Positions 1 through 64,000 of a stretch of DNA of 64,000 nt are shown here, piece after piece; positions within the stretch are counted from its first letter, which is position 1; each line of letters opens with the position of its first letter. The translations under genes and the position numbers were made by a program. Origin of the DNA: Takakia lepidozioides (Eukaryota; Plantae; Bryophyta); assembly GCA_030704615.1 (NCBI GenBank), contig CM060733.1, positions 37,200,001 through 37,264,000 on the forward strand. Direction: 5' to 3'. Below the pieces are notes generated by a model, which was not told the origin of the DNA, did not search any database, and saw nothing but the letters and a program-made list of their open reading frames with translations.

Positions 1-133
1 AACATTTGGGATTTTAACATGGCTGATGCACGGCTGTATGTCATGGCTAATCAGTCAAAGCAGGAAATTTTAAGATTATGAGGACAACATGTATGTTATG
101 CTATCCCCCTTAGACTGTATTTTGATAAGCATA

Positions 134-363
134 ATTTTGGGACTCCGGTGCTATATTGTAAATTTGGTCTGGTAGTTGTTTTAGACAATCTCTTTTTAGA
201 TCTGCTACTATCTTCGGTGCCTATGTAATGTCCTTTGCACTTGGTCAGACTTTTGTTTCAGGAGCCAGATTTTGGGACTCCGGTGCTTCCTTGTAAATTT
301 GACTGACAATTGTTTTTTTACATCTACTGCTATCTTAAGTGCCTATGCTATGTCATTTGCACT
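134..363. repeat. Two-copy direct repeat, about 135-bp period
   Basis: ATTTTGGGACTCCGGTGCT...GTGCCTATG...TTTGCACT starts at 134 and again at 269. Confidence 0.75.
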
Positions 364-1194
364 TTCTCACTTTATTCTTTTTTGTCATTCTTGCTTGTGA
401 ATAAAACATTCATTTGCAGAGTCAATTTTTTGTCACTGTGATCTTTGGTAGGCTAATATATTTCTTTTGTATCTGTATTAGATATTACTAACCCTAATCT
501 GTTGTTGTATCAGTCATGTGGGTTACTACAGTCAGTAGTTAGAATCACTATAGCAGTAGAAGTGCAGATCACAGATAGATATATGCATGACTATGGTTCT
601 AGCATAGGTAGTAAACTACAGTAGGTAGAATCATTATAGCAGTAGAAGTATAGATTATATGAAGACCTATGCACGACTAGGGTTATACTATATTAGGTAG
701 TAAGCAATATCACTTTAACATCACTGAACAACCTCCATTCATACATTGATACGTGTGATATCCAACAGAAACACATATGAGGATGTTTGTAGTCAAGACA
801 ATGACTGCAAGACCTCCTCATTATATGTCATGTGTCCATATATTAGCATGGTTGTAGTCAAGATAATGACTGCAGATCCTCCTCATGGATATGCCACTTG
901 GCAGTTTCGGGAGACGTCATATGGCGCACATCCACAAAACCTCTTGGACTTATTAGAAAGAGACACGTGTACAGTTTGCAACAGCACACTAAGTCATGTA
1001 CGGTAGAAGTACATATGACTGCCACATGACAGTGAGATGTATCATGTGGTTCATCTGACTTCAGTCATCCATGACCGACCATACTGTACTCATTGTATTC
1101 ACTTGGTTTGCACGACTTAAAATCATAGCAATCATATGTACTGTTTATGACTACGGGATAGTCATATATACAGTCATATATACCGCAATCTGTT

Positions 1195-4031
1195 GTAGTG
1201 CTCACTCTCTCGCTTCTTCGATCTCCACCTCTCTGCCTCCCTCGCTTAGTCGCTCTCTCTCGCACATCTTCCCTAAGTCCAAAATGGAGCAAGGCTTCCA
1301 TGTGTCTCAAATGAATGCAAAAGGAGGTTGAATTAATGATGCAAGAGAAGGAATAGTCGACGACGAAAATGACCGCCTCTTAAGACTATTGTGATGAGCC
1401 AGCGGCCATCTATGGCAAGGTGACCTTAAGTAACCGCAATGAACGTGGGGCCGTAGATGAGGTGTAGGTAGAGAAAATGTGAGACCAATCAAATCCCAGA
1501 TGCACGTCCTGACACCTCATTATTGAACCTATGAATAATATTTTATCATTGGATGAAATAAGAGCCTACGCGGATGAAACAAACGTATACTGGATGAGAT
1601 AACTGCCCTAGTGGATGATTCAACTCCTCTCATGGATGAGCGCCGTCACGGGAACCCGCAATCATTCCAGGGTGTTCACTCTATGAAGGCGTTGAATTGT
1701 CGCGCCGTAACGCTCTGGACAAACTAGTGGAGTCCATTCATTACTGACAGTCATGTCGCATCATTGATTGTACCTGCATAAATTTAGGGGTCTTTAGCGA
1801 ACCGTTGGGACAAACATCCCGCCTTTCATTCATTCATGCATCGAGGCCACAAACCGTGGGATGCGACATAACGTCGACGGTTGAGACCACAAGTGGTAAG
1901 CATATAAGGAGTAGTGATTTGTTGCTTCTCTGGTGCTTTGGATGTCAGATTCCAGATCTCGAATCAGTCAGTTATTTGCATTGGCCGTAATAACTTATGG
2001 ACCCCTTAATGTTCGGAGGATTTCAGACTTCTACTTGAAGGACACATAATAGCCACTAGATTACACGAAAGAACATATCAAGGGCGACAATTTGTTGATC
2101 CATGATACTCCAAACGCACCTCTGTAATGTGAACACGTCGACCTCATACTGTTTGACAATCCGTATAAGAGCCTGCCCTGTGCACGCATGCCATTTTTTC
2201 CCTCGCAGTTGCTTTGGCTCGCTGATCTTCAGGACTGTCTGTCTTACGTTCATTGTTCCCTTTGTACTTCTGTCAATATTGAGAGCCTCTCCACTTCATC
2301 TGGGTTTCTCTTCTGTCTCTCTGCTCCTCTGTTCTCATCCACTGTCTGCAAAGATCTTACCTACACACCCGATCGTTTTATGTACTTCGAATGATTACTC
2401 TCACTACAGCTGTTTTGTTCATCCATGTTTTCATTTATTCATCCATTTTCTTACTTGTCATCCGAAACTCGTCTACCATTATTCATCCGTCCTTCATTTC
2501 ATCCATCTGAACCACGCGCGAACGCCCGTCAATATAGTTCTAATTCTGTTGTGGAGTCATAGTCAATGTTGTACATTCGGGTCGTACCTTTAGCAGATCC
2601 TTTTATTTTCTACAAATTTTTGTTTCGACTAATACAAATCTGCGTTCTACATTCTAGTAGTCCGAGTTCTATTTTCAATTCCCAAATCATTATAACCCTA
2701 AACGCGGGCGGTCGCGCATCTTCATCCTCAGTTTTTCTAAACAAACTTCAGTAACTTATTGTTTCACTGTTACTCAGTGTCCATCGATATAGTACCAAAT
2801 CATTAATCACCAGCATCTCTACTATAGGATACACGCGCGATCGCGCGAGGTTCATGGAAATGTCGTTGTTCCAAACTGGTCAACAAGTTTTCCTCACTCT
2901 TCAGGGCTCGAACACTATTGTCGCAACAATAGTCGATATCTCAACGTGACTGGTTGCGGAAGTTGCCACGGACGACAGCTAAACGGGTCCACAATATCTG
3001 TTGTTATAGTGTCTTGCAATCCGACACATTCTTCTGTGTCGTTGCCATATCCGCACATGGATGCAGACTCTTTGGGGGAAGAACACTTGTCGTTTGGGAT
3101 GTTGTGCAAATTAAAAAAGATACTGGGACTGACACCAACACCAACAATAAGAATCCTCAGGTCTCGGAGGTCGAATTGACATCTGCGGATGATTCTGATC
3201 TAAAATTCAATGAACAAATTGAATCTGACATGTCAAGGCCATCTCAGAATAACGATGTTTCTATGGGTAGAGACAGTTGGAGAAATAAGATGTATGAGCA
3301 TATGACGCGGGAGAATACACATCTTCGAGTGATGTGTATATAAGACGTGTATGCATGTATCTCGATGATGTGTATCATTGGTCGATGACGCAGACTCGGT
3401 GGATTGATAGTGACATGACATTGTCACATGAGCTTCATAGGTTCATCAATAGCGAGGAACAAACAGATATTGGTCACAACAAGAAAGGTGTGAAAAAAGC
3501 AGTATACTGTCATTTCAGCAGACCAAAAAAAAATCCGAAAAGAAACGATTCCGAAAAGATAAACCCCCGCGCTCTCTATAGGCAGTTCGAGAAGTCAGCA
3601 GCAAATAATGTTGCAATTTACATTGTTGTCAATATTTTTCGACTGGAGAAAAACACTCGCTATCCGGACCGCTTATTGGGGATCCTCTTACGACGAACGG
3701 AGAGAGCTCGGTTTTGATGTGCCCAAAGACTTCATCGAATCGACGGGGTTTCGACAAAGGCCTACATAACCATTGAGGGTGTTGATGTGTGAGAGACAAC
3801 TTGGTGGACAATTCACGGAATCGGTTGTTCAACCCACATGGAATACAAAAAACTAAGCAGAGAGGGTGTGGTTACATCGTTGCACGGGAATTCCGGAGTG
3901 AAACGGCCCCGTCCACAAACTCGTCAAGCTGAAGGAAACTTAATGTCGATTATAAACGGAAATTCCGATCTCATGCCTTCGAGTTCTGCCACCTGAACTG
4001 AACTGGAAAAAACTTCGTGATGAGTGTAATG
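1195..4031 (+). mobile_element. Sola-like/DUF7869-type transposon, copy A, left part (upstream region and 5' part of transposase, decayed)
   Basis: Reverse-complement match to about 39220-42210. Encodes the same GCGSCHGRQLNG...LPYPHMDADSLGE segment. Interrupted by the MULE at 4032. Confidence 0.85.
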
Positions 4032-4429
4032 GGACGTGACTTCCGCGTAAGCGTGAGCGTGAGAGCGTACGCTCACGCGAAGATGATGTGGCGTGAGCGC
4101 AGGCTCATACCAGCTGATGTGGCGTGAGCGTGGGATCGCGTTGACGTGGCGTGAGCCTGCTGACGTGGCAGTCGTCTGAATGACGTGGCATTTGGACAAC
4201 TTGCCAGATGCCATGTCATCATAAACATATAGCACCTATAGCCGAGGGGCCTATAGCCGTGGCATTCATTCATGCAAAACACCAGAAATTAAAATGCAGG
4301 AACGACTTGTGAAAGCATTTGCATCCATTCCATTTATTTTCGAACGACTACACACAAGAAAGAAATGACACACATTGTACAACATAATTGGAGCTGCATT
4401 GGCATCAAATATATGAAGGGACATCAAGT

Positions 4430-7400
4430 TCAAGTTTCAACTCTTGTGAAATGCAGTAATGGAATATGTAGATGACCAAAGTGAAGAGGATGTAATGTGC
4501 TCCTATCCCGCTGTATAAGTGTATTCACCTCGTTGAAACTCATGGTGGCCTGGTGAATGAAGATGTCGCGTCTGGGATCACAAACCATATTGTTCAAGAA
4601 GATAAAATACAGATGCTTGCAGGGTATAAATTTGTCTGTCTTTCCCAAATTTGTTGTAAGCATGCCAACAAAATCAGGACAGGTGCAGTTAGGGAAATTT
4701 GAAACTGTGATGTCGTACAACTGGTCGTGCATAGCGGATGTGGAGGTCATCATAGTGTAGATTCGTCCATACCCGGGATGTGGAACTTCCGTAGTGCCTG
4801 TAACATGACCTTGAAGCATTCGAGCGGATTCTACCTTGCCGAAATGCTCGGCAGTCGGAGGGAAACAACGAACTAGCTTCCCATTTCGTTGTGTTGGCCA
4901 TGCATCAGCGTTCGGTGGTGGCACTCTAGAACTTGCTGAAGTAGAAGTACCTGCATGTACAGAGGAGGCTTGCTGAAGGGAGAAGCCTGCCTCCTCCAAC
5001 ATGGCAATCTCGTGAGTTGTGAGATGTGTCCCCACCTTCACAGGGCAAATGCTTGGTGGAGGAGGCTTCATGACAACCGATGGTCGCACAGTCCCACGCA
5101 CGCACCTACCACAGTCGTCAGGGCAGAACCAGAATTTGTGGTTCTTCGCCTCGGCTTGCCTGTAAGGCGTGAACAAACCAGTGAAGGGTGGAGCCGGAGT
5201 GCGGACCTTGCCTCTGGCTATGGAGGACTTGCATTTCTCACGATTGGTTGCTCTGATTGTCGTGCACTTCACTCGAGACCCAGCAGTGGTGCGTTCTATG
5301 TGCCAGACTTCGTCGGGGCACATGGGCTCTACCACAGGGGGGAGCACGTTCGCCTCCTGCCCCATTGCACTCACTGTGGGAGATGGCTGCCTTTGGCTTT
5401 GTGACAAAGGATCGTCCGCATTGGATATGCTGGAAACGAACCTCTGATGAAATGGAACACACGGCATGGAGAAATTGTCCATGTCCGGCCTGTGGGAGTC
5501 CGCATCCGACCCAGGAGGGGTGTTCAATTTCCGTTTACAAGACCCGAATCTCTTCTCACCCTCCAGATGGGGAACTCTGGACACCAGTGGAGTTCCTTCC
5601 GCACACATGCTGACAGCCCTGGCAATCTTGTTCGGATCCCCTGATCTTCTTGCTGCTCGCAACATCAACTCGGACTTGTCTGGACCCTTGCCACCAACGC
5701 CCCCCCCACAAGAACTCCCGATATCTCGTCTGTTGCAGTAGAGCTCGAATCAGATCATCTCCCGTCACCACGTACAAATCCCGGCCCCGCTTTTCAGATT
5801 GCTGCAACCATACATTGTGCATTGTCTCCGCCAGATTGCAAGAGGGCATGTCCGTCATCTCTTCAATTGAGAAGTGCTGCAAAATGGAAAAACATATATG
5901 AGAAAGAGGACAGGCACACCCCACCACAACAGACATGATTGGAAATGGATACAAACTCAATGAAATTTGCAAGTTTTCAAATGCACGCACCGTTGTCATG
6001 CATGCTCCCCGTTGTCTGTACCGGAAGTGCCAAAATGCCAGCCAGTCTTCTAGCACTCTCATACTGTCTTATGATGCAGCCCCAGATGAGAACCACCAGG
6101 CACGAATTGTCTGGAACAATGTATTCGCCTCTGCCATGCTTTTGGCATCTTTGTACTGTTTGCATAGCCTAAGATGAATAGGCTGCATTTCCGGTTTGAT
6201 GTCTACTTTTGTATGTTTCTCAAGGGACTGGGTCCAATGGAAAAGACATGTTCGCTCTCTTCCTGACATTGGCACCTTTGGATCTCCTGATCCAAACACA
6301 ATGCGAATAGCATTGAAATTCGCTTGAGCACTGTCGGCCATAAATCCGGCGAAATTTGGAAATGGGACACCCTGGGAGTCCATAACGCGAATGAGACTTC
6401 TCCACATTAGCTGCTGCAAATCCGCATCCTCTGATTGCATGTCACACACTGCAATTGTCATGACTCGTTGGTAGAAAAGATCGGAAACATGACACGCCAT
6501 TGTGGTCTAGTCTTTCACTCGTTCAAGACGTGAACAAACATAAGGAAACAGTTCTGAAGATCGTCACCCTTCTGCATGCGCTTCATAAGACTGATTCCGC
6601 TGCCCTCCCCGGCTGTGGACATTTTAAAAATGTACACTTTGTTCGACCCTTGACCTGGGAACACACTCTCTTGAATGTAGTCATACCTGCTCCGTCGCTT
6701 CAACTCGAAAATGTTATCAACGTACCCCTCTGTTAACAGAGCCCATCCTCAATGCATTCACTTGGTTTTTAATGTTCGGCGAGTTCAAGGTAGAGAAGTG
6801 ATCCATAACATTGTCCAAGGCTGCCCCGTCGAGTTTTCCTGCCCACAGAATCTCCTTCACTAAGAATATGGGTTTCCAGGAAAGTCTTGCTTGCTCCAAG
6901 AACAGTTGTGGAGGTGGTGGCTGTTGGATTGCTCTCATACTCTTGTCTTATCAACCTGGATACTGTTTCAACGCTTTCCCTGTAATCCCCCTTCGACACT
7001 GGATGGTTGTGGAACCCGAAATGCACACCGGCTCTAGTCAAGGCTGGAAAACGGTGCACCACATAGTACATTCTTGCTCCACACACTGCCACACAGGAAG
7101 GCGCTCGTTTGCAGAACTTGCAAACGAACGTGTTGGAGCTTGGAGGTGCTTCACCGGGCTTGAAAGGATTCTCGGCGACACCCTCCCACTCGCTCTGGTT
7201 CTAAACCTCTGACTGCAGGAAATGTCTGCAACTCAAATTCTTGCACCTCAAGTGCCCATTGCACACCGTTCCTGAACACGAGCTTGTCATCATTTTGAAT
7301 ATTGGATGTCTTCATTCTGCACCATGGGTGTCCATCGTGTCTCTTGTCCATTCCGTGCATCAGGCTCGAAACAGGTCTACCCCGCCCAGGTGGAGGCAAC

Positions 7401-8045
7401 TCAAAGACATCCCCCATCAAAAGATTCCGGAAGGTACTTCACACGCTCAATAGGGACAGTGTCCAAGTCAATCCCCCGCAATTCACTCTTGAAACCGGGC
7501 ATTCCTCCCATTGACTTCAGTTTAGGAATGACACTACACAGGTCCTTCAATTCTGGCACTACGACCACCGGAGAAGGAGCCACAAAAGGAATTTTCAGGA
7601 CGTCCTCCTCCGAGGAGTCGGAGAGCTCAACAATTTGTCTAGAAGTTGTGGGCTCCGTCTTCATGACCACATTCCGGATGTCTTGAACAACAGAAGCAGC
7701 AGTTCCCGGCGTCACATACGAACCAATCGACTGCCGGCGAGGAGCTCCAAGGACTCTGTATCTTCCTGGAGGAACTCTCCACTGACTCATAAGTGCGTTT
7801 TCATCTGGATTCTGGAAAGCATACTTCTTCAACTTCCCATCGACACCATAAACCTCTCTTTCCAGCCACACAGTACCAACCTGGAACTCGAAACGCGTTG
7901 CTAGGAGATGTTCCTCCGCAATTGCTAAACCATTGTCATCGGTCTCCTTCGAGAAAGGTACTGGTTTCTCCACAGAGTGAAACTCCGCTTCGGAGGAAGC
8001 CATGTTGCTGCAAGAGAAATTCCCTCGCAGAAGTGCGGAAGCCAC
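4430..8045 (-). pseudogene. MULE transposase with N-terminal GCM/WRKY-like Zn finger and C-terminal SWIM finger, frameshifted
   Basis: Consecutive minus-strand ORF pieces give CNGHLRCKNLSC...HFGFHNHPV, FMADSAQANFNAIRIVFG...RTCLFHWTQS (MULE D and CxxH motifs), CNLAETMHN (catalytic E region) and CTCPDF...CKHLYFI (SWIM). Confidence 0.88.
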
Positions 8046-8833
8046 AACTTCTGTGCGGATTCTTGTTACAAACGATAGTGGGGATTACATTTCTCATGCT
8101 TTGCATTTCAGACCGAAACCTAGAAGTCCGTCACCTTTACTAACCAGGTCGGCAAATGACAACACGTCATGTATGTCCCAAACCGTTCTCGAAGGGTCAG
8201 CCAAGACCTATTTTAAAAGCTGACATACCGTTAAAGAGCCTTTCAGAAACAGTTGTCAAAACAGTTCATAAAACAGTTGTTCAACAGTTATGTGTCTTTA
8301 CCGACCCATGTAAAATGACGACGGAGACCGACATCCTATGCCACCCCAATGAGTTCAGCCACGTGGAACACACAATGTATTGAGTGTAGGGTTTAAGAGG
8401 AATCGGCGGTGGAAGAATGGAAGATGTTGATCCGGGAGAATCCAAATAATCTACTGAAATAAGTCATCCATCCGAATCAAATCCATGCGATGGCCGTACC
8501 TCCATAATGAAAGACGGCGGCCACTGCAGAATGGACGAGTGTGCCGTTAGGAGGGGGACACGTCTGCAGTGAATACATGCATAACCGCCAAGAGTGATGC
8601 CCCAACTGCTACTCATCGCATGACGTCTCTCATTCCAGTAGATTGTAGTTTTTCAAGCTAGAGAGTAGCAGCAGACAAAGTTCCGCGCGAGGGAGTGGAA
8701 GGCGTAGAAGACAATCATTTTTTTTTACTTCAGCGCGAGAGAGGAAGAAGACTAGAGAGAGAATGAAAGGCCGAAAGCTGAACATGACACTGAAGGAGAT
8801 CGCAGAGGAGAGCGCAGCCCTGGAACCGAACAT

Positions 8834-11800
8834 ATGGCGGGGGAGGACCAGCCGCCAGCTCCTGATGAAGTTGGGGACGAAACAACATCAGAGGACAACA
8901 CAGATGCTATTAACACTTTCGAGGCAGACGCTCTTGCGAAAGAATCCACGCCGAAGGGGAAGAACGTCGTGGAGGAGGAGGCGACGCCGAAGGTTAAAAA
9001 GGCTGCCCAAACAGGGAGGACGACCGTCGTTGTTGCCACATCAAAGGCATCTGGGAGTTCTTCGGCCAAAGGACCTCAGGTGATTCTCTTACTTTCCATC
9101 TTCTGTCAAGTTTCCAGGGCATGAAAACTGCGTGCGTTGGCGCACGCAATTTTGTTGCCATCTTTTCTGCTATTTTTTGCTTTATCATTCAGAGTAAGAC
9201 CACAGGGATGCAGGCAATGCATAACAACCAAACCCGGGTGTGACCCACTTCTCACTTTTCATGTACTGCATAGAAGGAGAGACTTTAGTGGTTGTACCAT
9301 CCCAAGTAGTTCGATTACAGTTCGACAGCTGAGAGAAGGCCATACAGAGAACCTCCAGAAATTGCGTGCGTCAACGCACGCAATTTCTGAATGTTCTCTC
9401 TATGACCTTCTCTCAGGTGTGTTGTATTGACAGCGACAGAAGCCCTGAATAGGCATAAATGTGAGTGTAAGTCAACGCACGCAATTTCTGGGGGTTCTCT
9501 CACACTCACCTTTCTGCCTACAGCGAGATTAGATTAAATGTCTGCTACATACTTTTATGGAAGAGAGTAGATTGACATTGGGTGTGAAATAGGCAAAGAA
9601 ATGAGTACCTTTTAGAGGGTAGAAAATTGCGTGCATTGAAGCACGTACTTTCTAGAAAGTTTTTTACATGAGAAACCTATCATTTTGAGTGCAGACGAAG
9701 AAAATGAAAGGCGTTGCTCAGGTAGAGGACGAAGTGATTGAGCAGGAATTGGTGGTTGTTGAGGAGGAGGACGATGGCAGGCCATACGAAGACAGAGCGA
9801 AAGATCTGCTTTCCTTCTCCAAAGTGAATTCGGCCCAAGTCATCAAGGCCATGGGCGTCCCTGGGGGAAAAATAATGATACCCCTATGTCGTTTGATCTC
9901 CATGCCCTAATTCATTCGACCAGCTCTGACGAATGACATTCAAAAGTTGGAACATGATTTCTGCCATGGGTACATATAGGGTCAATCTGTTTTTTACGTC
10001 TCCTTGGCGAACTCCGCTGGCAGAGAGGTGTTGGTGGACGAGTCCATTGTTGGAGGCTGGGATCCTATCTGGCGACAGATAAACGATGAGTTTGAATCTA
10101 TCATTTGCAAGAGGCTCGTCACCCAGCCTTTCTCAGGCAAGATGTTTCATGTCTGGGATGGCAACCACCGATTGCTTGCCTGGAGGAACATGATCGAGAG
10201 ATATCATAGCACCGAGGAGGAGTGGCACTACTCTGTGGCCTCAATGGTGTTGGATCCCAAGGGAAACATCACTGCACTGTTGACGGCAAAGCATGACGTT
10301 AACAAGTAAGTGTCTTCTTTACCTGTTATTGTCTGCAATTTTCCCTTGACAGTCTATTCGCTTTTAGCACTCACTGACGACACACCACTATATGTGCAGG
10401 GGAACTGAAACCGCCCATGTGACAACGAACCTTCTTCACACACTATTCAGGATATAGAATATCGGCCATATGCCCCTCAATTCATTCAAGAGCATTCTGA
10501 GTGCAGAGTCATTCAAGAAATGTTTGACATCGAAAACGTCAAATACCTGGTACAAGCTGACGAGGGAAGCATTCATGGAGTACATGTACACTGTAAGTAT
10601 TCCATCGCTCTGGCCTTCCATTGTCTGTTGTGATGGTCAGTAACATTGTCTGTTGTGATCTTATTCCGGATTGCGTTTTGCAGCAAGAAATAGCTGAAGC
10701 TGGAGAGAGAGGAAAAGCAGAGTATTATTTGAAAAACCCGGAGGGTATGAGGACGTCCAAGGGAATGGCGGAAACCATGAAGTTTACGATGAATGAGATA
10801 CGGAAGAAGCTCATGAGCGCTTTCATGAAACAGCTGAGAATAGCTGACCCTGATTTTGGTCCCAAGTTCCTTAACCAGGTGAGGATCCACTGGAACAATA
10901 ATACCAAACTGGAGATGACACAGGAAAAGCTTCACCGGTTGTCAACTGCAGCTGTGGAAGCTGACCAGAAAGTGAAATGGTTGGAGATTTGGAATTCTGA
11001 CCCAACTATCAAGGATACATACTGCTTCCCTAGGGGTGAAAGAGATGAGAACACCGGGCACATCAAACCCTTCAGCGACCAAGTTCTTGATACATGGTTG
11101 CACAAAGCCACCTACTGGAGCCAGGTACTTTTCAGGATTTTCTTTGCTTGAACTTTTGAGAATATCTTCCTATGAATGGACTCTAACCCATGCATATGAA
11201 CACCTGTAGATTGAAGCTGTGCAAACAAGGTGCTGGAGAATCAGCTTTATGACTACAAAATTACCATGACCGTGCCCGAGGACACTCTGGAGGATTACTT
11301 GAGGCACTGGAAGGCCACTGCTTAGAGCAACTGCTTCTTCAGAGAGTTTTCCTGAGATGGAGGAATCTCCCGCACAAATGACTTTGACTAGCAGTACGGG
11401 GCGGAGGGAGCCATGAAGAGGGTCCTATACAAGTTCGTTAATTTTGTTTTATGTTTGAAAACTATCTTTGGCAATCAGTAGACAAACAGTTTGTGGCCAT
11501 GCAAAACTGCGTGCGCCAATGCACGCAATTTTGGAGGGCCACAAACTCAGATGTGTTCTCTCCTCCATCATGGATTTCAATGTTTCGTTGGCAGTTCTGA
11601 ATGGAATATGTGTCTGCCGAGAATGGGATATCTTACTGCATATGGAACCCTTTGTTTTCTCTTGTTCTTGCATATGGTACTTGTGAGTGTATTTCGGTTG
11701 CCTCATGCTCAAGTTTTTGTGCACCCCGAACTGTGTACGTCGACGCACGCATTTTGGGAGGGCCGCAATATATGCTTTTTTGCCTTCAATGTCTAAAAAT

Positions 11801-13433
11801 GTGCCTCTTTTGTTTTGTAGGTATATCAAGAACGTGCTCATTCCAGGAAAAAACCTCAGTAAGTACCCTGCCTTCATCGACTTGTGGTCTGACCCCTCTA
11901 ACAGTCAGACCATGTACACGGCAGCCATCCTCAGAGACTACGGGAGATATCACTTGAAAGACTGCTGCTAGTATCTAGACATTCCGAAATCAGATTGCCC
12001 CTGGTATGAGTTGCAGACACGAAACCAGAACGACAATGCGGAGTCTTTGGCTCCTCTTATTGACCCAATTGACAAGGAATTGCATGAGAGGAATCTGCGA
12101 AACCTCGTTGAGAAGGAACCCGCAGCCAACAAAACTCCTGCGAGAGGGAAGGGAAAGGGAAAGGGTACAAATGACTAAGGGAAGGAGAAGGCCACCCAAG
12201 GGGAAACTGCGGGGGATGACCTAGCGCAGACCCCAATTGCAAACAAGGAACAAAAACGTAAGGGGAAGTTTGAGCCATACGACGCAGTGGAGCACCCATC
12301 CAAAATCCAGCGAGAATGTAAATGCGAGATTGTCAATGATTCGTTCCTTACCATGATGGAAAGCAGAAAATCTGGTTACATTGGAGAACCCTCTCGAACT
12401 TGGGGCAAGCTGTGTGCATTCCTTGACTCGGTAAGCCAATTCCCACTGTTTGTCTCCTTTACTGTTTTCCCTTTGGGATAGTTATTTATTTTTGCCGTCT
12501 GTCTGTTTTTCAGGTAGGGCAGTGTTGGGTCAATGGTTCTCTGAAACCATATTGTGCCGACATGGTGATTGTGGACATTCCAGATGGGCTGCCAGTACCG
12601 GACATTCTACCCACAGGCACTTGCCCAACATGAAATGCATTTGATGAGAGGTACTGGCGGTGGGTCTTTTCATTTTGCAATTTTTTTTTATCGGATGCAG
12701 GGGTTCTTGTAATGATCCAGTCGGTCAATACGAAATGTCACTGGGAGCTTGCAAGCTACCTCAAGGCCTTGGGGATGAAAATCATCAAAACGTGGAATGG
12801 TGTGAACAGCCTGTACTTGACAAAGGGCGACTGTCCCGGACAAATGGTAATCGACTTTCTCTTACATGCTTCATTTGAAGTTCCATTTCACCCCTGCAGA
12901 AATGAGTGCGTCAACGCACTCATTTTCGGAGGTTTCAAGCATTGTTCTTTCTAGATGAATTTTTTTGGGTTCACTAATATTCCCACAACAGTGAAGGAGT
13001 TCAGGCTTCATGGGGGAGGTTCTTTCATCAACGATAAATTCGATCTAGTGGTGGACGACATGCACTACAATTACATGGATTCCAATGTGTGCTTGCGAAA
13101 GTCCAACTCCACACCATGGAGAGGGGCCAAGGAGAAGAGCCCAACATTTATTCAAACAATTGTGGAGACTTGTTCCCATCGGGGGGCGTATCGTGGACCT
13201 CACTCTTGGCACAGGTTTCACCCCGAACCTGTTGCGGTGTTTTCTTCTTGGTGCAAAATTTGTTTATATATGTCCTAAGAGTACTCTGTCTTGCAGGAGC
13301 TTCGTACCATGCTTGCAAGGCAGCGGGTAGGCATTTGTTTGGTATGGAAGGGGATGCGGACATTTTCAATGACCTCCTCCATAACTTGGAAGCGCCAGCG
13401 CCGGCGCCTGCTGCCCACAACAGGAGGGTATAG
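8834..13433 (+). pseudogene. Multi-exon ParB-like plus beta-class amino (N4C/N6A) DNA methyltransferase-like gene (MULE cargo)
   Basis: GT-AG introns at 9080-9694, 12431-12513, 12847-12954 and 13215-13296. ParB-type WDGNHRLLAW (DGNHR 10157-10171). MTase motifs in beta order: EIVNDSF, ADMVIVDIPDG (12556-12588, DPPY position), LSDAGVLV, then KSPTFIQTIVETCS..GGRIVDLTLGTG|ASYHACKAAGRHLFGMEGD. Several stops and frameshifts. Confidence 0.8.
9127..12924. repeat. Seven dispersed intronic palindromes, consensus AATTGCGTGCG-N4-CGCACGCAATT
   Basis: Copies near 9127, 9360, 9471 (half), 9625, 11505, 11730 and 12901. The 9360 copy is the centre of a hairpin of about 95 bp (9326-9421). Confidence 0.85.
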
Positions 13434-14046
13434 TGCATGTGGAAATGAATGAAGGGGACGACAAAGTCTTGGACGACGATTTCACATGTGAGTAAGTTGG
13501 TTTTCTGTAAGCATCCGATTTCTCCCGCGAAAATGCCCCCCCCCCCCCTGCTTTCCCATTAATGGTGGCTAATGCAATTGTGGTTCTTTGGGTGGCAGGA
13601 TATTGGAAGCTATTCCTTTGGTCGACGTCTCTTTTATTCACAGCGACTTGTGGTGCAGCCCTCCACGTTCATACATCCTACCCGACTACGCGGAGGCCAT
13701 TGCTCGTCAATAGAGTTTCATGTTACCTCCCCCATGTGCTCGAAAGCACAACACGCACCTCGGAGCTCGGGTTTACATCGATGATACTGCACAAGTTTCA
13801 GGGGATAGTTCTAGTGACTGAAATGCAAATTTCATCATTTTGGGGGTTCTTGTGATGTTCACAGTTTCAGACATTTTGTGCCTCCACAACTTTGTAATAA
13901 AATTTGTGCCTGTTCGTTGTAATGTCGTTAAAAGACGGTTTCTCATTTTCTTGCCGTGTATGCATGTACAACAATGGCTTCTATGCACTTCATACAGTGG
14001 ATAGTTGTATCCTGCTTATAGGCTTTGATTGTAATGTACATCAAAT

Positions 14047-14468
14047 GGTTGGTTATGGGTCAAACAAGAAGACAAGGCACCTAGGGGATGATGTATGTAT
14101 TGACTCTCAGGTCCAACGCAAGTTCAAAGGCAGCCTCATGATGCCTAACATTGGTTATGGGTCAAACAAGAAGACAAGGCACCTAGGGGATGATTTGTGG
14201 ACTCTCGGGTTCAACGCAAGTTCAAGGGCAACATCCTGATGCGTAACATTGGTTATGGTTCAAACAAGAAGACAGTGCACCTAGTGGATGATGTATGGAC
14301 TCTCGGTTTCAGTGCAAGTTCAAAGGCGGGATCTTCATGCCTAACATTGGTTATGGGTCAAACAAGAAGACAAAAGGGGATGATTGGTGGACTATCGGTT
14401 TCAGCGCAAGTTCAAGGACAACATCCTCATGTATAACATTGGTTATGGGTCAAACAAGAAGACAAGGC
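14047..14468. repeat. Tandem repeat, about 98-bp unit, 4 copies plus a partial, inside the MULE
   Basis: TTGGTTATGGGTCAAACAAGAAGACAA recurs near 14049, 14151, 14249, 14347 and 14439, and the intervening sequence is also homologous. Confidence 0.92.
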
Positions 14469-15569
14469 AGACGTTTTGTCAAATTCTGTTACACAATGTT
14501 GTAAGACCCGGAATTCCTCCTCATGCACAAAGGAAAGCCAAATTCATTTTGAATGTTGTTGTATAATGGTCCTGATGAAAAACCATCTAAGTTGCAGTAC
14601 TCTCGTAACATACATGTGCACATTTCTACCTCACTGGCAAGGGCCGCAATACGCATTGGAGTCCAAACCATGTTTAGCGTGGTCAGGTGGTGCGTTGCAG
14701 GAAGTATAGTGCTGAAATGGCTCGTAATGTGTCAACACTGAAGAGGACAGCTAAAGAGGAGCGTGCTGCACAACAGAATGTTGCAGTAAGTACTCGGACA
14801 AAGTTGCAGAATGAAAGATCACTCTCACATCTGTTGTGTTGTCTTATTCTACGTTGCTGTCATCAGTCTACCTTTCCCCAAATGCCAAACATTCATTAAA
14901 TCTTATCAAGTGCTTCAGGACGGATTTTAGGACAATTTCTAATGTTTGTGCAAACGACATTAATCGTTGTGCTTGGTTTTCATAAATGTTAGAATGACAT
15001 CCTCGCTCAACATTCATCCACTCTATCATCCATTCATGATATTTCATCCATATTTGTTCACAACTATTCATCCCCATTCATCCATACTAGCTGTGTCCCA
15101 TCCACATTGGCTCCGCTTCATCCTCATTAACTCATCCACAACCATTCTACACTGATGACAGCAACGTAAAATACCACATTAGCATGGCATTAAATCATCT
15201 AAAGACCATTGTAGACTGATGACCTGGACATTAATACATCCACAACCATTTCAGTATCTACAAACACTATCATTCTGCAACATTCACCAACAAACCCTAA
15301 ACTCTCTTCTGCACCTCGCCTTGTCGCCCACACATGGTTCCCTGTCTGCCAAATGCGCAATCCGCGGCTATAGGTCCCTATTTGCCTGTTCGGTCCGCGG
15401 TTATAGGGCCATCCATGCCTATGAAAATGATGTGGCATGACGTGACGTGGCGTCGGGCACGCTGGCGAGATCGGCTGACGCGGCGTCAGACCCATCAGTC
15501 AACGTGGCAATAACTGATGATGTAGCGTGAGCCCGCCTAGGCTCACGCGCTCATGCGGAAGCATCCCCC

Positions 15570-16598
15570 AGTGTAATGAGGTCAGTTCTTCTTCTATTTA
15601 CCACTTTTCGAATTCTATAATTTTTCGGACCTTCGCTGTTTTGCTTCCACACAATGTATCAGACCTCTCACTATTAAAGCTCGGGCGATCGCGCAAGGTC
15701 ATTCCCCCCTGTCTGTCTTGCAGACGAATAAAATATGTGGGTTGAAGCCTATCTCCCAGGCAGCCATCAGCAGAATCAGACAACGGATTTTTTCCAATAT
15801 CGAGGTTAGAAAAAGTGGTAGTACGTTTGCCAAATGCACAGACTATGAGATGCTCAAAGACCTAATCAAGAAGTCGGTCAAACGTAGCGATGAGCAGGCC
15901 TCGCACAAGAAAACACTTGATAAACACCTCAGGCTTCAGGAGTCTTGCAAGAGACTCTATCACAACTGGAGGAATGAGTCAGCTATGATGCAGTCCGAGT
16001 TCATCTGCATCATTCATGACAAAATGGATCATCGGAAAACAACTATTCCAAAGTTGCAGACGACGAACAAGATGATCTCTGGCTTAGGTTAGCTTCAAAT
16101 CTCGCTAACCGGCATGGTCACCCACGGCCACGGGGACAGAGCCTACAGACAGTACTCTCTAGACTTCTGGCCGGGAGACCCGAACTTCACGATTGGCTCT
16201 CTAGCAAGATGCCTCCGCCAACTAGATAAGCCCTCTTGCCGCGAAAGTCGTAACATCTTTGACAACCTTATAATCCATTTTTCGAATCTCTCATGAAAGG
16301 TAAATCGAGGTGTCTCGACGTCCTGAAACCTTTCGGCGATAAGGAGAAGAAAAAAGGAAACGGGCTCAATCCCCCCTTCCGTGAAGACTCCACGGCCTGC
16401 AGTTGGACAACTGCGTGAAGGAAAACAAAAACAGGTGAATGTTGGCTTTTCTGTCGCTCCTAACTGCGAGAGGAGTGTTTGAGGAGATTCAGATGGGATT
16501 TCTCATGGTTGGCCACACCCATGAGGACATCGACGGATTCTTCAGTTACTTATCGAAGAAGCTGAATCAAAATAGCACATAAGTTCTCTCCGATCTTA
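15570..16598 (+). pseudogene. Sola-like/DUF7869-type transposase, copy A, right part
   Basis: TFAKCTD..., IHDKMDHRKTTIPK, MVTHGHGD, QLDNCVKENKNR*, FLMVGHTHEDIDGFFS. Colinear with copy B across the MULE insertion. Confidence 0.85.
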
Positions 16599-16816
16599 TG
16601 GAGATGTAGAATTTCAAGTACTTTGGGTAGTTGGAAATTCACGAAAAATTGCAAAGTGGGCTTTTCTGGAACAATGGTTGGTGCCTCGACATGAGAGATA
16701 TCAAGGGAAAGGTCTCCGGTTCAAATCCAATAGTAGGCTCTGTGGAAAAAAAATGATTAGACTTGGATGACTTAGATGACATTGGACACTTGGGCCAACG
16801 GCACAGGCTACCCTAG
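16597..16816 (+). mobile_element. 3' half of a non-autonomous Helitron-like repeat
   Basis: Matches 57430-57645. Ends in imperfect hairpin TGGGCCAACGGCACA followed by CTAG, then TC. Confidence 0.55.
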
Positions 16817-17364
16817 TCTATGTTAATAGAAATATGCTAGAGCATGTTGCGGAAATCATGGGAAGGAAAGAGAGTTCTTACCCACATAATAGAAAAGTAT
16901 GACGCGCCTCCCGCCTCCCGAAGGGAGCGTAACTTATGGTGTCGCTTCATCACAAGGGCTACTCCCTTCCAGCTGAAAGGTGGACACCTTCATGACACAC
17001 TAGACCGTGGTTTGAACCCACAACCACATCCAACATGGTATGTGCCCATTACCACCGGGCTACATGCTGGTTGTCCACATGATAGAAATGGAAACAGGGG
17101 CTGGTCATACCACACTTCCTGCACACTCGATTCCGCAGATTAGCACTAATAATTAGACTATAAACTGCTTAGCGAGACTGAACGTGCACTAAGTAGAATT
17201 TGGGTAGGTAGTCGTCGCACTTCTCCGTCCGCCACTCACCCATCTCCAAGAAAAGCGTCCTTACGTTTTCTTCGCCTTCGCCTTCGTCTTCGCCTTCGTC
17301 TTCGTCTCCTTCCTCTCCTCTATCTTCCAGTCCCTCGCATTTTCTGGATGACCAACAGCCTAAA

Positions 17365-17924
17365 ATGGTAGCCTTAGGGGCAGCATTCCGGTGTATTGGA
17401 GTCGAGGTCCCTGTCCTAGGGGCAGCTTTGCAAACTATCGGGGAAGAGGTCCCCAAACTGGAGAACTTACAACTGTTACGCATAGCGATGACCATGGACA
17501 GGATGCAGGAGAACATGGTGACCTTGCAGCAAGCGGTCACCTGTGCCCACTAGCTTGACTGACCTGCACCGCGTTCACCTGTGCAGTTTGGAATGTGTTG
17601 AACGCGGTGCAGGCACAGGTGAACGCGGTGCAGGTCAGTCAAGCTAGTGGGTTCCAACGTTTGGAACAAAGGCCGAGTATTACGCAGCAGCAAAGCCTAT
17701 CCAGGATAGTAAACTCTTCCCTGGCGTTGGTTTCCCCTTTGCTGGGAGTGGTGAATGACGAAGGGAACATTCCCCCTCGCTTCCCGGCAAGCAAGGTTGC
17801 ATGTACACGCTTGGCAGAGGACGCCCTCGACGAGCTACTCCGTTTTTATCGCCTCCCTGTGACCGGTGATGTGGATTCGAAGCGACTCCTCCTATGTTAT
17901 CACTTAGGGTTCGCCTTGAATTGA
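17365..17924 (+). pseudogene. Small coiled-coil protein with Mug135-like C-terminal domain, disrupted by an inverted duplication
   Basis: GNIPPRFPASK...LDELLRFYRLPVTGDVDSKRLLLCYHLG resembles the Mug135_C pattern (from memory). Paralog at 58092-58591. Confidence 0.5.
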
Positions 17925-20900
17925 CAAAGTGGGGTGTGATCTGTGGTTTGGCCAAAAGATAGGGGGTTCCGGCATGTCGTACTGCTTGTACGTGGGTCTT
18001 GGAGGATTTACAGCTGAAGCACTGCTGGAGAGTGCAGTAAGGGTTTTTTGCATAGTAAAAGAGTACCAATTGGGTGGGTACAAAGCTGGATTTCCTTAAT
18101 CCAGAGGTCCACCTGTGTGGGGCAAGATCCCATTCTCTAATCCAGATAGCGCTACCTGGTAGACCCTCCATGTAGCAGTTATAGTATTAGCAGAGGTATG
18201 GTAAAATACAGATGAGAGAGTGGGATCTGAGGTATCTTGTGTGACCCGCGGGTTATGGTGAGTGTTAGGGCTTAAGCAGTATCGAGATTGGGGGCTACGG
18301 TTAGAGATCCTTACAATGGATCTGATGGCCTTATGACTTTTTCCACACTCAATGGAGTGCTTGGCACTCCGTACTTTTTATTAAATTGGTCGTTTAATGT
18401 GTGTGAATGGTGTGTAGCATAGTCATATGATCTGGTTAATGTGGTGGGCCGAGGTAGTAGAGATGTTACACTAGAGCATCGCAGGTATTATTTGACAGAG
18501 AAACATGTTGTCTGAGGGTGTGATAAATCTTAGAAGAGGCAGGTAGGCATTTGGTCATGGTAATTTAGGAGTGGTGGGAAGAGGTAAAGCATTTATGCCA
18601 AGATAGATGTAAGATAGGTGTATTGTAGTGGGAGGGGAGGGGGAGGCCTGTATATTTTTGGTGTAAGTGGGAATAGAGGCTGCAGCTTTTGAGCAGAATC
18701 TATATGACGAGACTAAGAGATATGTGCCTTTGCCATTCTTCTGAGAAGGGATTTGCTTATGTCTATTTTGTGAAGGGATGGAGGTAGTGCCTTTTGAGTA
18801 ATACTTGTATGAAAGGAGGAGTTCATATGCTGATGTATTGTATTTGTGATGTAGTAATAAGACTTGTACCAGAATTGGTAGGGCGGTATATTGTAGAGAA
18901 TGTGTGTGGATAGTAATACGAGTGAAGGGTTGGATCATTATATTTGTGTTGTTGTCATGTGTTTTTGTCATTAAAGTGCAGTCAGTAGCTCTGTGGGTGA
19001 GCTAGCCAACTAGTATGCAAGGGTACGATATTAGACTTCTTCCTGTAGTGAGGAGCAGAGAATGTTATAAACATATGAGCATTTGTTAAAGTGGTGTTGG
19101 GAAGCACCATAAGCTCTTGAAAGTGCGAAGTAGGAGCAGTGATGTGTGGGATTAAAGTTCACAACAAGGGATAAAGGGCTCTTACCGTGTTCAGGATGGT
19201 GGCGATTGTTTTAGTCATTTTCAGCCTCATGCAGAGGCAAACTCTAATCTGTGGTAGGAGTGCAAGGTTCAGGCAGAAAATGAGGGCAAAAAGGCAAGTT
19301 AGCATGGAGGTGCTTATACCCCACAAAAATCTAAAACCCCTGAAATTGGTTGGTCAAGGCCAAAAATTCTGGTTCTCAAAACCGAAAACAAAAAGTGCCT
19401 AAAAGTCGCATAGAGTTTAGGGTTTAGAGTTTAGAGTTTAGTCGCATAGAGTTGGGGTTTCTGGGACTGTTCATGTGATAGCGGGTTTAAGGGAGGGGCA
19501 ACTTCGTTGCAGTAGGAGAGAATGAGGAAGTGGAGGCGGAAAATCACTGGACAGCAGACTGGTTGTGTGCACAGCTTCTTGGTCTGAAGGCCGGTCTTGC
19601 GGACTTGTGTTCCTCGCTCCGTGTTCCATCCCAGTCTTGCTTGGAGGTTTGCTTGCACACAGCTCTTTCATCGATGAATCTCTTCATCGTTTCCGTCCTC
19701 CGATCAATAGTGCTGAATGTTGACTCTCATGTGGAGGATACAAGAAATGCAGAGTTGCCGGCAGCAGACAAGCAGCCGATAAAAGAGGCACAGTGTATCC
19801 TTACGAGTTCCTTTCGGAAGCGTACAATCAAGGAGGAAACGCCGCCTGCTGCTCGAGTAAGTACTCAGTAAACTTTTTCAAGTGACCATCACACCTCCCC
19901 CTGAAAAGACATTCTTCTCGTTCTCGAAATTCGTTCTGATTTGGTCTCTGTTCCTGCCTCTGAATTTAGTCTTTCCCACATCACTCTGATCAGTCAGCGC
20001 ATCTGTCAGATCTCTCTCTCTCTCTCTAGCCGATCTCTTAATCGATGAAAACAAAGTCAAAGTGATGCTGAAAGATTATAATGTTTTGACACCGAACTTC
20101 CCTTTGTTGTGTAGTTCTTGACGCATGAAGATCCGCTGTTCCGTAATATAATAGTCTAGTTCCCCTGTTAGTTGCCCAATCTTTGCTGGTGGCCACATCA
20201 CTGCAGGAGCAAACGCATTGTCCAAATCCCATTCTTTTCGACCTTTTTTTTTTTATTGGTCTCCCCGCAAGTACATTTTTCCGATCACTTCTGTGTTCTT
20301 GGTCTAGAATATGGCTATGGCAACCTGCTTGCAGAGAACAATATCTTGTTTCCTCACATATCTTCTTTTAGTTTTTCTGCACTGTTGTTGTCTGATCCCG
20401 ACCTTCTCCAACCTTGCCATATGCTGGGAATTCAGTTGTCTTATCTATCTTCTACTAGTTACGAGTTACTGAGGATGGATGTCATCAAAACGGCCTCCTT
20501 TTGGCTGATGTCTCACACCTTGATAAGGTACCATGTTGAAGCCTTTTGCAAACATACTTTGGGCTGCGTTGTGGACTTCAAACATGTTTGCAGAGGGCTC
20601 TTAATACCCTTGTGAAGCTTGAGCACCAGGTCCTTCATGTAGTAACAAATGGGTTTTTGCTGATATATTACAGGAAAGATGACAAAAAGCACTTTCCTCT
20701 ATTGCCCTTGCAAGGTGAAGGGGAGGGGAGAACCACGGGTGTAAATTGATTAGGGTTTATGCTAAGAGGGAGAGGGATCTCTCCGCTTGTGGCATTGCAA
20801 GTAGGGTTTGTAGCCGAGGGAGTACATATAGGATTTTACGGGGGCAATGGAGAGGGAGAGGAATGAGTCCCTTATTAGACTCTGTTCGCCGTAGACTTGA

Positions 20901-23900
20901 GGCAATATATTCTGCACCCCTTAAAGTGGAGAAGAGGGGCGGGGGTATGAGAACAGAGCAAATGGATCTACTACAGTCACGGAAGGGTCAGTCCATAGTG
21001 GGACTTATTCTAAAAATGAAGTTGATTCTAGCCTTTGAGATGTTCTAAGGAAATCTCTTTAACTTAACCTACATGAACGAGTCTGGTTGATGCTTTCGAA
21101 AAGGGCCTCTTGTGAAGAAGATTACCCATGACAACACAAGAAAGTTTTTCTGCCTTCCAACCAATAGAGTTGACAATCTTCAATACCTTGTCCCATCCAT
21201 TCCAGACAACTGGAACCAGCATCTCACCATAACTTCCTCTACTCTTAAATGAAGTGGGGGCTCTAAATTCTGATCCCATACAAACACTAGTAGTTATGGA
21301 GGAAGTTGATCCCCCTCGGTGTAGGATTTTTGATGTAACAGTGGGTCCTTAATGCTTTCTTTTCCATGGACATCCTGGCCGTGGGTAAAAATTTGGTCAA
21401 CACATCCACTCATCAGGTCAGGAAATGTAGCCCCTTTTTGTTTTGTATTTGACATGTCCACAAACACACGTGGAGAATGGGTAGAGGCTGAATGAGATGT
21501 ATACGAGTAGAGGCGCAGTGACAATAAAAACAACAGTGCAACCGCCAGGTGGTATAAGGGGTGGGTTAGGCTGCACCGCTTGTGCTTTGAACTCACTTAC
21601 GAGTTGGTGTGTGGAAGCCTCCCTATCCTCTACATTGAGTTGAGGTTAATTTCAAGTGGTCTCATGCTTTTGAATTGCCTTTGCAGTTGACTCCTTTTAT
21701 AGTTTAACGTGGATCTTTGTGAACGATGTTAGATACATTAAGACGTATATCTGGAATTTTGGATTTTGGCATGCAGAGTCAGTGGAGGGATGGCAATGTG
21801 CAAGAAAAACCCTTAGCCAAGAGCTGGCGCACTTATATACAACTGTGGCGATCCCTCACCAGTAAAGGACAAGAGAAGGTACTTCATTGGCTTTCCCAAA
21901 GGTTCCCCCAAAGAGGAATGGGCTTGTGATGCTGTAGATCAGGTGAAAACAGCAAACAGTCACCATTCACACTTCGGAGAAGTGAGCATTTGTGTCTGGG
22001 TTCGCAGGTCAAAGAACTCCCGCTGGTGAATGCTGTCTCTGTCAAGAAGTACATCAGTCATACAAGGTAAGGTCTTCTTGGCAGCATTGTCTACGTATCC
22101 GTCAGACCCATTAAATATCTGGATGGTATTGATATGGACAATGTGGATATATTCTGGTTTGGTGGTTGGTCTGTTGTTATCAAACGTTCCTTACACACAT
22201 TGTTTGATCCAAACAAATGCAAGGACGGTCTATGAAGTTGTTGTCAGTTGTCATAAAAGTAAACTAGGCATTGATGGGTTTATTGTTCTACTAGGCTAAT
22301 GTCCTCCCCTACAGGTATGTGTTATTTCCGAATTTTTGTATGGCACTGCCCCAACCCTTGGGTCAGTTCTATGTAGTTATTGTCAGCTTTGGGCCACTAG
22401 CGAGTAGTTACAATAACTGGGTTCCCATGTACATAGGCAAGCTTCATTTCCAAGTCTGAATAGAGGTGTAGTTTCTGCACACCGTAGCTAGTTATTAAAA
22501 TTATATCATTGACTGTATTGACAGCAGTCATTCCAGCAGTTACTTCTTGTGAACCTTCAGTTCCATCTTCAGAACCTGGCAAGTCTTTCTCTTAGTGTAA
22601 TCATAAGAGTCTTACATGATATTTGATCCCCTACCTGGGAGCAAGTGATTGTCTAATTCATCTGGTGGTGGGAGTGATGTGCAGTGTCTCTTTGGCTCTC
22701 GAGCTATTTCCAGTGCTGACAATTTGAAGCCACACGTCTCTTAAGATGTTTGACACTCTAGTCCTTAATCAGGTATTTTCATTGTCCATGCAACCTTGCA
22801 TAATGTAGACTGTTGTTTCACTTGCCCAATAACAGTTGCAAAGGTGGAAAAATAGAACCCAACATCACTAATGCCCCCTCAAGCCCTTGTTTGAAAGTTT
22901 GCACTGATATGGCTAATTTAGTGTGACCGGGGTTTAGTGTCAAGTCTTCCCTATTGACTTTTAAACGGCCATGTGATGCCCAACCTTATGGCTGTGTGGG
23001 CGATGTAATAAAAGCCACAACTCATACTGGCTTGGTGGCTTGTTGGTTCCTACTTTTGAACCTAGTAACCGTCCATGGTGTGCCTAGGTGCCATAACTAC
23101 TGCGCTATTTGTTCGAATTGCTCAGACTCATGTAGCTAATGCATCTCTATTCAGGATCCGAGTTATCCGTTACCCTTCCAGAATTCAGTCTTGCATGGGA
23201 TTGAAAATAGCTATGGTACAACTCTGAGGAGCTTGTGCAGCGAGTTTTTTTGGGTTACAAGTTGAAGGATGAGAGCAGGCAGAGGGAGGGAGAGAGGGCT
23301 TCCCAGGGGCTTCTGATACGTGGAAATGTTACTTGGGATTTTGGTTAGATCTAAGAGGAGACAATGTAAAGTGGAGCATGATGATGCAGGCATATGACAG
23401 GCTACAGGACATCGGTTACTGCAAGGCTGACTTGACAGACCATGCAACAACCAAAAGGAGCGGCATATCTGAGTTTGACCAACTGAGCAACTCAGAGACT
23501 GCTGAGTGGTTAACATCTGCACCAGCAGGTGGAAAATGTTGCATGTGTGAACAACAACAATTTGAGTGCACATGAGTTCCTCAAGGCAATAGTTGCATTC
23601 TGCCAGCAGCAAAAGATCTCTAGATGCAATAATGTTCCTCTTGACAAGCCAAGATATGCAGTTTTCTGTGGGGATCAGCTATATTGTCATTCTTATTTAC
23701 CCCTCTAGTCAACGGATGGTTAACTAGAGGAGTCCCTGGTAACTTGCACACTAAAAGCTGGGGTGTAACATATTGTACTGAATCTAGGACTGCCTGAGAA
23801 CACAAAGCAATGTATGACTAGCAAACACCTCTGTAAAAATGCAGAACCAATTACTAGGATGTCATTGTACATCTACCTTGGCTGACGTTTTCCAGCTATT

Positions 23901-24106
23901 TCTCATCGATGGTTACTACATGAAGGCCTGACAACTTTTCTTATGGTTGTTCATTCAGTTGTCAGTCATTTCTTACGCTTTTAGATCAAGCATTGTTATC
24001 AAAGGACCATTACCAAAGAATGAAATGAAATGAAATGAAATGGTGCTTTATAACGTTGTATAAAGAATGTAAGTCATTACAACTTTCTTGTCCTGTTGTG
24101 CTGTAG

Positions 24107-24286
24107 GGTGATGAGGAGGGCGATGAGGAGGGTGATGATGGGGAAGAGGAAGGAGAGGAGGAGGAGGATGCGGAAGGTAACAATGAAGAGGAGGATGAGG
24201 GCGATGATGATGAAGATGGGGAGCATGAGGAGCAGCAGGAGGATTCAGATTCAGACATTGAGCCCCCAAAGGAAAAAAGGAAGTAA
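24107..24286 (+). other. Orphan terminal exon encoding a D/E-rich tail with basic end
   Basis: Acceptor ...TGTGCTGTAG, then GDEEGDEEGDDGEEEG...DSDSDIEPPKEKRK-stop in frame. Confidence 0.5.
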
Positions 24287-24622
24287 GAGGTTAGTTTAGC
24301 GTAACAGTGTTTGCAGAATATGTGCAATTTTGACACATCGCTGTCAGATTCTGTTTGGCTTCATCTTTTGTCCGCTCAGTGGCACCACTAACTACTCTTG
24401 GTGGGGAGGGAGGGTCAGAGGTGTCAATAGATGTAGGCTGGGGCAAGCTGTTGGGCTGCCAGCAATGTTGGAGAAGGCTGCTGGTTGCTTTTTGAACACT
24501 TGACACAACCTTTGTAACTATCTCCTGGTGGCATGACTGAAGATAGTGATTGATACCTAAACCTGCTGCTTGACAACTGTTTTTTTGACTCGTGGACTAG
24601 GCAAAGCTTCAATAAAATCACT

Positions 24623-24806
24623 GCACTTGAGCAGGTAGCCCAGCGGTTGGGTGTTTGTGCCTTGCCTGTGCATAACCTAGGTGATCCTGGGTTCAGTCCT
24701 TCAACATTGCCTTCAGACCGTCCATTGGGCCCTCGATGGCTCGGGTGTTGAGCAATAGGCTCTGTAAATTCACTGGACGTTAAAGAAACTTTATCTTATC
24801 TTATCT
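24623..24806 (+). mobile_element. tRNA-derived SINE-like element
   Basis: A-box-like TAGCCCAGCGGTTGG, B-box-like GGGTTCAGTCC and a (TTATC)3 tail. Confidence 0.55.
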
Positions 24807-24997
24807 CTTCCAATGTTTACCACAGCTAACTTTCACTTGGAAGGTCCACAAATATGCAAAGTTCTATGCGAAGTTCTGGGGAAGATAGCTTGGTGAATGT
24901 GGTCACATTCTTTAACCTTTTTAACCCCTTCAACCCACACAATAGGACATAAAAATGTTCTTTAATACCATCTAGTTTTCAGAGTCATTTGCTTAAT

Positions 24998-25126
24998 GCA
25001 CAGCTCATTAGAGGGCCCATTAGACAGCTGAAGGGACATTTTGAAGGACTGAACCCAGGATCATGGTGATTATATAGGCAAGGCTCAGACACCCACCAAC
25101 CATGGCTGCCTGCTCACTGAGTGCTT
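24998..25126 (-). mobile_element. Second, inverted copy of the same SINE-like element
   Basis: Reverse complement shares GAGCAGG.AGCC...GCCTTGCCT...GATCCTGGGTTCAGTCCTTCAA...TGGGCCCTC with 24623-24750. Confidence 0.6.
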
Positions 25127-25427
25127 AAGTATCAGTCAAAGGAATATGTGAGAGCTCAAAAACACGAAACTGACAGAGAATTATGAGCAGCCTCTCTTGA
25201 GAGCAGTTATATGAATTAAGACGTTCACAAAAGATAACTGGTGAAGATTGTTCACCCATGTCTTTCTTTCACTTCAGTTTGCATGATACAGTTGAATGTT
25301 CTGGACAAGAAGGATGGCCCCAGCATCCTCCTGTCCACAGGCTTGCGCAATGGTTCCCCAACACTAGCAAAAAGACAGATGGCCATTGCAATTGGATCAT
25401 AAGACTGAACTGGACATGTATTTGCTC

Positions 25428-25586
25428 TTGGCTTTCATCTTTCCTTTGAAAAAGTAGGCTTCAGTTCAGTCTGGATATCTTAAGTGAGCAGATAGATATT
25501 CAGGGCTTGAGACTGAGGCAGTAAGTGACATTGATGCCTAATGTCTCCCTCTCTTTGAGATTGTGCTCCTTCCACAGGCTGGAACA
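25428..25586. repeat. Dispersed repeat also present at about 60391-60558 (possibly decayed LINE sequence)
   Basis: Direct sequence match GGCTTTCATCTTT...CCACAGGCTGGAAC. LINE identity is only weakly suggested. Confidence 0.7.
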
Positions 25587-26243
25587 TTTTGTCCACCGAG
25601 TGGACCTTCCTTTCAGCTACACACCATGATGTTGTCATTGGCAGGGATGGGAAGGATGCTATGGTTTCCAAGTGCCTCACTGGTCGGCCAAAGACATTGG
25701 AGAAGGCTCAGACTGTTTTCCTGCTTTGGGTAGAACTTGAAGAGTGTTGATGTAATTTTAATTCCTTGAAACCAAGACAGAAAACCATCCCTGATGATAA
25801 ACTAGCTCCCCCACCAGTTCTCGCCAACTCAACAGTGCCAACTTAAGCCAGTCCAAGTCCTCATCTTAGGATAAATGTGGTCTCTGCTTAGTGCCACAAT
25901 GGCACAATTCCCATTACTTTGTGACAGCATTGTAGGCATAGGTGATGTGAACAGCTCTCTGTATAATGTCTGTGCCCACCTCATCCCCCTGATCAATACT
26001 GTGAATTCAGCTTGAGCTTCTGAACTCACATGAGCATTTTGGTCGTTGGCTCATTGGTATCATTATGTTGGTATCGTTGGTCTGGTATCAGGTTTAGGAC
26101 ATACCAGACTGGTCCTAGTCAATGTATTTTCTTACAGATACTGGTATGAGTATGAGTATCATGACCACAATACCAGCTGGTATGAGATATCAATTCTGGT
26201 ATCATTCCAAAGCCATTTGACTTACAAGTTTATCAAATATCAA

Positions 26244-26681
26244 GTAGAAACAAATGCATGGTTACATGCGAGCCCTGCCCTTGCATAGTTATGAATTGGT
26301 TGTGAAATGATTGACAAAATAATTCGGTAGATTAAATGCTAGGGAAATTGTGGTCGATCCAATATGCTTCTTCTGTTCTAGACAAATAATGTTGGGTGGT
26401 TGCAATAATCCATAGTAATGTGGCCTCTACTTTTGAGCACATAATCTACTGCCATTTTTGTATTAGAGACAAACCCAATATGCTACTTTTCATGAATTTT
26501 TCAGTGACAAAAAGTACTTAAGATTCAATATCTCCCACAGGGCCCAAATCTAAAAATTATGTAACCGCCTCGGTGAGGGTTTTCTAGCGGTATCAAGACC
26601 ACGGACGGAGGCCTTACAGTTTGGGAGATCTCATCGACCCTACAAAACCAAACAGACAAACTACCTCACTTGATATATTGA
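26244..26681 (-). mobile_element. Non-autonomous Helitron-like repeat, diverged relative of 57245-57645
   Basis: Minus strand begins A|TCAATATAT...GTTTG...GAGATCTCCCAAAC...TGTGGGAGAT...AAGTACTTT. It ends with hairpin GCATG-TAAC-CATGC and then CTAC|T. Confidence 0.5.
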
Positions 26682-28078
26682 TATTATCTAATTGAAAATT
26701 ATAAATTATTGTAGATTCTTTGAATGTAAGATTCAAAGATTAGATTCATTGTTAGGTTTATGAAGGTTGATATTAGAATATCCTATAAAATTGTTGAGCG
26801 AAATCTTGGTGCTTTATTTTATAAAAAAATAATACATCTAGAATGTTGTGAAAAAAAGTAAAATTATTTCGCTTAAGTTATTGCCCCGTGGCTATACGAA
26901 CATTCTTACTTGAGTCACTGCTAATTGAAGCTAATTGAGCAAAATTAGCTGAGATAACTAAAGCATAATTGGATGCTCAACTTAATTACTCTTCAGTTGC
27001 TATTTTGGTACTTGACTTGATTCATTGCTACTTAGAACTAATTTAAACCAATTGAGCAAAATTAGCTCAAAAACTTGGGCATAATAGCTCATTGAATAAA
27101 CAGCCACGTAAAGATCATTTGACTTTAGATCCGTTAAATGTTGACGTTGCCAAAATATTAATGAACACATTTTATTTTCTAAAAAACAATTATATACAAA
27201 AACTAAAAGAATAAATTTATTATGTTACATATAATTTTTTTTGAGAAACTAACAAAATATTTATGATTCATTATTGAAACCATGATTTATGCATAATTAC
27301 ATTATTACAATATTAATAATGTCCTATCAGACGGCCCCAATATGACTTGCAACTCATCTGCGTACTCTACAGCACACCAACTCCACCACGCTGCATGCCC
27401 CCGGCGCAAGACTTTCTCCTGTTCTCCCTATGAGCTCACTATCGGCGGATTCCAAGTCGTATTCCACTTCCCAGCTCACCGCTAGCTTCTTCGAGTGGAG
27501 GCCCCCTAGTCACGACGATGTATGCAATCTACTCCATCAGGCTCCGCAACAGATACGTGCCACGCTATGTACTGCTACCAACACTCTAACCGCAAGCAGC
27601 AACAGTTGACAAACCTCTCCAAGAGTTACACACAATGAACACGCAGCCCATCTATGGCAACACACTCATGTGCGCAACGGTCTCCACAACACCAAAGTCA
27701 CCATGAGTTCTACACCCCACATTTATTTCCAGTTTCTCTTTAAATGTAAGTGCCCAATTGATACAATAAACTCAAAGGTCCTGACACAGCTGTCATGAAT
27801 TTTAGCCATAAATTTGTTTGACGTCTAGAGCAGTCTAAACAACTAAACCCTACCCCACTGGTTAAAGCATGAAACTAGATGGCAAGGACGCCAGAATCCT
27901 TTCATTAATCAGAAAGATCTGTCATAACCCACACATTTTCACAACCTAGAAAAAACCAATCAGGGTGGAGGCAGAAAGATCCAATCACAACCTAGAATTT
28001 TGGTATCCAGGTAGAAAACTCGCCCTTGAAACTAGCACAATTGAAAATCATTGAGACCAAAAAGGTGAAGAATCTCAC

Positions 28079-30520
28079 TCTATCACGCCCTAGTGCTGCA
28101 TAGTGTTGCAATCCATTGCAGGAACCATCCTGCAGAAATAAGAAAGCCTTGACAATGAGCCATTCATACATCCTTGTTATCGTGAATTCCAACTAAAGCA
28201 TACTACCAGAACCAACTTCAAACTGTTTGATCAGGATTTCACCATACAGTTCCGCTATCTCATAAAGGAAAACATATGACCATGCACTGTCCTACCTCAA
28301 GGTGGAAAATACGGGAAACTACAATTTTTGTTCACCAACAACTTCTTCACATGGTTTAACAGTAGACTCCCACACTGTCAACCTATTTCCCTTTTGTTCT
28401 GCCCAACTGGGGGTCTATGGCCACAAGGCTACGACAACAACATCTTATGAGTACATTCTAGCAACCATTTTTACACCATTAGTCCAGCCAAGGCAGTTTA
28501 CCTGGTGCACTGGTAAATAAGATACACAAGTTTCAGGGCTCCCTGGTACAATGGCACGTCGAATTTCCATGCATGTTGCTAGGCACTGTAAAGGATCTTC
28601 AGCCTCAGCCACCACCGCTGCCCTTCCAGTGGTCTCTCAGCTGAATCAAAGATCTTATCCATGTGGGTGTCGACGTATGAACACGACCTGCAAAAGACAT
28701 CTTTCCCACTTTCCCGCCATACAAATTCGCTATCAACCAGCGCAGTTCATTGGGTCCCAGAGCCCGGCCTTCCGCAAACTCGAGAATACCACGCACATAT
28801 CAGATCCCAAGTGGTTGAGGTTTGGGTGCATCGGATATGCCCGCCCCCGAAAATCCAAGTTGTGAAGTATAGTAAAAGGCCTCTTAATCCTTGAACTTGT
28901 GTGCCACCTGAGCCGCAAGTTTCCAGATGGGAACATAATCAAACTTCGGCATATAGGTACTTCATTTGCATGTTAGGAAATGTGACCGCAACATCACAGT
29001 GTGATCAAGAAACACTAAAAGACTTGGTGTCAGAAGGGACTGCCTTCTAGACATCAACAATGCTGAATAAAGGACTTCCATGAGTAGAGTGGAGTAGCAG
29101 ACATAAACAATCCAGTGCTATTTCATCTGACTATATTTCTACGACTACTACTATGATTCTTTCAGGTTGAGAGGCTACAGGCAACAACGTTTTATGGGTA
29201 CATTCTATGAGGTTGAGAACATGAACATATAATAGGGCAAGGGTGTCTGGGAAGTAGAGGTATGGGGAGTCACACAGCATGGAAGGAGCAGCCAAAGTCT
29301 TCTAAGCAAGCTTGAGCTCTATGTCACAGCACATAGAATGACGCTCACTATTTATGCGCTTTGTCTTAGAAGTCTCCATCCTCAAGATTTTCAATATATC
29401 CTTGTCCTCTGTCTGAGGCTTCGTAGGTAGAGGAAGCTATCATCCATCCCAACACAGTGCAACTTGAGATGCATGCTACATAGACAAGTCTGGAGCTATA
29501 ATGAACACCTAGAATCTGAAGGTACTTGCACTGGTGCAGTAAAAGCTCAATAAAATCCTCTGAAGAAAATACACAGAAACCTGCATTCTGGTTGGCGCAG
29601 ATCAATGCATATATGTGGCAAGCGTAAGAGATGGGAGAAACCCAGTGCAGTGGACCCTTAGTCAGCCCCTGAACCTTCATCTACTCTAACTCTAGGCAGG
29701 CCAGATTGGATAAACTTACACTAGTAGCATCGACTGCAATGTCGGCCAAGCATCCACCGTCTGACCATATCCTCTCCAGGACATTCAACACCGATCCATT
29801 GATTTTCCACCCTGTTTTGCACAGCGAATTAAGTGCCTGAGTCCATGGTCACACAACCATATCTCTCTGTTATCTATAGAAGTCATTAGCTTCAATATAA
29901 TCAGGTGGGAAAAACAGTAGTATCCTGAAAACAGATCACCTTATGTTGTTACCCAACCACACATGTTTAAGCATTAGACCCTGCTTGGGAATGTGTTCCA
30001 TTGAACAAGAAGAGAAGAACAACATGCAGGCATACCTGTATAACTGTCTTCATATTTTCTGGAGGGGTAACTCTCATGGTATCCTGCTGCTCCTTGGCAC
30101 CATGGGTCCTCATCATGGAGGCCTTGAGATGTAGGTAACTGCCATCAGAGAAACTGAATTTCAACCACAAAAATGTCAAGGTAATGGACCTCCCTGGATC
30201 CTACATTGCAACCTATCTTTTCAACAACCTAACAACCCAAATAACTGAATCTGAGGTTCTGAGAGCAACACCCTACATCAAGCACATTCATTATTACATA
30301 AACAACCACCACTGGTGTCCCTTGGCATCTGGCCCTCATTTCCCTGCCAATGCTAGTGTTTGGTCTATAGAACAGGACTACAGGGTGTATATCTTGCAAA
30401 TTTTCGACATACTCAGAGGAAAAAGGCAGTAGCAAACCTCTCCCAAGGCCGGGGCTCCACCAACATTGGCATATATGGCATCACCATATGCTTCGCCTGC
30501 CAGGCACACCACCACACCAT
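28079..30520 (-). pseudogene. RpoT: Phage T3/T7-type organellar RNA polymerase, partial intron-containing pseudogene
   Basis: Exonic pieces in correct order: [101 protein letters not shown]|DGSCNGLQHYAALGRD. Frameshifts and stops are present and the C-terminal exons are not seen. Confidence 0.9.
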
Positions 30521-31302
30521 TATAAGCATCATACATTTATGCAATACCATCCTCCCCTACAAGCTTCAGGACTCAAAACCTAAGAGGACCAATCCACTTT
30601 CACCCTAGTATAGATTCACATGCATGCAGCTGAGAAAAATGTGGTACAGAACTTCAAGAAAACACCTTGCATACAAGTGATCACAACCCACAGGACACTC
30701 AATCACAAGCCAGTCATTGACACACTGCCGGGACATAATCTGTCATTCACACATCTGTTTAATTTGTTGTTCATTTCTGTGTGAGAGGATACGAAGATTT
30801 TGTTCTGGCGAAGATTCTGGTGGGAGGACAAGGTTCTGCACAGATGCAGCATCATCTTTTTTGCTGAAATTCCATGGACTAATGCGGCAGTTAAGAAGGA
30901 CATCTTTAATCTGCAAGGTTTCAATGTCTGAACATGCCTTTAATTTGGACCCTTAACAGACTATTCAGAAAGGTGACAGGGTTTTTGTTCTCCATCTCAT
31001 CCCTGAATTCAGTGAGTGCCATTAACGTAAAACTTACGATGATTTGCATCAGGGCACTTTGTCACACTTGCAATCTAGTAGCCAGACTCTCTTCTTTGCT
31101 GGTGCATACAACAATAAAAACCCTTAAAATACACAATGTAGGCCTCCTCCCCAGAGTCCATAGTGGATGTCTCGGTATGCTATGTGATCCTTAGTTGCTT
31201 GCAGTAATTTTCTTGCTCACTTACGATATGCTGCTTACTTCTAGTCTAGTTGATTTTCAACATAAGGGTGAGTCACCAGTCACCATAGTCTCACTGGCGT
31301 GT

Positions 31303-31360
31303 GGTCGGGCTAGGGATTGAACCTAGGACCTCCCCCATTCCGGTGGGGTGCTCTACCATG
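31303..31360 (-). repeat. 5'-truncated tRNA-like (SINE head) sequence
   Basis: Minus strand reads TGGTAGAGCA-CCCCA..TGGGG-GAGGTC-CTAGGTTCAATCCCTAG-CCCGACC. Confidence 0.55.
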
Positions 31361-32220
31361 TTGGTGTTGGTGTCAGTCCCAGTATCTTTTTTAATTTGCA
31401 CAACATCCCAAACGACAGGTGTTCCGATTGCTTCACCCAAAGAGTCCGCATCCATGTGCGGATATGGCAGCGACACAGAAGAATGTGTCAGATCGTAAGA
31501 CACTATAACAACAGATACTGTGGACCCGTTTAGCTGTCGTCCGCAACTTCCGCAACCAGTCTCGTTGAGATATTCTGCTATTGCGACAATAGTGTTCGAG
31601 CCCTGAAGAGTGAGGAAAACTTGTTGACCAATTTGGAGCAACGACATTTCCACGAACGTCGCGCGATCGCGCGTGTATCTTACAGTAGAAATGCTGGTGA
31701 TTAATGGTTCAGCACTATATCGATGGACACTGAGTAAGAGTGAAACAATAAGTTACTGAAGTTTGTTTAGAAAAACTGAGGATGAAGATGAAAAAAAACC
31801 TCGCACAACCGCCCTTGTTTAGAGTTATAATAATTTTGGAATTGAAAATAGAACTCAGACTCTCGGATTATGAAAAAGAATGTAGAACGCAGATCTGTAT
31901 TAATCGAAACAAAAATTTGTAGAAAATCAAAGGATCTGCTAAAGTTACGACCCGAATGTACAACATTGCCTACGACTCCACAACAGAAATAGAACTATAT
32001 TGACGGGGCGTTCGCACGTGGTTCAGAATGATGAAATGAAGGATGGATGAATAATGGTAGACGAGTTTCGGATGACAAGTAAGAAAATAGATGAATAAAT
32101 TAAAACATGGATGAACAAAACAGCTGTAGTGCGAGTGATCATTCGAAGTACATAAAACGGTCGGGTGTGTAGGTAAGATTTTTGCAGACAGTGGATGAGA
32201 ACAAAGGAGCAGAGAGATAG
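31361..32220 (-). mobile_element. Sola-like family fragment, copy C
   Basis: Same-strand match to about 40222-41080. ORF 31291-31653 is nearly identical to the N-terminal domain in copy B. Confidence 0.9.
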
Positions 32221-32849
32221 TGTCAAGGACGAGAACATGACTGACTACAAACAAGAGATCAGACTAGAGGTACAAGACTAGGCAAGAAGTCAAGGTCGGC
32301 GTGGCCGTATGCACGATGAGTAAATAGGAATCAAGACGATCTTTATAACAATGAACAAGGGTACAAGATATTGGAACATGACTTGAATACTGGAATGCTA
32401 GAAACTGGACTGGAGTACCAGATACTGGAAATTGGACTGGAGTACTTGAAACTGGAAACTGGAAACAAGAATAGCTTGAACTGATGTTGGCGAGACTGAA
32501 GAGTGTCCAGTCTCGCCTCCTATATATATTGGTTACTAAGAAGCTTCCCTAAGAAGCTTCTCCTATGGAGGTTTCTTGTTGGAAAAGTTTCCAAGATTAA
32601 ACAAAGGTTTCTTGATGGAGAAGCTTCCTTAAACAAATGAAGTATCTTGATGGAGAAGTTTTCTCTAAAAGAAGCTTCCAGAGCAGTTTCCCAAGTTACA
32701 CTTGATAATTTGGTAAACTCCCGGTAACTTGGTAAGTAATGATAAATCATGGTAAATCACGATAAGTCATGATAACTTCCGATAACATGGTAACTGTGTA
32801 ACTTCTGGTATTTACTCCTGGTAAGTTCTTCTGGGCTATGTCTCTGACT
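32221..32849 (-). mobile_element. 3' LTR of a Ty3/gypsy element
   Basis: Termini TGTCA...TGAC(T). On the minus strand it is preceded by the purine tract AGAAGAAGGGGTGA. It interrupts copy C. Confidence 0.75.
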
Positions 32850-35337
32850 TCACCCCTTCTTCTAGCGCCGAGTTCCTCGAGAAGCGGTAAAATCTTGGAC
32901 TTGCTTAAAGTTGGAGAAAATCCAAAATCCGGTGAATGATACTTGCCAAGTATTCGGCTCTTCGTTCTTGATTCAAATGATTTATAGGTCCTTGCAACCA
33001 TCGATAGTGTCCAACACCTTGAACTTAAAACCACGCAATGATTTGAGCATTCTGATTCTCGAAGCTGCCTTCAAACATGATTTCGTTATCCTCTGCGTCC
33101 GAAACCTCAACCTCCAACAGAATTATTAGACTTCGTCGACTTCATACTCAATTTCCTGATTGACTTCGATTGGCGGAGGTGGTACGGAGACTCTCCTTGG
33201 AATATTCGATGGATAATACAACTCCAATAATGAAACATAAAAGACTGGATGGATGCGCATACTACGTGAGAGTTCAAGCCGAAAACTGACCAGATTTATT
33301 TGTCGAATAATTTTGAATGGTCCCAGGCGTTGATAATCCAACTTCTTTGATAATCACAAGATTTGTATATCCCATCGAAAAAGCCACACACAATCTCCGA
33401 CCTTGAACTGGGGTTGGAGTTGACGACGTTAATCTACATAGTCCTTGTATTGTTTTTGAGCTTCTGCGAGGTGGAATGTAAGCTCCTTGTGAATCATAGC
33501 AAGATGAGTAGCAAGGTTTCCTACAGCAAGATTTCCAACAGTCTTCATGTGGAAAGAGTTTGCTCGAGGATAATGACCATAATTGGAGAAAAATGAAGTT
33601 TGTTTGGTCGAAGAATGTATAGTGTTGTTGTAGGCAAACTCAGCCAATAATAGAATGTCAGTCCAATTATCTTGGTGATAATTTATCGTACAGCGAAGAT
33701 ACTGTTCCAAAATCTGGTTTACACGTTCAGTTTTACCATCAGTCTGTGGATAATTAGTTGTAGAGAGGTTGATCTTATTATCAAATATGTGAAATAATCC
33801 CCTCCATAAATTTGATATGAACTGTGGTCATTGATGAGATACGATGTCATTCGGGAGTCCATGAATGCGGTAGATATTATTGAGGAAAAGTCTTGCGGTT
33901 TCCTCGCCGGTAACCGTCTTATTACATGGAATAAAATGTGTCATCTTCGTAAAACGATCTACAATAGCAAGGATTAAATTGGTGGTCTTGGAAATTGGAA
34001 GGTCCGTAATAAAATCCATAGACACGGACGACCATGGACCCTTGGGAATGGGTAATGGTTGAAGAAGGTCGTAAGGTCGATGTCGTGGTCCCTTTCGCTC
34101 TAGCACACGTGTCACAAGATTTTATAAATTCTTTCACGAGTTTCCACATTTGTGGCCACTAATAGTCCCTGGATATCAATTCCATTGTTTTGTTGAAGCC
34201 GAAATGTCCTGCAGCCGGAAGATCATGACATGTTTGAAGAATTCGAAGTCGTATAGGTCCTGGAGGTACATAGAGAAGTCCCTTGAAATAAAGTAAGTCA
34301 TCTTTGAATTCGAAGTCGTTTGTAACATATGGGTTGTCTCGGTAGTGTCGTGGCAAATTGGTTGTTCTTTAGTGCTTCCTGGATCTCCTTTATGATCTCT
34401 ACATTGTCATAGGTGGACATGGATAGCATATTCACTTGGAGATTTGTTGGTTTCAAGATGATGGATTTCTGTTGATCAAAAGCTGCATCCCATTCTTTTG
34501 GCGCAAGATACGATCGTCGAGAAAGAGCATCTAGTTTTCCTTGAAGATATCCGAGACGGTAGGTAATAACAAAATCAAACCTTGCTAGTGACATACTCCA
34601 TCTCGTTTGACATCGATTCAAAACACGAGCACTCATAAAATACTCGAGGTTTTTGTGATTGGTATGGACTGTGACCTGATGTTTAGCTCCCTCCAATAGA
34701 TGACGTCACTCCTCAAAAGCATCAATAATCGCTATAAGTTCATTGTCATGGATTTTATAATTGATCTCCGCAGCGGAAAATTTGCGAGAACGAAAACCAG
34801 CAGGGTGAAATTGGTCATCTATACCGTATTAAGAAAGTACCGCGCCAAGTACAAAATCCGATGCATCTGCTTCCAAAAAGAATGGTTTAGATGGGTCTGC
34901 ATGTACCAGTATTGGAGCCGTTGTGAATGTCTGCTTCAGCATTTCAAATGTTTGGTCAACCTTCTCGTCTCATACAAATTTGTCTTTTCCTGTAAGTCGT
35001 GTCAATGGTGCAGCAATTTTGGAGTAGTCCTTGATGAAGATTCTATAGAAATTTGCAAATCCTAGAAAACATTGTACATCTCGGACTGAAGTTGGTTTAA
35101 TCCACTCGATGATGATTTGTATTTTCTTCTGATCCATAAAGACTCATTTGTCGGAAATAATGTAGCCCAAAAATTCGACTTCAGATTGGTGGAAAAGACA
35201 TTTTTTCAACTTGGCATATAGTTTTTTTTTCCCTCAATTTATCAAGGACAAGGCGTACATGACGTACATGGCGACCATGTTCTTCTTCATTCTATGAAAA
35301 TATCAAAATGTCGTCCAAATAGATGACTACAAAGTCT
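32850..35337 (-). mobile_element. Ty3/gypsy (chromoviral-type) pol remnant: RT end, RNase H, integrase, start of chromodomain; 5'-truncated
   Basis: VVIYLDDILIF, EADASDF, HLPAAGHFG, WSSVSMDFITDLP, EQYLRCTINYHQDNW, GPFKI...[10 protein letters not shown]...EYEVDEV. Confidence 0.93.
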
Positions 35338-35669
35338 ACTTTGCATCAGAAAATTATAAAGATAAGATCGATTGAATGAAGTTATTAATAAATTAATAGA
35401 TGTATGACATAAACAGATGATTCAAGAAGATAATATACAAATGAAAAGTAAACATCCATACCATGCTTACAGTATAGTAGTACCATGAACGAATGTATTG
35501 CAAGTTTTCAATTGATGGATTAAAACGTTGAATGGAATAAGGTTGGATTTCAATGAAACATGTGAATTATGTTTCAAAATATTTAGGGATCATTTCAAAA
35601 AGCTCATATGACAACCAAATATTGTGGAAGAGTGTCATGTAGATTCAGCTATAAAGTCATTGAACCAAG

Positions 35670-36510
35670 CTGGAATTAGGTTTTAGATTATAGAGTTTGC
35701 TAGGATACATTTCACATAATACTTGGTATGAATGGAAAAGAAAATATGGGAAAATGTACAGATGACTTGACACCTATGAAAATTTGTTAATGAAATATCC
35801 CAACCACAAATTGTATCCAAATTTCTATGAGGAATGTGAATCAAACAGTGGAGTTTGGTTTAGGGTTTAGGGTTTTAGAAAACTGTAAATAGACAAACAA
35901 TTATGGAGTTTGAGTCTTTCCCCATACGTAGAACAATTCTTGAAATATTATCCCCACCACTTCGATCGTACCCAAAATTGGAAGTAATAAATAAATAAGC
36001 ATCAAACATTGAAATTAGGTTTTAGGGTATAGAGTTTGCGAGGGTACTAACCATAGTACTCGGTATGAATGGAAAAACAAATATTGGGAAGGGTACAGAT
36101 GACTTGTCACCTATGATTTAGGGTTTAGAGAATAAAATTTCCCAACCACAGATTGTATCTAATCTATGAAGAATGCACATCAAACAACGGAGTTACGTTG
36201 GAGGTCGTACAACAATTCAGGAAATATCTCCTCCACTTCAACCGCACCCAAAACTAGAAGCAATAAATTAAATAGGCATCAGACATTGGAATTAGGTTTT
36301 AGGGTACGGAGTTGAGTAGTGTAGTAAACATACTACTGGGTATGAATGGACCAAAAAATTTGGGAAAGTGTACAAGTGACTTGTCACCTAAGAAATTAGA
36401 CTTGAATGAAATATCCAAATGGCCATTCTATTATGCCCTACCTTGTAACCCTTGAAGAATTCGCATCAAACATTCGAATAAGGTTTAGGGTATATGGTTT
36501 AAGGTGAGGA
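35670..36510. repeat. Three diverged tandem units (about 280-340 bp) containing TTTAGGG motifs
   Basis: AATTAGGTTTTAG...GGTATGAATGGA...GTACA.GATGACTTG.CACCTA recurs near 35673, 36012 and 36290. Confidence 0.8.
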
Positions 36511-37020
36511 CAATGTAAGGACTGAAGTCCCCAGAAGTATTGTCTTTAGAAGATCCTAATAAGATAAACAGACCCAAGAGAAATTGACCTGAGAGGACAG
36601 GGATGGCAAAGCGAGGTTCAGGACCGATTAGTGACGAAGAAAACTGAGAAGAATCTTAAGATAGTCCGAAAATGCAGTAAAGAAAATGTAACTCTGTACT
36701 TGAAGCCAGACTTACAGAAAACTACTGACAAGTAATGGGAGAAGGATTCACAAGATTCACAAGATTCACGAGTAGTAACCCGCGAGAAAACTTGTCCATT
36801 GAAGCAACAACTTTCACAAATTGTCACGCGGTTTATACTCAGGACATTTTTTTAGACCAATCATATTGAGCCCAACAATACGACCATGTGGACCGAGAAT
36901 GAAGGAGATGGGCGAATCTGTTTAGGAGAAGACACTTTGGTGAGAACCAGAGAACCAAAAGAAATGGGTGTAATGTGAGAGAGGAACTGCAAAGAGAAGG
37001 AAGCAGTGACATCAGGAAAA

Positions 37021-40000
37021 CTAGGAACTCCGGATGATCACTCGAGGTTCCTGAAACGTTACAGAGATGAGGTCCGGAAAAAAGCTGGTGGCTGGCAAAG
37101 AAGATAGATTAAATATTTGAACACGTGAAGAGAAACAAATGGAGAGTGGAGGTAAAACATTAGTTTTATTCTTGAAAACATGCCGAGGAGTGAACCTCCA
37201 CAAAATGTCCTTGTCAACCTTGTTCTCCGCCCGAGGTTGCATTGTCTTCATTGTCTGACTGTTGATTGGCCTCATCCAAATTTGCTCGTGCTTTCTCCGC
37301 CTCCACCACGGTAATTTTCTTAGAGCTATTACGTGTCGTGTTTTTTCTGGTGGGCATTGTCCAAACGACAGAGTTAATGTGAATCCACTGAGGGGGATCA
37401 TCTGGATTGATCGACGTGAACTTTCTTAAAATTCCTGGATCCTCTGTCGTAGACCACATCCGATATTGTCATCCCCATCCAAACTGGAAATGTCACAGTA
37501 TCTACTGGTCGAATCAAGACAAAGAATCCGTTCTCAATGTCCTTGAACGGATTTAGAGGCTGCTTCGGTCTATCACACCGGGGGCCACAATACGGCTCCA
37601 TGACTTCATCTTCTTCCGACAGATTATCCTCTGCAGGTGTATGGATTCCGGCTCTGTGGTGGTTGACAGCCCATTTGGTTGAGGGCCAAGAACCCTCTTT
37701 AAGCGATTGAATGAATGTCGTGATTCTCCAGGAATGAGAAGATCAAGTTTTGCAAGGATTGCTTCCCAGTATTGATCATACTGTATCATGATGTCACGAT
37801 AATGATCGTCAAGCAACATCCTCTTCTTCCAGAACTCCCTTTTTTTAATTCCAGTTTTGATAAAAGACTGTTTATCGGATGAGTCATCTCCCACACCCCC
37901 CCAAATTGGTGTTTTTTTACAGCCCTGGGTTGTACTGCTACAGGCAACTTTGGAGATCCATCGGGATTCGACTTCCACATCTTCACCGCACTTTTTTTTG
38001 GGGAGCCACTCAGAATCAGTAGCAAACTTCTTAAACTTCATGACAGGCCAACCATCTTCATCTACATAGAATCGAAATATATGCATTTCTGTTTGCCCAA
38101 CTAAAGCCTCTTTTCCATCGAGAATGCAACCGTCCACATACGCCTTGAAATCTGGCACCTCTTGAATGATTTGAGGAATAAATTGCAGATCTTGAGAGAT
38201 CATAAAAAACCTCATAAGATCGGAGAGAACGTAGGTGTTGTTTTGCTTCAGCTTCTTCGATAAATAACTGAAGAATCCGTCGATGTCCTCATGGTATGGC
38301 CAACCATGAGAAATCCCATCTGAATCTCCTCAAACACTCCTCTCGCAGTTAGGAGCGACAAAAAGCCAGCATCCACCTGTTTTTGTTTTTCTTCACGCAG
38401 TTGTCCAACTGCAGGTAGAGTCTTCGCGGAAGTGGGACTTTTCCTTTTTTCTTCTCCTTATCGCCGAAAGGTTTCAGGACGTCGAGACACCTCGATTTAC
38501 CCTTCATGAGAGATTCGAGGAATTCTGAGGTGGGTGGTCAAAGATGTTACGACTTTTCGGCAAGAGGGCTTCTCTAGTTGGCGGAGGCATCTTGCTAGAG
38601 AGCCAATCGTGAAGTTCGGGTCTCCCGGCCAGAAGTCCAGAGAGTACTGTCCGTAGGCTCCGTCCCCGTGGCCGTGGGTGACCATGCCGGTTAGCGAGAT
38701 TGGAAGCTGACCTAAGCCGGAGACCATCTTGTTCGTCGTCTACAACCTTGGAATAGCTGTTTTCCGATGATCCATCTTGTCATGAATGATGCAGAGGAAC
38801 TCGGACGACATCATAGCTGACTCATTCCTCCAGCTGTGATAGAGTCTCCTGCAAGACTCCTGAAGCCTGAGGTGCTTATCAAGTGCTTTCTTGTGCGAGG
38901 CCTGTTCTTCGCTACGTTTGACCGACTTCTTGATTAGGTCTTTGAGCATCTCACAGTCTGTGCATTTGGCAAACGTGCTACCATTTTTTTCTAACCTCGA
39001 CATTGGGAAAAATCCGTTGTCTGATTCTGCTGACGGCTGCCTGGGAGATAGGCTTCAACCCACATATTTTATTCGCCTGCAAGACAGAAGGGGGAAATGA
39101 ACCTCGCGCGATCACCCGAGCTTTAATAGTGAGAGGTCTGATACATTGCGTGGAAGCAAAACAGGGAAGGTCCCAAAAAATATAGAATTCGAAAAGTGGT
39201 AAAAAGAAGAAGAACTGACCTCATTACACTCCTCACGAATTTTTCCAGTTCAGTTCAGGTGGCAGAACTCGAAGAGTATCTCTCCGTCCGTCTCCAATAC
39301 AGCGGGTCTTATGAGGCATGAGATCGGAATTTTTGTTTATAATCGACATTAAGTTTCCTTCAGCTTGACGAGTTTGTGGACGGGGCCGTTTCACTCCGGA
39401 ATTTCCATGCAACGATGTAACCACACCCTCTCTGCTTAGTTTTTTGTATTCCATGTAGGTTGAACGACCGATTCCGTGAATTGTCCACCAAGCTGTCTCA
39501 CACACATCAACGCCTCAATGGTTAGTAGGCCTTTGTCGAAACCCCGTCGATTCGATGAAGTCTTTTGGGAACATCAAACCGAGCTCTCTCCGTTCGTCGT
39601 AAGAGGATCCCCAATAAGCGGTCCGGATAGCGAGTGTTTTTCTCCAGTCGAAATATTGGCAACACTGTAAATTGCAACATTGTTTGCTGCTGACTTCTCG
39701 AACTGCTTGCAGAGAGAGGTGAGTATTTATCTTTTTGGAATCGTCTTTTTTCGGATATTTTTTTGGTCTGTTGAAATGTTGGTATGTTGCTTTTTTCACA
39801 CCTTTCTCGTTGTGACCAATATCTGTTTGTTCCCAGCTATTGATGAAACTATGAAGCTCATGTGACAATGTCCTGCCACTATCAATCAACCGAGTCTGCG
39901 TCAATGGCCAGTTCACGAGACACATGAGATTGGCCGAACCGCCATTCAAAATCCTTGTAACGAGCACCCCGACGTGATGTTCTCCAACTTTCTCACAAAG

Positions 40001-40519
40001 TATCACCTCGTCAGGATGACTGCTTGAATTCTGCCCTCGTACAAAGCACTTTGTTCATCTCCAAGGAGAATACACAATTTATTTCTCCAACTGTCTCTAC
40101 CCATAGCAACATCGTTATTCGGAGACGGCCTTGACATGTCAGATTCAATTTGTTCATTGAATTTTGGATGGTAATCAGCCGCAGATGTCAATTCGACCTC
40201 CGAGAACCGAGGAACCTCATTGTTGGTGTTGGTGTCAGTCCCAGTATCTTTTTGAATTTGCACCACATCCCAAACGACAAGGTGTTCCGATTGCTTCTCC
40301 CAAAGAGTCCGCATCCATGTGCGGATATGGCAACGACACAGAAGAATGTGCCGGATCGCAAGACACTATAACAACAGATATTGTGGACCCGTTTAGCTGT
40401 CGTCCATGGCAACTTCCGCAACCAGTCACGTTGAGACATTCTGCTGTTGCGACGATAGAGTTCGAGCCCTGAAGAGTGAGGAAAACTTGTTGACCAGTTT
40501 GGAACAACGACATTTCCAC
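37021..40519 (-). pseudogene. Sola-like/DUF7869-type DDD transposase with N-terminal Tnp1/En-Spm-like domains (copy B, most complete)
   Basis: Frameshifted pieces: CHGRQL...LPYP...LGEAIG..VVW, CCNLQCC, CETAWWTIHGIGRSTY, FAKCTDC, IHDKMDHRKTAIP, LYLQLDNCVKKNKN, FLMVGH..EDIDGFFS, QIIQEVPDFKAY. Confidence 0.82.
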
Positions 40520-43042
40520 GAACCTCGCGCGATCGCGCGTGTATCCTACAGTAGAGATTCCGGTGATTAATGATTCGGCACTATATCGATGGACACTAAA
40601 AAAGAGTGAAACAATAAGTTACTGAAGTTTGTTTAGAAAAACTGAGGATGAAGATGAAAAGGAACCTCGCGCGATCGCCCGCGTTTAGGGTTATAATGAT
40701 TTGGAAATTGAAAATAGAACTCGGACTCTCGGATTGTGTACTAGAATGTAGAACGTAGGTCTCTATTGGTCGAAACAGAAATTTGTAGAAAATTAAAGGA
40801 TCTGCTAAAGCTACGACCCGAATGCACAACATTGTCTACGACTCCATAACAGAAATAGAACCACATCGACGGGCGTTCGGGCGTGGTTCAGATGGATGAA
40901 ATGAAGGACGGATGAATAATGGTAGACAAGTTTTGGATGACAAGTAAGCAAATGGATGAATAAATGAAACATGGATGAACGAAACAGCTGTAGTGCGAGT
41001 GATCATTCGAAGTACATAAAACGGTCGGGTGTGTATGTAAGATCTTTGCAGACAGTGGATGGGAACAGAGGAGCAGAGAGACAGAGAGAAACCCAGATGA
41101 AGTGGAGAGGCTCTCAATATTGACAGGAGTACAAAGGAAGAATGAACGTAAAACAGACAGTCCTGAAGATCAGCGAGCCAGAGCAACTGAGAGGGAAAAA
41201 ATGGCATGCGTGCATAGGGCAGGCTCTTATACGGATTGTCAAACAGTACGAGGTCGACGTTCACATTACAGAGGTGCGTTTGGAGTGTCATGGATCGACA
41301 AATTGTCGCCCTGATGCTCTTTCGTGTAATCTAGTGGCTATTATGTGTCCTCCAGAGCATAAATTCAAGTAGGAGTCTGAAATCCACCGAACATTAATGG
41401 GTCCATAAGTTATTGCGTCCAATGCGAATAACTAACTGATTCGAGATCTGGAATCTGACATCCAAAGCACCAGAGAAGCAGCAAATCCAATGTTGAATTA
41501 ATGATATAAGAGAAGGAATAGTCGGCGACGAAAGTGGCCCCTCTTAAGGCCATTGTGATGAGCCGGCGGCCATCTATGGCATGGTGACATTAAGTAGCCG
41601 CAATGAACGTGGGGCCGTAGATGAGGTGTAGGTAGAGAAAACGTGAGACCGATCAAATCCCAGATGCACGTCCCGACACCTCATTATTGAACCTATGAAT
41701 AATATTTTATCATTGGATGAAATAAGAGCCTTCGCGGATGAAACAGACGTATACTGGATGAGATGACTGCCCTAGTGGATGATTCAACTCCCCTCATGGA
41801 TGAGCGCCGTCACGGGAACCCGCAACCAGGGTGTTCACTTTATGAAGGCGTCGGATTGCCGCGCCGTAACGCTCTGGACAAACTAGTGGAGTCCATTCAT
41901 TACTGACATGTCGCATCATTGATTGTACCTGCATAAATTTAGGGGTCCTCAGCGAACCGTTGGGAAACATCCCGCCTTTCATTCATCCATGCATCGAGGC
42001 CACAAACCGTAGGATGCGACATACGCAACGGTTGAGATCACAGGTGGTAAGGCATATAAGGAGGAGTGACCGAAATGAGTCTCCTTTTGCATTCATTTGA
42101 TACACGCAAAAGCCCTGTTCAATTTTGGACTCAAGGAAGAGGTGCGAGAGAGAGCGACTAAGCGAGAGAGGCAGAGAGGTGGAGATCGAGTAAGCGAGAG
42201 AGTGAGAGATCGAGGGAGCGTGAGTTGGAGTGAGTGTGGGTTTGAGCAATTCACCGTGTGCGGGGGAGTGTGACAGAGTGAAAGGAGGGCAAAACAAGAG
42301 AGTACGCTATCCCGGAAGCTGTTGTGCGCACCCGAGCGAGAGAGCTCATCCAGCCCTGCAGGGAGGATCCTTGCCTAAAGTGACATCAAGCAGGTAAAAA
42401 ATTTCCCGTCTTCTTCGTGCATGCAATGAGGGATTCTTCTGTGGGCTGCAGAGATTGCAGGAAGGTAGAAGTTGCATGCTTGATTGATTGTTTGCTTGAA
42501 CGAATGATTGCTTGTTTTGATTGTTTTGATTGCTTGTTTTGATTTTTGGATTGATTCCAGAGTTAAAGAGGTAGGATGGTCGATAGAAGGATTGGGAATT
42601 GTGGAAGATTTCGGGATATGTACGCTTTCCTTGAGGAACGACTCCGGATTCGAGACATGAGAAATTCCGATTTCATAGGGTTCGTATGTACAGCTGGCAA
42701 CTGTTTAGGTTTGCAGCCTATGGTGTAGGCCTCAGTATAGGTACCATGACACAGTCCATTTCACGCGCGATCGCGCGTGAACTCATTTTACCATGTACAG
42801 TTCTGGATACCAAACTGTGATTTTGGTTCGATTCGGTTATGCACATTATTTCCATGATCTGCATTACGTGCCTCTCGAAACAGGGATTCCTAGTGATTTG
42901 TAAGCCGTAGAGAAACCTCGCGCGATCGCCGTGTTTATTTCAGTGATAGTATTGCGAAACATGGTTTAGTTAGGACTTGGAGCGAGGCCAGTAAGCACTT
43001 TCATCAAGGGAATGGTCTGAACGAAGCACGCACGATCGCGCG

Positions 43043-44560
43043 TGCTTCATTCAGTAAAAGTCGTCACCTACAAGAGCACTAACGAACAGTAGCTAATACC
43101 AAACTGGGTCGAAGAAATCATTCATTAGTAGGACAATAAACTCAATGTTTTCAATTTTAAGGATTATGCAATTATTGAACCTTGCACAATCGCGCTAATT
43201 TGACTCCGTAGTTTACTTCATTGGATGAGAAATTGAAGATGTGATGCGAAAGAATGCCCTAAAGAAGCATGCGCGATCGCGCGTGCTTCATTTGGTTGGT
43301 ACTTGTATTCTATCGACCAACAACAACACCATTGATACCCAGATGATTAGATAACACATATGAGGATATGTCTGAGTGCATACTCAAAACTGTAAAGTGT
43401 TTCGGAAGACATTAGTTCACAGTATACAATGTCAACTAAAATCTTCCGTCGCACTTTATCTGTCTTGCCATTTACACAGAATATGATAATTCTTGTATGT
43501 GGTGACATGGTCACTCTTATGTATGATGGGTGGAGGTGTTCAGTGTGGACACAATAGTACACAATAGTATCCAAATATCAATCCAAAAGTCCAGGGCAGT
43601 TTGAAATATTACTTGTCGTCAACATCGCTTAGGTTGTTCATCGATTATGTCGACCACTGTTTCTGATTAGACAGTGAAGATGTGATGTCCAAGAATGGTT
43701 AAAAGAAGTGCGCGCGATCGCGCGTGCTTCATTCAGTGCAAGTCGTCACCTATAGAAGCCCTATCGAACAGTAGCTAATACCAAACTGTACGTGGTCAAA
43801 GAAATCATTCATTAGTAGGACAATAAACTTAATGTTTTCAATTAAAAGGATTATGCAATGATTGATCCTTGCGCAATCGCGCGAATTTGACTCCGTAGTA
43901 AACTGCATTGGATGAGAATTTGAAGATGTGATGCGAAAGAATGCCCTGAAGAAGTACGCGCGATCGCGCGTGCTTCATTTGGTTGGTACTTGTATTCTAT
44001 CGACCACAACAACACCATTGATACCCAGATGATTAGATGACACATATGAGGATATATCTGAGTGCATACTCAAAACTGTAAAGTGTTTCGGAAGACATTA
44101 GTTCACATTATACAATGTCAACTAAAATCTTCCGTCGCACTTTATCTGTCTTGCCATGCACACAGAGTATGATAATTCCTAGGCATTGTCACTCTTATTT
44201 ATGATGGGCGGAGGTTCAGTGTCACAATAGTATACTATAGTATTTAAATATCAATCCAAAAGTCCAGGGCAGTTTGACATATTACTTGTCGTCAACATCG
44301 TTTAGGTTGTTCATCGATTATGTCGAGCACTCTTTCAAAATAGACAGTGAAGATGTGATGTCCAAGAATGGTTTAAAAATGCGCGTGCGATCGTGCGTGC
44401 TTCATTCAGTGCAAGTCGTCACCTACAGGAGAACTAATGAACAGTAGCTAATACCAAACTGTACGGGGTCGAAGAAATCATTCATTAGTACGACAATAAA
44501 CTCATAGTTGGTTTATCAATTTCATTTGCACATGCAATGAACCTTGCGCAATAGTGCGAA
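43043..44560. repeat. Tandem duplication, about 680-bp unit, about 2.2 copies
   Basis: TGCTTCATTCAGT..AAGTCGTCACCTA at 43043, 43725 and 44398, with homologous sequence between. Confidence 0.92.
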
Positions 44561-44979
44561 TTTGACTTCTTCGTTTCAGTCTTATTCTAATATAAATAAA
44601 AATGACTCCCAGCTGGATAATCCTCAATGTTCTCAATGTACTTTAATAGTCCTTCCGATAGACTTCTCGCAGTGGGATGAAATTAGTTCATCTGTGCCTC
44701 AACTCAATAACGCGCGATCGCGCGTGGTTCTGATGTTGCTACAGTTCAGAAGAATTTTCTTGGGATAATAGATGTCAGGATACTCTTATATGACTGAAAG
44801 AACAAAGTCATGTATATGGATTCTGTTCGCCATGCTTAGCAACATCGTTGTTGCTTACAATCGGATTTAACGTTATTGGAGGGAAAATTGTGGACCAAAT
44901 ACGCGCGATCGCGCGTTCTTCGCGTGTCTCCTTCTGTACAGTTTGTAACTGAGCACGAGTTCTTGATGATTCTTTCAGT

Positions 44980-45687
44980 GTGGTGGATTCGTGTTCGATG
45001 AGGGAGGAGAAGGAGATGGAACATACCGGACACAAGGCAACGCTTTCACCCTCCTCACAAGGTGAATGCGGAGCTGCGGTTATTATGACGGAACCTTCCG
45101 AAGGAGTTCATGTTATGTCATCTCCAGTTTCTACAATTCCATCCACAGAGGAGCCTGACACCTACTCCCCTGAATCAGACGATCAAGACAATTATTCACC
45201 AATAGGATATTTTTGCGACGTTCCTCCCGGGTCAGCAGCTTTAAGTTCTTTTCTAGAACAATATTGTGGAGGGTCTTCCGGAGATCTTGTAGCTGAAGTA
45301 TCGGCGGAATCAAATGATTTCTGCGCTATGTACCCTGCGTATACGCCAGATACCCAAGATTATACACCCGGATCCCCGGAGTATACTCCCATATCACCAG
45401 AGTACACACTCCTCAACCCTGAGTACACTCACCCAAAGTATACACCCTCATCGCCAGGGTATACTCCGGGATCCCCAGAATACTCACCAATATGATACTT
45501 TAGACACCTCAGACCCGGGTCGGCTGCATTGGCCTCATTTTTGGCACAATACACACCTATGTCAACTGTAAGTTCCGACCATTCAGAATCATCAGAAATA
45601 GAAAGATTCTTCACGAGCTCACCGAGTGTACTTGAACCAGTTCAGAATCTCCATGTGGTTCCATCGAATACCCACAATAATCAGTAG
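44980..45687 (+). pseudogene. Acidic S/P-rich protein with RNA polymerase II CTD-like heptad array
   Basis: YTPDTQD YTPGSPE YTPISPE YTLLNPE YTHPK YTPSSPG YTPGSPE YSPI (45340-45492). The TGA at 45493 aligns with GGA in the upstream duplicate module YSPIGYF...PGSAALxSFLxQY, and the frame then stays open to 45687. Confidence 0.7.
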
Positions 45688-46156
45688 GATCACTTTCTGG
45701 GTACTCGATAAGTTTCCAAGAGATTCACTAGGGGTGTCCTGAATCACCATGATATAGTCCTTCATCTCAGTTTTAGGCAAGCATATATGACTGTACATTT
45801 AAACGCCAACGATGTCTCCGTTTTCGTTCTTCACTGTTGAATAATAAAGTATTCTTCATGATTTTTGAAACCAATTAAATGATCTGCAGCTTTTGAGATT
45901 TCCAGTTTAATTGTGACTTTGATTTATTCCATTCCATTTATTCCATATTGCAGTCACAATTGAATGTCCCCTATTCCAGCTTAATTGTAAGTTAGTTTCT
46001 TTCAATTCCATTTCTTCCCAGTGGGATTCCCATTTGTATATTGGCCTGACATCCGTAACATTATGATTTGTTTCAAACTTCGGCCTTTCCTCTCAATCCT
46101 GAAATAATGCCATGAGATATCTAATCCAGATAACATAATGTTGTGTTTCATTTCAG

Positions 46157-49100
46157 TGGTCAGTCATATACCGGGGGGATTGTCTGGTTGGCATATGCAA
46201 GGAGATATGTGGGGAGTTCATCTCAACAAAATCGCCAAACTTCAGTATAGACCACGTAGCTTTGTATACTCTTAACCAGGCGATCTCCGAGTGGGGAATA
46301 AATCTTGTGGGTGTACCTCCTGACCACCAACTGAAGTTTTCCTTCAAGATTGGAGCGGAGGTGAAGGAGCTTGATTATGGCTACGTTAAAGATGTTGAGA
46401 TGGAGTCTGACGTGGAGAATCCAATGATGGTGGTTTTCATATTGGAGGATGGTAGAGCGAAAAAGACGTTTGGCTTTTGTCTGGAATCTCGTCGCGTTCG
46501 CAAGACAATGATGAAACCAGCTGTAAAGATGGGATTCACTTTCCCTGAAGGTGGTGCAGCCCTAACTGCTCAGGGTTTCGTACGAGCTTGGAGCATTTTC
46601 CAAGATGTACTCCATGCGCAGGGAAATATAAAACAACAAGACGATGAGGCAGCGAAGGGGGCAAAGGGTAAAGGGAAACGGAAGTCCACGGCGGGATCGT
46701 CTCAGACTGAGAATGAGGAGGAGCAACCAGCCGGAAAAAAGAAAAAGAAAGAAGAGCTCGATATTGTATTTATGAATGACAACAAGAAGCCAAAAGTTGG
46801 CGAGATTTTCGACAAGGTGAAGTGCGAGGCGATGAATCAAAGTCAGCAGAATGACTACAAAGACATGTTCCCTTTTGGGTTCAACCACATAATATCAATT
46901 GACATCTCAAGGATGGAACTTGCTCCAAGAAGCATGGTGTATCGTCCGCTGAATATTAATCACAAAAATGAAGTCAAAGCCCGTCTGTACCAGTTGCGGG
47001 TTCTAGATACGAAACATCATGTCAATCTGGCGCCAAAAAACGAACAGGTGCCAACCCAGGTATCTGCGATGAAACCAAGGCATCAGAAGGATATTAACAA
47101 TTCAAAATTCTTCGTCATTGGAGGCCAGCACACAATTATGGCTGCAAAGGTATAGTACATCAACGTTTACCTCACGCGATCGCGCGTGCTTCTATATTCT
47201 TCTCTGCTTCTATGAGAATCATTTTTCAGATATTTCTTTGCATTTCTTCATTATCATACTCGCGCGATCGCGCGTGCTTCTACTAGATGATTATATCAGA
47301 TGCATCGACGACTTATTTCTAAGAGATGCATAGCATGATAAGCAAGCATGCGCGATCGCGCGTGCTCCTTTCTAGTTCAATTCCATGCCGATGTAACATT
47401 TTCCAAATCAGAAACTCGCGGAGGAGATTACTGACCGGGAGCAGAGGGACTACTACGCCGAATGGCCATCAATTATCCTCTGGTCACATAACAATAATCG
47501 ATTGTTGAAGATTTCTAAGCTCTTGAACGACCCAAATAAAGCCCAAAAATTCGACACAACATTCCCGGAGAAAGTTGCTCACGCCAGGATGTACTATGAG
47601 TTGAGGGGGAAGCCCAGGAAATTCAACGACAACGTTTCCAAATCTGAAACCGTTCAGTGGAAGGTAATTATTCAGACTTCCTTTATTGTTTAATGTTTTG
47701 TTGTGCATTCAGTAGAACTGTGTGTCCCTGTTGTGTGTTTGCCTGACATGTTGTTCCTCTTGACCAGGATTTTTTGCAAGCCTCATAACTTATATTGGAG
47801 ATGCTTAGCGTTAAGGAGGCCATGACCTTGGTCCTTTGCGATGACGATGTGTGGGAGAAGTGGCAGGCGGTTTTCAGAGAGTGGGAGAAGGGAAACCTCC
47901 TGGACATTAACGGAAAGAAGCATAAGGGTGTACAATCGCAGCTTACCAAATCTACAGTCTGCAAACTCCAAGGATTGAACCCCCTTCAAATGAAGAAGGT
48001 TGCGCAGAAGATTTTGGACTTGAAGATCTGCGTTCGTGGTCCTTACAAAGGAAAAGACCCCAAGATTCTCTGCCTGTCCAATTACATCGATCGAATAAAG
48101 GACAAGCGGTTTATCATCGATGATGTCACGGTGGTATTGGGATTTGATGCCAGGAACAAGCAGCATCCAGAGTCGTACACAAAAGCACAATGGCTCGAAG
48201 TAAAGAAAAGGTACAAGTTCAACAAGTCGGAGTTCGAGACATTCCGATTGAAACTGGGGACCAAATACATGAAAAACAAGGTGAACATGAATATGAAGAC
48301 CGAGAAAGTGAGTGACGCTTTCATCAAATACGTGCTTTCATGTAAGAAAAGGGTTGAAGACATGGAGAAGGAAATGGGCAACCTCAAGGATACCTTCAAT
48401 TCACATTACCAGTGCATAGGAGGGAAGCGGAGGTTCACGGATGCCAAAACACATTTGAAAATTGTGAGAAAGAGGTATTTCGATAACATCGCAATGGTGT
48501 TCGTCAACACAGTTTGTGACGATGATTCAACTGTTTTCATGCAAAGAAATTACAAGAATTTTTTTGATGCGTTCTTCGAGCAGCAGCTAAGCCCCAATGC
48601 ATTTGTTTTCTTCTCGACGCAGAGGTCCTCTTCCAATTTGGTTTCGTACATAAGGTTTGGTGAGGGGCGGGACAAGTATATTTTGTTTCAGGGGACCCCG
48701 ACTCTAAAGCCTACAGGTCTAACACCCTGCTTATCGACGTCGTTGGGAACATGTACAAGTTTTTCCTCAATCCTCTGAGCCTGGTCATCTTCCTACCTAC
48801 ATACGAAACACTTGTAGATCCATACAAGGATGATTTTCTGATGAGTCATCTGAAGCCCCACCTGGAGAAGTTGAGGCATTCAAAAATGGACACTTGGGCC
48901 TTCAATGAACAGAACCCTTTTGGAATACCTAAGGATATCTACTTTCAGGATGCTAGAGTGAAATTCATTAATCACTGGGACTTTCCATGGCCTAAGAATA
49001 AGGAGGAATGGGACGCACATCTAAAGTACCTAGAGGCCCTGGAAGTGGAACATGGGATATTAAAGTGACTAGTTTTGAGAATGTATTGGGATTATGAGGT

Positions 49101-49756
49101 CATTGAGTTCCTTATCTGTTCATGGGATTCTTCTTTTCTTGATTTACTTAATTGTCTTTATCACTCCTTCACAGATCCGACAGCCTGGATCTTCACCTGT
49201 GAGGGGAGCTCGCTTGATAATTTTTGACGTTAATGGAGTGCTATGCAAAATAACGAAGCGTTAGAGCCCAGGACCTGCTCCGCGTTTTTCGGAATCTGAT
49301 TACAACATTCCTGCTATTGTTGGGTATCGACAAATCTTTAGACGGAAGATGTACCGGGAAGTTTGGTAAGAGTTACACAAGCACTTCATTTTAGGTGTCT
49401 AGAGCTGCATGGTGCTTAAAAACTTAAATGCCGTGAACTTTGGATTTGCTCCTACGTGGTCTTCCACGGCCAGCGTTCATCATGTCGCAGGAGGATTGTA
49501 TCATTTGCCTAAGCAATCTGCACCCAAATTACCGAACGGGACAAGATCACCTCCTGTATTCTTGAAACCACTCCTTAAAGTATGGCAGAGTTCTGAAGGT
49601 TTTTACAATCAGAGTAACACTCTGCTGATTGATGATACGGCTTTGAAGTATTTGATGAACCCTCCTGAATCTTGTCTTCTTCTCAAGTCTTTTGAGAACA
49701 TCGACGTCGACATTTCTTCCTTCTCAAACTTAGAGATTTATTGCTTAGCTTCTTGA
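46157..49756 (+). pseudogene. Multi-exon gene with ParB/Srx-like domain, apparently ending in an FCP1/NIF-type HAD domain
   Basis: VYRPLNINHKNEVKARL...FFVIGGQHTIMAAK (GGQH 47120-47131). Introns at 47150-47411 and 47664-47767. After an acceptor near 49173: RLIIFDVNGVLC (49211-49246), HFILGV*SC, NTLLIDDTALKYLMNP. Stops and frameshifts are present. Confidence 0.68.
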
Positions 49757-49926
49757 AATTTGAGAACGTCTCAAGCTTCTTGAAAGCAAGGAGAATAGGA
49801 TTTCCACCATTCAAAGTTAACGATCCACAGTTCAAGCCTCTTCTTGACTATATTGACAATTCACAATATCGTGATTTTCAAGTAAATGATAAGTAAATAT
49901 CCGCGTCCTACTGTGGACACAATTTA

Positions 49927-50230
49927 CTATTTAAAATTGATTGTGATTCTGCTGAAAACTTGGTGAGCATTCATGATGCTCCCGTACTTAACATACAGGT
50001 TGACAAGGGTGTTGAGGAGAAAAACAGTTGGCATGAGTCCACTTTGGATCATAATGTGAGTGTGCACCTGCTTTCCAGCTTCCAAACCTTTCCTCTTGAT
50101 GCACTTAAGCAAGAGACAGACATACTTATCTAAATCTGCTGAAATTCCTCATTGGTTTAGTCTGTAGAGCCTCATTCAATCTACCTACCTCACAAAGCAT
50201 CTTGACATGCCCAGAAGTGCCAGAACAGGC
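49927..50230 (-). pseudogene. PLS-class PPR gene 5' fragment
   Basis: MLCEVGRLNEAL...LLKCIKRKGLEAGKQVHTHIMIQSGLMPTVFLLNTLVNLYVKYGSIMNAHQVFSRI. Confidence 0.85.
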
Positions 50231-52251
50231 ACTGTGGACTCCCTCTCTTGATCCTCTTCCAGAAGTTGTGGTCATGGTTGAGGTGCCTGATTTGATCATT
50301 TGTGCCATTGCTGCCGCGGCTTCCAATTGACCATCTACCCATGCAGGTTTCTTGTAGCTATCCTTCCACAGGGATTCATAGGTGATCTGGAGCTTGAAAT
50401 CCGGCCCACTTCGATGAATCTCAACCCACACTCTATCCCTGCTCCTTCATTCCAGAGCTTCTCTTAGTTTCTGTTATCTGTTTTTAATACTTTCCTGTTG
50501 CCACATAGGCAGTAACATGTCAAATCACTTCAAAACCCCCGGTACCATATCCACCAAGAGCTAACTTGCAGAATTCAACATGAAAATTAGGGACAACTCT
50601 GATAACAAGGAAAACAGGCTGAAATGTATTGAAGAAGGTGCCTCCGTTACCGCTGCCTAGTTCTATCAACCGAGTCTGATGGGAGGGAAAAACAGGCTGA
50701 AATAGGTCAAAGAAGAAGGTGCCCTCACCACATTGTCCTCGACCTTGTGTCATGACCCATGGAGGATTTGACTAACCATGAACCTAAGAGAACCTCTTGT
50801 GTGTGCTGCTTGTGTCTGTAGTCATGTAATGTCTGATTGGTCTATGAGAACCACCACAGTGCAGCTGAACGGGCAGAAATTGAAGCACGGCCTGCTAAGA
50901 CAAAGCTGACTCTTCCAAAAACCTTGTAAACATCAGGAAGGATACCAAAGCACGGTACTAACAGGACATTTGCAGGATGGACAAACTTCTTCACATTGTA
51001 CATTAAGAAAAAGCCACACCTTGCGATTGCGGTTGTCCCACCATCGTGAAGGATCTTTAAAAACTCATGCCAGCTCTGCTCCGTGCTACAAATTTAAGGC
51101 TGAGTTTGATGAGAGCGCAAAACAGGCTGAAATAGGTCGAAGAAGAAGGTGCCCTCACCACATTGTCCTCGACCTAAGACCAAGCTGACTCTCCCTAGAA
51201 CGGCGAGCTCTCAGCCGACACCTAGTCCTCGCACACATACCCTAGCGTTTGTCGGGTTGCTTGCTTTTCAGATGCAAAGGTTGCTCCAACTGCGGGCCTC
51301 CCATGTTTGCCCTCCCTCCCGCTCGCTGCTCTAAGTCCCAGCCCTCTCTCTCTCCCTCCTGCTCGCTCGCTCTAAGTCCCAACCCTCTGTTCACAGCTAC
51401 CGGGATGGGCAATTTTTTTTTTAAATTAACCTTTTGCAAACCCTACAAGCAACTTTTGCAAAAAAAATTAAACCTTTTGCACTTTGATCTTTAAACCTTT
51501 TGCACTCTGCAACAAGTTTTAAAGGTACCATGTACTAGCTCTACCCTGTTTTCATTTTACAATGTTGAATGATTCATATTTATGTCCCTGCACTGATATG
51601 GTCATACTTAATTTGACTCCCTTCAATCATAATATGAGGACTGTTAAGCTTGCATTGCATTCGGTTTACATTGCAAAGTGCGACGACCACCTCTTCGTCT
51701 TTCCGAGGGCAGATTTATGAAGTTCATGATTTATTCCATTTGCAGCGGAGTACTAACTAAACCCATACACCACAATCAGCGGAAATAATTGTATGGTCTC
51801 ATTTCACACAGGTGTGTAACATGCCATGTAAACTAAGCCAACCCCTGCCACGGTCATGGCTGTTTTCACACCGTTCTTTGCCTAGGGTGTGGACCACATG
51901 TGAGACACCCCACAGTTAGGGCATATTTAGACCCACACCTTGGCTTAGTCTACAGACCCGTGATAAAAGCCGTGGAATGTGTTAGGTGTGAGATGGCAGA
52001 GCTGTGGAAAAAGCCGGTTTCTCTTCTAGTGTTTACACAAAGTAACCTCGCACGATCGCGTGTGGTTGCAGAAAACTCAGAGACTCCCGATTGTGATTTT
52101 TTGTCTCAAGTCTCAATTGGGTGTCGTAATGCTGAAAATATTACATTCGCAAAATATTCCATTTGAAAATTAGGGTATAGAAACTAGGCACAAAACGCAA
52201 GTTTGTCGTGGCATTTTTTGAGTTGCAAAATGTATTAGAAATACCTAATTT

Positions 52252-53043
52252 TTGGGTCAGATAACAGAAACTAATGGGCTCTTTTGGATGGTTCAGAACA
52301 TTGTTACTCAAGGAATGTGTGGTGTCCGGAAACACAAACACATGTTGCTGGTACTGAGTGTCAATGGACTTCTTTGCTACAGGCCACCTCCTACCAGAGG
52401 TGAGTTGTTTAAACAGAGGTTCCACTTGAGGAAAGTAACAATTCGGGTGCCCGCAAGACCATTTGTGGTTCCAAGACCTGGAGTGCTGGAGTTTCTTCGA
52501 CTTGCATTGACTCATTTTCATGTAGCGATTTGGTCTTGCTCTGAGAGGGATACTGTATTCAAGATGTTGGAGTGTTTCGTTCCTCTGGAAATTATGAAAC
52601 AATTTCGTTTAATATGGTCTGCCGAGCATTGCACAGATACAGCTAGACATATGAAGCCTGGAATGAAATATCTTATTAAAGATATTAAGAGTATTCTCGT
52701 AAAATTTAGTGGGAAAGAATTTGCTAGGCAGAGACAAATTCTACTGGTCGACAATGACCCATCCAAGGCACTCCGAAACCCAGTGAATACTGGAGTCTTC
52801 CCCATCACATTCAAGGTATCAAGCAATTTGGAGGATTTGGTTGATCTCACCAAAACTTTGTGGCATTTTCTCTCTGGCTTGATTGGAGCCCAGTCCGTTG
52901 TTGATTACATCGGCAAGAACTCCTGCAAATCTTCCGGCCCTCCGATAGATCGAAATCACGTCTACTGGTCCTGGTTTGGAAGATTTATTGATGCTTCTGT
53001 TTGGCACCCCCCTCAAAAAGATCCCGATTATCTGGGTACGTAG
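52252..53043 (+). CDS. FCP1/NIF-like HAD domain protein, probably catalytically inactive (likely one exon)
   Basis: LLVLSVNGLL (motif I without Asp), PRPGVLEFL...FHVAIWSCS, LIWSAEHCTD, YLIKDIK, ILLVDNDPSKALRNP. Uninterrupted 263-codon frame. Confidence 0.8.
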   Translation: MGQITETNGLFWMVQNIVTQGMCGVRKHKHMLLVLSVNGLLCYRPPPTRGELFKQRFHLRKVTIRVPARPFVVPRPGVLEFLRLALTHFHVAIWSCSERDTVFKMLECFVPLEIMKQFRLIWSAEHCTDTARHMKPGMKYLIKDIKSILVKFSGKEFARQRQILLVDNDPSKALRNPVNTGVFPITFKVSSNLEDLVDLTKTLWHFLSGLIGAQSVVDYIGKNSCKSSGPPIDRNHVYWSWFGRFIDASVWHPPQKDPDYLGT

Positions 53044-54606
53044 TTTATCATTGCCCTATTTTGTGTGTAGTCCATCAGCTTTACTTCAACCTCCATTTGT
53101 ACTTATTTGTTTGTTGACTTCACATGACTTTTGTGAGATCAATGATATTTCAATGATCTTTGTATTTTCTTTAACAATTCCCTTCTGTGCTGCCTCTACA
53201 TAGTTATATTCCAGTGTCAAGTTCAGAATCAAATTCGATAGGAGAAGAAAGAGGAACGGCAGCGTAAGGCTGAGCGGAGGGACCGCGAGGCTTTACGTTT
53301 GTCAAGATCATCAAGTACAGCTACCAGTGAGGTGTCTGGTCATATCTTACATCAATCTCCCACTGTATCCATCTCCTCGGGTGCACAGAATTCCGCCATC
53401 AGTTGTAACCGACGGCGATCTCAAACATATGCGTTGAGTGTGAGCCGTTTGGGAAGCAACTCTGTGTTATTGATGAATTAAACTATGGCCGGCCTACTCA
53501 TTACACACATACGTTATTTAACTCTGTCAATGTTATGCCAGACCCTTTCGAAGTTTGAGAGAAATCACATGCGATCGCGCGTGGTTCTTTCATATATGCT
53601 CTTGTGGAACTAGCATGGATCAGCAATGCCATTAGATGTTATCAAAACAAGTTGATTTCATTGTTAGTTTAAGCAATAACAGATCAGGCTGGAGGCTGGA
53701 GGAGGTTGGAGGAGAAGAAATTTTTCGATGTTTCCATATTACGATGGGGAACAAGTGACACGATCATCGTCTATGTCTACATTCGGGTTCCTGACTCGTA
53801 ATTCAAGCTCCCACGATGGTTGTCTCATTTGTTCCTGAGCAGATTGTGAAGCTCTGTTAAAATCTCTCTTCAAATGGATTGAAGTAAATTTCTTCCCTGA
53901 CGAACTGATGGCACCACTGTGGTTGATTGAAATCTGGATGCACTTGGCTCTTTGGGGTTCTCAATGGTGGTACGAAAATGCTGTCATTTGAAGATGTGAT
54001 GATTCTGCAGGTATAGTGAGTTACTTCAGGTCAGTTACAGCGAGGGAACTCAAGGTATTCGGATAATCCGTCCCGGAATATTTCACACCATCATCCTGGA
54101 TGATTCATTGATGTGTTTCAGAACGCGCACTCTAACGGAGTTCAGCCCTCATTCTAGAAGTTGATACTCTCATTGACATGGTTTACGTTACTTGTATTGG
54201 TCCATGCCGCATGCGGCGAGACTTACTCAAATTGACATGGTTCTGAAATAAAACCTAGTTGTTTATCATCAATGTCTCCCCATTGTCTTTCATTTCATTT
54301 CATGGTATTCTGTCATTGTGCCATGTTTTGCTCACATATTTGATGATTTGTCTTGTATGTTACATAGTAACGGCCTTCACAAGCTCAGTCGCGATTACGA
54401 ATATGACTGGTGCTCCAATCATCCATCAAGCCGCGGATCATGAAGCGAGTTATCACCCGACGTTTTTTTAATTTATTTTTTAATGTAATGGAAACACCTG
54501 GGAGCCACAGCTCACAAATCAGGCCCCCTTAATAGTATAACCTCTTTCATAGTAACCCCGCCATGTGGCATTGGAATGGGACACCACCCAGGAACATACC
54601 ACACTC

Positions 54607-54677
54607 GTCAGTAGCAAGATTTGATCCTATAATCATCTGGGTGGCACTCAGTGCACTTCACCAACTGAGCTACTGAC
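54607..54677 (-). pseudogene. Degenerate tRNA-like sequence (possibly Gly-GCC derived, SINE head)
   Basis: Terminal stem GTCAGTA/TACTGAC, A-box TAGCTCAGTTGG, central TGCCA and degenerate B-box GGATCAAATC. Confidence 0.5.
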
Positions 54678-54950
54678 TGTTGGTATCTCATTCAACTCTT
54701 ACTAAACGTCGAGTGAATAGTGGAACTTGCTTTATGAGCCAAATATAAACCGTTTTTTCTCCTGAAGTTTATATATAATGTTTCTTTATTGCTCATATTA
54801 TATATTAATAGACAAACAATTATTTATATCTTTATACTTATATTTAAAATGATCCATTTAAATTCATTTAAATGATTAAAAAATACATATTCAGATATTT
54901 CTCCTTATTTCTGGACCAAACTTTAGTCCAGATTTACTTAAAATTGTGTT

Positions 54951-55590
54951 TCTTGCCGCGAAAGTCGTAACATCTTTGACCACCCACCTCATAATTCTTT
55001 TTTCGAATCTCTCATGAAGGGTAAATCGAGGTGTCTCGACGTCTTGAAACCTTTCGGCGATAAGGAGAAGAAAAAAGGAAAAGTCACTCTTCCGCGAAGA
55101 CTCTACGGCCTACAATTGGACAACTGCGTGAAGGAAAACAAAAACAGGTGAATGCTGGCTTTTCTGTCGCTCTTAACTATGAGAGGAGTGTTTGAGGAGA
55201 TTCAGATGGGATTTCTCATGGTTGGCCATACCCAAGAGGACATCGACGGATTCTTCAGTTATTTATCGAAGAAGCTGAAGCAAAATAGCACCTGCGTTCT
55301 CTCCGATCTTATGAGGTTTTTTACGATCTCTCAAGATCTGCAATTTATTCCTCAAATCATTCAAAAGGTGCCAGATTTCAAGGCATATGTGGACGGTTGC
55401 ATTCTCGATGGAGGCTTTAGTTGGGCAAACAGAAATGCATGTATTTTGATTCTATGTAGATGAAGATGGGTGGCCTGTCATGAAGTTTAAGAAGTTTGCT
55501 ACTGATTCTGAGTGGCTCCCCAAAAAAGGTGTGGTGAAGATGTGGAAGTCGAATCCCGATGGATCTCCAAAGTTGCCTGTAGCAGTGCAA
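54951..55590 (+). pseudogene. Sola-like transposase catalytic fragment, copy D
   Basis: QLDNCVKENKNR*MLAFLSLL...FLMVGHTQEDIDGFFS...KFATDSEWLPKK. Confidence 0.88.
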
Positions 55591-55764
55591 TCCTCTCCAC
55601 CACTTAGGAGAAGAGAGACCTCATCTCCACCAACCCACTCTCCATCGTTTCCACCTTCTTCGACAAAGTCCGTAGGGCAGAATTCTGGTCTTGTCAACAA
55701 CATGAACAAATGAGATGCTAGAGGCACAAATGGAAGCTAGAGGCAAACTGAAAGCAATGGACAA

Positions 55765-56570
55765 TCACCAAACCAAAGGTAATGCCATAGGGGAGAGACA
55801 AAATGTGTATACAAGTGCACTTACCCGGTATTTGGAGTGGGCTGCTTTACTGACTGATTCATCTTGGATCTCCTGAAGAGAAGGGCTCCGGCCACTTGAG
55901 TCAGCCTGCATGCATAAGGATACCTTAGTACCTTGCCTATCAATATCCCCTTCCCTATCCCAAAAATGAAACCGAAACTGAAGTTCAATGGTGCCTGAGA
56001 TGCTCACTAGACGTACTTCAACACCTGCTTTGCCATCACGCCCGGTCTTGGTTGGTTTCTGAATGCATGAATTGGCTTTCTTCATATTTTGAGATACTTT
56101 TGCAAAAGACTGTGATGACCAGTATTTTACAAGAGTATCCCATTGGGAATCAGACACATTGGCAGGTTTTCCCTTACCATTTTTAAACAAACGATGTAGA
56201 TCGTACCTAGTTGTCTTGAGCATCTTGTCAGCTATTTCCCTCCTATACTCAAATCCAATTGGCTAGGGCTGTAGGTGTACATAGCAGCCAAATTCTTGTT
56301 AATGAGATGGACAACAGCCTCATTTTGTTGGTCCACATGCTTTGTAAAATCAAGAAAACGAAGGACTTGGCCTTTCAGCCCTATCATCCATAAATTTCTA
56401 GAAGGATTAATGGGCTTTCCATGCCCATCCAGCATTATCATTGTACGTCCGGGAAGCCCCTGCTTTACACAATCTAATCTTTGTTGTGTTGCAGCTGCCT
56501 TTGCAGCCCGGTTAGCCCTCCTTCTGGCATTGTGCCGCTCCCTGACACTTAGAGGTGCAACCTCCTCCAC
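55765..56570 (-). pseudogene. CACTA TnpA-like (Ptta/En/Spm type) fragment
   Basis: RYDLHRLF...KPANVSDSQWDTLVKYWSSQSFAKVSQNMKKAN...TGRDG pattern. Confidence 0.75.
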
Positions 56571-57244
56571 ATGATCAGGCTCCTCCTCGTTGTAATCTGC
56601 GACCTGCCCTTCCTATGGCCAGGCCGAACGACCCCCCCAATTCAAGGCAGCATACCGCGCTTGTTGCGGCTGCGGGGGATATTCATCATCATCCTCATGA
56701 CCCTCACTGTACTCGCCATACTCACCATACTCACCATACCCTCCAAACATCTCTGGATCAACATAGTGATGGGGGGAGGGGGGGGGTCGAGGCCTATACC
56801 GTGGGGGTGGAGCAACTCATCTACCATAAGTAGGCGGCGACATGGGGGCAATATATGAATCCTCAGCATACTGGGCACCATACCCTCATTGACATGGAAT
56901 GCGTGAAGCAGGTTGTCATTGTTGGAATTGTGGTGAACGCGGGTTCTGATTGAAAGCACCAACTTCTGGCCACCTCTGCCAGTGCCACGTCCTGGGTTGC
57001 CTCTCCCACAGCATGAAGATGTCCCCCTCACGCATCTTGCCTGCCACAACACACCCCCCACAACAAACCCTCTCACTATTTCAGTACACATTTTGACATA
57101 GGGATAGCATGAAACAACTCATATTCTTGCTCCACCATCTACATCAGGTTGTGCTTAGCTCTTCTTCTAGTTGCCTTAAGCTAGCCTTGTCGACGGCACA
57201 GGCTACGACACAGGCTACAACGGCCCAGACACATGCTACCCTAG

Positions 57245-57645
57245 TCAATATATGAAGCAAGCCGGTTTGTTTGTTTGTTTGTTTGTTTGTTTGTTTGTTT
57301 TGTTTTGTTTTGTAGCGTTGAGATGTCCCAAACCGCAAGGCCCCAACGCTTGTGCTTGGTCCCATTGGAAAGCCCTCGACGAGGAGGGGTGCACGGGCTT
57401 GGTCTCACGATTTTTGGACCTGCGGTGTGGGAGATGTGCAATTTCAAGTACTTTGGGTAGTTGGAAATTCACGAAAAATTGCAAAGTGGGCTTTCCTAGG
57501 ACAATGGTTGGAGCCTCAACATGAGAGATATCAAGGGAAAGGTCTTCGTTCAAATCCGGTCGTAGGCTCTGTGGAAAAAAAATGATTAGACTTGGATGAC
57601 TTAGATGACATTGGACACTTGGGCCAACGGCACATGCTACCCTAG
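57245..57645 (+). mobile_element. About 400-bp non-autonomous Helitron-like unit in a head-to-tail array, containing a (GTTT)n microsatellite
   Basis: CACATGCTACCCTAG|TC junctions at both 57241-57246 and 57642-57647. Subterminal hairpin TGGGCCAACGGCACA. Confidence 0.6.
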
Positions 57646-58091
57646 TCTATGTTAATAGAAATATGCTATAGCATGTTGCGGAAATCATGGGAAGGAAAGA
57701 GAGTTCCTACCCACACAATAGAAATGGAAATAGGGGCTAGGATAGTCCTAACATGGGTTTTTGGGGGTGTTGGCTTACCTTTGAGCCTCATCTTTGGCCC
57801 TTCTCACTGACAGTTCACAAATCCTGGTCATACCACACTTCCTGCACACTCGATTCCGCAGATTAGCACTAATAATTAGACTATAAACTGCTTAGCGAGA
57901 CTGAATGTGCACTAAGTAGAATTTGGGTAGGTAGTCGTCGCACTTCTCCGTCCGCCACTCACCCATCTCCAAGAAAAGCGTCCTTACGTTTTCTTCGCCT
58001 TCGCCTTCGTCTTCGCCTTCGTCTTCGTCTCCTTCCTCTCCTCTATCTTCCAATCCCTCGCATTTTCTGGATGGCTAACCAACAGCCTAAT

Positions 58092-58591
58092 ATGGTAGCC
58101 TTAGGGGCAGCATTCCGGTCTATTGGAGTGTCCTAGGGGCAGCTTTGCAAACTTTGGGGGAAGAGGTCCCCAAACTAGAGAACTTACCACTGTTACAGAA
58201 TCTAGCAGGCATAGCGATGAGCATGGACAGGATGCAGGGGAGCATGGTGATCTTGCAGCAAGCGCAGCAGGACATGTTGAATGTGTTGAACGCGGTGCAG
58301 GTCAGTCAAGTTAGTGGGTTCCAACGTTTGGAACAAAGGCTGGGTATTACGCAGCAGCAAAGCCTATCCAGGATAGTAAACTCTCCCCTGGCGTTCGTTT
58401 CCCCCTTGCAGGGAGTGGTGAATGACGAGGGGAACCTTCTCCCTCGCTTCCCGGCGAGCAAGCTTGCATGTGCACGCTTGGCAGAGGACGCCGTCGACGA
58501 GCTACTCCGTTTTTATCGCCTCCCTATGACCGGTGATGTGGATTCGAAGCGAATCTTCCTAAGTTATCACTTAGGGTTCGCCTTGAATTGA
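58092..58591 (+). pseudogene. Mug135-like C-terminal domain protein, second copy (10-bp deletion near the 5' end)
   Basis: ORF 58145-58591 is the paralog of 17365-17924. Confidence 0.5.
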
Positions 58592-61500
58592 CAAAGTGGG
58601 GTGTGATCTGTGGTTTGGCCAAAAGATAGGGGGTTCCGACATTTCATACTGCTTGTACGTGGGCCTTGGAGGATTTACAGCTGAAGTACTGCTGGAGAGT
58701 GCAGTAAGGGCATTTTACATAGTAAAAGAGTACCAATTGGGTGGGTACAAAGCTGGATTTCCTTAATCCAGAGGTCAACCTGTGTGGGGCAAGATCTCCA
58801 TTCTCTAATCCAGATAGCGCTACCTGGTAGACCCTCCATGTAGCAGTTTGTATGAGCAGAGGTATGGTAAAATACAGATGAGAGAGTGGGTCTGAGGTAT
58901 CTTGTGTGACCTGTGGGTTATGGTGAGTGTTAGGGCTTAAGCGATATCGAGATTGGGGGCTACGGTTAGAGATCCTTACAATGGATCTGATGGCCTTATG
59001 ACTTTTTCCACACTCAATGGAGTGCTTGGCACTAAGTACTTTTTATAAATTGGTCGTTTAGTGTGTGTGAATGGTGTGTAGCATAGTCATATGATCTGGT
59101 TCATGTGGTGGGCCGAGGTAGTAGGGATGTTACACTAGAGCAGCGCATACAGTATATATCAGGCTTCAATATTTAAATTTGTGCTAAGCACATTGTGTGG
59201 ATAACATCATGTAAGCTGGGGAGGGGTATTATTTGATAGATAAACATGTTGTCCGAGGGTGTGATAAATCTGAGAAGAGGCAGGTAGGCACTTGGTCATG
59301 GTAATTTAGGAGTGGTGGGAAGAGGTAAGCATTTATGCCAAGATAGATGTAAGATAGGTGTATTGTAGTGGGAGGGAAGGGGGAGGCCTGTATATTTTTG
59401 GTGTAAGCGGGAATAGAGGCTGTAGCTTTTGAGCAGAATCTATATGAGGAGACCAAGAGATATGTGCCTTTGCCATTCTTCTGAGAAGGGATTTGCTTAT
59501 GTCTATTTTGTGAAGGGATGGAGGTAGTGCCTTTTGAGTAAACTTGTATGAAAGGAGGAGTTCATATGCTGATGTATGGTATTTGTGATGTAGTAATAAG
59601 ACTTGTACTAGAATTGGTAGGGCGGTATAATGTAGAGAATGTGTGTGGATAGTAATACGAGTGAAGGGTTGGATCATTGCATTTGTGTTGTTATCATGTG
59701 TTATTGTCATTAAAGTGCAGTCAGTAGCTCTGTGGGTGAGCTAGCCAACTAGTATGCAAGGGTACGATATTAGACTTCTTCCTGTAGTGAGGAGCAGAGA
59801 ATGTTATAAACATATGGGCATTTGTTAAAGTGGTGTTGGAAAGCACCATAAGCTCTTGAAAGTGCGAAGTAGGAGCAGTGATGTGTGGGATTAAAGTTTA
59901 CAACAAGGGATAAAGGGCTCTTACCGTGTTCAGGATGGTGACTATTGTTTTAGTCATTTTCAGCCTCATGTGGAGGCAAACTCTAATCTGTGGTAGGAGT
60001 GCAAGGTTCAGGCAAAAAATGAGGGCAAAAAGGCAAGTTAGCATGGAGGTGCTTATACCCCACAAAAATCTAAAACCCCTGAAATTGGTTGGTCAAGGCC
60101 AAAAATTCTGGGTCTCAAAACCGAAAACAAAAAGTGCCTAAAAGTCCCAGCCATATCTTTACCAACGTCTGTTTAGAAACTTCAATGCCGAATTGTTGGT
60201 TGACTGTATGCAACGATGGGCTTTATGGGAAGGAGTGGGAATCTCCAGAGCAACAGACATTTGGTCTGATGAAGCCTCATAGATGTGGGAACCCTGTCAC
60301 ATAGGGTTGGGACCTAGCGCGTTCATTTCAACGGATCTATCATTCTGGATGCATTTCCTCCTTCCTGACATCTGAAGCGCGACTGAAACATTGGCTTTCA
60401 TCTTTCCTTTGAAAAAGTAGGCTTGAAAGTGTTCAGTTCAGTCTGGATATCTTAAGAGAGCAGATAGATATTTAGGGCTCGAGACTGAGGCAGTAAGTGA
60501 CATTGATGCCTAATGTCTCCCTCTCTTTGCAATTGTGCTCCTTCCACAGGCTGGAACGTTTGTTCTCTGTTCCTGCCTCTGAATTTAGTCTTTCCCACAT
60601 CACTCTGATCAGTCAGCGCATCTGTCAGATCTCTCTCTCTCTCTCTCTCTCTCGCCGATCTGTCAATCGACGAAAACAAAGTCAAAGTGATGCTGAAAGA
60701 TTATAATGTTTTGACACCGAACTTCCCTTTGTTGTGTAGTTCTTGATGCATGAAGATCCGCTGTTCCTTAATATAATAGTCTAGTTCCCCTGTTAGTTGC
60801 CCAATCTTTGCTGGTGGCTACATCACTGCAGGAGCAAACACATTGTCCAAATCCCATTCTTTCCGACCTTTTTTTTTTTTTGGTCTCCCCGCAAGTACAA
60901 TTTTGCATATATTCGATCACTTCTGTGTTCTTGGTCTAGAATATGGCTATGGCGACTTGCTTGCAGAGAACAATATCTTGTTACCTCACATACCTTCTTT
61001 TAGTTTTTCTGCACTGTTGTTGTCTGATCCTGACCTTCTCCACCCTTGCCATACGCCGGGAATTCTGTTGTCTTATCTATCTTCTACTAGTTACGAGTTA
61101 CTGAGGATGAATGTCATCAAAATGGCCTCCTTTTGGCTGATGTCTCACACCTTGATAAGGTACCATGTTGAAGCCTTTTGCAAACATACTTTGGGCTGCG
61201 TTGTGGACTTCAAACATGTTTGCAGAGGGCTCTTAATAACCTTGTGAAGCTTGAGCACCAGGTCCTTCATGTAGTAACAAATGGGTTTTTGCTTATATGG
61301 TAAGGAAGTCTTCGATGTCAGGGTGTTGGCATCCTCCCATTCCTCTGGTTATGTTCTCCACTTAAGCATTTTTCAGTTGGGGTGTCAGATCTATTACAGG
61401 AAAGATGACAAAAAGCACTTTCCTCTATTGCCCTTGCAAGGTGAAGGGGAGGGGAGAACCAGGGGTGTAAATTGATTAGGGTTTATGCTAAGAGGGGAGA

Positions 61501-63369
61501 GGGATCTCCCGGCTTGTGGCATTGCGAGTAGGGTTTGTAGCCGAGGGAGTACATATAGGATTTTAATGGAGAGGGAGAGGGATGAGTCCCTTATTAGACT
61601 ATGTTCGCCGTAGACTTGAGGCAATATATCCTGCACCCCTTAAAGTGGAGAAGAGGGGCGGGGGTATGAGAACAGAGCAAATGGATCCACTACAGTCACG
61701 GAAGGGTCAGTCCATAGTGGGACTTATTCTAAAAATGAAGTTGATTCTAGCCTTTGAGATGTTCTAAGGAAATCTCTTTAACTTAACCTACATGAACGAG
61801 TCTGGTTGATGCTTTCGCAAAGGGCCTCTTGTGAAGAAGATTACCCATGACAACACAAGAAAGTTTTTCTGCCTTCCAACCAACAGAGTTGACAATCTTC
61901 AATACCTTGAACCATCCATTCGAGACAACTGGAACCACCATCTCACCATAACTTCCTCTACTCTTAAATGAAGTGGGGGCTCTAAATTCTGATCCCATAC
62001 AAACATTAGTAGTTATGGAGGAAGTTGATCCCCCTCGGTGTAGGATTTTTGATGTAACAGTGGGTCCGTTTGCTTTCTTTTCCATGGACATCCTGGCTGT
62101 GGGTAAAAATTTGGTCAACACATCCACTGATCAGGTCAGGAAATGTAGCCCCTTTTTGTTTTGTATTTGACATGTCCACAAACACACGTGGAGAATGGGT
62201 AGAGGCTGAATGAGATGTATACGAGTAGAGGCGCAGTGACAATAAAAACAACAGTGCAACCGCCAGGTGGTATAAGGGGTGGGTTAGGCTGCACCACTTG
62301 TGCTTTGAACTCACTTATGAGTTGGTGTGTGGAAGCCTCCCTATCCTCTACATTGAGTTGAGGTTAATTTCAAATGGTCTCATGCTTTTGAATTGCCTTT
62401 GCAGTTGACTCCTTTTATAGTTTAACGTGGATCTTTGTGAACGATGTTAGATACATTAAGACGTATATCTGGAATTTTGGATTTTGGCATGCAGAGTCAG
62501 TGGAGGGATGGCAATGTGCAAGAAAAACCCTTAGCCAAGAGCTGGCGCACTTATATACAACTGTGGCGACCCCTCACCAGTAAAGGACAAGAGAAGGTAC
62601 TTCATTGGCTTTCCCAAAGATTCCCCCAAAGAGGAATGGGCTTGTGATGCGGTAGATAAGGTGAAAACAGCAAACAGTCACCATTCACACTTCGGAGAAG
62701 TGAGCATTTGTGTCTGGGTTCGCAGGTCAAAGAACTCCCGCTGGTGAATGCTGTCCCTGTCAAGAAGTACATCGGTCATACAAGGTAAGGTCTTCTTGGC
62801 AGCATTGTCTACGTATCCGTTAGACCCATTAAATATCTGGATGGTATGGACACAAGGATCTGTTTTGCTTTCAATACTGGCTTGAAATTGTGGATATATT
62901 CTGGTTTGGTGTCTGTTGTTATCAAACGTTCCTTACACACATTGTTTGATCCGAACAAGTGCAAGGAAGGTCTATGAAATTGTTGTCAGTTGTCATAAAA
63001 GTAAACTAGGCATTGATGGGTTTATTGCTCTACTAGGCTAATGTCCTCCCCTACAGGTATGTGTTATTTCCGAATTTGGGTATGGCACTGCCCCACCTAG
63101 GGTCACATGTCACATCCTGCTACATGTTGGGTGTGGTATGTTCTTCTCCCCCTTCCCTTGGTCGGGGTGTCCCATTAGAAAGGCTTCACAGCCACTGTGA
63201 AAGAGGTTATTTTTTTCTCTCACTATAATTAAGACCTCTCATTTTTTAATAATTGGGACGTACCCGCGAGTACGGCCCATGGGGTGAGCTCATGAACCCC
63301 CCCCCCTTTCACCGGGTCTAGATTCTGAATTTTTTCTAAGTCCTAGTTCTTTAACGGCGGCAAACCTTC

Positions 63370-63680
63370 TAGCGGACTGGCCAACCCTCAACAGACTGAC
63401 TCCAACTGGCGAGCGGACTGACCAACGGATTGGTGAGCGGATTGACCAACAGACTTGCGAGCGGACTGACCAACAGACTTGCGAGCGGACTGGCGATTGG
63501 CGAGTGGACTGACTCAGTCCAGCAGATTGGCGAGCGGACTCACTAGCAGACTGTCGATTGACCAGCGGACTGACCAACAGACTTGCGAGCGGACTGGCGA
63601 TTGGCGAGCGGACTGACTTAGTCTGGCAGATTGGCGAGCGGACTCACCAGCAGACTGTCGATTGACGAGCAGACTGACGG
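63370..63680. repeat. Minisatellite of GCGAGCGGACT / GACCAACAGACT units inside an insertion of about 0.8 kb
   Basis: Direct inspection. About 63095-63900 is absent from the paralogous site near 22355. Confidence 0.88.
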
Positions 63681-64000
63681 GTGAGCGCCTAACTCCAACC
63701 TTCAGACCCTTCTCAAACAAAATATATATTTATAATTAACACACATTACCGCCATAATGTCACCTGTCAAGATTTGAACAGCAGACCTCATGTTCGTCAC
63801 AAGTTGCTTTTTACCATCACACTAGCCGCTGCTTTCTGGAAACCCTTGAAATAATTAATTATTTATCTACATATCTTCAGGTGTTTTGTGGGCCCAACAG
63901 TCGGGTCTATGTAGTTATTGTCAGCTTTGGGCCACTAGCGAGTAGTTACAATAACTGGGTTCCCATGTACATAGGCAAGCTTCATTTCCAAGTCTGAATA

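Follow-up and report, generated by a model that had tools for sequence, protein, structure and literature searches.

A Mutator-like element nested in a DUF7869 transposon

The window, by which we mean the whole 64-kb stretch of eukaryotic DNA analysed here, is made of nested DNA transposons (Table 1). Element 1 is inserted in the transposase region of copy A of a DUF7869 transposon, and we set its ends, i.e. the target-site duplication and the imperfect terminal inverted repeats of ~30 bp (GGGACGTGACTTCCGCG... and, as the reverse complement, GGGGGATGCTTCCGCATG...), by comparison with the uninterrupted copy B. The left end given in an earlier note on this DNA, 4032, is exact, as the left copy of the duplication finishes at 4031. 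The same note had put both transposases of the region on the minus strand, and this is where we find them: as remnants at 4433-8084 (-) in element 1, and as the DUF7869 transposase of copy B at 37556-40365 (-). The element 1 remnants are colinear with an intact relative in locus L080 and also with L001 and L079 (tblastx). Their SWIM-type zinc finger (~4595-4714) is weak (Pfam SWIM E 9e-4; 19.2 bits against a cut-off of 19.6), and a Pfam search gave no match to MULE. Copy B has a 590-bp segment (41492-42069) whose orientation, at an unchanged position, is opposite to that in copy A, and homology between the two copies ends at 1201 (A) and 42206 (B).

Table 1. Features of the 64-kb window (positions in the window; E-values from the searches named)
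Feature	Position	Strand	Details
DUF7869-transposon copy A, 5' part	1201-4022	+	palindrome 2 sites 2516, 2706, 2835
Target-site duplication AGTGTAATG, left copy	4023-4031		9 bp; alignment with uninterrupted copy B
Element 1	4032-15569		Mutator-like DNA transposon, 11,538 bp; discrete insertion
Element 1 transposase remnants	4433-8084	-	several stop-free pieces
DDE-like core of this transposase	6072-6506	-	
Palindrome 1, three copies	9129-9647		9129, 9363, 9628; between divergent genes, 57-575 bp upstream of 9704
ParB/Srx-fold domain	9689-10306	+	motifs IPLCRL..., FIRP, FHVWDGNHRLLAW, KHDVNK
ParB-fold/MTase-like accessory gene	9704-13430	+	9704 is a candidate start
Middle region, conserved blocks	10371-12478	+	tblastx against L001, L002, L079-L084; hhalign E 0.002
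Palindrome 1, two copies	11508-11751		11508, 11732; non-conserved gap between coding blocks 11415 and 11867
Beta-class N6/N4 MTase-like region	12556-13430	+	relatives' profile matches, motif comparison
Palindrome 1, sixth copy	12903-12922		gap between coding blocks 12849 and 13105
Target-site duplication AGTGTAATG, right copy	15570-15578		alignment with uninterrupted copy B
DUF7869-transposon copy A, resumed past element 1	15579-16600	+	palindrome 2 site 15683
DUF7869-transposon fragment D	31359-32217	-	conserved palindrome 2 site 31661
DUF7869-transposon copy B	37556-42206	-	decayed DDE-type gene; palindrome 2 sites 39106, 40527, 40669
Palindrome 2 array	42765-44914		11 sites upstream of plus-strand gene, partly inside ~683-bp tandem repeats
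Element 2 gene, first coding segment	44980-45492	+	
Candidate ParB-like stretch (unverified)	46883-47149	+	IISIDISRM, YRP, FFVIGGQHTIMAAK
GT-AG intron, 262 nt	47150-47411	+	three palindrome 2 sites (47174, 47262, 47350), 88 bp apart
Element 2 gene, further coding segments	47412-49065	+	47412-47690, 47789-48775, 48664-49065
NIF/FCP1-like domain 1	49208-49753	+	at least two segments; Pfam NIF E 0.049 (49409-49756)
NIF/FCP1-like domain 2	52249-53040	+	Pfam NIF E 1.1e-11
DUF7869-transposon copy C fragment	54951-55593	+	Pfam DUF7869 E 1.7e-18

The accessory gene of element 1 has a predicted ParB/Srx-fold domain and a methyltransferase-like region

Opposite its transposase, element 1 carries an accessory gene in which we recognise a predicted N-terminal ParB/Srx-fold domain with a DGNHR motif, followed by a helical middle part and, at the C-terminus, a domain resembling beta-class N6/N4 methyltransferases (MTases). 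The copy in the window is dead: in-frame TAA (9908-9910) and TAG (9977-9979) codons break the ParB/Srx-fold domain, the middle region has a further in-frame TAA (12176-12178), and there is an apparent frameshift near 13170, because of which, together with the stops, we class it as a pseudogene. The layout is kept in related elements, with the divergent transposase/accessory-gene pair found again in L001, L079 and L080. Of the spliced plus-strand ParB-like gene described in the earlier note, the strand and the fold stand, while the reading of 9908-9979 as an intron is rejected: these 72 nt are in-frame coding sequence with TAA and TAG at the ends, and the tblastn alignments of relatives continue through them.

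A search with the ParB/Srx-fold domain found 315 relatives with E<=1e-3, of which 78 reach E<=1e-10; this large family is without a Pfam match, and its HMM matches the window copy with E 9.7e-51. Instead of the broken window copy we modelled a relative that is 47-49% identical to it, P0003 (AF2, 49-sequence alignment, pLDDT 88.4). When this model was searched with Foldseek, ranks 1-48 among the matches listed were exclusively ParB/Srx-fold proteins (Noc, ParB, PadC, sulfiredoxin, KorB, SerK and SbnI), with probabilities of up to 1.00 and modest E-values (0.02-0.3, starting from 0.018). The modelled domain includes a helical insert of ~50 residues. Sequence-level searches of Pfam, NCBIfam, PADLOC and the PDB gave no ParB match for the family, and no sequence-specific DNA-binding module was identified in the accessory protein. 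Structure prediction supports a ParB/Srx fold for the N-terminal domain of the family, as had been proposed from the window sequence.

A ParB-fold part is fused to an MTase-like part in full-length relatives too, among them P0159, a protein of 1207 aa from Riccia sorocarpa. The MTase-like part gives profile matches that are weak but consistent: Pfam N6_N4_Mtase just under the cut-off in relatives (E 9e-6 to 5e-5), PADLOC MTase_II in the family (E 9e-5), and, for profile A5, DpnA (0.005), RsrI (0.012) and CcrM (0.03). The window copy has a motif IV-like ADMVIVDIPDG (12556-12588, without DPPY), a motif I-like GRIVDLTLGTGFT (13184-13222) that is reached only with a change of frame, and the C-terminal motif GRHLFGMEGD. 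The C-terminus thus appears to resemble a beta-class amino-MTase, and to this extent the MTase effector of the earlier note holds. Motif IV reads D[VIML]P[DE][GD]L in the family, without the aromatic residue found in DPPY, and it is doubtful for this reason that these proteins methylate bases.

Palindromes recur upstream of accessory genes and in introns

Palindrome 1 (TGCGTGCG-N4-CGCACGCA) has six sites in the 64-kb window against 0.03 expected (<=3 mismatches), all six within element 1, and the coding-block gap that holds copies 11508 and 11732 is probably an intron. For palindrome 2 (GCGCGATCGCGC), 24 sites were counted where 0.25 are expected (<=2 mismatches), and all of them lie in DUF7869-transposon copies A, B or D or in 42765-53580, the region of the element 2 gene discussed below. 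Sites in non-coding DNA, introns of the ParB-like genes included, had been described in the earlier note; for palindrome 2, three sites do lie in the GT-AG intron at 47150-47411. An extended form, (G)AACCTC-GCGCGATCGCGC-GTGCTTC, is common to the transposon copies and to the surroundings and inside of the element 2 gene; similarity among the element 2 sites spans 16-36 bp only, so these sites are not copies of a longer repeat unit.

Among related loci, L080 has eight copies of the palindrome CCCTCTCGGCGCCGAGAGGG upstream of its accessory gene, and L083 has 15 copies of AATGGTCGG-NN-CCGACCATT, upstream of the accessory gene and, at 85-bp spacing, in an intron. Five of the eight related loci (L001, L002, L079, L082, L084) showed no repeated palindromes. 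Differing arrays by or in the same gene in two related elements fit family-specific sites, and arrays of their own in L080 and L083 are the pattern expected if protein and site co-evolve.

We lean, with somewhat better than even confidence, towards the following joint reading: element 1 is a Mutator-like element with a ParB-fold/MTase-like gene, the family palindromes are recognition sites of the accessory protein, and element 2 is a neighbouring locus. The element boundaries, the fold, the conserved layout, the enrichment of the palindromes and their family specificity are documented. Starting from these, the accessory protein would recognise the palindromes of its own element, load on that element and, once loaded, modify its DNA or chromatin, or else regulate the divergent promoters; we infer that it binds, that it clamps or spreads with the use of NTP, and that it transfers methyl groups.

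The palindromes cluster right upstream of the accessory gene as well as in introns, and sites just upstream of ORF starts suit ordinary promoter elements equally well. In one alternative reading they belong to the divergent promoters as cis-regulatory elements, to which a host factor or the transposase's own zinc-finger domain binds, and the ParB-like protein is not involved. Site 9628 lies 57 bp before 9704, the last array site (44903) 66 bp before 44980, and 52050 ~190 bp before the ORF of NIF domain 2 (which is also flanked by 53569, ~530 bp downstream); the copy B transposase has 40527 and 40669 upstream of its coding start, and the entire L080 array is intergenic. We nevertheless consider this explanation unlikely, given that there are intron arrays too, with a regular spacing of 85-88 bp, that the palindrome differs from one related accessory-gene family to the next, and that L083 combines array and accessory gene while an element 1-type transposase was not detected nearby.

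It is quite improbable, in our view, that the palindromes are functionless foldback or MITE-like remnants, or products of local tandem duplication, that sit in the elements by chance. Some element 1 copies do form part of longer hairpins (with arms of 47 nt at 9325-9420 and of 27 nt at 11488-11547), part of the element 2 sites are contained in 683-bp and 88-bp tandem repeats, and sites in old copies show CpG-type decay. Yet similarity between the dispersed element 2 sites ends 10-12 bp from the core on each side, 30 of the 30 palindrome sites in the window are restricted to two element types, and L080 and L083 arrived at this arrangement with sequences of their own.

The element 2 gene encodes catalytically degenerate FCP1/NIF domains

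At the end of its first coding segment (45340-45492), the element 2 gene encodes consecutive heptads like those of the Pol II CTD (YTPGSPE, YTPISPE, YTPSSPG...). Motif I reads FDVNGV in NIF/FCP1-like domain 1 and LSVNGL in domain 2, i.e. the DxDxT catalytic motif is missing from both (DVNGV, SVNGL). The domains are real yet catalytically degenerate. Pfam, PADLOC and other profile searches found no recognisable family in the segments at 47412-49065.

The earlier note saw here a ParB-like/FCP1-like fusion. Its plus strand and FCP1/NIF domain (ORF 52252-53040; Pfam E 1.1e-11) are upheld, whereas the ParB part is not: the candidate stretch has zero matches in Pfam, NCBIfam, PADLOC and the PDB, hhalign gave E 0.039 and 0.48 (the former, against A3, with a probability of 1.3%), the single-sequence AF2 model has a pLDDT of 34.5, and GGQHT has the putative GxxR arginine replaced. 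In HMM and hhalign comparisons the gene was not significantly similar to the family of element 1. The ParB-like identity is unproven, its basis being colinear short motifs only.

The gene and the main palindrome array fall outside the demonstrably shared transposon body, because the A/B homology stops at 1201/42206, and what links the gene to the DUF7869 transposon is adjacency and shared palindromes alone. The earlier note's proposal of one architecture in two transposase superfamilies is partly supported: the reading holds well for element 1, and in element 2 the ParB part is unconfirmed. Alternatively, the gene could be neither ParB-like nor cargo but a host or orphan gene specific to its lineage, with degenerate FCP1/NIF domains and flanked by two DUF7869 transposon fragments, a serious possibility that we place somewhat below even. 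Besides the end of homology at 42206 and the ParB tests, every one of them negative or insignificant, this would account for the lack of an enclosing TSD or TIR, for two exons for which no relatives were found, and for related DUF7869 transposons, which have the transposase alone in common and in which we found neither such palindromes nor a similar gene. It sits less well with the extended GCGCGATCGCGC palindrome that transposon copies and gene have in common, with five short motifs colinear with the ParB-fold family over two exons, and with the 88-bp-spaced intron array, which resembles that of L083. Element 2 is, then, a neighbouring locus: its gene, which has two degenerate FCP1/NIF domains as well as CTD-like heptads, has another palindrome in common with DUF7869-type transposon copies.

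Comparison with known systems

Bacterial ParB/parS, Noc/NBS and KorB/OB are CTP-dependent clamps. The element 1 family is like them in its predicted N-terminal ParB/Srx fold, the top structural match, in a GxxR-type motif (DGNHR), as in ParB, and in arrayed candidate sites, palindromes of 12-26 bp some of which occupy promoter regions, like those of KorB. It differs in having no sequence-level membership, in the ~50-residue helical insert and in that neither an HTH nor a dimerisation domain was identified in the element 1 protein; the host is eukaryotic and a ParA partner is absent. The VANC anti-silencing proteins of the Arabidopsis VANDAL Mutator-like elements recognise short motifs of their own family and alter its epigenetic state, with protein and motifs co-evolving family by family, and they bring about loss of methylation without an enzyme domain. 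Element 1 is likewise a Mutator-like element with an accessory protein that may, by analogy, recognise motifs of its own family, but the protein fold is unrelated and an MTase-like domain is present.

ParB-type modules are associated with N6A/N4C MTases in phage and plasmid loci and fusions, and some of these systems were transferred to eukaryotes, as haptophyte FHA fusions and chlorophyte/chytrid ParB-HTH plus Dam-type MTases (Iyer et al. 2015, PMC4738411). The element 1 family also joins a ParB-type module with an N6A/N4C MTase-like domain; unlike in those eukaryotic cases, its ParB part is the Srx-like domain at the N-terminus, and its MTase-like part resembles PF01555.

A published precedent comes from brown and red algae, where ParB-like/methyltransferase and ParB-like/oxygenase accessory genes were described in 2025, opposite the transposase and beside inverted-repeat arrays, so that the general idea has already been proposed in print for algal transposons (PMC12477816; bioRxiv 10.1101/2025.02.11.637652). 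In the large Ectocarpus DNA transposon Sola1-1_Ec32, Dinatale et al. (2025, PMC12477816) describe a ~1100-aa accessory protein with a ParB-like and an N4C/N6A-type MTase domain, encoded on the strand opposite the transposase, and suggest that it binds the element in which it resides and modifies it. Element 1 and relatives such as P0159 have this architecture too; they differ in that the carrier is of the Mutator-like kind instead of Sola1, motif IV is without DPPY and the window copy is a pseudogene. In PAG3, an accessory gene of red algal Plavaka elements, a ParB-like domain at the N-terminus is joined to a 2OG oxygenase, and tandem inverted-repeat arrays adjoin the gene (Petroll et al. 2025, bioRxiv 10.1101/2025.02.11.637652 / Curr Biol). 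Our loci share with PAG3 a ParB-like N-terminus with a modifying enzyme and adjoining inverted-repeat arrays, but the effector is MTase-like in element 1 and NIF/FCP1-like in element 2, where the ParB part is a candidate. The same accessory genes occur in several superfamilies, namely in Plavaka, Mutator, Zisupton and Fanzor elements (bioRxiv 10.1101/2025.02.11.637652).

Nested transposons in the window

With a G+C content of 0.44 and a CpG observed/expected ratio of 0.63, the window has a landscape of eukaryotic repeats, and its comparison with itself revealed nested transposons, including four copies of a DUF7869-type DDE transposon (Pfam DUF7869; see the table). Since the same ~6-kb sequence lies behind both copies A and C as a direct duplication (16600-22462 versus 57430-64000, 94-97% identity), we consider these two copies to be segmental duplicates and not independent insertions. 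Relative to copy C, copy A has suffered a 2.1-kb deletion (55313-57430). Homology between copies A and B stops within low-complexity sequence, at 1201 and 42206, respectively, and when we looked for terminal inverted repeats in the DUF7869 transposon, we found none. A 590-bp segment of copy A (1327-1917) is inverted in place relative to copy B (41492-42069), with both flanks in the same orientation; this looks like a local inversion within the 5' region of the transposon. All protein searches were run per exon or per stop-free segment, with broken genes left unrepaired.

Coordinates of features in the window and of palindrome arrays at two related loci
Feature	Location	Strand	Remarks
DUF7869 copy A	1201-4022 + 15579-16600	+	split by element 1
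DUF7869 copy B	42206 down to 37556	-	second transposase of the earlier note
DUF7869 copy C	54951-55593	+	fragment
DUF7869 copy D	31359-32217	-	fragment
Stretch only in copy C	55593-57430	-	possibly another inserted element
ORFs within this stretch	55765-56223, 56232-56570, 56642-57091	-	family unassigned
Ty3/gypsy-like ORFs	33429-34696	-	resemble integrase/RNase H fragments (translations judged by eye)
Element 1	4032-15569		11,538 bp
Element 1 transposase remains	4433-8084	-	
Element 1 accessory gene	9704-13430	+	ParB-fold/MTase-like
98-bp tandem repeat	14049-14469		4.3 copies, 83% match; 3' non-coding part of element 1
Element 2 gene	44980-53040	+	neighbour of copy B
CTD-like heptads, element 2 gene	45340-45492	+	end of the first coding segment
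Intron of element 2 gene	47150-47411		262 nt, GT-AG
NIF domain, weaker	49208-49753		E 0.049
NIF domain, clear (ORF)	52252-53040		PF03031, E 1.1e-11
L080 palindrome CCCTCTCGGCGCCGAGAGGG	7347-9198 (ENA ERZ25039595, contig_96421)		8 copies, expected 0.00; just upstream of ParB-like ORF at 9385
L083 palindrome AATGGTCGG-NN-CCGACCATT	ENA ERZ25039595, contig_565		15 copies, expected 0.00; 5 upstream, 10 in intron

Element 1 is a Mutator-like insertion with a divergent accessory gene

Alignment of copy A with the uninterrupted copy B, which shows the empty site, delimits element 1 as an insertion, and the start proposed in the earlier note turned out to be its exact first base. The element is flanked by a perfect 9-bp target-site duplication, AGTGTAATG (the Mutator/MULE range is 9-11 bp), and carries imperfect ~30-bp terminal inverted repeats at both ends (GGG..G..CTTCCGC..). 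Its transposase remains contain a SWIM-type zinc finger that falls 0.4 bits under the Pfam cut-off, otherwise resemble MULE/Mutator transposases at the level of motifs, and are colinear with an intact relative at L080, a locus elsewhere whose intact transposase ORFs (439, 427 and 202 aa) point away from a ParB-like ORF. Neither the window transposase nor the intact L080 relative has a Pfam MULE match, and a PDB sequence search with the latter returned nothing useful. As no curated MULE profile matches even the intact relative, we infer the superfamily from the target-site duplication, the terminal repeats, the near-threshold SWIM finger and the colinearity with L080. The left subterminal region (4051-4130) has a repeated motif of its own, GTGGCGTGAGCG / GCGTGAGCG, unlike the internal palindrome; these repeats are candidate transposase-binding sites.

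The accessory gene lies within the element bounded by the target-site duplication and is divergent from the transposase, a layout kept at three related loci (L001, L079 and L080). We are highly confident that element 1 is mobile, Mutator-like and equipped with an accessory gene of the ParB/Srx-fold, MTase-like kind.

The accessory gene family has a predicted ParB/Srx fold

A search with the stretch 9980-10306 of the accessory gene in a library of 1.84 billion proteins retrieved 315 relatives at E<=1e-3; the stricter threshold of E<=1e-10 is reached by 78, and no Pfam domain is assigned to this stretch among the relatives. The family consensus reads IPLCR...VRP...GY...FYVS...W..W...FE...F.VWDGNHRL.AW...WH..V..I.L...MHDIN. 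Neither single sequences nor the profile of the family matched ParB in Pfam, NCBIfam, PADLOC or PDB sequences, and PDB sequence searches with the exons and the family profile A3 gave chance matches only (kelch, eL24).

The fold became apparent from structure prediction. The AlphaFold model of the relative P0003, which is 47-49% identical to the window piece, was built on a 49-sequence alignment and reached a mean pLDDT of 88.4. When it was compared with the PDB using Foldseek, ranks 1-48 of the listed matches were all ParB/Srx-fold proteins, with probabilities of up to 1.00 and modest E-values (0.018-1.3 over these ranks, 0.018-0.3 for the better matches); they include Noc, ParB with CDP or CTP-gamma-S, PadC, KorB, sulfiredoxin, the serine kinase SerK and SbnI. 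We accept, as a prediction from the model of this relative and not of the broken window copy, that the N-terminal domain of the element 1 gene family adopts the ParB/Srx fold. The GxxR-type nucleotide-binding motif takes the form DGNHR, whose N never varies in the 49-sequence alignment and whose G and H are each at least 90% conserved there, and is present in the window copy at FHVWDGNHRLLAW. From the fold and the retained DGNHR motif one might expect NTP-dependent clamping or spreading of the kind known from ParB and KorB, but this seems unlikely to us.

The methyltransferase-like end and the decay of the window copy

The earlier note assigned an MTase effector to element 1, and profile similarity to MTases bears this out in part. 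Full-length relatives reveal the fusion partner of the ParB-fold domain: the C-terminal region of P0159 from Riccia sorocarpa (1207 aa) matches Pfam N6_N4_Mtase just under threshold, the matches of relatives to this profile having E-values of 9e-6 to 5e-5. The counterpart ORF at L002, another related locus, matches type II MTase models (PADLOC MTase_II, E 9e-5), and a small profile of the family finds DpnA, M.RsrI and CcrM at E 0.005-0.03. The window retains MTase-like pieces: ADMVIVDIPDG (12556-12588), PWRGAKEK... and GRIVDLTLGTGFT (13184-13222). A putative AdoMet-binding region with a motif I-like (FxGxG-type) sequence lies after the position of the catalytic motif and is reached in the window only via a frame change. 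These weak but concordant similarities suggest that the C-terminal region is beta-class N6/N4 MTase-like (PF01555). The canonical motif IV, however, is missing: throughout the family it reads D[VIML]P[DE][GD]LP (DIPDG in the window), without the aromatic residue, and not (D/S/N)PP(Y/F/W). Because of this departure base methylation is not assured, and we regard it as doubtful for the family domain.

The window copy of the gene is dead. We rejected the reading of 9908-9979 as an intron: the 72 nt are in frame and, flanked by a TAA on one side and a TAG on the other, code for FIRPALTNDIQKLEHDFCHGY as expected, and relatives align through them without a break. Further lesions are an in-frame TAA at 12176 and a frame change near 13170. 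Two gaps (11415-11867 and 12849-13105), non-conserved in every relative, do behave like introns.

Family-specific palindromes accompany the accessory gene

Palindrome 1, TGCGTGCG-N4-CGCACGCA, occurs at six sites versus 0.03 expected, all of them within element 1. Three are situated in the region that separates the divergent genes, with the final one 57 bp before the candidate start at 9704, and the other three are in intron-like gaps of the accessory gene. The earlier note asked whether ParB-carrying families always have palindromes of their own, and we surveyed, on a small scale, eight loci elsewhere that hold relatives of the gene. Repeated palindromes were found at L080 and L083 (see the table); those in the L083 intron occupy 7396-8726, many of them 85 bp apart, as compared to 88 bp in the 262-nt intron of the element 2 gene. 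Repeated palindromes were not seen at L001, L002, L079, L082 and L084, which have a lower CpG content or look older, several with broken ORFs.

Family-specific arrays thus hold for element 1, L080 and L083, each with a different sequence, and 'always' does not. While palindromes are not universal, their family-specific occurrence beside or inside the same gene is the pattern of a co-evolving pair of protein and site. Position, enrichment and family specificity make it somewhat probable that the palindromes are binding sites of the accessory protein.

Palindrome 2 and the domains of the element 2 gene

The two transposases are unrelated by sequence, as the earlier note held: we detected no significant similarity between them. 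Palindrome 2, GCGCGATCGCGC, has 24 sites with up to 2 mismatches versus 0.25 expected. It is found at homologous positions in DUF7869 copies A, B and D (2835, 40527 and 31661, respectively), in an 11-site array spanning 42765-44914, at three positions (47174, 47262 and 47350) in the 262-nt intron, and on either side of the clear NIF ORF (~190 bp upstream and ~530 bp downstream). An extended form reads (G)AACCTC / GAAGCAC - core - GTGCTTC. Dispersed sites resemble one another no farther than ~10 bp from the core, which makes them short motifs rather than fragments of some longer repeat. A metagenome scan for GCGCGATCGCGCGTGCTTC yielded 67 contigs with a single match each, of at least 55% G+C and without similarity to element 2, which we read as chance bacterial matches.

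The FCP1-like effector claimed for element 2 is real as a domain, with the clear NIF/FCP1 match scoring 45 bits against a cut-off of 21.8, but the catalytic DxDx(T/V) motif is absent. As placed by inference from the Pfam coordinates, it reads DVNGV in the first domain and SVNGL in the second; NIF domain 2 is without the nucleophile aspartate, and the second aspartate is missing in both. A PDB sequence search with NIF domain 2 returned nothing useful. At the same locus as these two FCP1/SCP-like domains, the first coding segment of the gene ends in approximately seven tandem heptads (YTPDTQD, YTPGSPE, YTPISPE, YTLLNPE, YTPSSPG, YTPGSPE) that resemble the Pol II CTD repeat YSPTSPS. A NIF ORF at L082 (1-641, +; ENA ERZ25073694), 8 kb from a ParB-like/MTase-like gene, has no similarity to the window NIF domains and is probably coincidental.

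A possible ParB origin of the element 2 gene and its possible link to the transposase

The earlier note described a divergent ParB-like fusion gene opposite the transposase in both elements. This stands for element 1, through the predicted fold of a relative and the enclosing target-site duplication; for element 2 the ParB part is not established. Five short motifs (IISIDISRM, YRP, FFVIGGQHTIMAA, EWPSIILW and LLNDPNK) occur over two exons in the same order as in the element 1 family, and hhalign picks exactly these five, with E-values of 0.039 and 0.48 and probabilities of ~1% or less. The arginine of the DGNHR-type motif is replaced in the element 2 gene (GGQHT). Neither the element 1 family HMM nor phmmer gave anything significant against the element 2 exons; scans of these exons against Pfam, NCBIfam, PADLOC and the PDB found no ParB match, and a word-index protein search, covering proteins whose length was 0.55-1.75 times that of the query, found no relatives of two exons. 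Similarity to the element 1 family was absent from the middle exon but present in the element 1 control. The single-sequence AlphaFold model of 46820-47152 (pLDDT 34.5) was unusable for a fold search. We put a ParB derivation of the gene at close to an even chance.

No inverted repeat or target-site duplication encloses the element 2 gene together with the transposase, and the closest DUF7869 transposons at other loci (L006-L011) have only the transposase in common with the window, palindrome 2 being absent from them. We read the gene only tentatively as cargo carried by the DUF7869 transposon, which seems slightly less probable than its ParB derivation. A bolder proposal, which we consider improbable, is that element 2 is an independent system in which a diverged ParB/Srx module (GGQHT), joined to CTD-like heptads and two dead FCP1/SCP-like domains, would bind GCGCGATCGCGC in the promoters and introns both of the transposase and of its own gene, trap or mimic the Pol II CTD and thereby tune transcription of the element. 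If true, ParB-type self-recognition would be joined to a transcription-machinery effector and not to a DNA-modifying enzyme.

Overall, the observation of the earlier note is partly confirmed, and its interpretation is partly supported.

Relation to known systems

The central idea of that note has been published before, and so has its extension to several transposon superfamilies. From the Ectocarpus transposon Sola1-1_Ec32 (21.5 kb), Dinatale et al. (2025; PMC12477816) described a protein of 1104 aa. In Plavaka elements, PAG3 joins a ParB-like N-terminus to a 2OG oxygenase, with tandem inverted-repeat arrays adjoining, and the same accessory genes occur in Mutator, Zisupton and Fanzor-bearing elements (Petroll et al., 2025). 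ParB-linked MTases have been traced to phage loci (Iyer et al., 2015). Our literature search on FCP1-type (NIF/CTD) transposon cargo returned nothing relevant; an effector of this type, encoded together with CTD-like heptads, would be new if the ParB-like part, as yet unproven, is real.

Our survey adds palindromes that differ from family to family in three related ParB/MTase-like families. Descriptions of ParB-like accessory proteins encoded by transposons date only from 2025, and their action is so far a matter of proposal. Some relatives are apparently intact (the transposase and ParB-domain ORFs of L080 and, at L083, long ORFs of the accessory gene), and we rate the finding as of moderate interest since such relatives, with their distinct palindromes, allow the self-recognition hypothesis to be tested directly: a specificity swap, pairing each protein with its own and foreign palindromes, would probe ParB/parS-type self-recognition in eukaryotic transposons.

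Element 1 is like the accessory genes of Dinatale et al. (2025) and Petroll et al. (2025) in joining a ParB-like domain to a modifying-enzyme-like domain within a DNA transposon, opposite the transposase, and the palindromes near or in the accessory gene of element 1, L080 and L083 recall the arrays of Petroll et al. (2025). Named relatives of the window transposon genes come from a liverwort (Riccia) and ferns (Adiantum), with others on metagenomic/ENA contigs. Unlike the published ParB/MTase case, element 1 has a different, Mutator-like carrier and belongs to a family that reaches land plants.
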